Virus record (IMG/VR): IMGVR_UViG_3300028552_000008
DNA length: 64,000 nucleotides
Origin: an uncultured virus (IMG/VR IMGVR_UViG_3300028552_000008)
Taxonomy: Duplodnaviria; Heunggongvirae; Uroviricota; Caudoviricetes
Reading direction: 5' to 3' (one strand)
The notes beneath the pieces are model-generated. The model saw only the letters and a list, made by a program, of their open reading frames with translations. It made no database searches and had not been told where the DNA came from. How positions within the stretch are numbered: position 1 is the stretch's first letter; every line of letters starts with the position of its first letter. Shown in pieces: positions 1-64,000 of the stretch. Made by a program: the position numbers and the translations under genes.

Positions 1-822
1 AGGGCTGAACTTACCAAACTTTGTGGTGAAAAGTATATTAATGAGGTAGGTGTCAGAATTGTTAAAGCTGCTCAGATATTTGATATCTATGATGACATTG
101 CTAATTATAATGGTGGTCTGGATGTTAAACAAGCTGCTGATTATACTGAACAGTCCATAGTATCTATTGAGATTGGTGGAAATGAATATGATTTGTTTCC
201 TTATAAGACTGCTGAAGATCTTAAATTTCAAGCATCAGAATTTGTTAAGAATCTAAACAATTACCCATTTAATTGGCGTACTAAAATAGCTTCAGCTTTC
301 GTTGAGAAGGCTGTGGAACAGAATATCGAGGATTTACCTGATTTGATTTGTAAGTATGCCGGTCTATTCTATCCAGATACCAGGGAATTTTCTGATACCC
401 TAGCTGGAAGAATGCATAGGTTGAGTGAAGAGTATCAAACTAAGTATCAACCTATTATAGAGAAGGCAGCTAATATCTCTTCCAAGACTGAGGCCTTTGA
501 ACTTTGTAGTGAAGCTTATAATATAGAAAAATTAGCTGGAGTATATGAAAAACCACTATTATATAGGGAGATGGGAGACTTAGTTGATCGAACCATGACA
601 CTAGATTTGACCAAAATTGCTGATATGCTGAATGTAGTCAAAATTGGTGGTAGTTGTTATCATATAAATGATTTGCAGAAAGTATCCAAAGATATATATG
701 ACAAGGCTTTTGATTGTGGATTAGACCCAAAGAATGCCAATGAATTAATGGATGTCTTGCCTACTGTCCCTCGTTCAGATTTTGAGCTGTTTAAAGAACT
801 ATCCGGCATAACCGCACTTTAA
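1..822 (+). CDS. hypothetical phage protein, 5'-truncated by the window edge
   Basis: Frame of ORF 193..822 is open back to position 1. Confidence 0.7.
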   Translation, partial: RAELTKLCGEKYINEVGVRIVKAAQIFDIYDDIANYNGGLDVKQAADYTEQSIVSIEIGGNEYDLFPYKTAEDLKFQASEFVKNLNNYPFNWRTKIASAFVEKAVEQNIEDLPDLICKYAGLFYPDTREFSDTLAGRMHRLSEEYQTKYQPIIEKAANISSKTEAFELCSEAYNIEKLAGVYEKPLLYREMGDLVDRTMTLDLTKIADMLNVVKIGGSCYHINDLQKVSKDIYDKAFDCGLDPKNANELMDVLPTVPRSDFELFKELSGITAL

Positions 823-823
823 A

Positions 824-1399
824 ATGTTTGACGCTTCTATCTTAGTCTTAAAAGATAGTTCTAGTCCTGCTTCAGTACTATTAGCTGCAATATTCGATCA
901 TTACGGTACTGAATGCTTTGATTGGAACCCTGATATTCTAGTTACTGAGATTAGAGATGATTTTAATATTACTCTATCTCCTATTCAATCAGATAAGTTA
1001 CAGGCAGCTATTATAGTGATGTCAACCAATCAATTTGAAAATGATTGGCATGTTTTTAATAGTTGTGTTCATGGGTTAAACGGTGAACCTTTTGACTATG
1101 ATGTTTTCTCTCCTATTGATCCTGAGCAGATTATAGCAGCTTTGCCTGAGATTCAAACTATCAGAACTGGATTTATGGGAGATGAAGTTATTTTCTCAGA
1201 TGAAGTAAATGCTTATGCTGGTATTATTTTTTCTGAATATGGTTTAATTTCAGCTCCTAACGAATTTCCTTCCGCAATAATGCCTGATATAACTACTGAG
1301 CATTATTTAGACAGCCAGTCAGAAAAACAAGCTGCATTGGCTGAAATCTATACTAACAAAAAACAAAAAATCGAAGAATACTTATCTAAGTTCAAATAA
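824..1399 (+). CDS. hypothetical phage protein (191 aa)
   Basis: ATG ORF directly after the upstream stop; no recognised motif. Confidence 0.7.
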   Translation: MFDASILVLKDSSSPASVLLAAIFDHYGTECFDWNPDILVTEIRDDFNITLSPIQSDKLQAAIIVMSTNQFENDWHVFNSCVHGLNGEPFDYDVFSPIDPEQIIAALPEIQTIRTGFMGDEVIFSDEVNAYAGIIFSEYGLISAPNEFPSAIMPDITTEHYLDSQSEKQAALAEIYTNKKQKIEEYLSKFK

Positions 1400-1408
1400 C
1401 ATTCTAAT

Positions 1409-1484
1409 GTGCTTGTGGCAGATTGGAATGCACAAACCAGTTTAAATACTGTTTTGGACAAAGATTCGAATTCTTTCAAGCACA
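1409..1484 (+). ncRNA. tRNA-like element with atypical anticodon arm
   Basis: Acceptor stem GTGCTTG/CAAGCAC, D arm GCA..TGC, T arm AAAGA-TTCGAAT-TCTTT; anticodon arm extended with a non-7-nt loop. Confidence 0.55.
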
Positions 1485-1490
1485 ACAAAT

Positions 1491-1709
1491 ATGAGTAATC
1501 ATCTACCTGAAAAACTTAATTTATGGGACAGACTCTTCAATCGTTATAAGAAAACTATTCATGCTAGGGGTAGTGAGCAGTGGTTTAAAAGTTGTGGCTA
1601 TACAGGACTCAGAATTCCCGGTTCAGAGTTTCAACGTAACTATGTTGAGTATTTAATTATTGATAGACTTACTGGGTCTGAAAAAATTGAGAAGATATAT
1701 CTAAAATAA
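1491..1709 (+). CDS. hypothetical protein
   Basis: ORF in a tightly packed plus-strand run. Confidence 0.6.
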   Translation: MSNHLPEKLNLWDRLFNRYKKTIHARGSEQWFKSCGYTGLRIPGSEFQRNYVEYLIIDRLTGSEKIEKIYLK

Positions 1710-1713
1710 GAAT

Positions 1714-1917
1714 ATGAAAACAAAGAAACCAAAGAAGATTAATTCTGATACTGAAAAGGTTGTACTAGATGAACATTGGAAGAAGTATGCTAAAGATAAA
1801 GATCCTTGTAACATCATCCCTGCTCAATTATTTACAGATGCTTATTATATTGGATTTATGAGAGGTAGAGAGGTTGAAAAAGGTTTAACTGATGGAATTA
1901 TGATTGAAGGAGGCTAA
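1714..1917 (+). CDS. hypothetical protein, paralog of 2432..2617
   Basis: Shares KTKKxKKI start and GRxxEKGxxDGxMIE end with 2432..2617. Confidence 0.65.
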   Translation: MKTKKPKKINSDTEKVVLDEHWKKYAKDKDPCNIIPAQLFTDAYYIGFMRGREVEKGLTDGIMIEGG

Positions 1918-1919
1918 AT

Positions 1920-2426
1920 ATGAATGTTTTAATTAATCATTGCTGGTGTTTTGATTCTATTTGGGGAGGTGTATATGACTGTCAAGTGATTGTTAGTATG
2001 GAAAAGTATGCTTGTAGAGAAGACATATATGCTGGTAAGAATACAACTGATTGGAATACTATATTAGATAAATTTCAGATTGAAGTAGATGAATTTGGAC
2101 GAAAGAGAATGGAAGACGTTTATTGTCTCAAACCAGAAGTAGTTCAATGGTTAGATGCGAATGTCAAAGACAAAAATTGCAAAATGGAAGGACGTACCGA
2201 GTTATCCCTTTCTAAAGGATGGGGAGTAGGCACAGACCAATACAATGTGAAAGATCAGATTTCCTTTTCTCTCTTTTTTGAGCGTCCAAAGGATGCACTT
2301 GCCTTTATCAAACAGTGGAGTGAATACAAAAATCCAGTGGATTATCTCAATTATTTCCAAGATATTAGGCGTAAACTTAATCCCAAAACTGGTAGGTTAC
2401 AACGAATTCCTAGATGGAATAACTAA
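1920..2426 (+). CDS. hypothetical protein
   Basis: 168-aa ORF, packed. Confidence 0.65.
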   Translation: MNVLINHCWCFDSIWGGVYDCQVIVSMEKYACREDIYAGKNTTDWNTILDKFQIEVDEFGRKRMEDVYCLKPEVVQWLDANVKDKNCKMEGRTELSLSKGWGVGTDQYNVKDQISFSLFFERPKDALAFIKQWSEYKNPVDYLNYFQDIRRKLNPKTGRLQRIPRWNN

Positions 2427-2431
2427 ACAAT

Positions 2432-2617
2432 ATGAGTACTAAAACAAAGAAACTAAAGAAGATCAGTTTTGAAACTGAACACAAAGAACTAAAAAGACAA
2501 TGGGATAACCTTAAGATTGAAATAGACTTCCTTTCTTTTTCTCTTGGTTATGAGTTAGGGATTGAGAGAGGTAGAAATATCGAAAAAGGTATTAGAGATG
2601 GAACTATGATTGAATGA
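2432..2617 (+). CDS. hypothetical protein, paralog of 1714..1917
   Basis: Shared N- and C-terminal motifs. Confidence 0.65.
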   Translation: MSTKTKKLKKISFETEHKELKRQWDNLKIEIDFLSFSLGYELGIERGRNIEKGIRDGTMIE

Positions 2618-2620
2618 TAA

Positions 2621-2839
2621 ATGAAGAAACTCACTCCAGCTCAGTTTAAAGAGTATATTTCAAATCCTCTAGTTAATGATAGTAAAGTTCGTAGTTATTG
2701 TGATATTCCTGAAGATAAGTATTTTACTGTAAGTATCTGGCCTGAAGAAGGAATAGTAAATGAAACAAGAGGGCTTCATAGAGTAGTAAAGACTCCTAAA
2801 ATCTCAAAGTCTAATCAATCAAAAACTACAACCATTTAG
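2621..2839 (+). CDS. hypothetical protein
   Basis: 72-aa ORF converging on the terminase gene. Confidence 0.55.
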   Translation: MKKLTPAQFKEYISNPLVNDSKVRSYCDIPEDKYFTVSIWPEEGIVNETRGLHRVVKTPKISKSNQSKTTTI

Positions 2840-4512
2840 ATATTGTGAGTAGTAAAGAAGCTATTACCATTCCAGAGATGAGCAGCACAAGCACACCAAG
2901 TAATACAATGAAATGCATCATCAGGGTCACGGTGTCTGTAAAATATCTTGCTTCTAAGGTTATCTTCTTTAACTTCAGTAAATATAGAAAGAATATCCTG
3001 GCAAGCCTCACTACTATCCTCCCAGCAAGGTAATAGTATCTTGGATTTCTTTATTAGTTCAAAGGTGAAACTCATTACTTCACTTCGATTAAGACACCAT
3101 CTAGTCTGGCTCCAATCCAAAGCATCAGGTGGAAAGTCTGTATATTGAGTTAAATTCATTTCACGGTAACTTACTAATTGTGTCATTGAGCTATTATATA
3201 AGTTACCCAGCATTTTTCCTCTAATCGGGTCAGGTCCGGAATCAGTGAAGAGAGTTGGCTGATATACCCTACAAATGTCAGCAATCTCTCTTATCTGGAG
3301 TTCATAGTCGGTATTCTTAAAAATCCTGATATAGAACACTTCTAGATAACCATCATGTCTTAAACCCATTAATGTAAACACAGTTCTGGAGCTTTCAGGA
3401 TTCACTCCCCAATCAACACCACCAACTATATACTGGTATCTAGTTGCATTACGCTGATAGATGGTATTCATTGGACCTAGCACACATAATGATTTTAAGT
3501 GTTCCTCAGTAATAGGTTTACTACCAATATCATAAGCCAGACCAAATACTTCGTTGTAAACTTGTAGAACACTATAGTTACTATCTATATTATGAACCTT
3601 ATTATATATTTCCTTCCAATCCTTTTCTCTTTGATTGTAATATGGTAGGATAGGTTGAGCTAGATGAAATCCATATAATTCATGTTCCCCTGGGTTAAAG
3701 TCAATCCACTGACCTATATTAGTATTTAGAAGCTTGCTGCACTTACTGCAACTCAACCCTTGTTTAAGAATCATTTTTAGAGGCTCATTAGCTTCTGTAA
3801 GTGAATTCCAGTGATTGCAGCCTTCACATTTAGTCATCCATTCCATTTGATGCCCCTTCTTCCAGATAGTATTAATAGTATTATCTGTAGTAAGAGGAGT
3901 ACCAGCATATGTTTCTCGTTTAATTGGACTAATAGCCATGGTTTCATTTACAACTGGTATAATATCCAGATTCATCCCCTGGCACTCGTCGAAGATGTTG
4001 GAATCCGTAGCGGGACCTCTAGTACGTGATGCATCCTCACTAGCATAAGTTAGTATGATATTACTATTACTATCAGCTACTTCCTTAACATAGACATCAT
4101 TTTTAGATAGTTTGCTGATGATCTTTTGTAGTGGTGGGCTGGCAAATCTGGCAGTTAAATAATCATGTGAAAATCTTTTTGTAGCCTGTTCGTTAGGTGC
4201 AACATACATCATTCGATAGTAATTATATCGAACTAAATTCAAAGCTATCATATTACTGACTAACGTTGATTTTAACGTCTTTCTTGAACACTTTAATAAT
4301 AACTTTCTTGGTAGTCCGTCATAGATAGACCGCATCATTGGGAATTTATCCAACTTTTGTGGCTGTCCTTCGTTGTTATATAGATAAAGTTCTACGAGCT
4401 TGGATAGAGGACTATTCAAGAATAGCAGCTGTCTTGCTAGAAATCGTGACTTTTGATCCGTCTGTTTAAACAACGCTGCCGCTTGCTGATATATATTATG
4501 GATAGAAAGCAT
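2836..4512 (-). CDS. terL: terminase large subunit (gpA-like)
   Basis: Walker A-like LLKCSRKTLKST, Walker B IFDECQ, GTP coupling motif, CxxC pairs, RNase H-like GVDWG and C-terminal DDAFH. Confidence 0.85.
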   Translation of the reverse strand: MLSIHNIYQQAAALFKQTDQKSRFLARQLLFLNSPLSKLVELYLYNNEGQPQKLDKFPMMRSIYDGLPRKLLLKCSRKTLKSTLVSNMIALNLVRYNYYRMMYVAPNEQATKRFSHDYLTARFASPPLQKIISKLSKNDVYVKEVADSNSNIILTYASEDASRTRGPATDSNIFDECQGMNLDIIPVVNETMAISPIKRETYAGTPLTTDNTINTIWKKGHQMEWMTKCEGCNHWNSLTEANEPLKMILKQGLSCSKCSKLLNTNIGQWIDFNPGEHELYGFHLAQPILPYYNQREKDWKEIYNKVHNIDSNYSVLQVYNEVFGLAYDIGSKPITEEHLKSLCVLGPMNTIYQRNATRYQYIVGGVDWGVNPESSRTVFTLMGLRHDGYLEVFYIRIFKNTDYELQIREIADICRVYQPTLFTDSGPDPIRGKMLGNLYNSSMTQLVSYREMNLTQYTDFPPDALDWSQTRWCLNRSEVMSFTFELIKKSKILLPCWEDSSEACQDILSIFTEVKEDNLRSKIFYRHRDPDDAFHCITWCACAAHLWNGNSFFTTHNI

Positions 4513-4626
4513 AAGGTTAATGAAGTAGATAGTTTAGATCTAGGTCTTTCTATTTGTTTTCATTTTCTTAAACTATGCTTAATTGAAATCCTGTCACTTT
4601 TAAACATCTTACTCAAATAACAACTA

Positions 4627-4655
4627 ATCTTAACTAGCTTTACATCTTATGTCAA
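4627..4655 (-). promoter_or_regulatory. sigma70-type promoter facing the terminase gene
   Basis: Minus strand reads TTGACA-17 nt-TAAGAT about 115 nt upstream of terL. Confidence 0.55.
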
Positions 4656-4763
4656 GATCTGCTAAAAAATACAATTCTCGATCCAAACCCAAAAAACATT
4701 CTAAAATTAAAGGAGTGTACGAAACTAATACTGCACCTATACTAAACTCTGCCGCTAAATCGA

Positions 4764-5129
4764 ATGTCAAAAAATCTGATAAATGAAGGAGATACCGTTG
4801 TTTTTGCTCAACGGTATCTCGCTGATGATATATTCTCTACTCTATACGGTAAACAAGGCAAGGTTTTATCTGTAAAAGAAGAATATGCTGTAATAAACTT
4901 CAATGATGCTGCTGTAGAAGTTTATCTTGAAGATTTGGAAAAGCTTAATACTTCCTCAACCCCAGAATTGGAGAATGAGGAGATTGAAATAGATAGAGTC
5001 GATTTGTTAGAAAACCATGATTGCAGTGGATTACAACCAGCACAATTAATAGCTCATAAACTTTTGGCCCAGGAAACCGATCCTGGACTGAATAACGAAA
5101 TAACACAACTACTAAACATAAACCAGTAA
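4764..5129 (+). CDS. hypothetical protein with KOW/SH3-like N-terminus
   Basis: EGDTVVF...GKQGKVLSV pattern. Confidence 0.6.
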   Translation: MSKNLINEGDTVVFAQRYLADDIFSTLYGKQGKVLSVKEEYAVINFNDAAVEVYLEDLEKLNTSSTPELENEEIEIDRVDLLENHDCSGLQPAQLIAHKLLAQETDPGLNNEITQLLNINQ

Positions 5130-5130
5130 A

Positions 5131-6039
5131 ATGCAAAAGATATCGTTTGAAGATAAATTTAAGAACTATCTTCGTGCTAGTTATCCCATCCTTTGGATCA
5201 GGACTCACGAAGAAAGCAGAGTAACCAGAAGTATCATTAATGCGGTTGCTGATGCTAAACAAATAACCATATATAGTTGGGATTGTAAGAGATTGTTGGA
5301 GAAATATGTTAAAAATGCTGACAAGTCTGTTATTAACAACTTTGAATCCGTTAAAGGTGGTGTTGGCACAAGTACAGGACCTAATGCAGGACCCAAGGAT
5401 TATGGCCTGACTAATGCAATTGAGAGCATTAAAGCGTTGCCTAATGGAACTGGACGGAATATTATCATTATGAAGGATTTCCATCCTTATATTGAAGCTC
5501 CTGGGCAAGTCCGGCCTATTCGTAATGCCATTGATGATTTGAAGTGTAAGGGAAATATGTTGGTGTTTATATCTCCTATCATTAAGATTCCTGTAGAGTT
5601 GGAGAAGGAGATTCAAATTCTGGATTTCCACCTCCCTGATGAAAAGCAATTAGAGGGTATTTTAATGTCCGTAGTAGCCATCTTTAATAAAAAGAATGAG
5701 GAGAAGGGTGAGCCGGAAAAGAAGATTGATCCTGACATTAAGCAAGCTACTATTGAAGCTCTGAAAGGACTTACATTTAGTGAAGCTCATGATGCAGTAA
5801 GTTTGGCTATTATTGAGAATCATGAATTTAATGCTTCTTTCGTCCTTAGTGTATTTAACGAGAAGGTTAAACAAGTCAAGCGTGGTGGTCAGTTACAATA
5901 TCAACAATCTGATATTACTTATGAGCATATTGGTGGTTTGGATGGCTTGAAGAAATGGACAGAAGTGAGATCTAAAGCTTATAGTCAGAAAGCTAGAGAT
6001 TATCATTTGCCGTACCCTAAGGGAGTTCTACTGGCTGGT
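5131..6039 (+). CDS. Ycf46-like AAA+ ATPase, exon 1
   Basis: YLRASYPILWIRTHEESR start, IGGLDGLKKW, PKGVLLAG ending just before the Walker A core. Confidence 0.85.
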
Positions 6040-6345
6040 GAATTAAATTGACGAATACCTTTGGTTATGGTAAATAATATATTCGTTAGTTTTTATGCCG
6101 GTCGCTCTAGTAATGGAGCGAAGCTTACAGCGGAAAAAATCGGGGACCCTATTAAAAATGAGGGAATCCGACCTGAAGGTTCTATAGATTATTCTATTTA
6201 ACCAGGGGCAGAGCATAGTGGATGTAATAAGCCACCAAGAGACCGCTGCAACCTAGAAATAGGTTGAATATATATGCCGAACTATGTGCGTAAGATACTA
6301 AGCCATAGAAGTAGAGGATAAAAAGCCTTTACGATAACAAAATTG
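6040..6345 (+). mobile_element. group I self-splicing intron (306 nt, no ORF) in AAA+ ATPase Walker A
   Basis: Removal restores GVLLAG|IPGTGKT in frame; exon 1 ends in U and the intron ends in G; P1 GGCUGGU/GCCGGUC (6097-6103), P3 CAGCGG/CCGCUG, P7 GAGCAUA/UAUGCC. Confidence 0.85.
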
Positions 6346-7113
6346 ATACCAGGAACAGGGAAAACAGCAATTGCCAAAGCCACTGCAAATCAGTTTGGCT
6401 TTCCGTTGTTTCAGTTAGATATAGGAAGTTTATTTGGTAAGTATGTGGGTGAAAGTGAGGAAAACTTCCGTAGAGTAATTGAAACAGTTGATAGTATTGG
6501 ACGGTGTGTGTTGTTCATCGACGAAATTGAAAAAGGTCTGAATCGTAATGCAGTATCTGGTGCTGGTGACTCAGGTACATCTTCTCGTACGTTTGCTACA
6601 CTATTAAGTTGGTTGAGTGATCACAAATCTCCCGTATTTGTTATAGCCACCACTAATGATCATACTAAACTCCCACCCGAGTTTATTCGTAAAGGCAGGT
6701 TTGATGATGTATTCTGGGTCGACTTGCCTACACTAGCTGAGAGAATATCGATCTTTGATGTGTTAATTAAGCGGTATTTTCGAGAGCCAGCCAAGTATAA
6801 CCTGGCTAAACTTGCTGAGAAGACTGAAGGTTTTACTGGTGCTGAAATTGAAGAAGTTATCAAAGGTGCCATGTTTAACCGGTTTGATAAAGATGGTAAG
6901 GAATTCACTAACACTGACTTGCTGGATGAGATTAACAGTACTCAACCAATCAGCGTTACGTCCAAAGTTGATATTGATGCTATGCGGGAGAAGGCGGTGG
7001 GCAAGCTCAGAGTTGCTAGCGTTAGTGGTTCAGTGAAAATGTTTACCATGGATGAAACTAAGCGAAGAACTGAAGGTAACGGTGAAGACAGAGCGTTAGA
7101 TCCGTTTAACTAA
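6346..7113 (+). CDS. Ycf46-like AAA+ ATPase, exon 2 (spliced product about 558 aa)
   Basis: IPGTGKT Walker A, LFIDEIEK Walker B, FIRKGRFD second region of homology, GFTGAEIE lid. Confidence 0.88.
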   Translation: MPGTGKTAIAKATANQFGFPLFQLDIGSLFGKYVGESEENFRRVIETVDSIGRCVLFIDEIEKGLNRNAVSGAGDSGTSSRTFATLLSWLSDHKSPVFVIATTNDHTKLPPEFIRKGRFDDVFWVDLPTLAERISIFDVLIKRYFREPAKYNLAKLAEKTEGFTGAEIEEVIKGAMFNRFDKDGKEFTNTDLLDEINSTQPISVTSKVDIDAMREKAVGKLRVASVSGSVKMFTMDETKRRTEGNGEDRALDPFN

Positions 7114-7119
7114 AAATAT

Positions 7120-7148
7120 GGGGAAGCTAGCATTAAACTAGCTTCCCC
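7120..7148 (+). terminator. stem-loop after the AAA+ gene
   Basis: GGGGAAGCTAG / CTAGCTTCCCC inverted repeat. Confidence 0.55.
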
Positions 7149-7157
7149 TATCTATTT

Positions 7158-7568
7158 ATGGGAATGTTCGATCAAATAAAATGCAAATATCCATTACCAG
7201 TCACTGAGTTTCAAAATACTACATTTCAAACCAAAGATACTCCTGCCCAAGCTTGTGATTTATACGAGATTAGGGAGGACGGCACACTTTGGTATGAGAA
7301 TTATGATCAAGAAGATCAGAGTGAACGAGGTATATGGATTAAAAATCATCCTGACCAAGAACCTCCAGAAGAATTAAAGGGGTTGCGAGGATTCATAGGT
7401 TGTGGTGCCAAGGTTAATAGACGGTGGGAACAAGTTATTTTTACCGGAGAGATTTGTTTTTATGAAGCTCTTGGAAAAGATTATACTGGTTGGATAGAGT
7501 TTTCCGCCTACTTCGAAAACGGAAAAGTGGTAAGACTTAATCTTATAGCACATAAAAAACCTGATTAA
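7158..7568 (+). CDS. conserved hypothetical phage protein (MGMFD...FQTKD type)
   Basis: MGMFDQIKC, FQTKD, YEIREDGTL, WIEFSAYF motifs, a pattern I associate with phage proteins. Confidence 0.7.
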   Translation: MGMFDQIKCKYPLPVTEFQNTTFQTKDTPAQACDLYEIREDGTLWYENYDQEDQSERGIWIKNHPDQEPPEELKGLRGFIGCGAKVNRRWEQVIFTGEICFYEALGKDYTGWIEFSAYFENGKVVRLNLIAHKKPD

Positions 7569-7570
7569 TT

Positions 7571-8557
7571 ATGAAGAATGTAGCATTGCCTGATTTGGAG
7601 AAACGGACTAGAAACTTATTTCAATCAGGAAAATTAGTACAAGTACATGTCAGTAAATGGAGTATGATGGTAGGAGCAGATACCAAGGATTTAGGAATCG
7701 AGGAAAAAGATAGTAAAATCCCGGCATTTGTGACTATTGGAAAGAAAGCACTTTTTACTGATGAAGTTAGGTTGGTTTTTTCAAGAATAGAATCGGCAGC
7801 CAGGGCATACTTGATCCACAATTCACATCAATATCCAATAGCTGATGCTCATTTTGTCCCCACCAAGCTGTTAGAGAAGGTTAGTATAGAATTGGATAAG
7901 TACCGAGCCGAGTTTTTCAAGCAAGTTGATAATCTTATTACTAATTACGAAGTATACAAACAACAAATGCTGGACAAGTACCCGGATTATGAAGATAATC
8001 TGTTACCTTGTTATCTACCTATAAGTGAAGTTAGAAGCAGGTATAATTTTAGCATAAGTTTGTATGAAGTAGCATTTCCGAAGAAGATGGATAAGGTGAC
8101 AAGGACGGAAATTATTGCTCAAAATTTAGCAGCTGAAAAGGCCTCAGCTAAATATGAGGCACTAATGAAAGAACAATATCAGCATCATTTAACGCAAATG
8201 GAATCCTTTCTTAAAGAGAGTACTTTGGCGTTGCGTGGTGAGATAGTAAAGACTTTCGAAGTGATGGCGCAAAAGATACAAAATAGAGAAGTTATTTCTG
8301 GTGCAAATTTAAAGACAATGAAGGCAGCTATTGATAGTTTTGATGCCTTGGATTTTCTTGATGACCAGAAAGTTAAACAAAATCTGGCTATTGTAAAGAA
8401 GTTGATTAGTTCTGGAGCTGATTTTAAATCAGACGCTGAGATTGTGCAAAGGCTTAATACAGCCATTAATACTACCCTTGAAACTGCAAAATCCATTAGT
8501 GATATTGACACCTTGACCGGTGAGTATACTAGAAGATTGGATTTTGATGAACTATGA
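7571..8557 (+). CDS. DUF3150-like protein
   Basis: Context next to AAA+/DUF1257/DUF2997-like genes; GKKAL, AHFVP and helical C-terminus; ends RRLDFDEL. Confidence 0.6.
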   Translation: MKNVALPDLEKRTRNLFQSGKLVQVHVSKWSMMVGADTKDLGIEEKDSKIPAFVTIGKKALFTDEVRLVFSRIESAARAYLIHNSHQYPIADAHFVPTKLLEKVSIELDKYRAEFFKQVDNLITNYEVYKQQMLDKYPDYEDNLLPCYLPISEVRSRYNFSISLYEVAFPKKMDKVTRTEIIAQNLAAEKASAKYEALMKEQYQHHLTQMESFLKESTLALRGEIVKTFEVMAQKIQNREVISGANLKTMKAAIDSFDALDFLDDQKVKQNLAIVKKLISSGADFKSDAEIVQRLNTAINTTLETAKSISDIDTLTGEYTRRLDFDEL

Positions 8558-8560
8558 ATT

Positions 8561-8923
8561 ATGGTAATATTTGAAGGAATGCCATACCCGTTAGATATGG
8601 TATATATTAAGTTGGCAGGTAAGACAGAAATTGTCAGTATTCCACTTTTTGAAGCAGTGGCAATTCTAAATAATGCTTCTTTTGATTATAACGGTAGTAA
8701 GGCAAAATCAATAGAAAAAGGAGTTGAAACTTATGTCTTTAAAGGTGATACTAGTAAGGAAAAGAACAAGGTATTCGTAGTGCCTAAAGAAAAGCTTAGA
8801 ATAACGTTAGAAGCAGATATTTACGATAACAACAAAGCAGATAGAATAACAGATTTAGCTATACAACCAATGGATGAGTTGTTGGTTAATGAAGTAAAAA
8901 AATTAATTGAAATTCAACAATAA
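8561..8923 (+). CDS. hypothetical protein
   Basis: 120-aa ORF in the operon. Confidence 0.6.
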   Translation: MVIFEGMPYPLDMVYIKLAGKTEIVSIPLFEAVAILNNASFDYNGSKAKSIEKGVETYVFKGDTSKEKNKVFVVPKEKLRITLEADIYDNNKADRITDLAIQPMDELLVNEVKKLIEIQQ

Positions 8924-8941
8924 ACAACACATAAATAACAT

Positions 8942-9334
8942 ATGTCACACACTGTAAAAATCAACACTCAATTCAAAACCGAATTCATGACCTCTTTTCA
9001 AAGAGCGCTTACACATTTCGGTTGGAAGATTGAAAACGACAGCAAAATCAACACTTATCCTAGTGACCCGGCTAGAAATGAGGTTTATCCAATGGTGGCC
9101 AAAAACCCCAATAATGGATATGATATCGGAATGAAGTTGAACGAGACTACCGGAGAAATCGAACTGTACGGTGATTTCTATGATGGTAGCATCTCCAAGA
9201 CTTTGGGTAGTAACTGTGAAGCATTGAAGCAGGAGTATGGTTGCTGTGTCATTGAAGACAAACTAGCTTATGAAGGCTATGTTGCGACCCGGCATGTCCA
9301 GGAAAATGGCATTGTCGATATTTACGCTGAATAA
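8942..9334 (+). CDS. DUF1257 / Ycf35-like protein
   Basis: MSHTVKINTQ start, YDIG, YGDFY, LKQEYG, EGY...ENG end. Confidence 0.75.
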   Translation: MSHTVKINTQFKTEFMTSFQRALTHFGWKIENDSKINTYPSDPARNEVYPMVAKNPNNGYDIGMKLNETTGEIELYGDFYDGSISKTLGSNCEALKQEYGCCVIEDKLAYEGYVATRHVQENGIVDIYAE

Positions 9335-9337
9335 GCT

Positions 9338-9718
9338 ATGGTGAATACTGCTACACAGAAGCAGGGGCAGCAAGGAGCATGGGGTAATACTCATGCTCCT
9401 TCCAAGCCTTTACACAAAAAATATGAAGTTGGCCTGTCTGATAAGTTAAAGAGCAGGGTTGCTAATTTAATTCTTAATTACTTCTTGTTTGAACAGCCAC
9501 CAGCACAAAGTATTAAACTGGTTGACAATTCTTTGCGTCAATTAGATGAAGTTAATAATGTCTGGGCTGCTAGTGTACAAACAATAGTATATTATAAGAA
9601 GATAGCTCCTAGAGTACATACTTCTAGAGTAAGATTCCGCATCCTGTGTGAAAAAGATATCACTAACATCGAAACATCAAAAATTAACATCCACAAAAAC
9701 CAAGTAATATTTATATGA
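9338..9718 (+). CDS. hypothetical protein
   Basis: 126-aa ORF in the operon. Confidence 0.55.
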   Translation: MVNTATQKQGQQGAWGNTHAPSKPLHKKYEVGLSDKLKSRVANLILNYFLFEQPPAQSIKLVDNSLRQLDEVNNVWAASVQTIVYYKKIAPRVHTSRVRFRILCEKDITNIETSKINIHKNQVIFI

Positions 9719-9921
9719 ACAAACCAAAAATTCACTTCCAAATTGCCAAAGACGGTAACGTTACTGTCATGGACGTTAAGGGAGCAGGCACTAGTTGTCT
9801 GGAAACTACTTCAGGTATCGAAAAGGCGTTGGGTATTGTAGACGAGAAGTCTCGGGCTACTAATGCCAGTGCTTATGAAGACCCTGAACAGATTAAACTC
9901 GAAAATACCATCACTGAATGA
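9715..9921 (+). CDS. DUF2997-like protein
   Basis: IxxDGxV...GxSCxxxTxxIEKALG pattern. Confidence 0.75.
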   Translation: MNKPKIHFQIAKDGNVTVMDVKGAGTSCLETTSGIEKALGIVDEKSRATNASAYEDPEQIKLENTITE

Positions 9922-10145
9922 AAATTCGTGTAGGTACTGACGGTGTTATTTCTGCTGTCTATTCTGATAAGTTAATGAACATGAATCTGGGTAAATTGAA
10001 AGTTACCAGAGCTAGTAATGTTGAGTTTAATGAAACTAGTCAGGAATGGGAAGCTAGAACACCTGAAAATGAGTTGATTGCTCATGGACCTAACCGGGAT
10101 GCAGTGATTAAAGAAGAAGTTAGAGTCATTGAATCTAGGTTGTAA
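9918..10145 (+). CDS. small protein associated with the AAA+/DUF1257/DUF2997 module
   Basis: DGxIxxVYSD...RASNVEF...W...R..A...E pattern; translationally coupled. Confidence 0.65.
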   Translation: MKIRVGTDGVISAVYSDKLMNMNLGKLKVTRASNVEFNETSQEWEARTPENELIAHGPNRDAVIKEEVRVIESRL

Positions 10146-10151
10146 GTAGTA

Positions 10152-10186
10152 GAGGGAGGTAGGCATTTATTTTGTCTACCTCCCTC
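10152..10186 (+). terminator. stem-loop ending the AAA+ module
   Basis: GAGGGAGGTAGGCA / TGTCTACCTCCCTC. Confidence 0.6.
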
Positions 10187-10199
10187 AATTTATATTCTT

Positions 10200-10646
10200 A
10201 TGAAAATAACTAAAAGAGGTAATAGATGGTATGACGAAAATAATAATAGTTGGATAACTGAAGAATCAGCTACTCTATACTCACCTACCCTAACTAATTG
10301 TATATGGTGTAGAGATTGTAGTGATTGTATTAATTGTAGTTATTGTAGTCATTGTATTAGTTGTATTAGTTGTAGTGATTGTAGTTATTGTAGTGGTTGT
10401 AGTAATTGTAGTAGTTGTAATAATTGTAGTCGCTGTATTAATTGTAGTAGTTGTAGTTATTGTGTTGATTGTAATGATTGTAGAGATTGTATTAGTTGTA
10501 GGTATTGTAGAGATTGTAGTTACTGTGAATCAATTTATGATCTGAGTAATAAGATAAGTTTTGCAGCCCAATTTAAGGATAGACAAGAACCAACTATTAG
10601 GGTGGAAATAGATATTAATGATAGAAAACTGGAACCAGATTTGTAG
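10200..10646 (+). CDS. (Cxx)n cysteine-repeat family protein with C-terminal tag
   Basis: RWYDENNNSW head, Cxx repeats, ends DRKLEPDL. Confidence 0.8.
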   Translation: MKITKRGNRWYDENNNSWITEESATLYSPTLTNCIWCRDCSDCINCSYCSHCISCISCSDCSYCSGCSNCSSCNNCSRCINCSSCSYCVDCNDCRDCISCRYCRDCSYCESIYDLSNKISFAAQFKDRQEPTIRVEIDINDRKLEPDL

Positions 10647-10661
10647 TATAGTTCTTTATTT

Positions 10662-11795
10662 ATGAGTGAAAAAATAGTATTTAATTTAAACAAACCCAGC
10701 CCAACTTTTATAGCTAGTGCAGATATTCATTTAGGTAAGAAATTGTATAATTTCCCTGAACTTGAAGAAGATTTACGAGATAATTTTGTGAGACTAGTAG
10801 AATTAGCTATTGAAAAAGATGTACGGTATTTAATTATTGCTGGTGATCTATTTGAGGATAATAATTATACCAAACCACATACTATAGCCTTCATAGCTAA
10901 ATTAGTGGCAAAATTAGCCTTACATGACATTAAACTGATAGGAATTGCAGGAGATCATGATAAGCCCTTAAAAGGTGAAGCCTGGATAAGAATTAGTGAT
11001 ATTCTACCAGTTACTATAGAACCATCTTTTACTGGATTGGACTATTTTGATTACTCTTATGTAACTGTCGATGAATTAGTTACAGCTCTTACAGGAGATA
11101 AAAATCCTGAAAATATTAAGTGGATTTTCCTACATTGTCAATTTCCACAGTTATTCAAGATGGCAGAACCCAAGAAACTAATAGATTTCAATAAACTTGA
11201 GTTATTTAAGAATTTCCCTAATTTACAAGGTATAATAGCTGGAGACATTCATTCCGGTCCTGAAACCAAGGCTTATGGTGTTAATAGAGAGGCTTATGTA
11301 GGTTATACTGGTAGTTTGGGTATAACGGATATAGCTGAGTCTAGAACTGTAAAGTCAGTGTTATATTGTGATGGAAAGAATCTAATTAGACTTCCATTCC
11401 AGCAAAGAAGAGCCTGGAAAGAAATTAATTTTCAAGGAGAGGCAGCTGTAAATTTTGATGTTTCAGCTGAGTTAGAATGGATAAATAAAGAAAAATTTAA
11501 ACCAGTTTTGAAAATAAACTGGGACAATAATAGTGACCCTTATATAAATAAATTAACAGCCTTATATGAAGCGGCATTGGTTAAATTACAACAACATCCA
11601 ATTGGTTCGTTAACAAATGATGAATGTGAAGAAGTACTGACTAGTCGATCAGATATTACTACTGACGTTAAAATTGAAAAAGCTCTACATTCTTGCTGTG
11701 ATGGGGATGAGGATTTATATACCTTATCTTTATCTTTGTTAAATAATGATGTCAAAGACACATTAGACCAATTTAAAGCCAAATATGAATTATGA
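10662..11795 (+). CDS. SbcD/Mre11-like metallophosphoesterase nuclease
   Basis: ADIHLG, AGDLFE, GDHD, GDIH, YTGS motifs; near an SbcC-like gene. Confidence 0.85.
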   Translation: MSEKIVFNLNKPSPTFIASADIHLGKKLYNFPELEEDLRDNFVRLVELAIEKDVRYLIIAGDLFEDNNYTKPHTIAFIAKLVAKLALHDIKLIGIAGDHDKPLKGEAWIRISDILPVTIEPSFTGLDYFDYSYVTVDELVTALTGDKNPENIKWIFLHCQFPQLFKMAEPKKLIDFNKLELFKNFPNLQGIIAGDIHSGPETKAYGVNREAYVGYTGSLGITDIAESRTVKSVLYCDGKNLIRLPFQQRRAWKEINFQGEAAVNFDVSAELEWINKEKFKPVLKINWDNNSDPYINKLTALYEAALVKLQQHPIGSLTNDECEEVLTSRSDITTDVKIEKALHSCCDGDEDLYTLSLSLLNNDVKDTLDQFKAKYEL

Positions 11796-12292
11796 GCAGG
11801 CCGGGTTATTGGAAAACAAAAGATGCTGGTGAAATACCTTATAGTATAATGGAAAATAGCCACGTTAAACATGCATTACGGTACTTACGCAAGACTATAT
11901 TAGCTACAGATACTAAGCCGAATTATAGAGTATATTGTGAAGGTAAGTTAATAGAGTTAGGAGAAGAAGCACAAAGAAGAGGTATAATTACTTCAGAAGA
12001 TATAACTACTGATGCATTAATGGCTCAGATAGAGGTGTGGCAAACTGAATGGGATAGTAGACGAACTGTGATGCCAGTTATACAAAGTTCAATTCATACT
12101 CCATCTAATATTGATTTAAGTAATATATTTAATACAATACCAACTCCTATTAGTATATATAAACCACGCATTTCAGTTATTATAGATGTGGATAAAGAGT
12201 TAAGTAGAGTGACTGGTTTAAGAATATACAACCCTAATAAAGAATATGATGAGGGAATGTTCATTAATAGGAGATTGGATATGGAACTATGA
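11792..12292 (+). CDS. hypothetical protein with C-terminal tag
   Basis: WKTKDAGEIPYSIMENSH N-terminus; ends NRRLDMEL. Confidence 0.7.
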   Translation: MSRPGYWKTKDAGEIPYSIMENSHVKHALRYLRKTILATDTKPNYRVYCEGKLIELGEEAQRRGIITSEDITTDALMAQIEVWQTEWDSRRTVMPVIQSSIHTPSNIDLSNIFNTIPTPISIYKPRISVIIDVDKELSRVTGLRIYNPNKEYDEGMFINRRLDMEL

Positions 12293-12455
12293 ACACAGAT
12301 GATTATGATTTAATAGAACGGATTATTGTAGTAGGTGATCGACTAGTTAATTATATTGATTATCCTCCAGATAAATATGAAGCTAAAGCATTGGAAGATT
12401 GGAAAGAAGCTACTAGAATATTTAGATCAATTATAGAAGAAAATAAAAGAAATCT

Positions 12456-12851
12456 ATGACAATAACAAAAAGAGATAATAGATGGTATGATGAAAACAAT
12501 AATAGTTGGAATACTGAAGAAGCAGCTACTATCTATTCACCTACTCTAACTAATTGTAGTAATTGTAGTGATTGTATAGGTTGTAGTGATTGTACTGATT
12601 GTAGTTATTGTAGAGATTGTAGCTATTGTAATAATTGTAGTGATTGTAGTAGTTGTAGAGATTGTATTTATTGTAGTAGTTGTATTAATTGTAGTAGTTG
12701 TAGAGATTGTAGTAATTGTAGAAGTTGTATTGATTGTAGTAGTTGTAGTAGTTGTAGTTATCATGGTGATTGGATTGATGATAAGAAATATATACCAGAA
12801 GTTAGACCGTTTATAGATTGTAGAGATAGACTATTAGACCCTTATTTATGA
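12456..12851 (+). CDS. (Cxx)n cysteine-repeat family protein with C-terminal tag
   Basis: Family head and repeats; ends DRLLDPYL. Confidence 0.8.
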   Translation: MTITKRDNRWYDENNNSWNTEEAATIYSPTLTNCSNCSDCIGCSDCTDCSYCRDCSYCNNCSDCSSCRDCIYCSSCINCSSCRDCSNCRSCIDCSSCSSCSYHGDWIDDKKYIPEVRPFIDCRDRLLDPYL

Positions 12852-12861
12852 ATATACAATA

Positions 12862-14922
12862 ATGCAATTATTAGAATTAACATTACATAATTATAAGCTG
12901 CATAGAAACAAAACTTTAGCTTTTGAATCTGGTGTAGTAGGAATAGTGGGAGGTAATGCTAGTGGTAAATCTAGTATTATAAGTGCCATTTGTTTCTTAT
13001 TTACTGGGGAAATTGATACACCAAAGAAATCAGATTGTATTACATTAGGAGAAACTGAAGGTTGGGTTAAGGGTAAGTTCTTATTAAATGGAAAGGAAGG
13101 TACACTAGAAAGACATTTAACCGGCTCTAAAGTTATATTAACTTATGATGATGTTGTTTATAATAAGACTACTGAAGTTAATCAGCTTTGGAATGACTTG
13201 TTACAAATAGACAGCACTATCTTTAATAATGTTATAGTAGCTAAACAAGGTGAAATTCAAAGTTTATTCAGTGATGAAACCGTGGTCAGAGAAAAAATAT
13301 TTCAAAAAATATTCATGGTTCCTAATACTGATAAAATAAGAAACACAGTTTGGGATAACTATATAAAAGTATGCCCACCAGAGAAATTAGAGGAAGACGT
13401 TCAGTTACTTATTGTAGATCAGACTAACGTAGCTATCGAACGTAATAAAGCATTGGCCAAAATAGAAGAATATACTATTGAATTAGTAGATGAACATACT
13501 TTAAAGTGTTTCCAGGATAGGATTAATTTTCTTGAAAAGTGTATTACAGACCTGGATAAAAGGCCGGAATTAGAAAATCAGAAAAACTTATATGAAGTAG
13601 AAGTAAGTCAATTACATCAAATTATTATCGATCTTCAAGGTAGTTTAGAAAATTACCAGTCTAGCCTGGAATTACTCAATAAACTTAATGAATTTGTTGA
13701 AACTAGATCAGTATTTAACAGGAGTCAATCTATAATATCTGAACTGGATGCTATAACTAAAAATATAGATTTAAATTTGTTGGCAGAGAAAAGGAGTGAG
13801 CTTATAGTTGCTGAAGATAGGAAAACTAGTAATTATGATTATCTACTCGAATGTAATGCTGATTTAAAAGAAGTTTTGAAACAGAAAAACAGTTTATTAC
13901 AATTAAAGGGTCATGCTAATTGTCCTACTTGTTATCAAGCATTATCGGATGTTCAACCTTTGTTAATTAATCTACAAGTTACTGAAGATGAATTGACTAG
14001 AAAAATTAATAAAGCTAATACAAGTTATCAAGTAGATTTAAAAGATGTTCAAAGATTGAATATTGAATTGTCTAAATATGATTCTTTGTTATCTAGAAAA
14101 GGTTATCTAGAACAAGAGCTGGCCAGGACTAAAAAAGTTACTTATTCTGTACAAGAACATACTAATACTCAAACTTTATTAGATGGTAGGCATGATATAG
14201 AAGGTGAATTGACCAAAGCTAATAATAGGTTAATCGAACTTGATGCTGAAATAAGAGTAATTAATGAAAAGTTAAACAATCTGGCTATTTATGATGGAGA
14301 GAAATCAATAGAAGAGGAATTAGCTATATTACAACAAGTTATAGAGAATAATAATACTACTAAAGATAATATAGCTAATCTACAGTTAATTAGTGGTAAA
14401 TTAGAACATGAGCTGACTTTGTTAGAATCTAGAATAGTTCTTAGCCAGAATAATCATACTTATAATATTAGGAGGAAAACCTACTTAGATAAGTTGAATG
14501 CTGTTTATGATATGTTTGCAGTTCATAAGTTTCCAAGAAAACTGATTGAAACTTATATGGATAATGTACAAAGCTATATCTCTAACTATCTGGATTACTT
14601 TGATCTACCTTATACTATAGTAGTAAAAGACGGGTTTAGGATTAGGCTATGTGATAGTGCTAAGAGAGTACTACCCACTGTTTCAGGTGGACAAGAGGTA
14701 ATGATTGGGTTAAGTTTGAGACTGGCTTTGCATCGAATGTTTGCCAAAGCGTTCCCTATTCTAATAATAGATGAAGGAACAAATCATTTGAGTGAAGTGA
14801 ATAGGCAAAATTATTTTAATTTGATTAATGAACTTAGAAAACAAAAGGTTATCAATCAAATTATAGTAATAGATCATGATGTTGGTTTGAGCACAGTAGT
14901 TGACCAATTAATGGAATTATGA
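12862..14922 (+). CDS. SbcC/Rad50-like SMC ATPase
   Basis: GGNASGKSS Walker A, coiled coil with CPTC zinc hook, VSGGQ signature, IIDEG Walker B, IDHD. Confidence 0.9.
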   Translation: MQLLELTLHNYKLHRNKTLAFESGVVGIVGGNASGKSSIISAICFLFTGEIDTPKKSDCITLGETEGWVKGKFLLNGKEGTLERHLTGSKVILTYDDVVYNKTTEVNQLWNDLLQIDSTIFNNVIVAKQGEIQSLFSDETVVREKIFQKIFMVPNTDKIRNTVWDNYIKVCPPEKLEEDVQLLIVDQTNVAIERNKALAKIEEYTIELVDEHTLKCFQDRINFLEKCITDLDKRPELENQKNLYEVEVSQLHQIIIDLQGSLENYQSSLELLNKLNEFVETRSVFNRSQSIISELDAITKNIDLNLLAEKRSELIVAEDRKTSNYDYLLECNADLKEVLKQKNSLLQLKGHANCPTCYQALSDVQPLLINLQVTEDELTRKINKANTSYQVDLKDVQRLNIELSKYDSLLSRKGYLEQELARTKKVTYSVQEHTNTQTLLDGRHDIEGELTKANNRLIELDAEIRVINEKLNNLAIYDGEKSIEEELAILQQVIENNNTTKDNIANLQLISGKLEHELTLLESRIVLSQNNHTYNIRRKTYLDKLNAVYDMFAVHKFPRKLIETYMDNVQSYISNYLDYFDLPYTIVVKDGFRIRLCDSAKRVLPTVSGGQEVMIGLSLRLALHRMFAKAFPILIIDEGTNHLSEVNRQNYFNLINELRKQKVINQIIVIDHDVGLSTVVDQLMEL

Positions 14923-14938
14923 ATAAAGTGAAAGAATT

Positions 14939-15289
14939 ATGAAGAAACCAAAACCAATAACTGTAAGTCAGTTAGATTGGAGTGAGTGTATAGAATATTT
15001 GGAGAAGAAGTATGATTTTGAATCCCGTAATTATGCCAAGTCTAGTTATAGTACGTTCAATACAAAACCTTATCTAGATTTCTGGCATTATATATGTGAT
15101 TCTCAAAATCCTTCTAATGGAGGTACTATTTATTTTGATAAAGATAGTTTGGATATATGTAAGTTTAATCATGAAGACAAAGACTTGCCTAAAGAGTTTA
15201 GAGGCTGGCGAGAGAAGATAATTGGGTATATCCTCAACGAATTCGGGGAAGGGAAAAACAAACAATGTGAATTCAAAACTGAATGGTAA
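14939..15289 (+). CDS. hypothetical phage protein
   Basis: PYLDFWH motif; 116 aa. Confidence 0.65.
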   Translation: MKKPKPITVSQLDWSECIEYLEKKYDFESRNYAKSSYSTFNTKPYLDFWHYICDSQNPSNGGTIYFDKDSLDICKFNHEDKDLPKEFRGWREKIIGYILNEFGEGKNKQCEFKTEW

Positions 15290-15296
15290 ATTAATT

Positions 15297-15524
15297 ATGA
15301 AAATAACAACTAATATATATGGCGTTTTCTTTAAAGGAAACAATGGTAAATGGTCTAAGAACCCGGTTTACGAAGAACTAGTAAATGACAGGGAAATTGC
15401 TTCTAGTAGTGGGCTTGAAGAAACAGCCTCACCTAGAAAGCATAGAATAGCTTATAATAAAGCCTCAGCTAGAAATCTACATAAGAAAACCAAGCTTATG
15501 CGGATGGTTTGGGAAGAAGTTTGA
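15297..15524 (+). CDS. hypothetical protein
   Basis: Start reassigned to ATG 15297 to avoid overlap. Confidence 0.55.
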   Translation: MKITTNIYGVFFKGNNGKWSKNPVYEELVNDREIASSSGLEETASPRKHRIAYNKASARNLHKKTKLMRMVWEEV

Positions 15525-15634
15525 TTATATGTTTTTATCTGGAATAATTGTAGGATTCCTGGTTAGACATATTCTATGGTATTCTGATAAGAGAAAAACG
15601 TTAGTCAATCTGTTTAAACATAATAAAGATAAAG

Positions 15635-17101
15635 ATGAACATTAATATAACTAGAGTTGATGGAGCTATTTTAATAGACCCAGCACCTAGTTATATAACA
15701 TCTTATCTACAATATTCACACAGGAGCTTTGGTTTACAAGGCTATAAGAGAGTTAACAAATTCGAAAAGAAAGAATTGTACACCGCAGCTCCTGAAAGTG
15801 GTATTATCTCCTTTGCTGGGTTTTTTGACAAAGTTTCTAAGTTAATTGAATCAGAGAATGATACTCTGGTAGTAGATGATTGTAGAACATTTGTTAAAGA
15901 ACCCAACTTAGCAGCAGTAAGAGATATTAACTGGGATGGTATAGACAGTACTGGCTTAAGAGACTATCAGATTCCTTTGTTAGTTGAGTTTTTGTATAAA
16001 GCTTGGGCAGGTAACGGTATTTGTTGTGCAGCTGGTGGTGCTGGTAAAACTATATTAATGGCTTGTACTTATGCTGCTTTTCAAGAAATAGGTCCAACTA
16101 TTATAGCTATGCCGTTAAAAACTATATTTGATACAACTTATCTTAAATTTACTAAGCTATTTCCTAACAAGCATATAGGTAGAGTAGGTGGTGGTTTTAA
16201 TGATATTTCAAATGATATTACTATAACTACATATAAATCATTAAAAAATGCTTCATTAGAGAAGTGTAAGTTATTGATAATGGATGAGATACAGAGTACT
16301 ACTGGTGAGACAACGGTATCTACATTAAGTAGTATTACCCCAGTCAGAATGTTAGGGTTTACAGCTACAGATAAAAACTTGTTTAATGGCGCTGATAAAC
16401 TGTTAAAAGGTTTATTTGGTGAAAGATTAATATATTTCCCTTACGCTGATGCTGAAGCTGCCGGTGCTGTAGTTCCTTGTAATGTATATATGGTTAGAGT
16501 TCCAGATTCTGCTAGATTTAGTGGAGATAGTATGGATGCTAAGCTGATTAGAGGTATAAAAAAGAATGAGGTTAGGAATAAGTTGATAGGTGAAATTTGT
16601 AGTTCCATTCCTAACAATTGGCAGAGTTTGACGTTTGTAGATCATATTGCTGACCATCTAATTCCATTATACAATTTCATGCCTTCTGGTACTAATTATG
16701 TACATAGGGGTCAGGGTAAGGAATTTGGAGCCTTTTCTTTAAATGTAAAGACTCAAGATAAAAATTTGAATGACTTTAGAGAAGGAAAATATCAACACCT
16801 AATTGCGACAGATGCTTTGAAAGCTGGTTGTGATTTGCCTGAAATTAGAGTAGTAATTCAAGCTAGTGGTGGAACTAGTGAAGTAGAAATATTACAGGAA
16901 GCTTATAGAGGGGCAAGAACAGCTCCAGATAAAGAAGGTTTTTTCTTAATAGACTTTCTAGATAACCACAATGAAACGCTTGAAAATATGGCCATGAAAA
17001 GAATGGCTATCTATGAAAAACAAGGTTGGAAAGTTAAGATAGTAAATACTCCTAAAGAAATAGATTGGAGTTGGAATAAAGAAGAATTAAAAGAATTATG
17101 A
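15635..17101 (+). CDS. superfamily 2 DNA helicase (UvsW-like)
   Basis: LRDYQ, GGAGKT, MDEIQ, GFTAT, AGCDLPEI, QEAYRGAR. Confidence 0.88.
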   Translation: MNINITRVDGAILIDPAPSYITSYLQYSHRSFGLQGYKRVNKFEKKELYTAAPESGIISFAGFFDKVSKLIESENDTLVVDDCRTFVKEPNLAAVRDINWDGIDSTGLRDYQIPLLVEFLYKAWAGNGICCAAGGAGKTILMACTYAAFQEIGPTIIAMPLKTIFDTTYLKFTKLFPNKHIGRVGGGFNDISNDITITTYKSLKNASLEKCKLLIMDEIQSTTGETTVSTLSSITPVRMLGFTATDKNLFNGADKLLKGLFGERLIYFPYADAEAAGAVVPCNVYMVRVPDSARFSGDSMDAKLIRGIKKNEVRNKLIGEICSSIPNNWQSLTFVDHIADHLIPLYNFMPSGTNYVHRGQGKEFGAFSLNVKTQDKNLNDFREGKYQHLIATDALKAGCDLPEIRVVIQASGGTSEVEILQEAYRGARTAPDKEGFFLIDFLDNHNETLENMAMKRMAIYEKQGWKVKIVNTPKEIDWSWNKEELKEL

Positions 17102-17104
17102 TAA

Positions 17105-18037
17105 ATGAACACAATATTGGAACAACAACTTAAGCTTAAATATAATAAGGTTAAAGTTAGTGGAGATTGGTTTTATATCCCTTGTCCTACCTGTGCACCT
17201 CATAATAAGAATAAAATGAAAAGATATGTGCCAGCAAATGGATATAATAGTGGTTGTTTCATTTGCGGAATTAAACAGGATGTAGCAACTCTGGTAGATG
17301 GTTACTATATACCTTCTAATCTAGTAATTGAAGAAAAGGAAGAAGTAAGAGAAATAAACCAACTATCTCTGGTTCTTCCATATAATCATGCTATTCCAGT
17401 CAATCAATTAGCAGAAGATCATCCAGCAATTCAATTCTTGTATAAAGATGAATTGAGAGACCTGGATACTTATGCTAATGAATACAAGATAGTGTTTGTG
17501 CCGTTTGAAGGTGGTAGGAACTTTCATAATGGTAGAACATATATTACTAGTGCTGAGAGACTTATATTCCCGGTATACTTTAATAATAGTCTGGTAGGTT
17601 GGCAAATGAGAAGTATTCCTGGTACTATATATGGTGATTTGCAAAATGTTGTAAAGTACTACCATCTATTTCATAAAGGTGATTACTTATATAACTATGA
17701 CAATGCTAAAAAGTTTAAGCAAGTAATTGTAGTTGAAGGGGTTAAGAAAGCTTTAAAATTCCCTAATAGTGTGGCTACTTGGGGTTGTTGTATATCCAAG
17801 AATCAATTAAAGTTGATACAAACCTGGCCGGAAGTAGTTATGTTATTAGATTCAGATAAGAATAATGACAATACGCAAAAGATGGCTAATAAGTTTGTTG
17901 ATAACATTAATTTAGGTGGGAGTTCCAAGGCCATAAATATAGATTTAGCAAAATACGATGCTTCTTCACCAGATGACTTACCTAAGGATATCTTGCAAGA
18001 AATAGTTGATAATGAATGGAGGATAAATGTACATTGA
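17105..18037 (+). CDS. DNA primase (zinc finger plus TOPRIM)
   Basis: CPTC/CFIC, RLIFP..GWQMR, VVEG, LDSD, PDDL. Confidence 0.8.
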   Translation: MNTILEQQLKLKYNKVKVSGDWFYIPCPTCAPHNKNKMKRYVPANGYNSGCFICGIKQDVATLVDGYYIPSNLVIEEKEEVREINQLSLVLPYNHAIPVNQLAEDHPAIQFLYKDELRDLDTYANEYKIVFVPFEGGRNFHNGRTYITSAERLIFPVYFNNSLVGWQMRSIPGTIYGDLQNVVKYYHLFHKGDYLYNYDNAKKFKQVIVVEGVKKALKFPNSVATWGCCISKNQLKLIQTWPEVVMLLDSDKNNDNTQKMANKFVDNINLGGSSKAINIDLAKYDASSPDDLPKDILQEIVDNEWRINVH

Positions 18038-18584
18038 AAATTCGAATACTGCTTTAATAGAGGAATTTTGCTATGAATTTGCTAAACAATGTAATTATGT
18101 GCTTACTAAGAGTTTAAAAAGCCAGTTATATAATCCAGTTAGTAAAGCATTGGCTATTAGTAGAGAGTTAGAGGTAGAGCCAAAAGTCTATGTAGCAGCT
18201 CATGTCTATTTCTCTCCTTTATTAAAAGGTTATACTAAACTGACTCCAAATCAGCTGTATACTAGAGATTCCAAGACTTATGTTGAAGAATATCTTAAAT
18301 TTGACAGACATATAGATAGAGAGTTTGAGACTCAATGTAGAATATTGGCTGAATGCCTGGATAATGGCTGGAAAGAAAGATTAGCTTTATTAAATTCTAC
18401 TTTAGACTTTTTACCCTGGTTTAGAGTATTAATATCTACGGAAAGAGATGAAGAAATTATTAGAGTATATAGTGATGTAGCTACTAATATGTTAAGAAAT
18501 GATAAACCTCTGCTAAACTATCTTAAGACAATTAAATCAGATAGTGGTCAGGGATTGGATTTTTCAAGGTTACCTAGATTATGA
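18027..18584 (+). CDS. hypothetical protein in the replication cluster
   Basis: 185-aa ORF coupled between primase and helicase. Confidence 0.7.
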   Translation: MYIENSNTALIEEFCYEFAKQCNYVLTKSLKSQLYNPVSKALAISRELEVEPKVYVAAHVYFSPLLKGYTKLTPNQLYTRDSKTYVEEYLKFDRHIDREFETQCRILAECLDNGWKERLALLNSTLDFLPWFRVLISTERDEEIIRVYSDVATNMLRNDKPLLNYLKTIKSDSGQGLDFSRLPRL

Positions 18585-20992
18585 ATGATACAAATTTTAC
18601 TGAGCCTTTAACCGATGCTGATTTTTCGGAATTGTTGATTAGGCATATGCTATTATCTCCGGAAGTGAGTAATAAAGCTAAACAATTGAATATTGTAGGA
18701 GATGATTTAGTATTGGATGATACTTATGGTAATCAAGTATATAAAGAGCTGGTAAATATCATTAATAGTATAGATGTTAGACCAGTGCCAGCTAATACAT
18801 TGTTGGATGGCTTAAAACATAAATTTGAGGATGGAACTTTAATTGATAGTTTAAAAGATAATACACTTGAACTATTTGAGTACTTCTATAATGCAGATAG
18901 GTTGTTGGAGAGTCCTGAGTTCTTTGATAGTAGATTGTTACCTTTCCTAAAGAATAGGAGGGCACAGAAGCTTATTAATAAGTATAGGGATGATGTTCAT
19001 ACCTTAACCAGTGAATTAAATAAACTCAATTTAGATTTGGCTGGCGATTCTCCTATGAGCAGGCCTAGGGTGATGAATCCTTTTAGTAGTATCATATTCA
19101 AGACTAAGAGTAGTATGATAGGTACAGGTTTAAGTAAGCTGGATGAGAAGTTGGATGGTGGACTATTATCTAGTGAATATGCTATGTTGCTAGGATTTTC
19201 AGGTGGGGGTAAATGTCATGGAAAAGGTACTAAAATATTAATGTATGACGGTTCAATAAAGAATGTTGAAGATATTAAAGTGGGTGAATTACTAATGGGT
19301 AATGATTCAACATCTAGAGAAGTACTTAGTTTGGCTAGGGGTAGTGAGCAAATGTATAAGGTAATTCCTGTTAAGGGGGAACCTTGGACTTGTAATGAAT
19401 CTCATATCCTTAGTTTAGTATGTAATACTCAATGTGGTTTTGGTTATCAATATGGTAAGGGAAATATAGTTAATATGACAGTTAAGGATTATTGTGCTCT
19501 AATAAGAACTAAGAAAGATTGTCTTAAATTATATCGAATTGGTGTTGATTATCCTGTTAAACCTTTGAATATGGACCCGTATATCTTCGGTTGTTGGATA
19601 GGAGATGGAACACGAGCAGCACCGAAGATTACAAATACTGATCCAGAAATTATTAGTGTAATGATGGAATGGGCTAAAATCAATAAATATAAGGTCAGAC
19701 AGTATGATATTACTTATTGTTTTAGTAGAAAACCTGAAATAAATATATTTCGTAATGAAATAAAAAGAGCTAATGGTAATAATCAAAAGAGAATTCCTAG
19801 TGATTATTTGATTAACTCTGAAAGTAATAGGTTGCAGTTATTAGCTGGTATTATAGATACTGATGGATATCTACATCATAACTTTTATGAAGTTGTAACT
19901 AAGTATGAAGGTTTGAGTCAAGATATTCTTTATTTAGCTAGAAGTTTAGGGTTCGCAGCATATAGTTATCCTAAAATAGCTACTATGAAAAGAGAGGATG
20001 GATCAATATACAGATGTAAAGTATATAGAGTTAATATAAGTGGACACGTAAATAAAATTCCATGTAAAGTTATTAGAAAGCGGGCTGGGATAAGACAGCA
20101 GATTAAAGATGTATTACATGTTGGTTTTACTGTTGAGCCTATAAACGATAGAGATTATTATGGTTTTGAATTATCAGGTAATCATCTTTATCTTTTGGGG
20201 GATTTTACAGTAACACATAATACAGCTGTAGGTACTAATATGGTGGGTATATCTGCGGAAATGGGTAGAAAGGCGGTTTATATATCTTGTGAAGAGCATG
20301 AAGATGATTTAAGCCAAAGATTCTATTCCAGAGTATTTAGAATACCATATAGACAATTAAGACAAGGTAGTGCTAATATAGAATTGGAATCAAAGTTTAA
20401 TGAAGAATTAACTACTGAGAAAATAAAATTTTTAAAAGATAATCTCTGTTTAATGGGTTTAAAGGGGATTGATGGTGCTATAACTCCTAATCTGCTATAT
20501 GAATTGTTAAAACAAAACTATGAAGAAACTGGTTTTATACCAGAACTAGTAATGCTAGATCAATTACAATTCATAACTCCAGATGCACCTATAAGAAAGA
20601 ATATGCAGACTTATGAGATTGAAGGTATGACTGCAGCTGAGTTAGACCAATTATCACATAAACAAATAGGTGGTAAAGGATTTGTATTGTGGGTACAGCA
20701 TCAAGCTAAAGGCAAGACTAGGGCATATTTTACTATAGATGAAATTCAAGGTTATAAAGCAATAGTAAATAAGCCAGACTTGGTTTTAGGTGTAGGCAGA
20801 GCTGGTGATAAAAGTGATGAGATAAACTTGTTTCCTTTAAAAATAAGACATTCAGCTGACTTTAAAATAACTCTTAAGACTGAATTTGAATATATGACAG
20901 TAACATCCACGTTAGTTACTAATGACTTACCATATCAAAATTCTACCATGACAGAAGTAGATCGTACTGGTATTAGACCAGTCACTTATTAA
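18581..20992 (+). CDS. DnaB-like replicative helicase containing an intein
   Basis: TGLSKLD..LDGG, GFSGGGK|T Walker A, YISCEE, MLDQLQ, KIRH. Confidence 0.85.
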   Translation: MNDTNFTEPLTDADFSELLIRHMLLSPEVSNKAKQLNIVGDDLVLDDTYGNQVYKELVNIINSIDVRPVPANTLLDGLKHKFEDGTLIDSLKDNTLELFEYFYNADRLLESPEFFDSRLLPFLKNRRAQKLINKYRDDVHTLTSELNKLNLDLAGDSPMSRPRVMNPFSSIIFKTKSSMIGTGLSKLDEKLDGGLLSSEYAMLLGFSGGGKCHGKGTKILMYDGSIKNVEDIKVGELLMGNDSTSREVLSLARGSEQMYKVIPVKGEPWTCNESHILSLVCNTQCGFGYQYGKGNIVNMTVKDYCALIRTKKDCLKLYRIGVDYPVKPLNMDPYIFGCWIGDGTRAAPKITNTDPEIISVMMEWAKINKYKVRQYDITYCFSRKPEINIFRNEIKRANGNNQKRIPSDYLINSESNRLQLLAGIIDTDGYLHHNFYEVVTKYEGLSQDILYLARSLGFAAYSYPKIATMKREDGSIYRCKVYRVNISGHVNKIPCKVIRKRAGIRQQIKDVLHVGFTVEPINDRDYYGFELSGNHLYLLGDFTVTHNTAVGTNMVGISAEMGRKAVYISCEEHEDDLSQRFYSRVFRIPYRQLRQGSANIELESKFNEELTTEKIKFLKDNLCLMGLKGIDGAITPNLLYELLKQNYEETGFIPELVMLDQLQFITPDAPIRKNMQTYEIEGMTAAELDQLSHKQIGGKGFVLWVQHQAKGKTRAYFTIDEIQGYKAIVNKPDLVLGVGRAGDKSDEINLFPLKIRHSADFKITLKTEFEYMTVTSTLVTNDLPYQNSTMTEVDRTGIRPVTY
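19214..20221 (+). mobile_element. intein with LAGLIDADG homing endonuclease (336 aa)
   Basis: Starts CHGKGTKILMYDG, ends FTVTHN followed by Thr; GCWIGDG and LAGIIDTDG motifs; inserted between K and T of GKT. Confidence 0.92.
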
Positions 20993-20997
20993 ATTTT

Positions 20998-21417
20998 ATG
21001 GGAGAAACACTTAATGAAGATACCTTATACTATTTCTTATGCCCATTTAAGGATAGGTACTATACGTTATATTTAGGCTGGTTGAATAAGATACTAATTG
21101 AAGCTTTTAGGAAGTTGGGTGAGGAAGAGGGACATATTTATATACAGAGTGAATTTGAACAACATACTTTCATTAATTATATAGACCAGCCCCTTTTCCT
21201 CATCGAATTTGATAAAGAAGGCATTGAGAAGTATTATAGTGATGACCATGAATTAGAATTAGAGCCGGAAGAAGGAGAGGTTTATAAAGATAATGAACCT
21301 GACACTATTAATTATCCAGCTTACTTTACTAAAGGTATTGAATCACTTCTAGATTATAAATTAGGCAAACATTTATATGCTAATGTAGAAGGAGAATGGA
21401 TACAGATAAAATTATGA
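20998..21417 (+). CDS. hypothetical acidic protein
   Basis: 139-aa ORF between helicase and polymerase. Confidence 0.65.
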   Translation: MGETLNEDTLYYFLCPFKDRYYTLYLGWLNKILIEAFRKLGEEEGHIYIQSEFEQHTFINYIDQPLFLIEFDKEGIEKYYSDDHELELEPEEGEVYKDNEPDTINYPAYFTKGIESLLDYKLGKHLYANVEGEWIQIKL

Positions 21418-24152
21418 TGACAATTGATGAATTTTTAACAGAATATAATACATATAGAGTAGCTGGAGCTTCATTTATACAACCTTCAGGAGATCACGAA
21501 GCCAAGTTGATGTTAGTTCTTAGTTATCCTAGTTATGATGCTCTACAAACTGGTAACTTATTAGCTGGGGATAATGGTGATGAACTTAAAGCAGCCCTGG
21601 ATTTGGCCGGCTTTCAAGAATCTGATTATTATTTAACTGCTATGGTTAAATTTGATGTAGGTTCAGCCGGAAAGCCTACTAAACAGATGATTGAACAATG
21701 TAGCGGTGTACTGGATTTTGAGATTAAAACAGTTAAACCTAGATTGATCCTTACTTTAGGAGCTGAGCCGTTTAAAAGGATTAAGAAAGAGAAAAGCAAG
21801 GTTACTAGTTATTTAGGCAATATTATAGATTGTCCTTATGACTGCAAGCTGTTACCTAACTATTCTCCTGGAATGATAGTTGGCCAGGACCCTACACTAA
21901 GGTCTGCATTTAGAGAGGTGTTTACTCTAGCTAAAAGATTTATAGAAGATAAGCTGGATTATACTAGATATGATAAACTAGTAGTAGATGACCCTGAATT
22001 AAGTAAAGTTATTATACAAGAATATATAGATAAGAAGGCATTCCTAGTAGGTTATGATGGAGAATGGAAGGGGAAGAAGATGACTGATGATGAGGTCATG
22101 TATACTTTTCAGTATTCTTGTGAACCTAATGTAGCTATTGTATTGGATATTTCAAAAGATGGTGTAACTGAGAATAAAGAATTACTTGATACAGTAAAGC
22201 CATTATTAGAACATCCACAAGTACAAAGAATGGGTTGGAATATTAGAGTTGATGATGAAAGGCTTAAATTGAGAGGGTTTAATTTATCTGATGACACTCT
22301 ATTCTTTGATGGTATGAAAGCTTGTGGATTCTTAGATAGTAGGTATCCTAAAGGTCTAGAAACTGGTATTAAGTACTTCACTAACTATAAACCTTATTAT
22401 AAAGAGATGCCAGATCTCCTCAAAAAGCATGGGTTGAAGTGGGAAGAGTTAGCCCAATTAAAGTTATTAGAGCCTGATTTCTTTTATGAGTATTGTGGTG
22501 GTGATGCAGTAGCTCATAGGACTGCTTGTTTAGCTATGAAGGAAAGTATGGATAAGTTACCAGAGAAAGTAAGAACTTACTTTTATAATACATATCTACC
22601 TTTAACTCATTATTTCATGGATTTGGAGTTAGCTGGGATACCTATAGATTTGGTGAAAATGGAAGAAATGACTAATCAATATGTATCTAAATATGAAGAA
22701 CTTAAAGATATATTAAAAACTAGATTAACTGGTATCTTCCCAGATTTTAATCCAGCTAGTGCACCTCAAAAGAAGAAGTTATTATATCAAGTACTCGGTT
22801 TAGCCCCAGCCTTTTATACTAAAAAAGGAAAGATTAAACCCAGAGCTTGGTACGATCAACAAAAAGCAGGTACAAAGAAGCATTATTCTCCTAGTACTAA
22901 TAGTAAATCATTAAGTACTATATGTTTCGATCTAGAGAAGGAATTGGAAAAACCACAACCAGATAACTTAATACAGGATAAATATATTATAGTTAAGAAT
23001 CTATTAGATTTAACTAGAGTAGGAGTATTTGCTACTAAGTTCTTGTGTAAAACTGGTACTGAGTTTGAAGAAATAGATGAAGCAGATCTGGAAGGTGATG
23101 CTGACGAGGATGCCAAAAAGAGTTCATATTGGGCGGCTATTTGTAAAGATGGCAAGATTCACCCAAGTTTTTATGAATGCTTGGATAACTTTAGAAGTAG
23201 TAGCAAGCCTAATGTACAGAATCCAGCTTCCAAAGTGTTAAGTAATATCCCTAATATATTTGTGCCTGGTTATAGTTTAATGAGTAAAGATGACCAAAAG
23301 AAGAATTATCATCTAATACCAAGTAATCTTAGACATATATTCTATTCCGGGGACCCTGATTGGTATTGGGCTGAGATCGACATAGCCAGTGCCGACCTCG
23401 GAATATTAGCATTCCTAAGTAAAGACCCTAAATATATAAATGACATTCTTAGTGGTGGATTTCATTTAACCAAAGCTAGAGAGTATTTCCAAGACCCAAA
23501 TGTAACTAAAAACGATTATTCTAAATATGTGTCAGCAAAGTCTATTACATTTAGAGTATCATACACTTCAGAACTATTAGCTGCCTCAATGCCTATTCAA
23601 GCAGAGATTTATGCAGAAAGTGGCATTTATCTACCTATTCAACGTATCGAATATGCTTTGAAGACATGGGAGCAATATACACAATATATGGAGTTTAGGA
23701 AGCAATGTATGCAGCAAGTAGAAGAATATAAGTATATAGAGAATGCTAGAGGTTTAAAATACCATTTCGAAGATAGTGATGACTTTAGAATATTGGCTGG
23801 TTGGAAGAATGAAAGTTTGGCTTTTCCACCTGCTAGTGAATTAGCATTGTTTATGTGGGATATATGTGTAACTATGAAACGTTATCTAGTTAAAGAAGGG
23901 GTCTGGATGAAGTGGATTAAACCAGTAAATAGTGTTCATGATGCTGCATATTATCTTGTACATAAAGATGTTATGAAAGATAATTGGTTTCCTGAAGTTT
24001 GTAAGAACTACTTTACTAAAGAATGTAAAATAGCTACTGGTGATACTTTAGGAATGGAAATGTCAGTAGGAGATAGATGGAAATGTAAGGAGGAGGCTTT
24101 TCATGGGGAGACGGTCTGGGACTTCAATAATAAATGCTGGAATTGGAAATAA
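21396..24152 (+). CDS. family A DNA polymerase with N-terminal uracil-DNA-glycosylase-like domain and 3'-5' exonuclease
   Basis: N-terminal EIKTVKPRLILTLG..NYSP (UDG-like); exonuclease YDGE, WNIRVD, YCGGDA; polymerase PNVQN, EIDIASADL, AKSITF..SY, VHDA. Confidence 0.85.
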   Translation: MDTDKIMMTIDEFLTEYNTYRVAGASFIQPSGDHEAKLMLVLSYPSYDALQTGNLLAGDNGDELKAALDLAGFQESDYYLTAMVKFDVGSAGKPTKQMIEQCSGVLDFEIKTVKPRLILTLGAEPFKRIKKEKSKVTSYLGNIIDCPYDCKLLPNYSPGMIVGQDPTLRSAFREVFTLAKRFIEDKLDYTRYDKLVVDDPELSKVIIQEYIDKKAFLVGYDGEWKGKKMTDDEVMYTFQYSCEPNVAIVLDISKDGVTENKELLDTVKPLLEHPQVQRMGWNIRVDDERLKLRGFNLSDDTLFFDGMKACGFLDSRYPKGLETGIKYFTNYKPYYKEMPDLLKKHGLKWEELAQLKLLEPDFFYEYCGGDAVAHRTACLAMKESMDKLPEKVRTYFYNTYLPLTHYFMDLELAGIPIDLVKMEEMTNQYVSKYEELKDILKTRLTGIFPDFNPASAPQKKKLLYQVLGLAPAFYTKKGKIKPRAWYDQQKAGTKKHYSPSTNSKSLSTICFDLEKELEKPQPDNLIQDKYIIVKNLLDLTRVGVFATKFLCKTGTEFEEIDEADLEGDADEDAKKSSYWAAICKDGKIHPSFYECLDNFRSSSKPNVQNPASKVLSNIPNIFVPGYSLMSKDDQKKNYHLIPSNLRHIFYSGDPDWYWAEIDIASADLGILAFLSKDPKYINDILSGGFHLTKAREYFQDPNVTKNDYSKYVSAKSITFRVSYTSELLAASMPIQAEIYAESGIYLPIQRIEYALKTWEQYTQYMEFRKQCMQQVEEYKYIENARGLKYHFEDSDDFRILAGWKNESLAFPPASELALFMWDICVTMKRYLVKEGVWMKWIKPVNSVHDAAYYLVHKDVMKDNWFPEVCKNYFTKECKIATGDTLGMEMSVGDRWKCKEEAFHGETVWDFNNKCWNWK

Positions 24153-24196
24153 GTCTGATTCTATAGCAAACAACAAACAATAATAACAACAACTAT

Positions 24197-24979
24197 ATGT
24201 TAATAATTAATCTAAATACTAAACGTGTCAATCAAAGCACCATTGACCCCGACATTGTAATCTTGACTGGTGCATCACAAGAACTGATTACTAGCCTGCA
24301 AAAGCATGTATTGTCAGCGTCTGGTACAGCCAAGATTTCAACTAATGAGATTCCGGTAAATACTAATAGGGTTAGTAGGACAGTGCCAGAAAGTACTTAT
24401 GCTTCAGCTGATTCAAATTTCACTGAGAACTTTGAGAAGCTGAGTGAGGTAATTGATAATATTACCAACAATGCATTTGAGCCTGCAGTTAAGGTTAAGA
24501 CTACAAACTCAAAGCCTAACCGTACTTTGCTCAGGAATAAGGTTAAGGCTAAGGCTAAGAAGAATGTAGTACCTGCTCCTTATACACGTGACTTGTTGAC
24601 AGTAATTGACGATCTTTTAAGTAATGAAGACTTTGTAAGTGAAGTAAGAGCTACCTATCTTGATAGAGGTAATTTCATTTCTGAGAATACCATTCTTACA
24701 CCTCAAAATGTTAAAGTAGCATTGGCTTTGTGGGGGTATTATGGAATACAGAATCCATTTAGCTCTAGTAACGGAGTTGATACTATTAAAAGTAATATCC
24801 GGACTAGCCAAGATACTATTATAAGGTTGAATTCGAAGTTTAAAATTCTTTATGTAGAGGGTGATGGTTCTTCAACCAAATATAGTGTTAGTGAAGAATT
24901 CGATCAGATTGTAAGACTGGTGCTTGCTTCTGACGAATTTATGGATCTTGCTCAAGTCTTGCCAGCCTATAAAAGTTAA
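24197..24979 (+). CDS. hypothetical protein
   Basis: 260-aa ORF followed by a terminator. Confidence 0.7.
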   Translation: MLIINLNTKRVNQSTIDPDIVILTGASQELITSLQKHVLSASGTAKISTNEIPVNTNRVSRTVPESTYASADSNFTENFEKLSEVIDNITNNAFEPAVKVKTTNSKPNRTLLRNKVKAKAKKNVVPAPYTRDLLTVIDDLLSNEDFVSEVRATYLDRGNFISENTILTPQNVKVALALWGYYGIQNPFSSSNGVDTIKSNIRTSQDTIIRLNSKFKILYVEGDGSSTKYSVSEEFDQIVRLVLASDEFMDLAQVLPAYKS

Positions 24980-24991
24980 GTAAATAACCTC

Positions 24992-25024
24992 AGCCCCAAT
25001 AACATCTAGTTGTTGGGGCTTTTT
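24992..25024 (+). terminator. intrinsic terminator
   Basis: AGCCCCAATAAC / GTTGTTGGGGCT followed by a T run. Confidence 0.7.
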
Positions 25025-25027
25025 CTT

Positions 25028-25528
25028 ATGGATGACCCAATTTTATACATAACATTTAAAGATACTGTATCTAGTAGTAATGACAAAGGTTTAGGTATAG
25101 TGGTTGAGAATTTACGTAATCAACTTCTTAATGTAGCAGACAAAATTAAGGCTGATCCTGAAACCATCTATCATTATATTAGACAAGATTTACCTATTCT
25201 TCAGATTAATTTATCAGCTCCAATAATTGTATCGCCCAGTGCTGGCTGGCCCCCACCTCAAGAAACAAATAATACACAGATTAATGGTGAACAAACTTTA
25301 ATAGATCAAATTTTCAAAGATCTAAAGAAAACCCATAAAAGTGAAGCAATAATCAAATATATGGTTCAAAATTCTGGTATTGACCTTACCGTAGACCAGA
25401 TAGCCCAAGGAGCTTCAATAACTAAACAAGAACTGACTTCCTGGTTATCTCAAACAGCTAAAAAGATTCCTGCAATAGAAAATACTTCTAGAGGAATATA
25501 CAAATTTAACCCTAATCAATTAACTTAA
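25028..25528 (+). CDS. putative winged-helix DNA-binding protein
   Basis: C-terminal IAxGA....E.TSWLSQT.K...A.EN..RG.YK shared with the next gene. Confidence 0.65.
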   Translation: MDDPILYITFKDTVSSSNDKGLGIVVENLRNQLLNVADKIKADPETIYHYIRQDLPILQINLSAPIIVSPSAGWPPPQETNNTQINGEQTLIDQIFKDLKKTHKSEAIIKYMVQNSGIDLTVDQIAQGASITKQELTSWLSQTAKKIPAIENTSRGIYKFNPNQLT

Positions 25529-25531
25529 ACT

Positions 25532-26176
25532 ATGCCTGTCCCAACTAATAAAATCAGCCTCCTATTTACAGTTCCTTTAGAATCGAGTGACTCCAAAGTA
25601 GTAAGAGCTGCTTATAAAGAGCTAGCTTCCCAAGTCCTAAGATTTGCTGAAGCTATTAAAATTGATCCTAATATCATGATTGTACATACTACAGTCTCTG
25701 AAGACCTCAAAGACCTTAAAGCTTGTACTCATACTATAGTTGACCCCAAACTAGCAGAACTCCAAACCATTAATAAGAAAGTAGCTAGTGGTAAGTCTGC
25801 GGTAGATAATCCTAATCAACCTATTACTGAACTTTCTAAAGGGTTTGAAGATGAACCGGCTAGAGTTACTTCAATGCCTATGTCTGAATGGAAGGAAGAG
25901 AAGGAGGCAGTATCTATTCCAGTAGTAGATGTAGATAAGTTGAAGGAGAAGCTGCTTGAGCAATTTCAAAGATTAACTACCAAGACCAAGGCTGTGATTG
26001 AGTTTCTAGCCAATAATCATGATAAGGAAGTAACTAGTGAAGAGATTGCTACTGGAGCTAAACTAGAAGCTAAAGAGATTACTAGCTGGCTTAGTCAAAC
26101 TGGTAAAACAGTTAAAGCACTTGAGAATGTTAAACGTGGTGTTTATAAGCTTAATTCAACTAAGGTGAAGATTTAA
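25532..26176 (+). CDS. putative winged-helix DNA-binding protein (paralogous C-terminal domain)
   Basis: Same wHTH-like C-terminal domain as 25028..25528. Confidence 0.65.
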   Translation: MPVPTNKISLLFTVPLESSDSKVVRAAYKELASQVLRFAEAIKIDPNIMIVHTTVSEDLKDLKACTHTIVDPKLAELQTINKKVASGKSAVDNPNQPITELSKGFEDEPARVTSMPMSEWKEEKEAVSIPVVDVDKLKEKLLEQFQRLTTKTKAVIEFLANNHDKEVTSEEIATGAKLEAKEITSWLSQTGKTVKALENVKRGVYKLNSTKVKI

Positions 26177-26235
26177 TTTAGCAGCTCCTTAATAGTAAGT
26201 ATTCAATTACTGAAATTAAGGAGCTTTCTTTAATT

Positions 26236-26970
26236 ATGTTAAGTACTTTAAAACCATCTAATAATAGCAAAGTTAGATTTATTCCGAATCATAATAATAC
26301 GTTTGGATTGACACACGGTTCACCTAAGAATGGTGGGACATGTATTGGTGCAACTTGTGGTCCTGGCGGTTGTTTGGATATAAGAGATGGGCTTAAACGC
26401 CAGACTTGTTATGTTTCCAAGATTGTGCAGATTTATAAGAATGTGGGAAAAGTTTTAACAAGTAATTCTGAATTATTGGTGGGAAAAACCCAACCAGAAA
26501 TGACAGAGTTACTTATTAGAACTTTTCAAACATTCAAAGATAACAATAAGAAGGAGAATTGGTATTATAGACTTCATTGGGCCGGCGATTTCTTTTCCGA
26601 AGACTATGCCAGGGCTATGGTCGAAGCTTGTAGTACATTCCCAGAAATAAGATTCTGGGTATATACTAGAAGTTTTGACTTTGTACCTATTTTAGTTGAG
26701 GCTTCAAATTTAGCAGTATATCTTAGTTTAGACCCGGTAAATAAGGATAAAGGGTTAAAGATATATGAGGAATTGAGATATAGATATAATAATGTAGGGG
26801 TGGCTTTTATGGGACCTAGAGATGTTACCAATATTAAGTTTATTAATTGCCCGGAAACTCACGGGAAGATAGAAAATACTAAAGATAAAGGAGCTTGTGC
26901 CAAATGTAAGTTGTGTTTCACTTATACAGATAAGATACAACTAAGAAATATAGCATTTAGCTTACACTAA
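26236..26970 (+). CDS. phage Gp88-like Fe-S (radical-SAM-like) protein
   Basis: GTCIGAT...C...CY, YRLHWAGDF, FWVYTRS, LSLD, CPE...CAKCKLC. Confidence 0.75.
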   Translation: MLSTLKPSNNSKVRFIPNHNNTFGLTHGSPKNGGTCIGATCGPGGCLDIRDGLKRQTCYVSKIVQIYKNVGKVLTSNSELLVGKTQPEMTELLIRTFQTFKDNNKKENWYYRLHWAGDFFSEDYARAMVEACSTFPEIRFWVYTRSFDFVPILVEASNLAVYLSLDPVNKDKGLKIYEELRYRYNNVGVAFMGPRDVTNIKFINCPETHGKIENTKDKGACAKCKLCFTYTDKIQLRNIAFSLH

Positions 26971-26973
26971 ATT

Positions 26974-27243
26974 ATGATAAATGAAGAAACAAGCGTAACA
27001 GTGGATTACATCAGAGATAATATTGATGAATTATTATCTTTGGCAAAGGAGAAGTTTGACAGGATTTATGGGACAGATGCGCATAGTAGAGAACCGATAG
27101 CATTTACCCAGTTCGTGCATGCTCTAATATCATTTAGAACTGATATGTTAATTGATTTTTTAGGCAGCAATATAGATGATTTGAGGAAAGCATTCTTCTT
27201 AGCAAACGAGATAGATTCCGATGACCTGAATTCTATTGATTAA
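26974..27243 (+). CDS. hypothetical protein
   Basis: Packed ORF. Confidence 0.55.
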   Translation: MINEETSVTVDYIRDNIDELLSLAKEKFDRIYGTDAHSREPIAFTQFVHALISFRTDMLIDFLGSNIDDLRKAFFLANEIDSDDLNSID

Positions 27244-27248
27244 TTTAT

Positions 27249-27641
27249 ATGAAAAAACTATACGATTATTTAACCGGAAATTGGGAACATACAGACCTTA
27301 GATGTTCTGTTGCTGAACAATTAAAACATATAGATGAAGAATGTCGGAGTGCTTATGCATTAATACCTAAAGTAACTGAGGTAATTGCTAAGCTACAAAA
27401 AAAAGAAAAATTAAGTGAACTTGATAAAAATATTATAAATCTTGCATCGGCTCAGTATACATTAACTACAATAAATGTTAATAAACGATTTGCATATCTT
27501 ACAGGACAAGGACGAAATATTAATGAGTTTTTAACAAAGGTAATTGTAGGTCTTACTGTTATCTTAGTAGTTATTACAACATATCCTTGTATATTTCATG
27601 ATATATTAGGTTGGTTATATCATATAACAAAAATGTCGTAA
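27249..27641 (+). CDS. hypothetical membrane protein
   Basis: Single C-terminal hydrophobic stretch VIVGLTVILVVI. Confidence 0.55.
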   Translation: MKKLYDYLTGNWEHTDLRCSVAEQLKHIDEECRSAYALIPKVTEVIAKLQKKEKLSELDKNIINLASAQYTLTTINVNKRFAYLTGQGRNINEFLTKVIVGLTVILVVITTYPCIFHDILGWLYHITKMS

Positions 27642-27654
27642 ATAACATATCTAT

Positions 27655-27909
27655 ATGGGTAATCAAGTATTAACCAGGGCTAGTTATTGGACATATCTAC
27701 CTAATTCGACTAAATCTTATTGGCAGAAGTTGGCAGATAGAAATATAGCTATTATATGTACTCATAGGGCAAGTTCTAGAACTTATCAAGGAGAAACTAG
27801 AGTAAGAATTGCTTCTACTGCTGGTAAATTCGGTAAAGCAGCAAAGATAGTTAATTTAGATATTTTAAAGATGTTAAATGATGGGTATGTCTGGCGAAGC
27901 TACCCATAA
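27655..27909 (+). CDS. hypothetical protein
   Basis: Packed ORF. Confidence 0.5.
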   Translation: MGNQVLTRASYWTYLPNSTKSYWQKLADRNIAIICTHRASSRTYQGETRVRIASTAGKFGKAAKIVNLDILKMLNDGYVWRSYP

Positions 27910-28041
27910 AATCAAAATTCCCCACAAAAAGCACCACAAAATTAAAAGTCTGGTCTAAAATAATTCGTGACCTGTTTATCGTGTCGTGATACAATTAATC
28001 AATAAACAGGATTAACTGACACTAACTAAACACTAATTATT

Positions 28042-28344
28042 ATGAACAAGACTGATACTAAACCTATTATCGTTAAAATCAAGATTCTGGACCAAACTGG
28101 ACACACTACTTTGGAACAGGCTATTGATGATGCAATCAAGACCGCTTTTACCTATAATTTTACAAATGGTAAGAACATTAATGTACGTGGTGAAAACGGA
28201 GTAGTTCCTTTTGAACTATTCGCCAAGGATATTAATGATACGGAAGGATTGCTCAGTGATACGATTAGACTCCATAAAGCTCTCACTCAATTCGAAGACC
28301 CTTTAATTTTCATTACTGGTGCTTTGGCTGGTGGAGCGAACTAA
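28042..28344 (+). CDS. putative ubiquitin-like (beta-grasp) protein with near-terminal GG
   Basis: IVKIKILDQTGHT first strand; ends LIFITGALAGG-AN; JAB and E1 genes downstream. Confidence 0.7.
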   Translation: MNKTDTKPIIVKIKILDQTGHTTLEQAIDDAIKTAFTYNFTNGKNINVRGENGVVPFELFAKDINDTEGLLSDTIRLHKALTQFEDPLIFITGALAGGAN

Positions 28345-28357
28345 ACGCGGAACCCTC

Positions 28358-28388
28358 GGAGCAAATCTAATACTAGTAGGTTTGCTCC
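28358..28388 (+). terminator. stem-loop between the Ubl gene and the 661-aa gene
   Basis: GGAGCAAATCTA / TAGGTTTGCTCC. Confidence 0.5.
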
Positions 28389-28403
28389 ACTTAATTTAAA
28401 CCT

Positions 28404-30389
28404 ATGTCTTTTATCTCACCTGAAAACTTTCAATATTACGCTAATTACTTTGCTCAACTAACAAAAGCCAAATTAGACTATGAAATAAATAGATCTGAAA
28501 AATATGTTAGTGATGATCAAGGGAATTCAGCATATCAAGTAACCTTTCATCCAATTTTTAAGAATATTACGACTTTAGACCAATTAGCCTCAGTTTGGTC
28601 AGCTGCTCCCAACCCTATACCTGTAGATGCTATTAGAGGTGGGGTTATAACTGATGAGTTGCTTAGAAATCCCAACTGTTGCATAGTTAGTGGAAGTGTG
28701 TATAAACAAAACATTACTTCAATTAAGTTTTATGCTAATAGTGTGTTTGATTCAACTAATTGTAATGTAAAAATTTACTTAATAAACAATACTGTCCTTG
28801 AAAGAGTGGTAAATGCTAGGACTATCAGAGTATGTAGTTTGGGCAGTCTTTATAACAATGGTAAGATTGTTTTCTGTGGTGATGAAAACACTCCCTGGTT
28901 TAATTATATAGATAAAGGGCATATCATAATATTTGCTTCTGCTGGAGAACAGATGGAGGGTAATAGCCGTACATTTGTCACAGATGCTATAACTTTGGAT
29001 ATGAACTATATAATTGCAGCAGCTTCCATCTATCCTCCCGCCATAGATGATATATTACAGAACAAAGCATTTATTCCTAGTAAGGATAGTAGACTAGCTT
29101 TGTTAAGGGTGGAGAAAGCTATTCCAGCCAGATATCGAGAAGCTTATTTAGCTAGAAAAGCCAAGATACAGGAAGACTTTAGCAAAAATACCACTAATGT
29201 AATGATTGGTAAATTGACTAGGAAAGAAAGTCCGTTTATTGAGCTTAACGGTATCAAGATAACTGCTACCAAAGCTGATTATATAGCTGGTCATGTAACA
29301 ATAGAAGCCAATAATCTAGCTGAAGTTGTCTTTGCTAAACTAAATCCCAATGAAACGGAATGGGATATATTCACATTGATAAACATATATACTGATTGGG
29401 TTAATGAACAATTCAGAAACTTGCCACTTAATGCTGATGGGTCTGGCTGTTCAGCAGCCAAATCGTTCTCATTTAAAATCAATGATATTCCGTTAAAGGT
29501 GAGTTGTTTTACTGAGAATACTAGGAGGGCGGTAAATGATCACTTAATCAATGTAGATGAGCTGAGTGCTGTTCTTAAAAGAGCTAGTTGTTATCAAGCA
29601 GTTGAAGGCGAGGATAATGTAAAGAACTTTGACAAGTTTATTTCTAATGTATCCAGGCATTCATTGAAGATTCGTGATATCTGGTCTAATGGTATGCCAG
29701 TTAAAACTGTTTACTTAGAGAGTGACAGGAATAGTTACGGTAAACAGGCTACTATGAAGCATCCTAAGCTAAGGTTTATTCATAAAGATAAGAAGGGTTT
29801 CTATCTAATAGTGAATCAATATGATAGTAAGAATAAGTCTAAGATCATTTCGACTAATGAGTATAGAATAGGTAAATTTGCAGCATTCATTAAAAGGGTG
29901 GAACAGGCGAACAGAAGTAATTATATGAATTATGTTCATGATTATAGTCGAAATTCTGAAGGTTACTATCTACCACTATCAGGAACTAACAAATGTGCAA
30001 CTGAACTATTAATTATTTTAGCTGAATTTGCTGGTGATATTACTGAAGAGGATAAGAAGGCATTGATAGGTTCCATTAATTATGAGCTGAGTGAAGCTGA
30101 AAAGAAATCTGAAGAATTGTTGAAAGAAGCTTGTCAACTAACTAACTCTAAAGAAGGTACTAGAGACGGCAAGGTTGGCTATATAGTACCAGGAAAGATG
30201 AGAACTTATTTCGTTGAAGCTGAAGGTACCCATAAAGTTTACGATAATGACCCCAAAGCTACTAATCCTTATTTCTGTGTAGTTAATAAAGGAGATATGG
30301 GTGTAGGTAGAGATGCATTAGTAGCTCGTATATTCGCGCTACATAATGACCAGATGATGGCTAAACAAATTCACACATTACAAAGATAA
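28404..30389 (+). CDS. large hypothetical protein in the Ubl operon (661 aa)
   Basis: Lies between Ubl and JAB genes; C-terminal YFCVV...DALVARIFALHND. Confidence 0.75.
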   Translation: MSFISPENFQYYANYFAQLTKAKLDYEINRSEKYVSDDQGNSAYQVTFHPIFKNITTLDQLASVWSAAPNPIPVDAIRGGVITDELLRNPNCCIVSGSVYKQNITSIKFYANSVFDSTNCNVKIYLINNTVLERVVNARTIRVCSLGSLYNNGKIVFCGDENTPWFNYIDKGHIIIFASAGEQMEGNSRTFVTDAITLDMNYIIAAASIYPPAIDDILQNKAFIPSKDSRLALLRVEKAIPARYREAYLARKAKIQEDFSKNTTNVMIGKLTRKESPFIELNGIKITATKADYIAGHVTIEANNLAEVVFAKLNPNETEWDIFTLINIYTDWVNEQFRNLPLNADGSGCSAAKSFSFKINDIPLKVSCFTENTRRAVNDHLINVDELSAVLKRASCYQAVEGEDNVKNFDKFISNVSRHSLKIRDIWSNGMPVKTVYLESDRNSYGKQATMKHPKLRFIHKDKKGFYLIVNQYDSKNKSKIISTNEYRIGKFAAFIKRVEQANRSNYMNYVHDYSRNSEGYYLPLSGTNKCATELLIILAEFAGDITEEDKKALIGSINYELSEAEKKSEELLKEACQLTNSKEGTRDGKVGYIVPGKMRTYFVEAEGTHKVYDNDPKATNPYFCVVNKGDMGVGRDALVARIFALHNDQMMAKQIHTLQR

Positions 30390-30395
30390 AAAAAT

Positions 30396-30794
30396 ATGAC
30401 TCGTGAAGATTTAACCTTCGCGACCTGTTATCAACTAGCACAACTTATTTCTGAAGACTGGGAAAACCAGCCTTCAGAAGTAAAGCATGCTATTTATCTA
30501 TTAAAACCAATAGATGAACCAGGTGAATTATTTTGGGGAGTTCCTCCAATAGTAAATCCACTTAAGTTAGCAGCGTCAGAAAGGGAACCAGACTCCATAA
30601 GATTGAATAGAAAACTATATGAACTAGAAGTAGTTTCAAAGTGTTTTAAACTAATAATTGAACATTCTGATCAATGGCAAACACAAAATTCTGACGACCT
30701 AAAAAAGGAAATCATTTCAAGAGTAAAAGAATATGAAGAAGAAATCATTAGCATCTCTAAACCTGTGCCTTTTACATGCCATATCCAAATATGA
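30396..30794 (+). CDS. hypothetical protein in the Ubl operon
   Basis: 132-aa ORF. Confidence 0.6.
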   Translation: MTREDLTFATCYQLAQLISEDWENQPSEVKHAIYLLKPIDEPGELFWGVPPIVNPLKLAASEREPDSIRLNRKLYELEVVSKCFKLIIEHSDQWQTQNSDDLKKEIISRVKEYEEEIISISKPVPFTCHIQI

Positions 30795-31230
30795 TGATGA
30801 TTTATTAGAAGAACAAGGTGGATTTATATTAAAAGAAGTTGGTGTGGATAACTATGAATTTGTACCAGTTACTAATGCCTTAACCGGTACGCATGCCGCT
30901 AAAGGTTTGTATATAGCTGAAACAAGTGAATTTAATAATAAGGTTGCAGCTAGAACATTTGATGATACCTGGACTGTCTTTGCTAGTTATCATACTCATC
31001 CTTTAGGTATGCGAGCATTACCTAGCAATACTGATGTCTCAAAATTGTTCACTAATTTCCCGGTTAACTTTATCTATGCTCCTGATAGAGAGTTGAATAG
31101 ATTTGATTATAACCCAAACTATGTTAAAGATGGTTCTGATAGTAAGTGGATTTTTACTAATGTAAGTAACTTTAATGGCTTTAAAGGAGATAATAAAATT
31201 GAAAAATGGATTGAATCTGAAAATTTATGA
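30733..31230 (+). CDS. JAB/MPN (JAMM) metallopeptidase
   Basis: EQGGFI...N...YHTHP...PSNTD, matching the E...HxH-x7-S-x2-D pattern. Confidence 0.85.
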   Translation: MKKKSLASLNLCLLHAISKYDDDLLEEQGGFILKEVGVDNYEFVPVTNALTGTHAAKGLYIAETSEFNNKVAARTFDDTWTVFASYHTHPLGMRALPSNTDVSKLFTNFPVNFIYAPDRELNRFDYNPNYVKDGSDSKWIFTNVSNFNGFKGDNKIEKWIESENL

Positions 31231-31508
31231 ATACTGAAACTAATACTGAAACTAAACCTGAAACTAATACTGAAACTAAACCTGTTATAGAAATAGATCC
31301 TTCATCAGTTGGGCATTTTTGTACTGTTAAATATGAGGATGAAGAAGAACCTGTTGATGGAATTATAGTTGAATATAATGATCCATGGTTTCTAGGTGAT
31401 CCAACCGTAGCAGTTTTTCTTTTAGATGCGTATATAATTGATGCCTCAGTTGAATTGGACCAGATAATTGAAATAAGAGGGCTTGTAAAATCTGATAAAT
31501 CTAAATGA
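31227..31508 (+). CDS. small acidic protein with N-terminal 12-bp tandem repeat
   Basis: AATACTGAAACT/AAACCTGAAACT repeats encode NTET/KPET. Confidence 0.6.
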   Translation: MNTETNTETKPETNTETKPVIEIDPSSVGHFCTVKYEDEEEPVDGIIVEYNDPWFLGDPTVAVFLLDAYIIDASVELDQIIEIRGLVKSDKSK

Positions 31509-32116
31509 AATCTAAAGTAAAAATAGATAGGATAGGAATTGCAGGACAAGGCGGAATTGGGGCTTTTTTAACTAGATTCTTGTTTGATTATGGAGCTAAA
31601 CGTAATCAATTTGACTTTAGTGGTTGTACAGTTGATACCTTCGATATCGATATCGTCGACGCCTCTAATCTTCTTCATCAAGATTTTACAGATGATGATA
31701 TAGGTAGATACAAAGCTGACATTGTGGCTGAAAAGTGCTTAAATCTTGTAAATCCTAATAAAAGGTTTATGGAGGTTAAGGATTTTGAGAACTATGATGT
31801 TATTTTTAGCGCTGTAGATTCCATGTCCTTCAGGTCTTCACTCTACAAGTATGGATTCGATCACCCTAGTTTGATGTGGATTGATGGAAGATGTAGTTCT
31901 AGACAGGTAGGACTATATCACTCTAAATTGAGTAGAACGGTATTGGAAAAGGCAATTAATGATAGTAAAGAACGTACTGGATGTTTGTTGGAATATGACA
32001 AGAAAAATAAAACTTCTCATGTAACTCCTCAAATAATCGCTGCTATGATGACTCAAACTTTTCTCAATTATATTAGAGATGAATTACAGCTTGACCCTGT
32101 TGTTCTTCTTTTGTAA
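31505..32116 (+). CDS. ThiF/E1-like adenylating enzyme
   Basis: GQGGIG, DIDIVDASNLLHQ, KA, AVDS, WIDGR, GCLL. Confidence 0.88.
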   Translation: MKSKVKIDRIGIAGQGGIGAFLTRFLFDYGAKRNQFDFSGCTVDTFDIDIVDASNLLHQDFTDDDIGRYKADIVAEKCLNLVNPNKRFMEVKDFENYDVIFSAVDSMSFRSSLYKYGFDHPSLMWIDGRCSSRQVGLYHSKLSRTVLEKAINDSKERTGCLLEYDKKNKTSHVTPQIIAAMMTQTFLNYIRDELQLDPVVLLL

Positions 32117-32223
32117 TATGAGATACGAAAATTAAAGCGAGGGTTGGCATATAATCTATACCAACCCTTCAAAACTAAAATATAAACAATGACAATAAAC
32201 TAATAACTAATAACTAATTAAAT

Positions 32224-33213
32224 ATGGCAATTATTCGTGCAAGTAAAGCGTTTGAAGGTAGTGAACTTACCCAAAAATCTGCAACCTATATCAAGTCCAA
32301 TACCCGGATAGTGGATTTTAAGAATAAGGAGAATGGTGTTTACCTATTCCTTTTAGGGGCATATAAAGAAGATAGTGCTGGTAATGGTGTGTGGTATAAA
32401 CCGGTTAAGATTCGTGATAATTACGGGGTGAGCATGTATAAAAAGAAATTTGCTATCCAGCCTAACTGTCCAATTGAGTATTTTGCAAATAAAGTGCTGC
32501 AATTTGCTCCTGATATGGCTAAGAGTAGGGAGATCGAGGAAGATGGCAGAAAGAAATGGATTTATCCAGTTTGGGGTAGGACTGCTTGGAGAGTGCTGTA
32601 TAATGCTGCTATCTTCAATGATTATGGCGCTGGTGTTCATGTTTTGGATTTGCCTCAATCTGGTGGTGCTAGTGTGATTGATGAACATGTGAGAGGGAAG
32701 CAGGCAGATGGTTCACCAAATCTAGATATTACTGACTATGAGCATGCTGTTCCAATCAATATCAAGCTAGACTTGAAAGTGAAGGGTCAACCGTGGAAAA
32801 TAGCTATTCAGACGCAAAAGACTTATCCTTTGCCTCGTGAATTGGCAGATACTGATTATTTGTATAATCTGGATGAAGTTATTGCATATCCTGATAAACA
32901 AGCGCTTATTGATGAGCTTAAGAGTCTTGTACCTGTGGATATATTTAGAAAGGGCTTGGAAGGTTATTCAGATGGTCTCACTCCTGAATTTACATCTACT
33001 CCTGAAACTCCAGAAGTAGATGTTAGGTCAGAAGTACCTCCAGTATATGAGAATCCGGTAGCTTCCATACCAAGGTCTAACACAGCTAAAACTGTGGCAC
33101 CAACTGTAAGTATTCCAAAAGCTAATACTGAGCCTAAAGCTTCAGAACCAGTAGCTAGTAATAGTGATGTTTTGAAACGGGCGCAGGAATTCTTGAAGAA
33201 TAAAGTTAAATAA
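32224..33213 (+). CDS. putative single-stranded DNA-binding protein (gp32-like)
   Basis: Directly upstream of recA; aromatic-rich core, DITDYEH, low-complexity C-terminal tail. Confidence 0.55.
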   Translation: MAIIRASKAFEGSELTQKSATYIKSNTRIVDFKNKENGVYLFLLGAYKEDSAGNGVWYKPVKIRDNYGVSMYKKKFAIQPNCPIEYFANKVLQFAPDMAKSREIEEDGRKKWIYPVWGRTAWRVLYNAAIFNDYGAGVHVLDLPQSGGASVIDEHVRGKQADGSPNLDITDYEHAVPINIKLDLKVKGQPWKIAIQTQKTYPLPRELADTDYLYNLDEVIAYPDKQALIDELKSLVPVDIFRKGLEGYSDGLTPEFTSTPETPEVDVRSEVPPVYENPVASIPRSNTAKTVAPTVSIPKANTEPKASEPVASNSDVLKRAQEFLKNKVK

Positions 33214-33221
33214 GTAACTCT

Positions 33222-33253
33222 GGGAGCACTAATATTAATTAGTGCTCCCTTTT
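33222..33253 (+). terminator. intrinsic terminator or stem-loop
   Basis: GGGAGCACTAAT / ATTAGTGCTCCC then TTTT. Confidence 0.6.
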
Positions 33254-33256
33254 ATT

Positions 33257-34453
33257 ATGCCTACAAATAACGACGAAATATTCCAGAAATTGCTGGAAGC
33301 TACAGAACATCAGTTTAAGAAGAAGTTTAAAGACACCAATGCCAAGTTTATTCTAGCTAGTGAAGAAAAGCCAGCTATTGGATTAATAGTAGATAATCCG
33401 GCTCTAGAATATATATTAGATAGAAGGTTTTTAGCTTACGGCAGATTTTATCTAGTATATGGTAAAAAGAGTTCTTCCAAGACTTCCTTATTCTATGAAA
33501 TTGCCAAGATATTTCAAAAGAATAATGGCAAAGTAATCTGGCTTGAGACTGAAAATGCCATTGACTTGGATTACGCTAAGAGCCAGGGTGTGGATTTGGA
33601 TAGTGTAATGTTAATTCATCCTCAGACATTGGAAGAAGCATTAAGTATAGCTGAATCATTTATTAGGAATTTAAGTAAGCTAGATCCGGATGGACAGATG
33701 CCTATTTTGATTTGTTTAGATAGTATTGCTGGTAGTACAACTGAATATGAGCAAGACACCTCTAATAATGTAACTGATACAATGCCAGGAGCACATGCTA
33801 GACTGCTAAGTAGGTTTTATCGAGAGATGGAACATCCTTTAGCAAATGAGCGTTGTGTGTTTCTGGCATTGAACCAGTTAAAGAAAGCGGTAGGTGGATT
33901 TACTCCGTTTGGTGGTGAAGCTGAGAGTATGATGGGTGGAGAAGCACCTAGATTTAGCAGTACATATCAAATTAAAATGGAAAAGATTAAGGATTTGACT
34001 GCTGAAGGAAAAGATGATGGTCCTGAGCGGAAATTTGGCTCCATTCATCAAATAACCTGTACTAGAAATAAGTTAGGGAGGGAAGGCAATACCCAAAGAA
34101 TTAGATTCGATCTATATATTGAGGGTGGTATTGATTGGTATTCTCCATTAGTATCTGAAACATTAGCTAAAAGTTATAAAGACTTGGTTACTGCTAAAGG
34201 TCCTAGGTACTCATGGAACATACCTGGAATGACTTATATTGATAAAGATGGTACGGAAAAACCTCTCAGTACTGAAGAAAGTTATTATGATAGGGATTTA
34301 GGGTATATGATAGCCCATAGTACACAAGCTAAGGAGGCTATTAGAACTGCTTTTGGAATCAGACCTCTTCCACCTCAAGCAGTAGTGGAAGAAGTTGAAG
34401 CTGAAAGACTTACTAAACGTAAGAAGAAGAAAGATGAAGAGAAATCATTATGA
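33257..34453 (+). CDS. recA: RecA/UvsX-like recombinase
   Basis: YGKKSSSKTS (variant Walker A), ETENAID..YAK..GVD, LDSIA, HARLLS, LNQL, GGEA, RNK. Confidence 0.85.
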   Translation: MPTNNDEIFQKLLEATEHQFKKKFKDTNAKFILASEEKPAIGLIVDNPALEYILDRRFLAYGRFYLVYGKKSSSKTSLFYEIAKIFQKNNGKVIWLETENAIDLDYAKSQGVDLDSVMLIHPQTLEEALSIAESFIRNLSKLDPDGQMPILICLDSIAGSTTEYEQDTSNNVTDTMPGAHARLLSRFYREMEHPLANERCVFLALNQLKKAVGGFTPFGGEAESMMGGEAPRFSSTYQIKMEKIKDLTAEGKDDGPERKFGSIHQITCTRNKLGREGNTQRIRFDLYIEGGIDWYSPLVSETLAKSYKDLVTAKGPRYSWNIPGMTYIDKDGTEKPLSTEESYYDRDLGYMIAHSTQAKEAIRTAFGIRPLPPQAVVEEVEAERLTKRKKKKDEEKSL

Positions 34454-34866
34454 AGAAATTAATCAAGAAATCTAAAGTAGTTAAACGAATTGTCAAACCA
34501 ATTGTCAAACCAGTCAAGGCTAAGGTAAAGACTAAGATAAAATCCAAGACTAAAGCTAAGCTGGTAAGAAAGAAGATCAAAGTAGAGGAACCTATTGAGC
34601 CAGTCAAGTCTCATATTGCAGTGCTTACAAATGTTGAAGTTAAAGTACCTAAGACAGCTGAACAGACTGCAAACTCAAGTACAACTACATTTGAGAAAGT
34701 AGTCAGAATTAGTAGCATGCCATTTGAGCAACAGATGTCAGTAGTCTTTAATCCGTTACAAACCATGACTAAAACTGAATCTCCTCCAAACATAAGTGAG
34801 GCCACAAAAATAATTGAACATCAAAACGAAAATGAAACAACAACTCCTGATAATAACACCCCATAG
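34450..34866 (+). CDS. Lys-rich basic protein
   Basis: K/V/I-rich N-terminus; ATGA-coupled to recA. Confidence 0.6.
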   Translation: MKKLIKKSKVVKRIVKPIVKPVKAKVKTKIKSKTKAKLVRKKIKVEEPIEPVKSHIAVLTNVEVKVPKTAEQTANSSTTTFEKVVRISSMPFEQQMSVVFNPLQTMTKTESPPNISEATKIIEHQNENETTTPDNNTP

Positions 34867-35677
34867 TTTTGTAGACCTTATCACAAATAGTAGTACCGAG
34901 CTATTCGTGTGTAGTACTAAGAAATCAGTTGAAATGGTCGAGGAGCTTTTAAAGAAGCTCCTCCTAAACCATAATGAGATGCTGGATACTCCTAATCAGT
35001 ATGTTTTTTCCGAAGTATTTAAGCCAGTGGAAATAGCCAAATATACATATGATAAGGAGTTATTCTCTAAAGATGTAGTAGCTAATTATCATAATTATCA
35101 TTGGGAAGACGATAATTATAAATATGTTTCACAAAGGCAAAGGCCCGATTCTTATATCCAAGCTGAAATTGAAGAAAATAAGCTGAGAAAAGAACATCCT
35201 GCCATTGTAAATCGTCGTAAGTATGAGGAGGATGAGACAAAGGAAGAACAGAAAAAACGGGAAGAAGAAAATCGAGATTATTGGAAACAAGAGAATAGAA
35301 TTTGGACTCAGGTAGGTGTAGAAACATTAGGAACTGAAGTTGATTTGTTTATTGAATTCCTTAAATTAAACAAGGCTGAGCAGTATATTGATTTAGTGAA
35401 TACTTGGGCAGATAAAGCTAAAGAAGATCACTTAAAAGAGCAAGGAGGTAAGTTTGTTGGGCTTCATAGAATAGTAAGTGAAGCTGAAGCTAACGAGGAT
35501 AAAATACCCAAAGAATTGGCTGAGTTATTTGACTTCTTTACTTTGGTTAACGGATATGAATTTTCTATCCATAAAGGTCAAATTCTAATCTATTCAGCTA
35601 ATGATAACACCATTCCTTATTCATTGTTTGAACAAATAGCTGAATATTTTTCAGCTAGACGATATCACATAGGTTAA
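34832..35677 (+). CDS. hypothetical protein, HSFVDLITNSSTE family
   Basis: N-terminal motif identical to the next gene; upstream of a radical SAM gene. Confidence 0.7.
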   Translation: MKQQLLIITPHSFVDLITNSSTELFVCSTKKSVEMVEELLKKLLLNHNEMLDTPNQYVFSEVFKPVEIAKYTYDKELFSKDVVANYHNYHWEDDNYKYVSQRQRPDSYIQAEIEENKLRKEHPAIVNRRKYEEDETKEEQKKREEENRDYWKQENRIWTQVGVETLGTEVDLFIEFLKLNKAEQYIDLVNTWADKAKEDHLKEQGGKFVGLHRIVSEAEANEDKIPKELAELFDFFTLVNGYEFSIHKGQILIYSANDNTIPYSLFEQIAEYFSARRYHIG

Positions 35678-35681
35678 ATAC

Positions 35682-36083
35682 ATGATAAATACATTAAAGA
35701 TTACAGTACATAGTTTCGTTGATCTAATTACGAATAGTAGCACAGAAATCTACATTCAAGCTACACAGAAGACAATAGAATCAATTACCAAACTAGTTGA
35801 TAATATTTTAACTGTGGCTGGTAGTACGTTTAAGTGTGAGGATTTGTTTGATATTACCATAGATAAAGAAAGTTTCTATAAGAATTATTATCATGGTGAG
35901 GAGGAAGGTGAACCTAAAAAGACAGTAGAAGAATTTTTTGACATGGAACTTGAAGCAGATGCATATAGAGATATACATATAACTGTAAAAGCCAAGATTA
36001 ACACTTTGGCAGCTAAACAAGCAGCTGAAATATTAAGTAGCTTAACTAGTCTATTTTGTATGGAAGCTCGCTACGATGGATGA
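35682..36083 (+). CDS. hypothetical protein, HSFVDLITNSSTE family
   Basis: Same N-terminal motif. Confidence 0.7.
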   Translation: MINTLKITVHSFVDLITNSSTEIYIQATQKTIESITKLVDNILTVAGSTFKCEDLFDITIDKESFYKNYYHGEEEGEPKKTVEEFFDMELEADAYRDIHITVKAKINTLAAKQAAEILSSLTSLFCMEARYDG

Positions 36084-36089
36084 TTAAAC

Positions 36090-36950
36090 ATGTTAAAAAT
36101 AAAAAGAAGAATTGAAAAAGAAGCGAATTATAGTGCGGTATTCTTTGATGGTAAAACATTAAGAATACCGCTTAATCCTTCTAAACCAATCACAGAATTA
36201 CGATATCCAGAATTCTATGACCTTAGTTTTGGTGATAAGTGTGTAACTGGAAAATGTCCATGGTGTTATGCTAAAGGAAATCCTAAAGGTAAGCACTATT
36301 CTAATATAGTAGGCAAGATTGAGAAGTATTTTGGTTCAATGACAGAGAACCAACGTTGTTTCCAGGTAGCTGTTGGTGGGCAGCAAGAACCATTAGAGCA
36401 TCCTGAATTCTGGGATGCAATGAAGTTGCTAAAAAGTTTGGATATTGTTCCTAACTATACTACTAACGGAGTTCTATTTGATGAAAATGTAGTTAACAAG
36501 ACTAGAGAACATTGTGGTGGAGTAGCAATAACTCTACACCCTCATTTAGAAGATGATTGGAGGAAAGCGTTGGATTTGGCTATTAAGTGTAAACTTAAGG
36601 TTAATATTCATTTTATAGTATCAGATGAAGATTCAGTAGATAGGTTAATTACACTCTATAATGAATATAACGGCAAAATTGATTACTTCGTTCTATTACC
36701 TTACATGAATGTTGGTTTTGCTGCTAAGAACCCTAAAACCATAGCTTATGATAAACTTGCTGCTTGGTTAGATAGTGTCCAGAATTACGCTAATATTGCT
36801 TTTGGTGCTAACTTCTATAAGTTCCTTAATACTAATAAGAGGTGGGATGTCTCATTATACCCTCCAGAAATCTTGAGTAAATATCTAGTATTAGATGACA
36901 ATATGAATTTGTATAATAACAGTTTTGAAATGAAGCTAGTTAGATATTGA
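36090..36950 (+). CDS. radical SAM enzyme
   Basis: CVTGKCPWCY (Cx4CxxC), VAVGGQQEPLEHP, NYTTNG. Confidence 0.85.
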   Translation: MLKIKRRIEKEANYSAVFFDGKTLRIPLNPSKPITELRYPEFYDLSFGDKCVTGKCPWCYAKGNPKGKHYSNIVGKIEKYFGSMTENQRCFQVAVGGQQEPLEHPEFWDAMKLLKSLDIVPNYTTNGVLFDENVVNKTREHCGGVAITLHPHLEDDWRKALDLAIKCKLKVNIHFIVSDEDSVDRLITLYNEYNGKIDYFVLLPYMNVGFAAKNPKTIAYDKLAAWLDSVQNYANIAFGANFYKFLNTNKRWDVSLYPPEILSKYLVLDDNMNLYNNSFEMKLVRY

Positions 36951-36982
36951 CATTAGTGTGTAGTCTGGCATATTAATCAATT

Positions 36983-37510
36983 ATGTCAGACTACATTCTC
37001 AGCTTAGATAATGGTACAGGCAGCACAGGTATCGCTATGTTTGGACCTAATGATTTGGTTAGATACGAAAAGTTCCCTACTAAAAGTACTATAAACTACC
37101 AGAAAGAGGAACAACATATAACTAGAGTGGATGTTCCAGCTCTTAGAATACTATTAGTTAATTGGAACATACCTAAAGATACTATTGTACTGTTAGAAAG
37201 ACCACTTATTAATCCTACTAGATTTAAAGCCAGTATATCTGCTGCTAGATGTTTTGAAGCCACTATTATAGTATTAGAAGAATTAGGCCTGGATTATAAA
37301 GTGGTTGATTCGAAAGCTTGGCAGAGAGTATTACTACCTAATATAGAAGGTAGTAATGAACTTAAGAAAGCTTCATTAGAATTAGGAAAGAAATTATTTC
37401 CTAACTTAAAACTAAAGAAAGATGCAGATAGTTTGCTGATTGGATACTGGGCCAAAAATAAAGACAAACTAGAAACAATTAAACCTATTAAAAAGAAAAT
37501 AAAATTATGA
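36983..37510 (+). CDS. RuvC-like Holliday junction resolvase
   Basis: ILSLDNG, LLERP, KAWQ, DADSLLIG. Confidence 0.75.
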   Translation: MSDYILSLDNGTGSTGIAMFGPNDLVRYEKFPTKSTINYQKEEQHITRVDVPALRILLVNWNIPKDTIVLLERPLINPTRFKASISAARCFEATIIVLEELGLDYKVVDSKAWQRVLLPNIEGSNELKKASLELGKKLFPNLKLKKDADSLLIGYWAKNKDKLETIKPIKKKIKL

Positions 37511-37520
37511 AAACTTAACC

Positions 37521-38174
37521 ATGACTAAACCTGAAATTGAACGCTATATCTCTGAAATACCTAGACAAACTGTAACTGAATATATCAACTATTGGAATAC
37601 TATAAAACCTGTAAATAAAGATGAATACTATAATAGATTTGTATTTAGTCATCTTTCTGTGCATTGTAGTTGGCGAGCTAATATAAAAGCTTATAAGATG
37701 GTGATAGGTAGAGTAATACCTGATAAACAAACCTTAAAAGATGTAATATCTTATAGTGGGGTAGGACTTATTAACCTTAGAACCAAAGGTATGTGGGAGT
37801 TTAAGGAATCATTCTATAATAACCCTGCTCAATATTATAAGTCTGAAGCTGAGACTTGGGATTGTTTTCGAGATAGAATAATGAATCTCATACATGGATT
37901 AGGATATGCTAAAACAGCCTTCGCCCTGGAGTTATGTTATCCTAATGAAGCTGAAGTTACTTGTTTAGATGTGCATATGCTTAGATTATATGGCTATGAT
38001 AAGTCACAAACACCTAATAAAGCTTTATATAAGGAATTTGAAGAGCATTGGGTTAATACTTGTAAGACTAATAATATTCCCCCATTCATAGCTAGATCAA
38101 TATGGTGGGATAAAAATCAGGTTAATACTAATGAAAGTTTGGGTAAGTATTGGACTTATGTATTCGAAAAATAA
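37521..38174 (+). CDS. HhH-GPD DNA glycosylase/AP lyase (OGG-like)
   Basis: IHGLGYAKTAFAL and CLDVHMLR. Confidence 0.75.
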   Translation: MTKPEIERYISEIPRQTVTEYINYWNTIKPVNKDEYYNRFVFSHLSVHCSWRANIKAYKMVIGRVIPDKQTLKDVISYSGVGLINLRTKGMWEFKESFYNNPAQYYKSEAETWDCFRDRIMNLIHGLGYAKTAFALELCYPNEAEVTCLDVHMLRLYGYDKSQTPNKALYKEFEEHWVNTCKTNNIPPFIARSIWWDKNQVNTNESLGKYWTYVFEK

Positions 38175-38399
38175 TGAATATTTTCTAGTCAGTTAATTAA
38201 AACTAAAGTTAATTGACTAGAGAGTATATGGATAAACTAACCCAATTCAAAAATCTAACTTGTATTAGAGAGTTACCTATGAGATGTTATAGTAAGAAAT
38301 TTAGAATATTACACGAACACCTGCCTAATATAGATAATGAAGTCTATTATCATTTAGAATGTCTGGAATGTAATATGCAATTTGCTGTAAAGGAACTAT

Positions 38400-38699
38400 A
38401 TGATAAGTGACCCTAAAAAACAAATAGTGGATATTAATAAAACTTTTGCCAAAGAACTGACTGTCAAATACGATAAAGGTCAAAGAGAACATGGTGGTAA
38501 TTTCTATGCCAAACCTACAGTAAGTAATATTAGGGAAGAGGTGGTTGATCTAGTAGCTTATACTCATGTTCTGGAAAAGCATAAAGATAAAGTGGTTCAA
38601 GATTTATGTGAGTTATGGGATAAATTGAAAGAAGCCAAATGTAAAAAAGAATTGTTAGATAGGCTAAGTGTTATTATAACTAACACTAAATATATTTGA
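38400..38699 (+). CDS. putative MazG-like nucleotide pyrophosphohydrolase
   Basis: KYDKGQREHG...IREEVVDLVAY (EExxD). Confidence 0.5.
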   Translation: MISDPKKQIVDINKTFAKELTVKYDKGQREHGGNFYAKPTVSNIREEVVDLVAYTHVLEKHKDKVVQDLCELWDKLKEAKCKKELLDRLSVIITNTKYI

Positions 38700-38724
38700 C
38701 ATATCATATTCTATTAATTATATT
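38696..38724 (+). promoter_or_regulatory. sigma70-type promoter for the tRNA/accessory region
   Basis: TTGACA-17 nt-TATATT. Confidence 0.7.
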
Positions 38725-38731
38725 GAACTTA

Positions 38732-38842
38732 ATGCAAAGTTTAGTTACATCAATTAAAACTACCTACTCCCCTAATAAGGAAGGTAGTTGACAGGGTGTA
38801 TTGATATTTTACACCCTAGGTTTAAGTACCTAGGGTTTTTTT
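38732..38842 (+). promoter_or_regulatory. putative attenuator: 19-aa uORF, antiterminator and terminator
   Basis: uORF 38732-38791; AGGGTGTA/TACACCCT overlaps terminator ACCCTAGGT/ACCTAGGGT plus T7. Confidence 0.55.
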
Positions 38843-39045
38843 GTGACAATTTGTTTGAGGCGTTACTCTTGTATTGCAGATATTGGCAAGACCAATACTC
38901 TAGTCAATATAGGTGGGATTCGTTCCTGCTAGCTGTTGTGCCTTTAAATTAACAGCTCGGTTATTATAATGTATGGTGATGAACCTAGAGTATAATAGCG
39001 TGCGGTGAATATTGATTTATTCTATAACTAATTTCTGATCTTTAA

Positions 39046-39118
39046 GCAGGGGTGATGTAATGGTAGCATGGACGCTTTCTTGTGTCTTGTATTGGTGTAA
39101 ACCCAATCCCCTGCTCCA
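39046..39118 (+). tRNA. degenerate tRNA (Gly-like acceptor, abnormal anticodon loop)
   Basis: GCAGGGG/CCCCTGC-T-CCA; anticodon arm GACGC-TTTCTT-GTGTC (6-nt loop). Confidence 0.6.
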
Positions 39119-39121
39119 ACT

Positions 39122-39196
39122 GCTCGTGTCGTATAGTGGCTAATACCTCTGTCTTTCCAACAGAAAAAAGCGGGTCGGAACCGCTCACGAGTACCA
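39122..39196 (+). tRNA. tRNA-Glu(TTC)
   Basis: Cloverleaf; TCTGT-CTTTCCA-ACAGA; CCA end. Confidence 0.7.
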
Positions 39197-39205
39197 ATTA
39201 ACATT

Positions 39206-39478
39206 ATGATTGCTGATATTTATGCTTTTTCTAGAGATGGATTTAGACATGATACTTTTCAAAATTTTTTAAACGGTGATTTTCATGGTGTGTTTCAGTT
39301 TGACCGGTCTACTATACCACCATATAATCTGTTTAAAGTATCAATCAATTTAGATGATTATGATATAAGTTGTGGACCTGGTGTTGTATATAATCATACT
39401 GTCTTACATTTTAGAAAGAAAACTATAAACTCCAGACCTGCAGAAAGTGGTGAACGGAGGCTTGAACCTTATTTATGA
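39206..39478 (+). CDS. hypothetical protein with C-terminal tag
   Basis: Ends ERRLEPYL. Confidence 0.7.
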   Translation: MIADIYAFSRDGFRHDTFQNFLNGDFHGVFQFDRSTIPPYNLFKVSINLDDYDISCGPGVVYNHTVLHFRKKTINSRPAESGERRLEPYL

Positions 39479-39744
39479 ATGAATATATAGTAGGAGATGA
39501 AGTTTCTGTAACTCTTAATTCTGGTAATCGAGTTAAAGCAAAGATTATAAGTATTGATAATGACGAGCTTGCACTAAAGTTTGTAGAGTATACAGAGCTT
39601 GTAAACATTGATGCAAGCGGTGGTTCAAGCGGTGGTTCAGGCGGTTGGCCTACTATTCATAGACACATAAATGAGGTAATCTCTTTAGTATCTAAAACTA
39701 GAAAAGAAAATCCTTTTGATAGGAAACTGGAGTTTGATTTATGA
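39475..39744 (+). CDS. KOW/SH3-like small protein with C-terminal tag
   Basis: YIVGDEV start; ends RKENPFDRKLEFDL. Confidence 0.7.
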   Translation: MNEYIVGDEVSVTLNSGNRVKAKIISIDNDELALKFVEYTELVNIDASGGSSGGSGGWPTIHRHINEVISLVSKTRKENPFDRKLEFDL

Positions 39745-40208
39745 AAATAACAAAAATAGCTAATAGATGGTATGACGAAAACAATAATAGTTGGTCTACA
39801 GAAGAACTAGCTACTCTATACTCACCTACCCTAACTAATTGTAGATGGTGTAGAGATTGTAGAGATTGTAATTATTGTTGTCTTTGTAGTGATTGTAGTA
39901 ATTGTAGTAATTGTAGTGGTTGTAGTGGTTGTAGTGGTTGTAGTAATTGTTATAATTGTAATTGGTGTAGTAGTTGTGGTAGTTGTAATAGTTGTTATAA
40001 ATGTACTGATTGTAATGATTGTAGAGGTTGTAGTAATTGTAGTAGTTGTTATAGTTGTAGTTATTGTGGTAATTGTAAAGATTGTTTTCACTGCTATTTA
40101 TGTAAAATTTGTAGTAACCTTAGATTTTATGAAAAAGGATCACAATTAAATACTATTATAAGAGTGGAGGCTAATGCTTTTGACAGAAAATTAGAAATAG
40201 ACTTATGA
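39741..40208 (+). CDS. (Cxx)n cysteine-repeat family protein with C-terminal tag
   Basis: Ends DRKLEIDL. Confidence 0.8.
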   Translation: MKITKIANRWYDENNNSWSTEELATLYSPTLTNCRWCRDCRDCNYCCLCSDCSNCSNCSGCSGCSGCSNCYNCNWCSSCGSCNSCYKCTDCNDCRGCSNCSSCYSCSYCGNCKDCFHCYLCKICSNLRFYEKGSQLNTIIRVEANAFDRKLEIDL

Positions 40209-40510
40209 AAAAAGACACACTTGTAACATTAACCAAATTAAAACCCCTTGAAAATCCAGAGTATCCAACTCCAAATAAAGCAGACTACAGACCAGGACAA
40301 TTTAATGGAAATGTAAGTTTACCAATAGATTATACAGCTACTGGAATCTTATTAAAAGATATTGAGGTTGGAGAGCCTATTCTTATGTTCAGACATATTA
40401 GAAATGGGATTAAAACTCCTGGTCATTTTTCTTCTAGCCGAGTCTCTAAAATAGAAGGTAATTTGTTATACACTAATAACAGTATTTATAAAATTGAAAT
40501 ATTAACTTAA
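40205..40510 (+). CDS. hypothetical phage protein
   Basis: C-terminal F.SS.V..I......T.NSIY pattern. Confidence 0.65.
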   Translation: MKKDTLVTLTKLKPLENPEYPTPNKADYRPGQFNGNVSLPIDYTATGILLKDIEVGEPILMFRHIRNGIKTPGHFSSSRVSKIEGNLLYTNNSIYKIEILT

Positions 40511-40515
40511 ACTAT

Positions 40516-40938
40516 ATGGAACAACTATATAAAAAGACAAAAAAGAACGGTAAGACTAAATATGCTAAGGTAAATTTAAAATACTTGGCTGATAATTTAC
40601 TAGTTGATAGAATGACTCTAAGCCCAGGTCTTTGGCTGGTTAAAGAAGTTCCTAATTGTAAGTCATTAAGTTCAGTTTCTAAAGTATCTAGAATACCGGA
40701 TTACCCCTACGATTTTACTAGTATAATCATGAATCGTGACGAACTGGCCGATTTCCTCGTCAAATTTAACAATGATTATTCTAAAAAACATCCTAGCTCA
40801 GGGAATGGATGGCAAATATTTCCGAGTTATTCCGAACTAGCTGAGGCTATTTTAAATGAATTGATTAGACTGGCTGGCCTAGGATTTGGTGAAAAGCGAG
40901 AAGTACCTGTAACTAGAAAATTAGATTTAGAGTTATAA
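40516..40938 (+). CDS. hypothetical protein with C-terminal tag, similar to 40940..41380
   Basis: LYKK.., GLWLVK; ends TRKLDLEL. Confidence 0.7.
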   Translation: MEQLYKKTKKNGKTKYAKVNLKYLADNLLVDRMTLSPGLWLVKEVPNCKSLSSVSKVSRIPDYPYDFTSIIMNRDELADFLVKFNNDYSKKHPSSGNGWQIFPSYSELAEAILNELIRLAGLGFGEKREVPVTRKLDLEL

Positions 40939-40939
40939 T

Positions 40940-41380
40940 ATGGCAGACCTATACTATAAAGTTGGAAAAAGATATAGAGTAGCTTTATCTGATGTAAGTG
41001 AAGGAGCTATGACAACATTTTTATCAGAAGATGGAATAAGACCTACCTTTCTAACTATAGGAAATTTGGAGGCAGGTATATATTTGGTAAAACCACTACC
41101 TAATACTACTTTAGTGAGCATAATCTCTAAACTAGCTAAATATCCGGATAAACCTGAATTACTGGCTCAAATAAAAGTTACCCAGTCTGAAATGGAATAT
41201 TTTATTGCTGAGTATAGAAGAACTAGGATTACTAGAATAGGAACTGATACATTAAGTAATCAAGAAATAGCCAAGGTTATTTTTGATTATCTTATAGCTA
41301 AATCTGGTATTAAATTTTCGGAGAAGCCGGTTGAAAAAGTTGAACATATAGTAGAACGAAAACTAGAACTGGATTTATAA
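40940..41380 (+). CDS. hypothetical protein with C-terminal tag, similar to 40516..40938
   Basis: LYYKVGKRY, GIYLVK; ends ERKLELDL. Confidence 0.7.
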   Translation: MADLYYKVGKRYRVALSDVSEGAMTTFLSEDGIRPTFLTIGNLEAGIYLVKPLPNTTLVSIISKLAKYPDKPELLAQIKVTQSEMEYFIAEYRRTRITRIGTDTLSNQEIAKVIFDYLIAKSGIKFSEKPVEKVEHIVERKLELDL

Positions 41381-41381
41381 C

Positions 41382-41453
41382 GGGGCTATAGTGATAATAG
41401 TAGCACGGAAGTTTTGCAAACTTCAGGACACAGAGCGTAACTGTGTAGTTCCA
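41382..41453 (+). tRNA. tRNA-Ala(TGC)
   Basis: GGGGCTA/TAGTTCC with G3:U70; GAAGT-TTTGCAA-ACTTC. Confidence 0.8.
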
Positions 41454-41457
41454 ATCC

Positions 41458-41531
41458 GGTCTGGAAGCATTAAAGTGATGCAGAGAACTCTTAATTCTCA
41501 GAATAGGGAGCGTTACCCTAGCAGACCACCA
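41458..41531 (+). tRNA. tRNA-Lys(CTT)
   Basis: GAGAA-CTCTTAA-TTCTC; ACCA end. Confidence 0.8.
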
Positions 41532-41807
41532 ATTAAAACGAATGATCAAATTGAACATGTAGAACTTATTACTATACCTCTGCCTATAGTACTAGAAATA
41601 GTAAAGGAGTATATAGAAGCTAAATATAATCTAACTGGTGGAGAAATATTTTTAAGAAAACAAAAAGGACCAACACCTGCTACAGGATATATGAAACTAA
41701 ATGAGCCTGAATTGTATGATTTAAAATATAGAACTGTTGCAACACAAGCTGATATACATAAAGATTTATCAGAATTGCTGGAAAGAAAGTTAGAAATTGA
41801 TTTGTAA
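41532..41807 (+). CDS. hypothetical protein with C-terminal tag (start uncertain)
   Basis: Track ORF 41391 overlaps two tRNAs, so the real start must lie after 41531; ends ERKLEIDL. Confidence 0.55.
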   Translation: MKTNDQIEHVELITIPLPIVLEIVKEYIEAKYNLTGGEIFLRKQKGPTPATGYMKLNEPELYDLKYRTVATQADIHKDLSELLERKLEIDL

Positions 41808-41813
41808 GTCATT

Positions 41814-41890
41814 GCAAACGAAGCTTATATGGATAAGCAACCGACTTTTAATCGGTAGATAGCTTGGTTCGAATCCAGCCGTTTGCACCA
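41814..41890 (+). tRNA. tRNA-Lys(TTT)
   Basis: ACCGA-CTTTTAA-TCGGT; TTCGAAT; CCA. Confidence 0.88.
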
Positions 41891-41902
41891 ATTTAATAAT
41901 TT

Positions 41903-41988
41903 GCACTGTTATCCCGTAGAGGTAGCGGATTCGACTGTAGATCGAATGCTAAATAGCTCGGGTGGTTCAACTCCATCACAGTGCACCA
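41903..41988 (+). tRNA. tRNA-Tyr(GTA)
   Basis: TTCGA-CTGTAGA-TCGAA; long variable arm; CCA. Confidence 0.88.
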
Positions 41989-42000
41989 AACCAAAACAAA

Positions 42001-42258
42001 ATGAAAATAAAACTAAAATATAATGCAACGGGTGCAATGAAAATTATCATGCACATCTTAAAAAGATCTACTAAACGGCATAAGGCCCTAACTTTTAAAC
42101 AAATAATGAGAGAAGGTTTAAGACTTTTTGGACCGTATCTTTATAGTGAAGACTATATGAGAAAAGGTATGGCTGACCTTAGAAGAATAAAATTTAGACT
42201 TGTTAATCATAAACCAAAAGATTTAAGGATACAATATAGTTATAGGTACATATACTAA
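42001..42258 (+). CDS. small basic protein (possible wHTH)
   Basis: ATG 42001 after tRNA-Tyr. Confidence 0.55.
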   Translation: MKIKLKYNATGAMKIIMHILKRSTKRHKALTFKQIMREGLRLFGPYLYSEDYMRKGMADLRRIKFRLVNHKPKDLRIQYSYRYIY

Positions 42259-42273
42259 TATAGTATAGTGACA

Positions 42274-43263
42274 TTACGAAACATTTTTATGCAAGTGTAA
42301 TTCAATGGTAGAATGAGGCTCCTCCAAAGCTTTAATGGGCGTTCGACTCGCCTCACTTGCTTGTAATTGTTTAATTAATAAATTAGGTTCTTTTACTATT
42401 TCCTCCCAATTACCACCATATTTTTTAGTCTTAATGATAACTAGATTTGGCACTTTAGCTGTTTTCATTTTGTACTCTGCTTCTTTAGTAATATATCCTT
42501 TCAATTCAACGAAAATATTGTTTAAAATAAAGTCAGGATAGTAATTGCGGGATTTACCGTCTAACGTAGTATAAGGAAATCCTTTTAAGTTTCTAGAATA
42601 AGATAGATTTAATTGTTCGGCTATTTTGCAAAAATTATATTCCATAGTTGACTGACAGTGTATTATTGTACCATCTTTTTTGGTATAGTCTGAGTGTTTA
42701 CCCCAACCTCCACCTTTACGAGGGCCTCCGGTTTTACCTTTCAATACTTTTGATTGCAGTAACTTATAACAAGCTGAAGAACATGTTGACTTTCTGCAGT
42801 GTGTTTTAAATGGGTTAAGACATATTATACATATTTTATTCACTATTTTAACGACTTGTCCATTTTTATATCTAAAACGAGGAATACCGTCGTTTTCGTA
42901 ACGATTTTTTAATGCTAAACTTATGTTCATATTTTTAGTTTTAATTTGTTTTGTTGTTAGATGACTATTCCTATATTTAGCGCTGCAAGACTTATTGCAA
43001 AAATTTAGTTTTGTTCGTTTGATTTCCTTCTGTAATTTATATCTTGTTTTTCCACACTGAGCACAAGTTACAAGTTTTGCAGCATTAGGTTTGCATTGTT
43101 TTGAACAATAATCGGACACACGACAACTAAGTTTATTTGCAATCTGACGTTGCACTTCATTTTTATTTTTGTAGTATGTTTTATGACAATTACAACATTC
43201 TAAAGGTATAAGATCTCTAGAACCACAAGTGTCAAATATAGCTTGTAACATCAATATCTTCAT
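42274..43263 (-). CDS. putative free-standing homing endonuclease (zinc-binding repeats plus PD-(D/E)xK domain)
   Basis: CxxC...CSxxC repeats; QSTME, YYPDF, VELKG; opposite strand, inside the tRNA cluster. Confidence 0.75.
   Translation of the reverse strand: MKILMLQAIFDTCGSRDLIPLECCNCHKTYYKNKNEVQRQIANKLSCRVSDYCSKQCKPNAAKLVTCAQCGKTRYKLQKEIKRTKLNFCNKSCSAKYRNSHLTTKQIKTKNMNISLALKNRYENDGIPRFRYKNGQVVKIVNKICIICLNPFKTHCRKSTCSSACYKLLQSKVLKGKTGGPRKGGGWGKHSDYTKKDGTIIHCQSTMEYNFCKIAEQLNLSYSRNLKGFPYTTLDGKSRNYYPDFILNNIFVELKGYITKEAEYKMKTAKVPNLVIIKTKKYGGNWEEIVKEPNLLIKQLQASEASRTPIKALEEPHSTIELHLHKNVS
42291..42361 (+). tRNA. tRNA-Gly(TCC), antisense to the endonuclease 3' end, no encoded CCA
   Basis: GCAAGTG/CACTTGC-T; AGGCT-CCTCCAA-AGCTT. 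Confidence 0.8.
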
Positions 43264-43310
43264 ATGAGTTATATTACCACTATCCACTCCAAACTAGCAA
43301 CAACGATTAT

Positions 43311-43386
43311 GCTCTATTAATGTAAGGGTTAGCAATGCCGACCTGTCACGCCGGAAGAACGGATTCGAGTTCCGTATAGAGCGCCA
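43311..43386 (+). tRNA. tRNA-Asp(GTC)
   Basis: CTGTCAC loop; GCCA end. Confidence 0.82.
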
Positions 43387-43396
43387 CTAAAACAAA

Positions 43397-43921
43397 ATGA
43401 CAATAACTAAAAGAGACGATAGATGGTATGATGAACGAGGTAATAGTTGGAGAACAGAAGAATCAGCTACTACATACTCACTTACCCTAATTAATTGTAG
43501 AGATTGTAGTAATTGTAATAATTGTATAGGTTGTAGTAGTTGTAGTAGTTGTAGTGGTTGTAATAGTTGTAGTGGTTGTAGTACTTGTTATAATTGTAGT
43601 GGTTGTAGTGCTTGTAATATTTTTAATTATTGTCATGATTGCAGTAGTTGTTTTAATTGTTATAGTTGTACTGATTGTAGTAATTGTAGTGATTGTAATT
43701 ATTGTAGTCGTTGTAGTGATTGTAGTAGTTGCAGTAATTGTATTGATTGTAATATTTGTAGTGATTGTAGTTATTGTAGTAGTTGTAGTAGTTGTACTAA
43801 CTGTAATCATTGTGAATTGTGTGGAAAATTAGTTGATCAAAAGTTTCAAGAAAAGATTAAAGACCCATTAATTAGGACAGAGTTTAATGTAGAAAACAGG
43901 TTACTAGAACCAGACTTATAA
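43397..43921 (+). CDS. (Cxx)n cysteine-repeat family protein with C-terminal tag
   Basis: Ends NRLLEPDL. Confidence 0.8.
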   Translation: MTITKRDDRWYDERGNSWRTEESATTYSLTLINCRDCSNCNNCIGCSSCSSCSGCNSCSGCSTCYNCSGCSACNIFNYCHDCSSCFNCYSCTDCSNCSDCNYCSRCSDCSSCSNCIDCNICSDCSYCSSCSSCTNCNHCELCGKLVDQKFQEKIKDPLIRTEFNVENRLLEPDL

Positions 43922-43925
43922 ATTT

Positions 43926-44207
43926 ATGCAGTTAATTGAACAAACAATACTAGACTATATTGTAAAACCTGATAAACTTGAAACTAAGTTGTCTCATATT
44001 ATTGGATTTAATATAGTCAAAAACAAGCTATCACCAACCTCAATCAAATGTGTTACTACAATACTAGAACAGGAAAAGGATGCAGTGGATTATTTTACTG
44101 TTCATCCATATACTAGGCTAGGTTGTGATAATACCAATTATGATAGGCAAAATGATTCTTTGTACCAATCACCTAACCAATTTCGTTACTTAACATACAC
44201 TGATTAA
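43926..44207 (+). CDS. hypothetical protein
   Basis: Packed ORF. Confidence 0.55.
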   Translation: MQLIEQTILDYIVKPDKLETKLSHIIGFNIVKNKLSPTSIKCVTTILEQEKDAVDYFTVHPYTRLGCDNTNYDRQNDSLYQSPNQFRYLTYTD

Positions 44208-44980
44208 TGACCTGGCGCTTCTCACATTCAAGTATAGGAAGTTACAAGCAATGTCCTAAGAAGTATGAACTTACCTACCTTCAAAAAGGTAAAGTACAAA
44301 AAGAGGATACAGTTGAACTATTCTTAGGAAAAAGGGTGCATGAATGTTTAGAAGTATTATATCACTATGCTAATTTAGGCAATACCTGGCTTTTAAAAGA
44401 TTTGACTGATCTATTTATCGTTTTATGGGAAGAGAAATGGAATAATGATATAAAGATAGTTAGATTCGGCCTACCTGCTCTACATTACCTTGATTTAGGT
44501 ATAAAACAACTAACTGACTACTATAATAAGTATCATCCTTTCAACCAACACAAATCCCTGAGTTTAGAGCAGAAGCTATATTTTAATTTAGCCCAAGATG
44601 AAAAGTATGTAATGTCTGGAGTAATTGATAGGATAGAAGAAATTGAGCCTGACTATCTAGCTATTCATGATTATAAGACTGGTAAGAATATGATGAGTCA
44701 GAAAGAATGTGACTCAGACCGACAACTTGCTACTTATGCTATTGGGGTTTTAAATAAATATCCTGCTACTCAAAAAATTGATTTAGTCTGGCATTATCTA
44801 CTATATAATGTTGAAGTTGTATCTAGTAGGACTGCTGAACAATTAGAAAAGTTAAAGGTTGAACTGATAACAGATATTGATACTATATCTAAAGCTGTTA
44901 CAGATAATAACTTCAAAACTAATATATCACGTTTATGTGATTGGTGTGAAGTTAAGAAATTTTGTCCTGCTCACAAATAA
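44207..44980 (+). CDS. PD-(D/E)xK RecB/Cas4-like exonuclease
   Basis: FSHSSI..YKQCP, GKRVH, GVIDRIE, IHDYKTG, QLATYA, CDWC...CP. Confidence 0.88.
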   Translation: MTWRFSHSSIGSYKQCPKKYELTYLQKGKVQKEDTVELFLGKRVHECLEVLYHYANLGNTWLLKDLTDLFIVLWEEKWNNDIKIVRFGLPALHYLDLGIKQLTDYYNKYHPFNQHKSLSLEQKLYFNLAQDEKYVMSGVIDRIEEIEPDYLAIHDYKTGKNMMSQKECDSDRQLATYAIGVLNKYPATQKIDLVWHYLLYNVEVVSSRTAEQLEKLKVELITDIDTISKAVTDNNFKTNISRLCDWCEVKKFCPAHK

Positions 44981-44985
44981 TTTTA

Positions 44986-45061
44986 GGCTGTATAGTGAAA
45001 GTGGATATCATACAATTCTTCTAAATTTGAGTTCCTGGTTCGATCCCAGGTACAGCCACCA
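44986..45061 (+). tRNA. tRNA-Arg(TCT)
   Basis: CTTCTAA loop; TTCGATC; ACCA. Confidence 0.85.
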
Positions 45062-45125
45062 TTTTAAAACCGAAGCCGTTGAACTTCATTAAATCTTCAA
45101 CAAACAACAAATAAACACTAACTAT

Positions 45126-45668
45126 ATGAATAAAGTACCTATTACTAAAACCGCCCTACAAGCACTTTCAACTCCTACTAAAGATGTGATTGACAAGGCT
45201 TCACCACTAATTAAACGCTTTGCTGAAATTATCATGGGTTATTATAGCCCTGAAGAACCAGCTGTTTTTGAGTCTGAAGGAGATAAGACAGTCCAAGCTT
45301 TGTTTGATAAATGGCCTAAAGATGATACTACTTTGCGGCTAGCTGAATTGACTGAGGCTATTTACGGATATAAGCCTGTTGTTAAAGATAATAAGACGAT
45401 TAAATTTGGAGAATTGATTAAGTACAATAGTGACGTCTATGTAACTGTGCATAGTGATAGTAATAGTTTTTATGTTGCTTCAGTGAATGGAGCAAATTGT
45501 CTACGTCTATATCCAAATAATGCTATTAATAAAGTTACGGCTGCTGAAGCTGGTATTTTTGTTAAAGAATTCTTGAAAGTTAAACCTAGTATATTACTTA
45601 CTACGCTAGGTAAGGTAGCTATCAGTATTGTTTTAGAGTTTTTGGAACAGGTTGGAGATAATATTTAA
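45126..45668 (+). CDS. hypothetical protein
   Basis: 180-aa ORF. Confidence 0.65.
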   Translation: MNKVPITKTALQALSTPTKDVIDKASPLIKRFAEIIMGYYSPEEPAVFESEGDKTVQALFDKWPKDDTTLRLAELTEAIYGYKPVVKDNKTIKFGELIKYNSDVYVTVHSDSNSFYVASVNGANCLRLYPNNAINKVTAAEAGIFVKEFLKVKPSILLTTLGKVAISIVLEFLEQVGDNI

Positions 45669-45674
45669 TCTAGT

Positions 45675-45750
45675 TGGTGTGTAGCTCAATTGGTAGAGCA
45701 ATCGATTGTTACTCGATAGGTTCTTGGTCCGACTCCAAGCACACCAGCCA
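45675..45750 (+). tRNA. tRNA-Asn(GTT)
   Basis: ATCGA-TTGTTAC-TCGAT; GCCA. Confidence 0.85.
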
Positions 45751-45755
45751 ACATT

Positions 45756-45896
45756 TGCTAGGTAGTTTAATATTATGTGTTATAATGATGACTTCAATAG
45801 ACTATCTGCTAGCGTAGTTGCGACCCATTATTAAACGCACTTGTAAAACCACAGCTTTCTAAGCTGTTGATGTCGTGTCAAGAACGACCCTGGCTG
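45756..45896 (+). tRNA. tRNA-Arg(TCT)-like gene with ~70-nt hairpin insertion in the D loop
   Basis: GCTAGG/CCTGGC acceptor, D stem GTTT/AAAC flanking the insert, ACAGC-TTTCTAA-GCTGT, T arm GTCGT-GTCAAGA-ACGAC. Confidence 0.6.
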
Positions 45897-45903
45897 TCAA
45901 TTT

Positions 45904-46086
45904 ATGAATGAACAACAACGTAAGAAAAAACTAGTAGATGTAATAAATCTGGTTGATGATGAACTTAGACTAGTTATCAAAGCAACTTATGCTAAAGAGC
46001 GTACAACTGAGGAAAGACTAGCAATTGCAGATATAATAGAGGCTCAAGGCCGACTATTAGATGCACAGTCACGTCTCGAAAAATAA
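45904..46086 (+). CDS. hypothetical protein
   Basis: 60-aa helical ORF between tRNAs. Confidence 0.55.
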   Translation: MNEQQRKKKLVDVINLVDDELRLVIKATYAKERTTEERLAIADIIEAQGRLLDAQSRLEK

Positions 46087-46092
46087 ACTTTT

Positions 46093-46168
46093 GCGGGAGG
46101 GTAGGTTAGATCTACAGAAGTCTCATAAGCTTCTTTAAACTAGGTGCAATTCCTAGTCTCCGCACCCA
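46093..46168 (+). tRNA. tRNA with CAT anticodon (Met or Ile2)
   Basis: GAAGT-CTCATAA-GCTTC; T arm CTAGG-TGCAATT-CCTAG. Confidence 0.72.
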
Positions 46169-46175
46169 TTTAAAT

Positions 46176-46601
46176 ATGAACCATAACCTTTGTCCTAACT
46201 GTAATAATACTGGAAAATATCTTGAATACTTTGATTCTTTCTATTGTCCTGACTGTGATAACTGGCTTGAACCAATTTGTGAGGATAAAGAATGTAGATA
46301 TTGTAGTGATAGGCCGGAAAAGCCTAGTTTACAATTTTTACCTAATAAAAAGACTTATTCTGACTTAATAGGTGATTTAATGGAATATAATCATTTCGTA
46401 GCTCTAACCGTATCTGGTTCTATAATAACTGAAGATGGTTATGTCGAATCTGTATTTATTGATGGTATTCATAGACCGGAGATATATATTGAGGGTGGCT
46501 GGACATTGGAACCGGATAGTAAATTTTATAAACACTACGAATTATTAGAGTTGGGTAAAGCATTTCCTGATAAGGTAATTCAATTAGAATGGTGTACCTA
46601 G
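46176..46601 (+). CDS. hypothetical protein with N-terminal zinc ribbon
   Basis: CPNC..FDSFYCPDCDNWLE..C...C.YC..RP. Confidence 0.65.
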   Translation: MNHNLCPNCNNTGKYLEYFDSFYCPDCDNWLEPICEDKECRYCSDRPEKPSLQFLPNKKTYSDLIGDLMEYNHFVALTVSGSIITEDGYVESVFIDGIHRPEIYIEGGWTLEPDSKFYKHYELLELGKAFPDKVIQLEWCT

Positions 46602-46602
46602 T

Positions 46603-47010
46603 ATGACAATAACTAAAAGAGACGATAGATGGTATGATGAACGAGGTAATAGCTGGGATACTGAAGAAGCAGCTACTTTATACTCACCTACCCTAACCGA
46701 TTGTACTAATTGTTATAATTGTTATAGTTGTACTAATTGTAGTCATTGTAGTAGTAGTTGTATTAATTGTAAAGATTGTAGTAGTTGTAGAGATTGTTAT
46801 AATTGTAGTAATTGTAGTAGTTGTAGAGATTGTTATTATTGTAGTAATTGTATTAATTGTAATAGTTGTAGAAGATGTAGTCGTTGTGATAGCTGTAGTG
46901 ATTGTAGTGAGTGTATTGGTTGTAATGACTGGACTAATAATAAGAAATATGAACCAGTAATTAGACCATTTATAGATTGTAGAGATAGACTATTAGACCC
47001 TTATTTATGA
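46603..47010 (+). CDS. (Cxx)n cysteine-repeat family protein with C-terminal tag
   Basis: Ends DRLLDPYL. Confidence 0.8.
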   Translation: MTITKRDDRWYDERGNSWDTEEAATLYSPTLTDCTNCYNCYSCTNCSHCSSSCINCKDCSSCRDCYNCSNCSSCRDCYYCSNCINCNSCRRCSRCDSCSDCSECIGCNDWTNNKKYEPVIRPFIDCRDRLLDPYL

Positions 47011-47384
47011 ATTCCAAATTTGAACAATTATTACGAACTAAAGGCTGGGTAGTTGAAAATAACAATATTTATGTCAAGGATTACCATTTTATATTGAATA
47101 ATATGGATAAGTTAGTATCCATCAATGTATACTTTTCAGGCTATACCAATGATGGATTTCCCAAGTTTGCTAGATATTCAGCTTTAAATAAATCAAGTAT
47201 CTATTTATCCAAAGCTAATGCATATACTATAATTAAGAGTAAAGATAGAATTATATTAATGTTGGATCTAGCTGGGCAAGAATGTGCTATTAAATTTTTA
47301 ATGTATAGTGAAGCAGTCCATACACTTATGCATCAAGCTAAACTAATATTGGACCAAGCTAATCAAACTTATGCAAGTATCTAG
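47007..47384 (+). CDS. hypothetical protein
   Basis: ATGA-coupled ORF. Confidence 0.6.
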   Translation: MNSKFEQLLRTKGWVVENNNIYVKDYHFILNNMDKLVSINVYFSGYTNDGFPKFARYSALNKSSIYLSKANAYTIIKSKDRIILMLDLAGQECAIKFLMYSEAVHTLMHQAKLILDQANQTYASI

Positions 47385-48114
47385 TAATAAGCAAAGAGTG
47401 TTAGTACTATCAGATGTTCATCAAGATATAGCTAGACTAAGATATATTTTAACCCACGAAGACTACGATTTTATAGTTAATTTAGGGGATTTGTTTGATT
47501 CATTTGATTATAGGAGAGAAGATGATATAGTAGATACTTGTAAATTCATAACTGAGTATATAGATAATCCTAACTATATTTCACTTCAAGGCAATCATGA
47601 CCTACATTATCTATACAGTAGTCCTATGACTTGGTGCTCTGGTTATCATAAAAATAAAGAGAAAGTAATTAATAGGTACTTTAAACAGGATAAAATAGAA
47701 GTAAGAAAGAAGTTTCGATGGTATTGTTGGATAGATGACTTTCTTTGTACCCATGCTGGACTACATCCTTATTACCTAAGCCCTATGCAATCTTTAAATA
47801 AGGAAGAGTTATCAATTTGGTTAGACAATGAAAGTAAGAAGGCTGAAACTAATTTACTCATAGAACAACCTCATTGGTTTTATAGTGCTGGAAAAGCTAG
47901 AGGTGGTAGAGCTAGTGTAGGAGGGATTGTTTGGTTAGATTTTAATCAAGAATTTGTAGCAATAGATGGCCTAAATCAGTTATGCGGTCATACTCCTTAC
48001 AATAACATAACTCAATACAAGAATACTAATAGTTATGATATTGATTGTCATGTAGCTCAATATCTTATAATACAGAATGGTAAGTTAGAAATTAAAGACT
48101 ATGTAGATTTATGA
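47371..48114 (+). CDS. calcineurin-like metallophosphoesterase
   Basis: SDVH, LGDLFD, GNHD, THAG, GHT. Confidence 0.88.
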   Translation: MQVSSNKQRVLVLSDVHQDIARLRYILTHEDYDFIVNLGDLFDSFDYRREDDIVDTCKFITEYIDNPNYISLQGNHDLHYLYSSPMTWCSGYHKNKEKVINRYFKQDKIEVRKKFRWYCWIDDFLCTHAGLHPYYLSPMQSLNKEELSIWLDNESKKAETNLLIEQPHWFYSAGKARGGRASVGGIVWLDFNQEFVAIDGLNQLCGHTPYNNITQYKNTNSYDIDCHVAQYLIIQNGKLEIKDYVDL

Positions 48115-48299
48115 AATATTTCGTCACTTATAAAGAGGCTAACTATCCTAAAACTTGGACTTGTTCTAATGAACCTGCTTGGGAATCTAGTTTTCGTGAA
48201 TTCAATAATCTTAAAGATGCCGAAGATCTGATAAATGGTATAATTAATCAAACTGAATATTTTAAAGATATTAATTTATCTGTTGCAGTAGTTATGTAA
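48111..48299 (+). CDS. hypothetical protein
   Basis: ATGA-coupled ORF. Confidence 0.55.
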   Translation: MKYFVTYKEANYPKTWTCSNEPAWESSFREFNNLKDAEDLINGIINQTEYFKDINLSVAVVM

Positions 48300-48302
48300 T
48301 TT

Positions 48303-48389
48303 GGCAGCATCGCATAATGGTATTGCCCCTCATTTGAAGTGAGAGTGCGGGTAACACCGGTGAGGGTTCGAGTCCTTCTGCTGCCTCCA
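48303..48389 (+). tRNA. tRNA-Ser(TGA)
   Basis: TTTGAAG loop; long variable arm; CCA. Confidence 0.85.
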
Positions 48390-48395
48390 ATTTAA

Positions 48396-48469
48396 CCAGA
48401 TATAGCGTAATAGTAGCGTACAAGCCCTGGGAGCTTGTGGTGTCTGTGCAACTCAGACTATCTGGACCA
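48396..48469 (+). tRNA. tRNA-Pro(TGG)
   Basis: CAAGC-CCTGGGA-GCTTG; ACCA. Confidence 0.82.
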
Positions 48470-48472
48470 TTA

Positions 48473-48762
48473 TTTACTAGTTACCGGGTCCGAAACTGTC
48501 CTTAACCAGACAAAGTAGGTACCAAATACAGATAGAGAACTGTAGTCAACAACGCACACTTAGTAAATGGAGTGTGGACGGAAATGAGCCAGGGAATCTG
48601 GATGATACCGTGCAGCCAACAACTTAGTAATAAGTCTGTGGACATGATAGGTGAAGGTCAGGATAACAACCTGGACAAGTCCTAAAGGGTTATGTAAATA
48701 GTATAGCAATATACAGCCCAGTACCTTGAAATATAGGTGTGTTGAGCCTGGTAATTAGTAAA
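48473..48762 (+). ncRNA. candidate ~290-nt structured ncRNA of unknown class
   Basis: 17-bp terminal helix TTTACTAGTTACCGGGT/GCCTGGTAATTAGTAAA; many internal hairpins; no ORF; lies between two tRNAs. Confidence 0.7.
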
Positions 48763-48766
48763 ACAT

Positions 48767-48840
48767 ACACACGTAATTTAATAGTAGAATATTTGCCTGA
48801 TTAGCGAATTGTACTTGTGCAACTCAAGTCGTGTGTACCA
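48767..48840 (+). tRNA. tRNA-Ile(GAT)
   Basis: TTTGC-CTGATTA-GCGAA; ACCA. Confidence 0.8.
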
Positions 48841-48865
48841 ATTTAAACGAACAAAACAAACATCC

Positions 48866-49177
48866 ATGAACAAATTTAATACAACAATGATAAAATTTAT
48901 TCCAGCAATGGTAACATTAGCAGTATTATACTTTATTGCTGCTATTTTCGTTGGTTATTATACGGCAAACAGAGACAAACTACTTCAAAAGCAGAGAGAA
49001 GAACAATATAAAGTGATATTAATAAATGCATATCTCACAGGTTATGAAGATGCACAAGATGTTTATGGTAAGATGATTAAGAATGAATTCCATAATCATA
49101 CTGACTTAACAAATTATTCACAAACAGCCTATGATAACTTTTGTACTAACACAGTGAATAAGTATCCGTTACCATGA
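48866..49177 (+). CDS. hypothetical membrane protein
   Basis: N-terminal hydrophobic segment; start moved past tRNA-Ile. Confidence 0.6.
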   Translation: MNKFNTTMIKFIPAMVTLAVLYFIAAIFVGYYTANRDKLLQKQREEQYKVILINAYLTGYEDAQDVYGKMIKNEFHNHTDLTNYSQTAYDNFCTNTVNKYPLP

Positions 49178-49509
49178 AAAAGACAACTATTAATGTAATA
49201 ATGGGCTTAAAAGTGATGGACGACCTTATGCACGCAACTGGTGTGTTTGAATCTTTTAAGAGATTTGGCGAACATCAAGTTATAGAGTATGAAATGCAGA
49301 AAAGTGAACCAGATTTAGATTTCATAACCAGGTTTAAAGAATCAGCTGAAAAAGAAGGCTATATAATTACAGCTATCTGGGTAGGTGAAAATCCTCAAGT
49401 CAATTTAGTGGATTGGTCAATTAAAGCAATTAGTGATGGACAAAAATGGAGTATGTTAGAACCATATTTAAACCATTTCGGTATACAAAAACAAGAAAAA
49501 ACTATATAA
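49174..49509 (+). CDS. hypothetical protein
   Basis: ATGA-coupled ORF. Confidence 0.6.
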   Translation: MKKTTINVIMGLKVMDDLMHATGVFESFKRFGEHQVIEYEMQKSEPDLDFITRFKESAEKEGYIITAIWVGENPQVNLVDWSIKAISDGQKWSMLEPYLNHFGIQKQEKTI

Positions 49510-49516
49510 TTAAAAT

Positions 49517-49813
49517 ATGAACGCTACTGAACTATTAGATAAGTTTGAAAAAGAACTCCCCAATCTAGGAACTTGGTACTGGACTGAAAAGACAGGCTCC
49601 AAACCTAGAATATTAGTATGCATCACTAAAATGCTTAAAGCAGGGCTGGAAGAAGAAACTGTTAAAGATATTATTATTAGTATGATGTATACTGGTTATG
49701 TAGAGCATGAAAGACAGGTTAAAGCCGAGACTGGTTTAAGTGTAGAAAAGTTTATGCAGAAAAAGCTTGAATCTTTGCCTGTTGAACAAGAACATTGTCT
49801 TACTAACGAATAA
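49517..49813 (+). CDS. hypothetical protein
   Basis: Packed ORF. Confidence 0.6.
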   Translation: MNATELLDKFEKELPNLGTWYWTEKTGSKPRILVCITKMLKAGLEEETVKDIIISMMYTGYVEHERQVKAETGLSVEKFMQKKLESLPVEQEHCLTNE

Positions 49814-49819
49814 TTTAAT

Positions 49820-49895
49820 CCGGTTCTGGTGTAGTAGGTCTGCACGCTTGACTGAAAATCAAGAGGTCGTTTTTCGATTAAACGGAACCGGGCCA
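49820..49895 (+). tRNA. tRNA-Phe(GAA)
   Basis: CTTGA-CTGAAAA-TCAAG; CCA. Confidence 0.85.
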
Positions 49896-49906
49896 ACCTA
49901 TAATTT

Positions 49907-50215
49907 ATGCTGCAAAAACTGCCAAAAAGCGTAGGTGATTCCATTACTTTGGGTTCTTTAATATGTATAGGAATTGCCCCAACTAGTAATTCTTCTTTTG
50001 TTCCATTTGCCTCTTTCGAAAGAGATGGAGAGTTAATTAGTTATGAAATAAAGAATCAAGCGTTAATAGATCAGTTATCTGATACCTTAACCGATATGCT
50101 TATGTCTAATATGAAAGACATTGACGTTAGAATTGATTATAAGTATGTAGTAAAAGCAGGTTACATAGAATTACTCTATAATAACAACACTATAGAAATT
50201 CAAAATGAAAACTAA
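49907..50215 (+). CDS. hypothetical protein
   Basis: 102-aa ORF. Confidence 0.55.
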   Translation: MLQKLPKSVGDSITLGSLICIGIAPTSNSSFVPFASFERDGELISYEIKNQALIDQLSDTLTDMLMSNMKDIDVRIDYKYVVKAGYIELLYNNNTIEIQNEN

Positions 50216-50550
50216 AATAAACACTAGTACTCTACCTAGTCTGGCTCTTCTTTCTATATTAGGTGAGGATGCAATAAAAATATTAATAACTCATGCTTTA
50301 GATAAAAAAAGAAGATGAGAAGCATATATTTGATATTGACCTTAAAATTGATGGTAAAGAGTATGATTTTCTTGTGTTGGTAGAACAATATCAAAAAAAT
50401 CTGGAGCGTATGATCGATCTTGAAGTTAATAGCAGACTTGAATCTAAGTTTAATGAGCTAACCGACAAGTTATCTTTTATATCTAGCATGTTTGATGCAG
50501 CTAAGGCAAAAATTAAGAGTGAACTTAATTTAACTGAGGATGATTATTGA
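50205..50550 (+). pseudogene. frameshifted gene (break at A7 run 50304-50310)
   Basis: MKTKINTS...LDKK continues in another frame as EDEKHIFDIDLKIDG...EDDY*. Confidence 0.55.
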
Positions 50551-50558
50551 TAGTTAAT

Positions 50559-50632
50559 GGGGGATTAAGCTAGTAGTAGACGCAGGCTTTTACACAGCCT
50601 GAGGATTGGTGCGATTCCAATATCCCCTACCA
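50559..50632 (+). tRNA. tRNA-Val(TAC)
   Basis: AGGCT-TTTACAC-AGCCT; ACCA. Confidence 0.8.
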
Positions 50633-50637
50633 TTTAT

Positions 50638-50949
50638 ATGCCTACAAAAATACAAGATTGTAAAGGTTTATCTGTTTGTATTAATAATCATGTCTTCAAA
50701 TCTAATGAGGTTAGATTAATACCATTTAGTGCTGCTGAAAAAGAATGTAAATGTGTTCTTTATACTGATAGTGACTATGTTATAAAAAGACGAGAGCCAG
50801 TAGATCTAGAATTTCCTGGATTTTTATTAGCTTGTCCAGTCTGTAATGTTATTCAGATAGACGGTTTTAGAAATGCCCCTACTAATTCAACACCAATAAA
50901 AGGTGTTGATAATACAATACCTGAGAGGAGATTAGAAATAGATTTATGA
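50638..50949 (+). CDS. hypothetical zinc-ribbon protein with C-terminal tag
   Basis: CxNNH...CPVC; ends ERRLEIDL. Confidence 0.68.
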   Translation: MPTKIQDCKGLSVCINNHVFKSNEVRLIPFSAAEKECKCVLYTDSDYVIKRREPVDLEFPGFLLACPVCNVIQIDGFRNAPTNSTPIKGVDNTIPERRLEIDL

Positions 50950-51164
50950 ATTTAGAAGCAGCTATAAACAAGATAAAAGGCAAGACTATCTATGTCTGGG
51001 TGCCTTATAATAGAATAGATCAATGTGCAGTTGAAGTTGACTATGTTAGTGCAGTTAATTGGTTAAAACACGTATATAAAGAAGAGAATGATATTGATCC
51101 AATACTAATCTCTGATCTTAATAAAGATGTTGTGTTAGGGAATGTACAAAGATTGTTGTTATGA
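50946..51164 (+). CDS. hypothetical protein
   Basis: ATGA-coupled ORF. Confidence 0.55.
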   Translation: MNLEAAINKIKGKTIYVWVPYNRIDQCAVEVDYVSAVNWLKHVYKEENDIDPILISDLNKDVVLGNVQRLLL

Positions 51165-51364
51165 GTGATGAGCCCAAACCAGTAAATATGGATAAACTTA
51201 GGGAAGCTGTGGAGTATTGTGATTTGCAAGGTAACTGTGATTACGATAATAGTATAGTTCAAGGATATGCTGGTAACTATTTGGAAGAAGTAATTAAGAC
51301 TTATGAACGTGGAGATGAACAGTGGCCTATTCCTCATCCTTTGATTAAAGTACAACCGTTTTAG
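51161..51364 (+). CDS. hypothetical protein
   Basis: ATGA-coupled ORF. Confidence 0.55.
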   Translation: MSDEPKPVNMDKLREAVEYCDLQGNCDYDNSIVQGYAGNYLEEVIKTYERGDEQWPIPHPLIKVQPF

Positions 51365-51371
51365 TAAATTT

Positions 51372-51446
51372 AGCAGGCAGACGAACTTAGGTTCAGCTAA
51401 CTCTCATAAGGTAAGTGGCTGAGTGCAAATCTCAGGTTTGCCACCA
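51372..51446 (+). tRNA. tRNA with CAT anticodon and 1:72 mismatch (possible initiator)
   Basis: AGCAGGC/GTTTGCC-ACCA; CTCATAA loop; T arm CTGAG-TGCAAAT-CTCAG. Confidence 0.65.
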
Positions 51447-51511
51447 TAATTCACACAATTAAATTTGTGATAGGGCAGGCTTAAATTAGCTTGCAAAACA
51501 ACAGAAAATAA

Positions 51512-51748
51512 ATGAATACAAATAATACAAATACAGAAGTTAGTCATCCTTCACCTACTGTCGAAAGTTTGATGGATGAACAAAATTCCACTTGTTGCAT
51601 TGATAGTTATAAAGGGAGACCTACTTTTGCTATTAATAAAGAAAGTCCATATCCTTTTAGTTTTGGTCTATTAAAAGCTAGATTAATTGTAAAACATATG
51701 GAGGCTTTGCAGAAGTTCGTAGAATCAGATGGTAGAAGCTTGGTTTAA
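51512..51748 (+). CDS. small conserved hypothetical protein (PC4-like fold possible)
   Basis: YKGRPT...FSFGLLKARLI. Confidence 0.6.
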   Translation: MNTNNTNTEVSHPSPTVESLMDEQNSTCCIDSYKGRPTFAINKESPYPFSFGLLKARLIVKHMEALQKFVESDGRSLV

Positions 51749-51754
51749 TATTTC

Positions 51755-51828
51755 GCTTCTGTAGTTTAAGAGTAAAACTCAGGTTTTGTAAACCTGGTAT
51801 CCTGGTGCAAGTCCTGGCAGAAGCTCCA
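51755..51828 (+). tRNA. tRNA-Thr(TGT)
   Basis: CAGGT-TTTGTAA-ACCTG; CCA. Confidence 0.85.
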
Positions 51829-51868
51829 TTCCGAGGCAAGAATAACTATTATTCTTGCCTTTTATTAT

Positions 51869-52321
51869 ATGAAGATAACAAAACGAGAAGATAGATGGTA
51901 TGACGAAAACGGTAATAGTTGGTCTACAGAAGAACTAGCTACTAGATACTCTCCTACTCTAACCAATTGTAGTAATTGTAATAATTGTAATTATTGTAGA
52001 GATTGTAGTTATTGTAGTAGTTGTATTTATTCTAATGGTTGTAGTAGTTGTAGTGAGTGTAATGGTTGTAGGAATTCTCTTAATTGTATTAGTTGTAATT
52101 GGTGTAGTAGTTGTGGTAGTTGTAATAGTTGTATTAGTTGTAGTGTTTGTAGTCTTTGTAGAGATTGTACTTATTGTAGTAATTGTAATAATTGTAGAAA
52201 ATGTGAAAATTGTTATTTCGTTAGTAGTCTTGAAAATTACGCCCCACTTCTTAAATTTGAACCATCTTCAACTAGACCAGAATTAGATATTAATGATAGA
52301 AAACTAGAACCAGACTTATGA
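51869..52321 (+). CDS. (Cxx)n cysteine-repeat family protein with C-terminal tag
   Basis: Ends DRKLEPDL; tail nearly identical to 54587..55042. Confidence 0.8.
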   Translation: MKITKREDRWYDENGNSWSTEELATRYSPTLTNCSNCNNCNYCRDCSYCSSCIYSNGCSSCSECNGCRNSLNCISCNWCSSCGSCNSCISCSVCSLCRDCTYCSNCNNCRKCENCYFVSSLENYAPLLKFEPSSTRPELDINDRKLEPDL

Positions 52322-52692
52322 CTTTAAGAGACATATTAGACAATGATTTAATTGAACGTATTAGAAACCATAACGAAAAAGAAGTAAACCCTGAATCTTC
52401 TAGATTTAGTTCGGATGCTGATTTAACCTTATTTCATAAATGGGCTTACAAAGTAGAGAAAGGTTGGTATGGATTTGATTTAGGTAATAAAGTCCCGTAT
52501 TGCTGGGTACTTGCCATAGATAAAGTATTAAAAAAGATCGAAGAACTAGACCCAGAATTTACTATTCAACAAATAAAGTTAAAGTACGGTCAATTATGTT
52601 TCTATATTGATTATAATAAGAACATAGATGAGATTAATCAATTAGCCAAGGAATTACTGGAATTATGTTGTAGTAGGCACTTAATTTATTAA
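52318..52692 (+). CDS. conserved hypothetical phage protein (QxKxKxGxLxFY type)
   Basis: QQIKLKYGQLCFY. Confidence 0.65.
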   Translation: MTLRDILDNDLIERIRNHNEKEVNPESSRFSSDADLTLFHKWAYKVEKGWYGFDLGNKVPYCWVLAIDKVLKKIEELDPEFTIQQIKLKYGQLCFYIDYNKNIDEINQLAKELLELCCSRHLIY

Positions 52693-52731
52693 TTGCTAGT
52701 AAATGTAGTTTTATACCTTTAAAATATAAGT

Positions 52732-53013
52732 ATGAAGTTACCAAGGATTAATCGTTATATCCCTAAAGATACACCGGTAATTAAAGGTATGATTCTTAGA
52801 GGATTGTGTGACTATGAAGAAAAAGCAATATATATTAACCCCAAACAAAGTGATAAAGAACGGCTTATTACAGCATGCCACGAGTCAACACATTACTTAT
52901 TTCCATCTTTGACTGAAAAGAAAGTAGAAGAATACGGTTGTCTAATAGGTGAAGTGTTGTGGCGGTTAGGATATAGAAGCAGAATTAGAAAGAAACGAAA
53001 AGCTAGTATTTAA
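52732..53013 (+). CDS. small zincin-like HExxH protein
   Basis: RGLCDY...IYIN...CHESTH...E. Confidence 0.65.
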   Translation: MKLPRINRYIPKDTPVIKGMILRGLCDYEEKAIYINPKQSDKERLITACHESTHYLFPSLTEKKVEEYGCLIGEVLWRLGYRSRIRKKRKASI

Positions 53014-53037
53014 TTTAAGCTTTAATATAATATCAGA

Positions 53038-53829
53038 ATGCGTGAAATGTATGATATTGTATTAAAGAAATCTATATTTATTTTAGATAAAAAGTTAATG
53101 TCGGTTAGTCGAGAACTTGGTCTGGATTATACTGCAGTCTCCAAACTTCTACACAAAGAACAATTCCACGTAGTTGGTAGATATATACTACCAGAGAATA
53201 AAGATAAGATATTTACTTTAGTTAATTATGATACTGGTGAAGAGTATGACTGTATAACTAATAAGAGTTTAAAACATCATTTTAATCAAGAACTTACAGA
53301 GAATGAAATTAAGTATGTATATGAATTATTATCTGGCAGGCAATATTTAGCTTCTATTTGTGATCGAGCTCTTATTAAGAAGGGTGTAATTAAAGATGGA
53401 AATTTCGTTAATATCAAAGCTTCTTCTATTAGATATAATAAGGAAAGAGAAGCACAGTTATATCGATGTACAACTGCCAGAGATTTGAGAGGCAGGTTGG
53501 CTAATATAATACAAGCAGTAATAAATAAAAGAAAAAACTCAGCCATAAAATCATTAGTTGGTTGCACTTATAATGAATTAGCTCAACATCTATCTAATCG
53601 ATTTACTTCACAAATGACTTGGGGTAACTATGGAGAATGGGTAGTGGACCATATAATACCGTTGTCATTGTTCGATTTAAGTAATAAAGAAGAAGTATTA
53701 AGAGCTAATCACTATACTAATTTACAACCTTTATGGTCTTCTAAAAATATTGCTGAGAAATACGGTGAGTTTAATTATATCAGCAATAGTGAGAAGAATT
53801 GTAAGAATATACTAGGCGGAAGAATTTAA
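53038..53829 (+). CDS. HNH endonuclease (putative homing endonuclease)
   Basis: MTWGNYGEWVVDHIIPL..F....NHYTNLQPLW..KN..K. Confidence 0.8.
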   Translation: MREMYDIVLKKSIFILDKKLMSVSRELGLDYTAVSKLLHKEQFHVVGRYILPENKDKIFTLVNYDTGEEYDCITNKSLKHHFNQELTENEIKYVYELLSGRQYLASICDRALIKKGVIKDGNFVNIKASSIRYNKEREAQLYRCTTARDLRGRLANIIQAVINKRKNSAIKSLVGCTYNELAQHLSNRFTSQMTWGNYGEWVVDHIIPLSLFDLSNKEEVLRANHYTNLQPLWSSKNIAEKYGEFNYISNSEKNCKNILGGRI

Positions 53830-53830
53830 T

Positions 53831-53904
53831 TGGGATGTTGCATAATGGTAGTGCCAGGGTCTTTGGAGCCTTAGGTGAAGGTTCGATTCCTTCCATCCCA
53901 GCCA
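53831..53904 (+). tRNA. tRNA-Gln(TTG)
   Basis: AGGGT-CTTTGGA-GCCTT; TTCGATT; GCCA. Confidence 0.88.
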
Positions 53905-53906
53905 TT

Positions 53907-54112
53907 TACAATATAAACGAAATCAAGTCACGTCAATATTAACTGAAGGTACGTTGCTCTGGCTCTATGTATCAACTAGAATAAGTTAATAAATCCCCGA
54001 AATTTATAGAGATAAAGTACGGGCAGAACCTCATTGAAAGACCACCCTTTAAAGCAATTTTATTGTGTAGACTAGGTGGGAGTTAAGCTAGAGTTGTGCC
54101 TAGCATATTGTA
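53907..54112 (+). ncRNA. candidate ~205-nt structured ncRNA
   Basis: Closing helix TACAATAT/ATATTGTA; CTCTGGCT/AGCTAGAG; CCC-GAA-ATTTAT..ATAA-AGTA-CGGG internal-loop hairpin; no ORF. Confidence 0.55.
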
Positions 54113-54137
54113 TTTAAAACCATAAAACCATAAAACT

Positions 54138-54590
54138 ATGAAACGACCTACAAGAAAAGCAACATTAGAAGATTCAGTAACGTATATTCTAGCAGAGATT
54201 AAAGAATTAGAAGCTTGTCAATATCTGCTTACGCAGATCATTTATAAACTTACTAATGATTATGCACCGGATGATACTCTTTCTGATAGTGTAGCTAAGA
54301 TAACTGAAAGAATAACTCGTAAAAAGTGCAGGCTGTTTGAACAATTAGCCACAATTTCTGTTCTTAGCCCAACTGCTGAAGCTAAGTTAAAACAAAGATT
54401 AATCGATAAATTAAATAAATCTGGTTCATATTTCAGCAATTTTGTTAATCAATCTTGGACTGATATCTCTACCAACCCTGAAGAATTAAAGCAAACTATA
54501 AAAGATCAGATGAGTAAAGCATTACAAGTAAGAGAGGATGAGGTAGATATGATAGCAGTACCTAAAAGGAAGTTAGAACCAGATCTATGA
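54138..54590 (+). CDS. hypothetical helical protein with C-terminal tag
   Basis: Ends KRKLEPDL. Confidence 0.7.
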   Translation: MKRPTRKATLEDSVTYILAEIKELEACQYLLTQIIYKLTNDYAPDDTLSDSVAKITERITRKKCRLFEQLATISVLSPTAEAKLKQRLIDKLNKSGSYFSNFVNQSWTDISTNPEELKQTIKDQMSKALQVREDEVDMIAVPKRKLEPDL

Positions 54591-55042
54591 AGATAACTAA
54601 ACGAGAAAATGATAGATGGTATGACGAAAACAATAATAGTTGGGAAACTAAAAAATTAGCTACTTTACACTCACCTACCCTAACTAATTGTAGTTGGTGT
54701 GGTGGTTGTAGAGATTGTAGAGATTGTAGAGATTGTAGAGATTGTAGAGATTGTAGTAATTGTAGTGATTGTAGTAATTGTAGTTGGTGTGGTGGTTGTA
54801 GTTATTGTATTTGTTGTAATCAGTGTATAAGTTGTAGTTATTGTAGTGGTTGTAGTAATTGTAGTTATTGTAGTCATTGTAATAATTGTAGTGATTGTGG
54901 TTATTGTCATTATTGTAGAAAATGTGAAAATTGTTATCTCGTTAGTAGTCTTGAAAATTACGCCCCACTTCTTAAATTTGAACCATCTTCAACTAGACCA
55001 GAATTAGATATTAATGATAGAAAACTAGAACCAGATCTATGA
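54587..55042 (+). CDS. (Cxx)n cysteine-repeat family protein with C-terminal tag
   Basis: Contains (CRD)5; ends DRKLEPDL. Confidence 0.8.
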   Translation: MKITKRENDRWYDENNNSWETKKLATLHSPTLTNCSWCGGCRDCRDCRDCRDCRDCSNCSDCSNCSWCGGCSYCICCNQCISCSYCSGCSNCSYCSHCNNCSDCGYCHYCRKCENCYLVSSLENYAPLLKFEPSSTRPELDINDRKLEPDL

Positions 55043-55413
55043 AGATAACTAAACGAGAAAATGATAGATGGTATGACGAAAACAATAATAGCTGGGATAG
55101 TGAAGAACTAGCTACTTTCTATTCACCTACCCTAACTACTTGTAGTTATTGTAGTGGTTGTAGTTATTGTAGTAATTGTAGTAGTTGTAGAGATTGTAGT
55201 TATTGTAATCTTTGTAATGATTGTACTCGTTGTACTAATTGTGATTATTGTGATAATTGTAGTCATTGTGGTTATTGTAGTGATTGTAGTGATTGTTTAG
55301 GTTTATATAATTATCGAGATAAAGAAAATTTAGAACCTCAAGTAAGAATATTACCTCCAACATCAAGAATAGAATTAGATATTAATGATAGGAAATTAGA
55401 ACCAGACTTATGA
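55039..55413 (+). CDS. (Cxx)n cysteine-repeat family protein with C-terminal tag
   Basis: Tandem copy; ends DRKLEPDL. Confidence 0.8.
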   Translation: MKITKRENDRWYDENNNSWDSEELATFYSPTLTTCSYCSGCSYCSNCSSCRDCSYCNLCNDCTRCTNCDYCDNCSHCGYCSDCSDCLGLYNYRDKENLEPQVRILPPTSRIELDINDRKLEPDL

Positions 55414-55619
55414 CTATAGATCAAAGAATAACTAGATTGGAGAAGAAGGCTGGAAGGCCAGATTTACCAGGAACTACAATTAGTAGAATACTTTATAAGA
55501 AGAAAGGGTTTGGCTGGACTGTAGGAGTTGGAGCAATGCATTTATCTAGAATATGGTTTCATGCTAAAACTATAGAATCAGCACTATCCAAAGCTGAAAA
55601 ACACTTTAAAATAAAATGA
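55410..55619 (+). CDS. hypothetical protein
   Basis: ATGA-coupled ORF. Confidence 0.55.
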   Translation: MTIDQRITRLEKKAGRPDLPGTTISRILYKKKGFGWTVGVGAMHLSRIWFHAKTIESALSKAEKHFKIK

Positions 55620-56764
55620 CTAAATTTAATACACTTTATAAGCGGGCTAGTAATGGGAAGATACAGGAATGGACCATAGTTGTAGATGATAATTCTTACA
55701 TAGTTACGGAAGGCATGAAAGATGGAAAGCTAACTACTACCGCTCCTCATACATGTGAAGGTAAGAATCCTGGAAAGAAGAATGAAACTTTAGCAACAGA
55801 ACAAGCTCTGAAAGAAGCCAAAGCAGTTTATGATAAGAAACTTCGTAGAGGTTATGTAGAAAGTATTGGTGACGTTGATAATACTACTTTTGAAAAACCT
55901 ATGAAAGGTTCTAAGTTTCAGGATTATGAAAACGAAGTTGAATACCCTGTAGGTTATGACGATAAAATTAATGGGGTGAACTTTAGAATTAAGGCTAAAG
56001 GGATTGAAAGTACGGGTGGGGAATTCTTTTTAACTGCTCCTCACATCATTAATAGCCTAAAACCTTTATTCACTAAGTATCCAAATCTAGTATTGATGGG
56101 TGAAGGTTATAATCCTAAAGCTGAGTTCCTTCATCAAATAACTGAGATTCTTACAGTAACTAAGAAAAACAAAGACATTACACCAGAATTATTAGCATTA
56201 AGTGAGAAAGTTTGTGAATGCTGGTTATTTGATGGGTACGGCTTTGATAATATTGATGAAAATACTAATTGGATGAAGAGGAGAGAAGCAGTTAAAAAAT
56301 TAGTCAAAGGTTATAAGTATGTTTATGTTTTGCCTTATAAGACAGCTAATAATAAGGCTGAGTTGGATATTGCTTTGGCTGAAAATAAGACTAGAGGTGG
56401 TGAAGGTCTTATGGTTCGTTGGAAAAATTGTGAGATAAAACATGGTAAAAGCAAATATCTACTCAAGCTAAAACATTGGGAAGATGAGGAGTTTGAATTG
56501 GTGGATTTCGCTCTAGGGAACGGAAATTGGAGCACATTTCCTAAAAAAGCAATTTTCAAATTACCTGAACCTTGTAAAGATAGAGATGGTAATATCTTAA
56601 CTACTTTTGCATCCAATATAGAAGGAGGAGAAGAATATCTTGCTAAATTATGGAAAGACCGTAAAGACTTGATAGGTAAGAAATTTACTGTGAAATACCA
56701 GCTTAAAAGTGCTTATGGTATTCCTCAAATTCCTTGGTTAATTGTACCTAGAACATATGAATAA
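55616..56764 (+). CDS. ATP-dependent DNA ligase
   Basis: KINGV (motif I), MGEGY, LFD, EGLMVR, LLKLK; C-terminal OB fold with G.G and GIP. Confidence 0.85.
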   Translation: MTKFNTLYKRASNGKIQEWTIVVDDNSYIVTEGMKDGKLTTTAPHTCEGKNPGKKNETLATEQALKEAKAVYDKKLRRGYVESIGDVDNTTFEKPMKGSKFQDYENEVEYPVGYDDKINGVNFRIKAKGIESTGGEFFLTAPHIINSLKPLFTKYPNLVLMGEGYNPKAEFLHQITEILTVTKKNKDITPELLALSEKVCECWLFDGYGFDNIDENTNWMKRREAVKKLVKGYKYVYVLPYKTANNKAELDIALAENKTRGGEGLMVRWKNCEIKHGKSKYLLKLKHWEDEEFELVDFALGNGNWSTFPKKAIFKLPEPCKDRDGNILTTFASNIEGGEEYLAKLWKDRKDLIGKKFTVKYQLKSAYGIPQIPWLIVPRTYE

Positions 56765-56939
56765 ACAAATAATGAAACAAGCAGGGTTTACTGAAGAACT
56801 TAAACAAATAGAAGTAGGTAATTGTCCTATCTGTCGTAAACCGATAAATTTAGAAGATTTCAGAAATGCTTTGTCTAAAAGAGAATATGAGATCTCGAAA
56901 ATGTGTAATGCCTGTCAGGACTTAATCTTTGGCCCATGA
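56757..56939 (+). CDS. small zinc-finger protein
   Basis: CPIC...FR..LS.REY.IS.MC..CQD.IF. Confidence 0.65.
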   Translation: MNKQIMKQAGFTEELKQIEVGNCPICRKPINLEDFRNALSKREYEISKMCNACQDLIFGP

Positions 56940-56942
56940 TTT

Positions 56943-57248
56943 ATGTGGATAAAATGGAAATATAATGATCATGGCTGGCCTGATTTTAAAGAACTTGAGA
57001 TCCCTGATGATTTTGATGGTTGTGATTCGATAGAGGATTATCTTTGTGAGCGCGGATATGTTCCAATAGGTATTAAAAGATTTCTGTCGAGTAAGATAAA
57101 GTGGGAGAAGATAGACCTTACTTCTCAAGAAATTAAAGCTAGAAAGATAACTTCATTAAAGAATGAAATCCACTATCATACAATGTGTTTAGCTGACTAT
57201 AAGAAAGAATTAGAGGAATTACTTAGAGATGATGTCAAAACCACTTAA
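56943..57248 (+). CDS. hypothetical protein
   Basis: Packed ORF. Confidence 0.55.
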   Translation: MWIKWKYNDHGWPDFKELEIPDDFDGCDSIEDYLCERGYVPIGIKRFLSSKIKWEKIDLTSQEIKARKITSLKNEIHYHTMCLADYKKELEELLRDDVKTT

Positions 57249-57576
57249 AATGTATATCTTTGTGAGAAAATCGCTACCGTCCCACAAAGTAATTAGTGTA
57301 GCTCATGGTGTATTAATAGCGCATTTAAAATTCAGTCCACTCACACCTTTAGTATATAGTAATGAAAACCAGAGAGTATATAATGAATGGCTTAATACCT
57401 CATTTCGCAAAGTAGTATGTGAAGTGACTGATGCGGAGTTTACGGAGCTAAAGAAGGAATCTGATTATATAACAGTAACAGAATCAGCCTTACCTGGAGA
57501 AGAATTAACACTGGTATTCTGTCCTAGATATGAATGGCCGGTAAAGTTTAAAACTTACCCTTTATTCAATATATGA
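57229..57576 (+). CDS. peptidyl-tRNA hydrolase 2-like protein
   Basis: KMYIFVRKSL, VAHG, W...SFRKVVCEV, ES...LVFCPR. Confidence 0.7.
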   Translation: MMSKPLKMYIFVRKSLPSHKVISVAHGVLIAHLKFSPLTPLVYSNENQRVYNEWLNTSFRKVVCEVTDAEFTELKKESDYITVTESALPGEELTLVFCPRYEWPVKFKTYPLFNI

Positions 57577-57806
57577 TAAAAGTAACTATAATATACGTGG
57601 ATAGCTGGTTACAAGGAAGTCATATGGTAAATTTAACTAAAATGGCTAGGGTTGAAGCCTCATCTATCAAAGCTATAATGGAATCTAAATATAGAGATTC
57701 GATTGTCTATATGTTTGAAGGTTGGCCGCTTATGGTAGGTGAAACGATAGAAGACTTAAACAAATCTGAAATTATAACAATAAACGAAGACAGTACTAAA
57801 ATATAA
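57573..57806 (+). CDS. hypothetical protein
   Basis: ATGA-coupled ORF. Confidence 0.55.
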   Translation: MIKVTIIYVDSWLQGSHMVNLTKMARVEASSIKAIMESKYRDSIVYMFEGWPLMVGETIEDLNKSEIITINEDSTKI

Positions 57807-57817
57807 ATAATTAACTT

Positions 57818-57894
57818 GGGTGAGTAGACCAGTGGAAGGAGTCACATGTCTTAGGAACATGGCAGGGTGGGTTCGAATCCCATCTCACCCACCA
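57818..57894 (+). tRNA. tRNA-Leu(TAG) lacking the long variable arm
   Basis: CATGT-CTTAGGA-ACATG; short variable loop; TTCGAAT; ACCA. Confidence 0.85.
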
Positions 57895-57923
57895 AACTAA
57901 TAACAACAATAATAACTAAACTT

Positions 57924-58634
57924 ATGGAACAAACATTACAATTACAACATTTAACAAATAATTCTGACAGCGCATTACCTTCTTTCTCTACTTTTACTGA
58001 ACCAGGTATGTCACAATCAGAGCTATTACTAACTAGAATAGATACTCTGGAAGCTGGGATTAGGGAGATTAAAAATATAGGAGCAACTATAGATAAAACG
58101 TTAAATAGTATACTTGATTTGATTGAACTTAAAGAAGCTAATCAACCAGCTACTACTGAAAACTTTACGCTAACTCCTACACCATCAACTAACGATGTAG
58201 CAGTTTCAATTATACCTACAGCAACTAAAAAATTGCTTAAGAAGGCAGAACAAGAAGGTGTTGTAGAAAAAATGCATGATGCTTTTTCAAATAATCCAAT
58301 ATTGAATGCTAATAAAAATAAATTGGTTCACGCATCTCTACATAAATTGTTTGTATTGTCCTTGGTATTTGATGGCCGCTTTTCGAGTCAAGATGCTAAG
58401 AAGGCCTTGTTAGAATATGGCTTCAATTATGCTGAACAAAATGGACCTACCGCCTTATTACATGATTTTGCTAAACGAGATTGGTTGACCGAAGTTGCAC
58501 CTGGAGATACTACTCAGAATAAAAAACTTTCGTTCTATATCGTGAATCAAAAAATCCTCTCTGTTATTGCAATATTGTTAAACCCGGCTATTTTTATTGA
58601 ATTGTATGATGATAGTAGAATAACTACTGCATAG
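57924..58634 (+). CDS. hypothetical protein (possible C-terminal wHTH)
   Basis: Start moved to ATG 57924, after tRNA-Leu. Confidence 0.65.
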   Translation: MEQTLQLQHLTNNSDSALPSFSTFTEPGMSQSELLLTRIDTLEAGIREIKNIGATIDKTLNSILDLIELKEANQPATTENFTLTPTPSTNDVAVSIIPTATKKLLKKAEQEGVVEKMHDAFSNNPILNANKNKLVHASLHKLFVLSLVFDGRFSSQDAKKALLEYGFNYAEQNGPTALLHDFAKRDWLTEVAPGDTTQNKKLSFYIVNQKILSVIAILLNPAIFIELYDDSRITTA

Positions 58635-58679
58635 TTCTACATAATAGTGATTTAATAATCGAAGACTAGACCCTTTCTT

Positions 58680-59087
58680 ATGACAATAACAAAAATAGCT
58701 AATAGATGGTATGACGAAAACAATAATAGCTGGTTATCAGAAGAAGCAGCTACTCAATACTCACTTACCCTAACTAATTGTAGTAGGTGTAGTGATTGTA
58801 GTAATTGTATTGATTGTAGAGATTGTAGTAATTGGTGTAGTAATTGTAATAATTGTAGAGATTGTAGTTATTGTATATATTGTAGTGATTGTAGTTATTG
58901 TATATATTGTATTGATTGTAATATTTGTAGTGATTGTAGTAGTTGTATTAATTGTAGTAATTGTAGTGATTGTAGAGATTGTAGTAGTTGTATTGATTGT
59001 AGTGATTGTACTAATAATAAGAAGTATGAACCAGTAACTAGACCATTTATAGACTGTACTAACAGACTATTAGAACCAGATTTATGA
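58680..59087 (+). CDS. (Cxx)n cysteine-repeat family protein with C-terminal tag
   Basis: Ends NRLLEPDL; tail identical to 59626..60057. Confidence 0.8.
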   Translation: MTITKIANRWYDENNNSWLSEEAATQYSLTLTNCSRCSDCSNCIDCRDCSNWCSNCNNCRDCSYCIYCSDCSYCIYCIDCNICSDCSSCINCSNCSDCRDCSSCIDCSDCTNNKKYEPVTRPFIDCTNRLLEPDL

Positions 59088-59332
59088 CAAATATCACAGT
59101 ACGAGATAAATATGACCAATCTATAGAAGTAGGAAATAATGTTATAGTAAAGTATTATGGCAGTATTTATAAAGGAACTGTCATTAATATTAAACTAATA
59201 AATAGTACTGGGACTAGTACCAGTGATTTTTGTGCTCATTTAAGAGATTATTGGATTAAAGTTATCATCCATTCACCTATTAGAGGAGATAAAGAGATAA
59301 CTAGTAAATCAGGAGAAATAATAAGAATATGA
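59084..59332 (+). CDS. KOW/SH3-like small protein (untagged)
   Basis: IEVGNNV...YKGTVINI. Confidence 0.6.
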   Translation: MTNITVRDKYDQSIEVGNNVIVKYYGSIYKGTVINIKLINSTGTSTSDFCAHLRDYWIKVIIHSPIRGDKEITSKSGEIIRI

Positions 59333-59601
59333 AATATAATCTAGTTCAAATTCGTAGTCATATAAAGAATCAACTTCGTGTTTCCTTTGAAGAAATTGAA
59401 ATAGAAGGTGAAGTAATAGAAATCAGTTCACCAATGAATACTGGATTTTATTATTGCCTGGCTAAAAGAGGCAAGAAATATGCTTTTGATAGATTAAAGA
59501 AACATTTAATAAAAATGTATGATAAAGAAATTACAAAGATAACAAAAGAGTTAGACATGCTTAAAGCCGTAGAATATCCACATCGAAAAATAAGACATTA
59601 A
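59329..59601 (+). CDS. hypothetical protein; tag sequence follows out of frame
   Basis: GAC ATT AAT GAT AGA AAG TTG GAA CCA GAC TTA TGA (DINDRKLEPDL*) lies in another frame at 59594-59629. Confidence 0.6.
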   Translation: MKYNLVQIRSHIKNQLRVSFEEIEIEGEVIEISSPMNTGFYYCLAKRGKKYAFDRLKKHLIKMYDKEITKITKELDMLKAVEYPHRKIRH

Positions 59602-59625
59602 TGATAGAAAGTTGGAACCAGACTT

Positions 59626-60057
59626 ATGACAATAACAAAAAGAGCTGATAGATGGTATGACGAAAACGGTAATAGTTGGATAACTGAAGAACTAGCTACT
59701 ACTGACTCTCCTACCCTAACTAATTGTTATAATTGTAGAGGTTGTAGTAATTGTAGAGATTGTAGTTATTGTATATATTGTAGTGATTGTAGTAATTGTA
59801 TTAGTTGTATTAGTTGTAGTGATTGTAGTAATTGTAGTAATTGTTATAGTTGTATTGATTGTAGTAATTGTAGTGATTGTTATAGTTGTAGAGATTGTAG
59901 TAGTTGTATTGATTGTAGTAGTTGTAGTGGTTGTAGAGATTGTAGTAATTGTAATAATTGTATTTATTGTAGTGATTGTACTAATAATAAGAAGTATGAA
60001 CCAGTAACTAGACCATTTATAGACTGTACTAACAGACTATTAGAACCAGATTTATGA
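59626..60057 (+). CDS. (Cxx)n cysteine-repeat family protein with C-terminal tag
   Basis: Ends NRLLEPDL. Confidence 0.8.
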   Translation: MTITKRADRWYDENGNSWITEELATTDSPTLTNCYNCRGCSNCRDCSYCIYCSDCSNCISCISCSDCSNCSNCYSCIDCSNCSDCYSCRDCSSCIDCSSCSGCRDCSNCNNCIYCSDCTNNKKYEPVTRPFIDCTNRLLEPDL

Positions 60058-60899
60058 AAGCACATTGGATCATAGAAAATTTTACAGATTCGGAGGATTA
60101 CAGGGATTTAATTAAAGCAGTAAAAGATTTAGGCAAGGAATGCTTTGTAATAGATAAACGTAATCATTTTGATTTTAATCCTGCCTCATTTGTGGAAAAT
60201 GAATGTGTAATAGTTCAAGGGTCAATTCAAATGGTTAAGAATATAGAATCTAGGTTACCTAAAAATTGCTTTCCCATCAAATATTGCACCTTCAACAATT
60301 ATCTTTGCTCGGTTTACTATCCTAAATTAAAAGACTTCCTATTTAATGATAAGTATGTATTACTTCCGCTAAAAGAACTTAAAGAGAATAAGTTTGATTA
60401 TTATCAGAAGTTTGGAAAAGAAGCACTTATATTTGTAAGACCGGATAGTGGAGAAAAGACATTTCAAGCCCAACTCTTAGATTTGCAGGATTTCGACAGA
60501 TTTTGGACTAACTCTATAGCTTCCAGTACTTTAGATGATGATTTAGTACTAGTTTCTACGCCTAAAGATATAATAGGTGAGTGGCGTTTTATATGTTCAA
60601 AGTATAACGATGGGGAAATCATAACTCAATCTACTTATCGATATCAAGGCAAGTTATGTTATATACCTGCTGCACCTGTTAAAGCAACTGAACTTTGTAA
60701 AAATATATTAAAGGTTCAATATTACCCAGACTCTGTTTTTTGCATAGATATCTGCCAGGCTGGGGATAACAAGTTCTATTTATTAGAATTAACCTCCTTT
60801 TCTAGTGCTGGTCTATATGCTACCGATAAAAAGAAGATAGCAACTAGAGTAAGTGAAATAACCGAATTTGAATATGGAAGAGAAATATTCTATAGGTGA
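60054..60899 (+). CDS. ATP-grasp domain protein (DUF4343/R2K-like)
   Basis: FVRPDSGEKTF, EWRF, FCIDI, LELTSFSSAGLY. Confidence 0.75.
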   Translation: MKAHWIIENFTDSEDYRDLIKAVKDLGKECFVIDKRNHFDFNPASFVENECVIVQGSIQMVKNIESRLPKNCFPIKYCTFNNYLCSVYYPKLKDFLFNDKYVLLPLKELKENKFDYYQKFGKEALIFVRPDSGEKTFQAQLLDLQDFDRFWTNSIASSTLDDDLVLVSTPKDIIGEWRFICSKYNDGEIITQSTYRYQGKLCYIPAAPVKATELCKNILKVQYYPDSVFCIDICQAGDNKFYLLELTSFSSAGLYATDKKKIATRVSEITEFEYGREIFYR

Positions 60900-61116
60900 T
60901 CTTGTTGAATTATTAAATTTAGGTGAAGGGGAGATCGTCTCTATAAAAAACACTTATTATCATATGAGAATGTTGAATCATGTATCTATTGGTAAACGTG
61001 ATTTAGATCCGGGAGATATACTTAATGTGTGGCCTGACGAAATAGTAAAAAAGATAGTAATTCTAAGACCTGATTATAGTAACTTAGATGAAAGAAGAAT
61101 TGATATTGAATTATGA
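60868..61116 (+). CDS. KOW/SH3-like small protein with C-terminal tag
   Basis: YSIGDLV; ends ERRIDIEL. Confidence 0.68.
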   Translation: MNMEEKYSIGDLVELLNLGEGEIVSIKNTYYHMRMLNHVSIGKRDLDPGDILNVWPDEIVKKIVILRPDYSNLDERRIDIEL

Positions 61117-61361
61117 ATGATTATAAGGTAGGTGATGTGATTGAGGCTTTTTATGTAGCATCTATTTATTGTACAGGTAAAATAGTAGAATTTAAGTTTA
61201 AGGGAGTTCTCATACGTATACTAGAAGACATGAATTACAATGATATAATATGTTATCCTAGTAATACACAGTTATTTCTCCCATTTGAAAATATCATAGG
61301 GTTTAGTCAACTTATTAGAACAGAAAACATATATGAACGAAACCTTGACCCATATTTATAA
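61113..61361 (+). CDS. KOW/SH3-like small protein with C-terminal tag
   Basis: YKVGDVI; ends ERNLDPYL. Confidence 0.68.
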   Translation: MNDYKVGDVIEAFYVASIYCTGKIVEFKFKGVLIRILEDMNYNDIICYPSNTQLFLPFENIIGFSQLIRTENIYERNLDPYL

Positions 61362-61611
61362 TATAGGTGATGAAGTTAGTGGGAATTATGCACAATTAGC
61401 TGAGTTTAAAGGATTTATAGTATCATATAAATTTTATTTCAATAAACCTTGGTATTATGTACAGCTAACTGAACGCATATTTATACACAAAGAATTACCT
61501 ATAGGTTGGATCATAGCTGTTTCAGAGATGGAAATTAAGGAAGTTAAAAAATTAAGAAAAGAAAACATATATGAGCGAAACCTTGACCCATATTTATAAT
61601 ATAGGTGATGA
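61322..61611 (+). repeat. 52-bp direct repeat (61322-61373 and 61560-61611, one mismatch)
   Basis: AGAAAACATATATGA(A/G)CGAAACCTTGACCCATATTTATAATATAGGTGATGA occurs twice. Confidence 0.85.
61333..61599 (+). CDS. KOW/SH3-like small protein with C-terminal tag
   Basis: YNIGDEV; ends ERNLDPYL. Confidence 0.68.
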   Translation: MNETLTHIYNIGDEVSGNYAQLAEFKGFIVSYKFYFNKPWYYVQLTERIFIHKELPIGWIIAVSEMEIKEVKKLRKENIYERNLDPYL

Positions 61612-61789
61612 GGTGGCATTTTATAGAGGTACTCATAGGTTTGAAGGTAGAATAATAAATAGCGCAGCATTTCATGATCATTGGTGTGTTCAATTATTGA
61701 ACTCTAAATTTATGTCAGTACATAAACAATGTTGTAATAAAATTAGAAAAGAAAATCCTTTAGATAGGAAACTAGAGCTTGATTTATGA
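61571..61789 (+). CDS. KOW/SH3-like small protein with C-terminal tag
   Basis: YNIGDEV; ends DRKLELDL. Confidence 0.68.
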   Translation: MSETLTHIYNIGDEVAFYRGTHRFEGRIINSAAFHDHWCVQLLNSKFMSVHKQCCNKIRKENPLDRKLELDL

Positions 61790-62343
61790 CAATAACTAAA
61801 AGAGATAATAGATGGTTTGACGAAAACAATAATAGCTGGGATAGTGAAGAAGAAGCTACTCTATACTCACCTACCCTAACCGATTGTACTAGTTGTTTTA
61901 ATTGTTATAGTTGTATTGATTGTAGTAGTTGTATTGATTGTAGAGATTGTAGTAGTTGTATTGATTGTAGTAATTGTAGAGATTGTACTAGTTGTGATAG
62001 TTGTAGTGGTTGCATTGATTGTAGTGGTTGTGTTGATTGTAGAGATTGTAGTGGTTGTAGTGGTTGTATTTATTGTATATATTGTAGTGATTGTAGTGAG
62101 TGTTATGGATGTAGAGATTGTAGTAATTGTAGTAATTGTTATAGTTGTATTGATTGTAGTAATTGTAGTGATTGTAGAGATTGTAATAATTGTAGAGATT
62201 GTAGTAGTTGTATTGATTGTAGAGATTGTAGTTATTGTAGTAGTTGTATTGGTTGTAATGACTGGACTAATAACATGAAATATGAACCGGTAATTAGACC
62301 ATTTATAGACTGTACTAACAGACTATTAGAACCAGACTTATGA
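61786..62343 (+). CDS. (Cxx)n cysteine-repeat family protein with C-terminal tag (longest copy)
   Basis: 185 aa; ends NRLLEPDL. Confidence 0.8.
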   Translation: MTITKRDNRWFDENNNSWDSEEEATLYSPTLTDCTSCFNCYSCIDCSSCIDCRDCSSCIDCSNCRDCTSCDSCSGCIDCSGCVDCRDCSGCSGCIYCIYCSDCSECYGCRDCSNCSNCYSCIDCSNCSDCRDCNNCRDCSSCIDCRDCSYCSSCIGCNDWTNNMKYEPVIRPFIDCTNRLLEPDL

Positions 62344-62582
62344 CACAAAAGGAATATAAAGTAGGAGATGTGGTTGATTTTGAGGTTAGTAATTTGAAAG
62401 GAATAGGAACTATAACACCATATAATGGAGACATAATGTATGCTGTAATTATAGAGGAATTTCCCGGTATACCTAGTAGAACTAAATGGCATATATTTCC
62501 TGATGAAATAACAGGTATACATGTTGAACCTAGAATAGAATTTGACATCACAAAAGATAGAAGATTAGAGTTAGAACTATGA
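62340..62582 (+). CDS. KOW/SH3-like small protein with C-terminal tag
   Basis: YKVGDVV; ends DRRLELEL. Confidence 0.68.
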   Translation: MTQKEYKVGDVVDFEVSNLKGIGTITPYNGDIMYAVIIEEFPGIPSRTKWHIFPDEITGIHVEPRIEFDITKDRRLELEL

Positions 62583-62833
62583 ATGAATTTGAAGAAGGAA
62601 TGAAAGTTATAGTTACTTTTTATAGCGGTAATAAAGCTGTAGGAATAATAATATGGTATGCTGATGATACTTCCTATGAAGTTGAAGTCTTGCATTATAC
62701 AGAAATTAATGATAAAGAGAAAACGGTGGAGACATTTCCAAATCCTTATAGTAACATTAACTTCATAAATACCGAAGCAATACCAAGTAGAACAGAGAAT
62801 CCTTTTGATAGAAAATTGGAACCAGATCTATGA
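62579..62833 (+). CDS. KOW/SH3-like small protein with C-terminal tag
   Basis: FEEGMKV; ends DRKLEPDL. Confidence 0.68.
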   Translation: MNEFEEGMKVIVTFYSGNKAVGIIIWYADDTSYEVEVLHYTEINDKEKTVETFPNPYSNINFINTEAIPSRTENPFDRKLEPDL

Positions 62834-63081
62834 GTGAATATAAAGTAGGAGATGTTGTAGTTTATTGGTCTATTAGTTCTAACTCAGAGGCAGTTGCTAA
62901 GATAGTCGAAACCGATTGGACTAGTTTTAATTATTTAAGGGTAATTATAATAAAACATGATCATCTTAGTGCAGGTACATCAATTTATTTAACAGAGAGT
63001 GAAATAATAAGATTGGACGGTCCCATTATAAAACACTGTTTTGATATTATGTTAGATAGAAGATTAGATTTGGAACTATAA
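62830..63081 (+). CDS. KOW/SH3-like small protein with C-terminal tag
   Basis: YKVGDVV; ends DRRLDLEL. Confidence 0.68.
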   Translation: MSEYKVGDVVVYWSISSNSEAVAKIVETDWTSFNYLRVIIIKHDHLSAGTSIYLTESEIIRLDGPIIKHCFDIMLDRRLDLEL

Positions 63082-63213
63082 GTAACTGTTTTACCTTATA
63101 TACCACATTCTCTACTCCAATCTACCACTCTCTCCCCATAATCCTCCCCATCACTCACAATTTCAACTACTTACGAAACTTGTATTAACTCTATATAATA
63201 ACTTTCCAACTAT

Positions 63214-63480
63214 ATGAATCCTAAAGTAGAACTAATAAAAATAAACAAAATCCCAATTAGTATAGGTGTGGATAAATACGTATTCCCTATTAAAAATAGT
63301 ATAGTACATCATAACCAAGACTCACTACTAGGCTCTACTATAGTATCAGATCCAGGTTATAGTGTATTAGGATTTCGCCGTGACCCTAAAGCTCTATCCA
63401 ACCATAATCTAGCCTTTGAACTAGCAGAACTAGCCTGGAAAATACAAGAATTTGATCTTATATATGAAAACACTAGCTAA
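63214..63480 (+). CDS. hypothetical protein
   Basis: 88-aa ORF. Confidence 0.55.
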   Translation: MNPKVELIKINKIPISIGVDKYVFPIKNSIVHHNQDSLLGSTIVSDPGYSVLGFRRDPKALSNHNLAFELAELAWKIQEFDLIYENTS

Positions 63481-63697
63481 CTACCTCAATGACCCGGATA
63501 ATGACTTAACTGTTGAACTTGATGCTGAATTATTAAAGAAGATTCAACTAGATACTCTTTATAGTCTATTAATTAAGAGTACTGAAGCCTTAAATCTGCC
63601 TGCTATCTCTAAGGAGCATACTGATATAATGGTAATTCATTTAATCCTTAATGAAATAGAACTTTTGAAATATGGATTCAACATTAAAGAAGTGTAA
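63464..63697 (+). CDS. hypothetical protein
   Basis: ORF starting MKTLANY. Confidence 0.5.
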   Translation: MKTLANYLNDPDNDLTVELDAELLKKIQLDTLYSLLIKSTEALNLPAISKEHTDIMVIHLILNEIELLKYGFNIKEV

Positions 63698-63720
63698 GAA
63701 ACTAATAACCTGGGCTGAGC

Positions 63721-63921
63721 ATGAAATTAAAGATTGAATACTTGAAACTACTATATAAAAGAGTACTTAACTGTATATACTATGCTTGTTTGACTGACCA
63801 ATACTTAAGTTGTATAGTACTAATTATAGTTTATCCTATATCTCTTATTATAGTGAATCTATATAACAAAGTTGTAATTAAAGATAGTAAACCTAATTGT
63901 TGGAATGATTTTTTCTTCTAA
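63721..63921 (+). CDS. hypothetical small membrane protein
   Basis: Hydrophobic CIVLIIVYPISLIIV. Confidence 0.45.
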   Translation: MKLKIEYLKLLYKRVLNCIYYACLTDQYLSCIVLIIVYPISLIIVNLYNKVVIKDSKPNCWNDFFF

Positions 63922-63924
63922 GAT

Positions 63925-64000
63925 ATGACAATAACAAAAAGAGCTGATAGATGGTATGACGAACGAGGTAATAGTTGGTTATCAGAAGAATTAGCTACTT
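63925..64000 (+). CDS. twelfth (Cxx)n family copy, truncated by the window end
   Basis: MTITKRADRWYDERGNSWLSEELAT head. Confidence 0.8.
   Translation, partial: MTITKRADRWYDERGNSWLSEELAT

Follow-up and report, generated by a model that had tools for sequence, protein, structure and literature searches.

A C-terminal heptapeptide shared by unrelated proteins of an uncultured tailed phage: a candidate docking peptide with related tails on conserved AAA+, DUF3150, and WGR proteins

RESULTS

The heptapeptide occurs almost exclusively at protein C termini

The window analyzed here is a 64-kb stretch of an uncultured phage genome, corresponding to positions 15219-79218 of the 85,671-bp record G000. 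A preliminary description had listed 26 open reading frames (ORFs) in the window that end in R-x-[LI]-[DE]-x-[DEY]-L directly at the stop codon, and we recovered all 26 of 26 (Table 1). For the ORF placed at about position 41532, translation from the first GTG gives 41391-41807. The sequences also agreed with the division into 11 Cys-repeat proteins, 8 small beta-rich (SH3-like) proteins, and 7 other bodies; the extension reported upstream of the core (R.E.[DN]...) was real, and the strict tag was indeed absent from the core replication enzymes.

Table 1. Tagged genes, the AAA+/DUF3150 operon, and other features of the window
Position	Strand	Feature	Tail	Remarks
5131..6051	+	AAA#1 (Cdc48-like AAA+ protein), N-terminal part		ORF stops within Walker A motif
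6343..7113	+	AAA#1 ATPase part, Cdc48/p97 D2-like	...DRALDPFN (tag-like)	flexible C-terminal extension
7571..8557	+	DUF3150 protein	...RRLDFDEL	
8942..9921	+	DUF1257 and DUF2997 genes, 126-aa ORF between	tail-less	same conserved operon; candidate partners only
10200..10646	+	Cys-repeat protein	...RVEIDINDRKLEPDL	stop TAG
11792..12292	+	166-aa protein, no known family	...RRLDMEL	between SbcD and SbcC
12456..12851	+	Cys-repeat protein	...RPFIDCRDRLLDPYL	
30396-32116		JAB / small ORF / ThiF cassette		
39206..39478	+	90-aa protein	...RRLEPYL	
39475..39744	+	small beta-rich (SH3-like) protein	...RKENPFDRKLEFDL	
39741..40208	+	Cys-repeat protein	...RKLEIDL	
40516..40938	+	140-aa protein	...RKLDLEL	paralogue of 40940..41380 product; stop TAA
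40940..41380	+	146-aa protein	...RKLELDL	stop TAA
41391..41807	+	138-aa protein	...RKLEIDL	stop TAA; tRNA genes next, no overlapping gene
43397..43921	+	Cys-repeat protein	...RLLEPDL	
46603..47010	+	Cys-repeat protein	...RLLDPYL	
50638..50949	+	103-aa protein	...RRLEIDL	
51869..52321	+	Cys-repeat protein	...RPELDINDRKLEPDL	
54138..54590	+	150-aa protein, no known family	...RKLEPDL	
54587..55042	+	Cys-repeat protein	...RKLEPDL	
55039..55413	+	Cys-repeat protein	...RKLEPDL	
58680..59087	+	Cys-repeat protein	...RLLEPDL	part of cassette replaced in sister phage G003
59597..59629	+	remnant tail	DINDRKLEPDL	severed by TAA from ORF 59329-59601
59626..60057	+	Cys-repeat protein	...RLLEPDL	
60054..60899	+	R2K-type ATP-grasp ligase		within tagged array; missing at syntenic place in G003
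60868..61116	+	small beta-rich protein	...RRIDIEL	
61113..61361	+	small beta-rich protein	...RNLDPYL	
61333..61599	+	small beta-rich protein	...RNLDPYL	
61571..61789	+	small beta-rich protein	...RKLELDL	
61786..62343	+	Cys-repeat protein	...RLLEPDL	
62340..62582	+	small beta-rich protein	...RRLELEL	
62579..62833	+	small beta-rich protein	...RKLEPDL	
62830..63081	+	small beta-rich protein	...RRLDLEL	stop TAA, then 133-nt gap

In the whole of G000, the motif had 31 matches in the three plus frames and none on the minus strand. Thirty of the 31 abutted a stop codon, and the single non-terminal match lay within a frame but outside the called genes. All but one of the 30 closed ORFs of at least 40 aa, and 3 of these 29 tagged ORFs sit past the window end. 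Among the 155 G000 proteins called by greedy ORF picking, 29 were tagged, whereas 2,000 residue shuffles gave 0.004 on average and never more than 1, and no internal match was found at 25,605 positions. The motif was likewise exclusively terminal in the related contigs L002 (16/16), L003 and L007 (14/14), L004 (5/5), and L008 (13/13), as well as on the gene strand of the whole of G001 (15/15). G000 and G001 are genome fragments, with a CheckV completeness of 58% for G001. The remnant tail was found in the same TAA-severed state in contigs L001 and L009.

The bodies that carry the tag are diverse

When the last 16 residues were removed, the 29 tagged G000 proteins fell into 13 blastp clusters. 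Bodies of the SH3-like family were 17-38% identical to the first sequence, and R78 and L84 were invariant. The Cys-repeat family was broad (2,711 representatives at E ≤ 0.001); in the best 150 of these representatives, the tag was present in only 4, and a different C-terminal domain was matched in 15. The AF2 model of the SH3-like 62579..62833 product, a weak one (pLDDT 62.6), had four strands, none of them including the tail (residues 68-84). In the DUF3150 model, the tail was also outside the folded part, and its last 5 residues had a pLDDT below 50.

Selection on the tail acts on the peptide

We considered whether the 3' ends might be a ribosome-binding signal, a translational-coupling signal, or a recombination junction, with the peptide as a by-product. 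Most tags end in NTA TGA, overlapping the ATG of the next gene, and TGA was the stop codon in 53 of 68 distinct 3' ends from the window phage and its close relatives, ends that are related by descent and not independent. In this set, Arg-6 was encoded by AGA (47), AGG (11), CGA (7), CGT (2), and CGG (1), and Leu-4 mainly by TTA (27), CTA (15), TTG (13), CTT (7), and CTG (4); neither departed from the synonymous usage of the genome as a whole (p = 0.056 and p = 0.50, respectively). Only the last Leu was skewed, toward NTA codons (p = 2e-6), which fits the ATGA stop/start overlap used genome-wide, and equally by untagged genes. Synonymous differences among tail codons were also seen within each of the lineages G006, G007, and G008.

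A Shine-Dalgarno signal was not apparent, as 96 of 115 genes without a preceding tag lacked a Shine-Dalgarno-like word upstream. In addition, all three stop codons followed the tag in G000, with TAA or TAG in 8 of 30 cases, and the next gene was variably spaced or absent. The observation in the preliminary description that codons vary synonymously while the last Leu is kept before TGA, TAA, and TAG thus held. Ordinary synonymous usage, the missing Shine-Dalgarno signal, and tags that precede TAA or TAG stops at varied spacing supported selection at the peptide level, as had been proposed for a common docking or sorting peptide, and left the nucleic acid explanation close to refuted.

Related tails occur on a conserved AAA+/DUF3150/WGR module

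The window phage has two classical AAA+ genes, one of which is flanked by tagged genes. The ATPase domain of the AAA+ protein AAA#1 matched the Cdc48/p97 D2 domain (E = 3e-61). Tag-like tails were found on three proteins conserved as single copies in this clade of jumbo phages, namely, this ATPase (RALDPFN), the adjoining DUF3150 protein (RRLDFDEL), and a WGR-domain protein (RRLDFGDL). Nearly all of 54 DUF3150 homologues, which were 36-100% identical to the query, ended in ...Y.RRLD..[DE]L; the strict tag fit 10 of the 54, and more distant DUF3150 proteins ended in RRIEV, RKIDL, or RAIKL. A DUF3150-like protein had been named as a possible receptor; because it carries a variant tail itself, it counts among the bearers.

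Three other lineages had tail forms of their own. In G006, the AAA+ and DUF3150 tails were RRLDEKFS and RRLDTEGI, and 9 of 208 proteins ended in R.[LIM][DE]..L, mostly as RRLDT.L, the ending of about 10 small proteins. In G007, the AAA+, DUF3150, and WGR tails were LRSIAI, RRIEV, and RRISL, and a zinc-ribbon protein ended in RRIEL. In G008, the corresponding tails were VRKIKA, FRAIKL, and RRKIKL; including 3 more proteins, there were 6 bearers among 57 proteins, and the 4 other than the AAA+ and DUF3150 proteins ended in R.IK[IL]. The module tails were therefore unlike between lineages and alike among all bearers within one, and each pattern was not found at the protein ends of lineages with another form. 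This comparison covers the four available tail forms, too few to test co-variation formally, and because the G006, G007, and G008 patterns were derived from the same data in which they were counted, the enrichment figures for them err on the high side. Among the roles suggested in the preliminary description, recruitment to the AAA+ machine of the phage gained indirect support, as the AAA+, DUF3150, and WGR tails varied in step with the tags.

The window phage and G006 were the lineages with many small bearers. G007, estimated to be 83% complete, had only 4 bearers, indicating that the large expansion is not inherent in the module. In all four lineages, the last residue of the AAA+ tail was N, S, I, or A but never L; hence, they may not share the same pocket.

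This divergence bears on whether the tails might dock on a single hub of the host (the sliding clamp, a protease ATPase, or RNA polymerase, for example), which many phage proteins would thereby reach or block. Small proteins from variable phage regions often target the host, and the x-L-x-hydrophobic-x-L-COOH alternation is similar to that of clamp-binding hexapeptides and of class II PDZ ligands. However, the tail shifts strongly among related phages (RRLDFDEL to RRIEV to RAIKL), with its charge even reversed, and yet the conserved phage proteins of one operon bear it in every lineage, so a partner within the phage is the simpler explanation. The likeness to the beta-clamp motif noted previously was not sustained: in all 68 ends, position -5 was occupied by R, K, L, N, or G and never by Q, and Pfam gave no clamp family. 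We regard a host hub as unlikely.

If the tail were a C-terminal degron, the Cdc48-like ATPase or a host protease would unfold or destroy the tagged proteins at a set time and thereby clear early proteins on schedule. This reading seemed slightly less probable still. Classical-clade AAA+ unfoldases, ClpX, and FtsH grip free C-terminal tails, the terminal position of the tail is obligatory, and tagged genes flank an AAA+ gene. On the other hand, a tail on the ATPase itself and its conserved neighbors is odd for a destruction signal, and Pfam and PHROGs gave no peptidase partner except the head protease.

Gene content and neighborhood of the tagged arrays

The variable arrays encode numerous small proteins that are unrelated but end in one common short peptide, and cassettes are swapped between sister phages. 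An arrangement of this kind might be expected if the tail were an address label that loads proteins into the prohead or virion for delivery together with DNA, as the capsid targeting sequence does for T4 internal proteins and as cargo-loading peptides do in encapsulins; T-even internal-protein loci are variable arrays of small unrelated proteins with a common short terminal peptide. The phage, a large myovirus, encodes a head maturation protease, and DNA-binding bearers (the WGR protein and a Top1-type zinc-ribbon protein) are plausible as proteins co-injected with DNA. However, the tagged genes share their strand and region with replication, tRNA, and nucleotide-metabolism genes and not with recognizable structural genes, and the tail was found on no protein of at least 300 aa in G001, the fragment with structural genes. 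Moreover, the T4 signal is N-terminal and removed by cleavage, and an AAA+ hexamer would be an unusual capsid cargo. Thus, a virion label is a possibility that we consider rather unlikely.

The R2K-type ATP-grasp gene lies inside a tagged array. R2K ATP-grasp ligases are described in PMC4431377. In the sister phage G003 (96-98% identical), the ATP-grasp segment is replaced by five other tagged genes, and the gene had no match in the 41 kb of G003. In a 175-kb relative, an ATP-grasp gene of 46% identity was present, and no tagged gene was found in the 17 kb covered. It is unlikely, judging from these gene contents, that the ligase is needed for the tail.

These data also weigh against a chemical role for the terminal carboxylate, in which the phage ThiF-type E1, together with the JAB peptidase, would adenylate and conjugate the tail, or the R2K ligase would extend it. 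A free C terminus is required, acidic C-terminal tails are worked on by RimK, LysX, and TTL-type ligases, and conservation extends to G007 and G008 for ThiF and to G008 for JAB. Because ThiF and JAB are conserved in the same lineages, genome presence/absence fails to single out the AAA+ module. E1 substrates have an invariant small last residue, however, whereas the last residue of the tails varies (L, I, V, A, N, or S). We consider carboxylate chemistry very unlikely.

DISCUSSION

The reading that we favor, with a probability of about 0.6, is that the heptapeptide serves as a portable docking signal at the C terminus for one co-evolving putative partner, most likely phage-encoded. The tail would be a short linear motif that terminates a flexible linker and is read end-on by this partner. 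If the strand is extended, one side would be formed by Leu 0, the hydrophobic -2 residue, Leu -4, and Arg -6 and would enter a putative groove together with the free carboxylate, and the acidic -1 and -3 residues would point the opposite way. The putative receptor would co-evolve with the tail and may be encoded in parts of the genome outside fragments G000 and G001.

The tails on the conserved AAA+, DUF3150, and WGR proteins are the main new result beyond the preliminary description. They suggest that the tail may be ancestral to this module and was probably attached later to dozens of small accessory proteins with fast turnover in two lineages, the window phage and G006. The most likely form of the docking reading, to which we assign roughly a third of it, is that the small tagged proteins act as clients or adaptors that are delivered to the platform of the Cdc48-like unfoldase, much as SspB uses its tail to dock on ClpX or as a PUB domain is shared by the p97 tail and PIM motifs. 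Each variable body would then bring a different target to the unfoldase, or would itself be handed over.

The tag is a terminal peptide signal

The preliminary description listed 26 ORFs that end in the heptapeptide R-x-[LI]-[DE]-x-[DEY]-L directly before the stop codon (the tag), and all 26 endings were confirmed. In the source record of the window (G000), the motif occurred 31 times in the plus-strand frames and was absent from the minus strand. Thirty of the 31 occurrences were directly before a stop codon, and 29 of these 30 closed an ORF of at least 40 aa. The proposed C-terminal enrichment was clear: the tag was on 29 of the 155 called proteins, compared to 0.004 expected from residue shuffles, and no internal match was found among 25,605 positions in G000 proteins. 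In a second virus record (G001), all 15 motif occurrences were terminal on the gene strand, and two near-variants ended in NL and FL. The motif was likewise confined to protein ends in each related contig that was scanned. When the F and N variants were included, 30 of the 155 G000 proteins and 17 of the 186 G001 proteins carried the tag, which gives about 47 bearers for the genome type (gene calls were simple ORF picks, and all records were fragments).

The 30th tag was a remnant that lay past the TAA codon of an ORF, with this stop codon nine codons upstream (IEK-stop-DINDRKLEPDL-stop). Either this tagged gene has shed its tail very recently or the stop codon is read through, and the cut-off state recurred in related contigs.

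The tag is a peptide signal and not a nucleic acid signal. The claim that selection acts on the peptide rather than on a DNA site was examined with 68 distinct 3' ends of tagged genes from the G000 phage and its close relatives, with the last Leu counted as residue 0, and the codons agreed with it. Arg at position -6 was encoded by five codons from both codon boxes and Leu at position -4 by five Leu codons, and both matched genome-wide synonymous usage (P = 0.056 and P = 0.50, respectively; the tests are rough because the 68 ends are related by descent). The last Leu alone was skewed to NTA codons (P = 2e-6), which fits the ATGA stop/start overlap that is common to untagged genes too. A Shine-Dalgarno signal was absent from the genome, and 96 of the 115 genes not preceded by a tag had none upstream. 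TAA or TAG served as the stop codon for 8 of the 30 tags, and the genes downstream were varied or missing. No clear promoter or timing motif was shared among 104 intergenic regions of G000 and G001, as judged by 9-mer counts.

The core of the signal was R(-6) x L(-4) [DE](-3) [P/L/I](-2) [D/E/Y](-1) L(0). The core often followed another unit of similar pattern, R-x-E-hydrophobic-[DN]-hydrophobic-x-[DNE], and stretches of linker rich in P, S, K, and E preceded the tail units. Hydrophobic residues alternated in the 68 ends: Leu was at position 0 in 68, L or I was at position -4 in 68, and P, L, I, M, or F was at position -2 in 67. Position -5 was occupied by R (25 ends), K (21), L (13), N (8), or G (1) and by Q in none; position -1 was occupied by D or E (53), Y (10), or F (5). 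We infer that residues 0, -2, -4, and -6 are on one face of an extended strand. In AF2 models, whose confidence was low to middling, the tails were outside the folded parts. For example, the model of one small tagged protein, which was weak (pLDDT 62.6), had four strands with residues 68 to 84 outside.

Source record and genome type

The G000 record was 85,671 bp long and the window covered its bases 15219 to 79218. Its G+C content was about 33%, and the plus strand held nearly all of the genes. Recognizable genes in and around the window included the large terminase subunit; a classical AAA+ ATPase with DUF3150, DUF1257, and DUF2997 neighbors; SbcCD, a helicase, a primase, and an intein-bearing DnaB-like helicase; a family A polymerase with a UDG-like domain, RecA, a resolvase, and ligases; and a JAB/small ORF/ThiF cassette, a radical SAM protein, and an R2K ATP-grasp ligase. 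Loci with coordinates are listed in the table below.

The G000 record is a jumbo phage fragment. A 100% identical copy of its ATP-grasp protein was encoded on a 218,290-bp metagenome contig. The G001 record (127,352 bp; CheckV 58%) had almost nothing in common with G000 except the Cys-repeat family, and its genes included those for a tail sheath, a baseplate protein, a head protease, a sigma-like factor, and a multisubunit RNA polymerase with inteins. The two records are probably complementary parts of the same kind of approximately 218-kb genome. The inteins, of the LAGLIDADG or homing-endonuclease type, were also in the SNF2 helicase and head protease of G001, as well as its RNA polymerase beta/beta' protein (contigs L018 and L019). 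The phage reference collection contained no close relative; bases 39000 to 63100 had no DNA match, and the only hits were weak ones to the polymerase.

Features of the window and its surroundings (window numbering unless a contig is named)
Feature	Position	Remarks
Cdc48-like AAA+ ATPase (AAA#1)	5131-7113	Gene split inside Walker A
AAA#1, upstream ORF	5131-6051	Ends ...PKGVLLAGELN, then stop
AAA#1, downstream ORF	6343-7113	Resumes IPGTGKT
DUF3150 protein	7571-8557	
Strong G+C-rich hairpin, then T-run	10146-10195	Terminator-like; just 5' of the first tagged gene (10200)
Cys-repeat proteins	10200-62343	P0013-P0166
166-aa tagged protein	11792 (start)	
DnaB-like helicase	18581-20992	LAGLIDADG or homing-endonuclease intein
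Conserved protein	26236-26970	
Ubiquitin-like-conjugation-type cassette	30396-32116	132-aa ORF, JAB peptidase, 93-aa ORF (ends ...EIRGLVKSDKSK), ThiF-type E1 (weak likeness to PRTRC-system ThiF)
Conserved protein	32224-33213	
Conserved protein	37521-38174	
13 tRNA genes	39122-57894	Dispersed among tagged gene arrays
Exchanged stretch	58653-62018	3.4 kb; ATP-grasp gene and six tagged genes (two Cys-repeat, four small)
Counterpart in sister phage G003	L002 7713-9200	About 1.4 kb; five other small tagged genes
ORF with detached tag	59329-59601	Ends in TAA
30th tag (remnant)	59597-59629	
Second classical AAA+ ATPase, 326 aa	L015 2013-2990 (65894-66874)	Past window end; flanked by two tagged genes; gene overlaps with the upstream tagged gene's stop codon

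Tagged proteins have unrelated bodies and are exchanged as cassettes

When the last 16 residues were removed, the 29 tagged proteins formed 13 blastp clusters, which consisted of 13 Cys-repeat proteins, small groups, and singletons. Searches of Pfam, NCBIfam, and PHROGs with the tagged bodies yielded no family above threshold. The Cys-repeat proteins had an N-terminal W.D..GN.W...E.A module followed by (C-x-x)n for 20 to 40 turns. The family is large and undescribed: 2711 representatives were found at E <= 0.001, and the length of some reached 1426 aa. Among the best 150 of the 2711 relatives, 4 carried the tag and 15 matched a different C-terminal domain, which means that in this lineage the tag sits at the position of another C-terminal module in relatives. 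In a small beta-rich family, the bodies were 17 to 38% identical to the first sequence, and R78 and L84 were invariant. A search for distant relatives of the 166-aa protein recovered near-identical copies only.

The sister phage G003 was 96 to 98% identical to the window along most of the region, and the exchanged stretch had been replaced by a shorter one with different tagged genes. Tagged arrays exchange cassettes while each cassette retains the tail.

Matching tails occur on the AAA+, DUF3150, and WGR proteins

Near-variant tails were found on three further G000 proteins, namely, the AAA+ ATPase (...DRALDPFN), the DUF3150 protein encoded two genes downstream (...RRLDFDEL), and a 132-aa WGR protein encoded past the window end (...RRLDFGDL). 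Single-protein scans of viral contigs with the second AAA+ protein and the DUF3150 protein found identical copies only; an alignment-based scan reached relatives where these did not. A search with the DUF3150 protein gave 54 proteins that were 36 to 100% identical, many of them on contigs of 200 to 237 kb. Nearly all of the 54 ended in ...TG[EG]Y.RRLD.(0-2 residues)[DE]L, and 10 had the strict tag (e.g., RRLDTDL and RRLDLEL). The ends of more distant homologues were RRIEV, RKIDL, or RAIKL.

C-terminal tails in G000 and three relatives
Genome	Length (bp)	G+C	DUF3150 identity	AAA+ tail	DUF3150 tail	WGR tail	Other bearers
G000	85,671	~33%		RALDPFN	RRLDFDEL	RRLDFGDL	R.L[DE].[DEY]L
G006	134,588	42%	63%	RRLDEKFS	RRLDTEGI	not seen	9/208 proteins end R.[LIM][DE].[DEHQNT]L, mostly ERRLDT[DHQ]L
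G007	182,660	53%	42%	LRSIAI	RRIEV	RRISL	Top1-type zinc-ribbon protein, RRIEL
G008	41,956	35%	36%	VRKIKA	FRAIKL	RRKIKL	RAIKI, RAIKI, RAIRL (6/57 proteins in all)

The AAA+ homologues in two further records (L034 and G009) both ended in RELDIS, and the AAA+ tails in the genomes compared ended in PFN, KFS, DIS, IAI, and IKA. The WGR domain scored above the Pfam gathering score in G007 (29.7 bits) and below it in G000 and G008, and the G000 and G007 WGR proteins matched each other in blastp (E = 1e-9). The order of the AAA+/DUF3150/DUF1257/DUF2997 operon was kept in G008 and partly in G007. In blastp, the tagged bodies of G006 matched nothing in G000 or G001.

In every lineage, a C-terminal tail is kept on three single-copy proteins that are conserved and unrelated to one another. 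The tail varied between lineages in sequence, in length, and even in charge but did not differ among the bearers within a lineage, a concerted change that rests on four tail forms. Each lineage's pattern was found at protein ends of its own lineage or nearest kin only and almost never internally, although these counts are optimistic because the patterns were defined after the data were viewed. The tail codons within each lineage differed synonymously, so the likeness did not come from recent DNA copying.

Since the tail was variable between lineages and uniform within them, the simplest explanation would be a single putative receptor that co-evolves with the peptide. The preliminary description had proposed that the tag is a common docking or sorting signal, and the tails matched within lineages argue for this proposal. 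Because the conserved bearers are in one phage module, the putative receptor is most likely encoded by the phage.

The Cdc48-like ATPase and other candidate readers

AAA#1 matched Pfam AAA (1.3e-30) and AAA_lid_3 (2.9e-9), and a profile search against the PDB indicated that its ATPase domain was closest to the Cdc48/p97 D2 domain (E = 3e-61). The domain is of the classical AAA clade with an AAA lid. Cdc48/p97-type proteins have two tandem ATPase domains and a double-psi-barrel N-domain; in AAA#1, only one ATPase domain was recognized, and NCBIfam scores were far below the family cutoffs. The first 245 or so residues had no match in Pfam or in the profile search against the PDB, and an atlas look-up placed this N-terminal part among AAA-family clusters. 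The tail of AAA#1 was borne by a flexible extension of about 25 to 30 residues. The homologues of AAA#1 in relatives were single ORFs of 531 to 563 aa. The approximately 290-nt insert that splits the G000 gene matched no Rfam family at E <= 1, and it may be an unrecognized intron or the mark of a broken gene.

In the case of the DUF3150 protein, Foldseek found no match to its fold in the PDB at E <= 0.001. Residues 199 to 323 matched generic four-helix bundles only (VIA-align wide; Z up to 11.9, which is within the range common for helical models), and the N-terminal domain was barely covered. A complex prediction that combined an SH3-like tagged protein with three candidate readers (the N-terminal part of AAA#1, the second AAA+ protein, and the ATP-grasp ligase) scored 0.01 against a mark of 0.32; with four chains, three of them without alignments, the run was unlike the tool's calibration and counts neither way.

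The ATP-grasp ligase is unlikely to be needed as a reader or modifier of the tag. G003 lacked its gene at the syntenic position and throughout the 41-kb record, and a 175-kb relative encoded a homologue (46% identity) that had no tagged neighbors in the 17 kb examined. The ThiF/JAB cassette might act on the tail carboxylate. ThiF was present in both G007 and G008 and JAB was present in G008, so the presence and absence of these genes across genomes are compatible with such a role. However, the last residue of the tail varied (L, I, V, A, N, or S), which fits docking better than carboxylate chemistry.

Comparison with known docking signals

Among the adaptor tethers of AAA+ unfoldases, SspB binds the N-domain of ClpX through its C-terminal XB peptide, and ESCRT-III proteins bind the MIT domain of Vps4 through their MIM tails. 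The phage tails are similar in that several proteins carry a short peptide at the extreme C-terminus, past a probably flexible linker, and would be directed to one AAA+ machine; the operon of the conserved bearers encodes a classical-clade AAA+ ATPase. An SspB-type tether has a flexible linker ahead of its docking peptide. The stretches before the phage tails, in which P, S, K, and E are abundant, may be such linkers, and the AF2 models (low-to-middling confidence) placed the tails outside the folds. In contrast to SspB and ESCRT-III, the phage docking is putative, the bearers are far more numerous, the ATPase bears the tail itself, and the sequence is unrelated. A MIM-like helix is unlikely because Pro is frequent at position -2.

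Another parallel comes from p97, whose tail docks on PUB domains that also read the PIM motifs of other proteins, according to two reports (PMC4017264, PMC6995525). Both cases pair a Cdc48-type ATPase that has a flexible C-terminal docking tail, putative in the phage, with a similar motif on other proteins that uses, or in the phage would use, the same receptor domain. The motif differs, however, and the system is that of a phage, in which dozens of small proteins have acquired the tail. Pfam detected no PUB or PUL domain in the G000 and G001 proteins scanned.

Address peptides are also known from capsids. The internal proteins of T4 have an N-terminal capsid targeting sequence that is removed by the head/prohead protease, and encapsulins have cargo-loading peptides. 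As in the phage, unrelated small proteins from variable loci share one short terminal address peptide. Unlike the T4 sequence, the tag was C-terminal in all cases, and its bearers, whose packaging would be hypothetical, include an AAA+ ATPase.

T7 gp2.5 and gp4 have acidic C-terminal tails, and T4 gp43, gp33, and gp55 have clamp-binding tails. Here too, several proteins have an acidic tail with a hydrophobic last residue; the tails of T7 and T4 dock on a single replication protein. DNA-binding proteins encoded in the replication region are among the phage bearers, and a family A polymerase is a further point in common with T7. In contrast to the T7 and T4 tails, the bearers are far more numerous and most have no link to DNA, and the earlier observation that the tail is missing from recognizable replication enzymes held up.

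The beta-clamp-binding motif (QL[SD]LF or QLxLxL) starts with Gln. The loose resemblance noted in the preliminary description survived in the alternating hydrophobic residues of the 68 ends and failed at the first position (-5), where Gln was never found. This and the tail difference between related phages, which is too great for such a receptor, make a host clamp unlikely. Pfam detected no clamp family in G000 or G001, although divergence can hide a phage clamp from such a search. Sequence comparison of the three conserved proteins in the table with the PDB gave nothing meaningful that would indicate a hidden clamp or hub.

Two other terminal motifs were compared. In the HbYX motif of proteasome-type ATPases, the next-to-last residue of the protein is Tyr and the one before it is hydrophobic; the tag does not conform to this, with D or E at position -1 in 53 of the 68 ends and Y in 10, and neither do the AAA+ tail ends (PFN, KFS, DIS, IAI, and IKA). 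Class II PDZ ligands have the pattern hydrophobic-x-hydrophobic-COOH, which the 68 ends shared (hydrophobic residues at 0 and -2 and a free carboxylate). Pfam detected no PDZ family in the phage proteins scanned, and host PDZ proteases are periplasmic.

A putative docking tail and its possible role

For AAA+ machines of this class, docking via tails at the very C-terminus is well known, as illustrated by the p97 tail on PUB domains, by the HbYX tails of proteasomal ATPases, and by ESCRT-III tails on Vps4, and the tag is probably the AAA+/DUF3150/WGR module's own docking tail. In two lineages, this tail would have been taken up by dozens of accessory proteins. These proteins may be adaptors, substrates, or competitors; within the docking-tail reading, we tentatively favor adaptors or clients of an unfoldase platform, at odds well below even.

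More broadly, there is roughly a one-in-five chance that a clade of uncultured jumbo phages (about 180 to 240 kb) has a private address code, in which a single phage-encoded receptor, part of the conserved Cdc48-like AAA+/DUF3150/WGR machine, reads a C-terminal tail of 5 to 8 residues. The code and the receptor would drift together between lineages, and dozens of hypervariable binder modules (Cys-repeat arrays and SH3-like domains) would bear the code in some lineages and act as adaptors, in function a bacterial-virus counterpart of the F-box or PRANC adaptor families.

Literature searches found no description of the tag or of DUF3150 function, and the available portions of the R2K ATP-grasp paper and of a jumbo-phage overview did not mention such tails. 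As far as can be seen, the link between the tag and the AAA+/DUF3150/WGR module is new.

Well-studied cases of short terminal peptides that plug many proteins into one partner are few: clamp-binding tails, the SspB tail, the T4 capsid targeting sequence, and encapsulin cargo peptides. In this giant phage, roughly one protein in six bears such a peptide, traceable to a conserved AAA+ module, and the tag could be used to assign about 47 orphan proteins to one functional set. The peptide changes in step across lineages, so the receptor should be findable via peptide pull-down or co-variation, and the natural matched pairs of tail and putative receptor could serve as orthogonal docking parts. If the private address code is real, an exchangeable set of adaptors would deliver host or rival-phage targets to a viral unfoldase.
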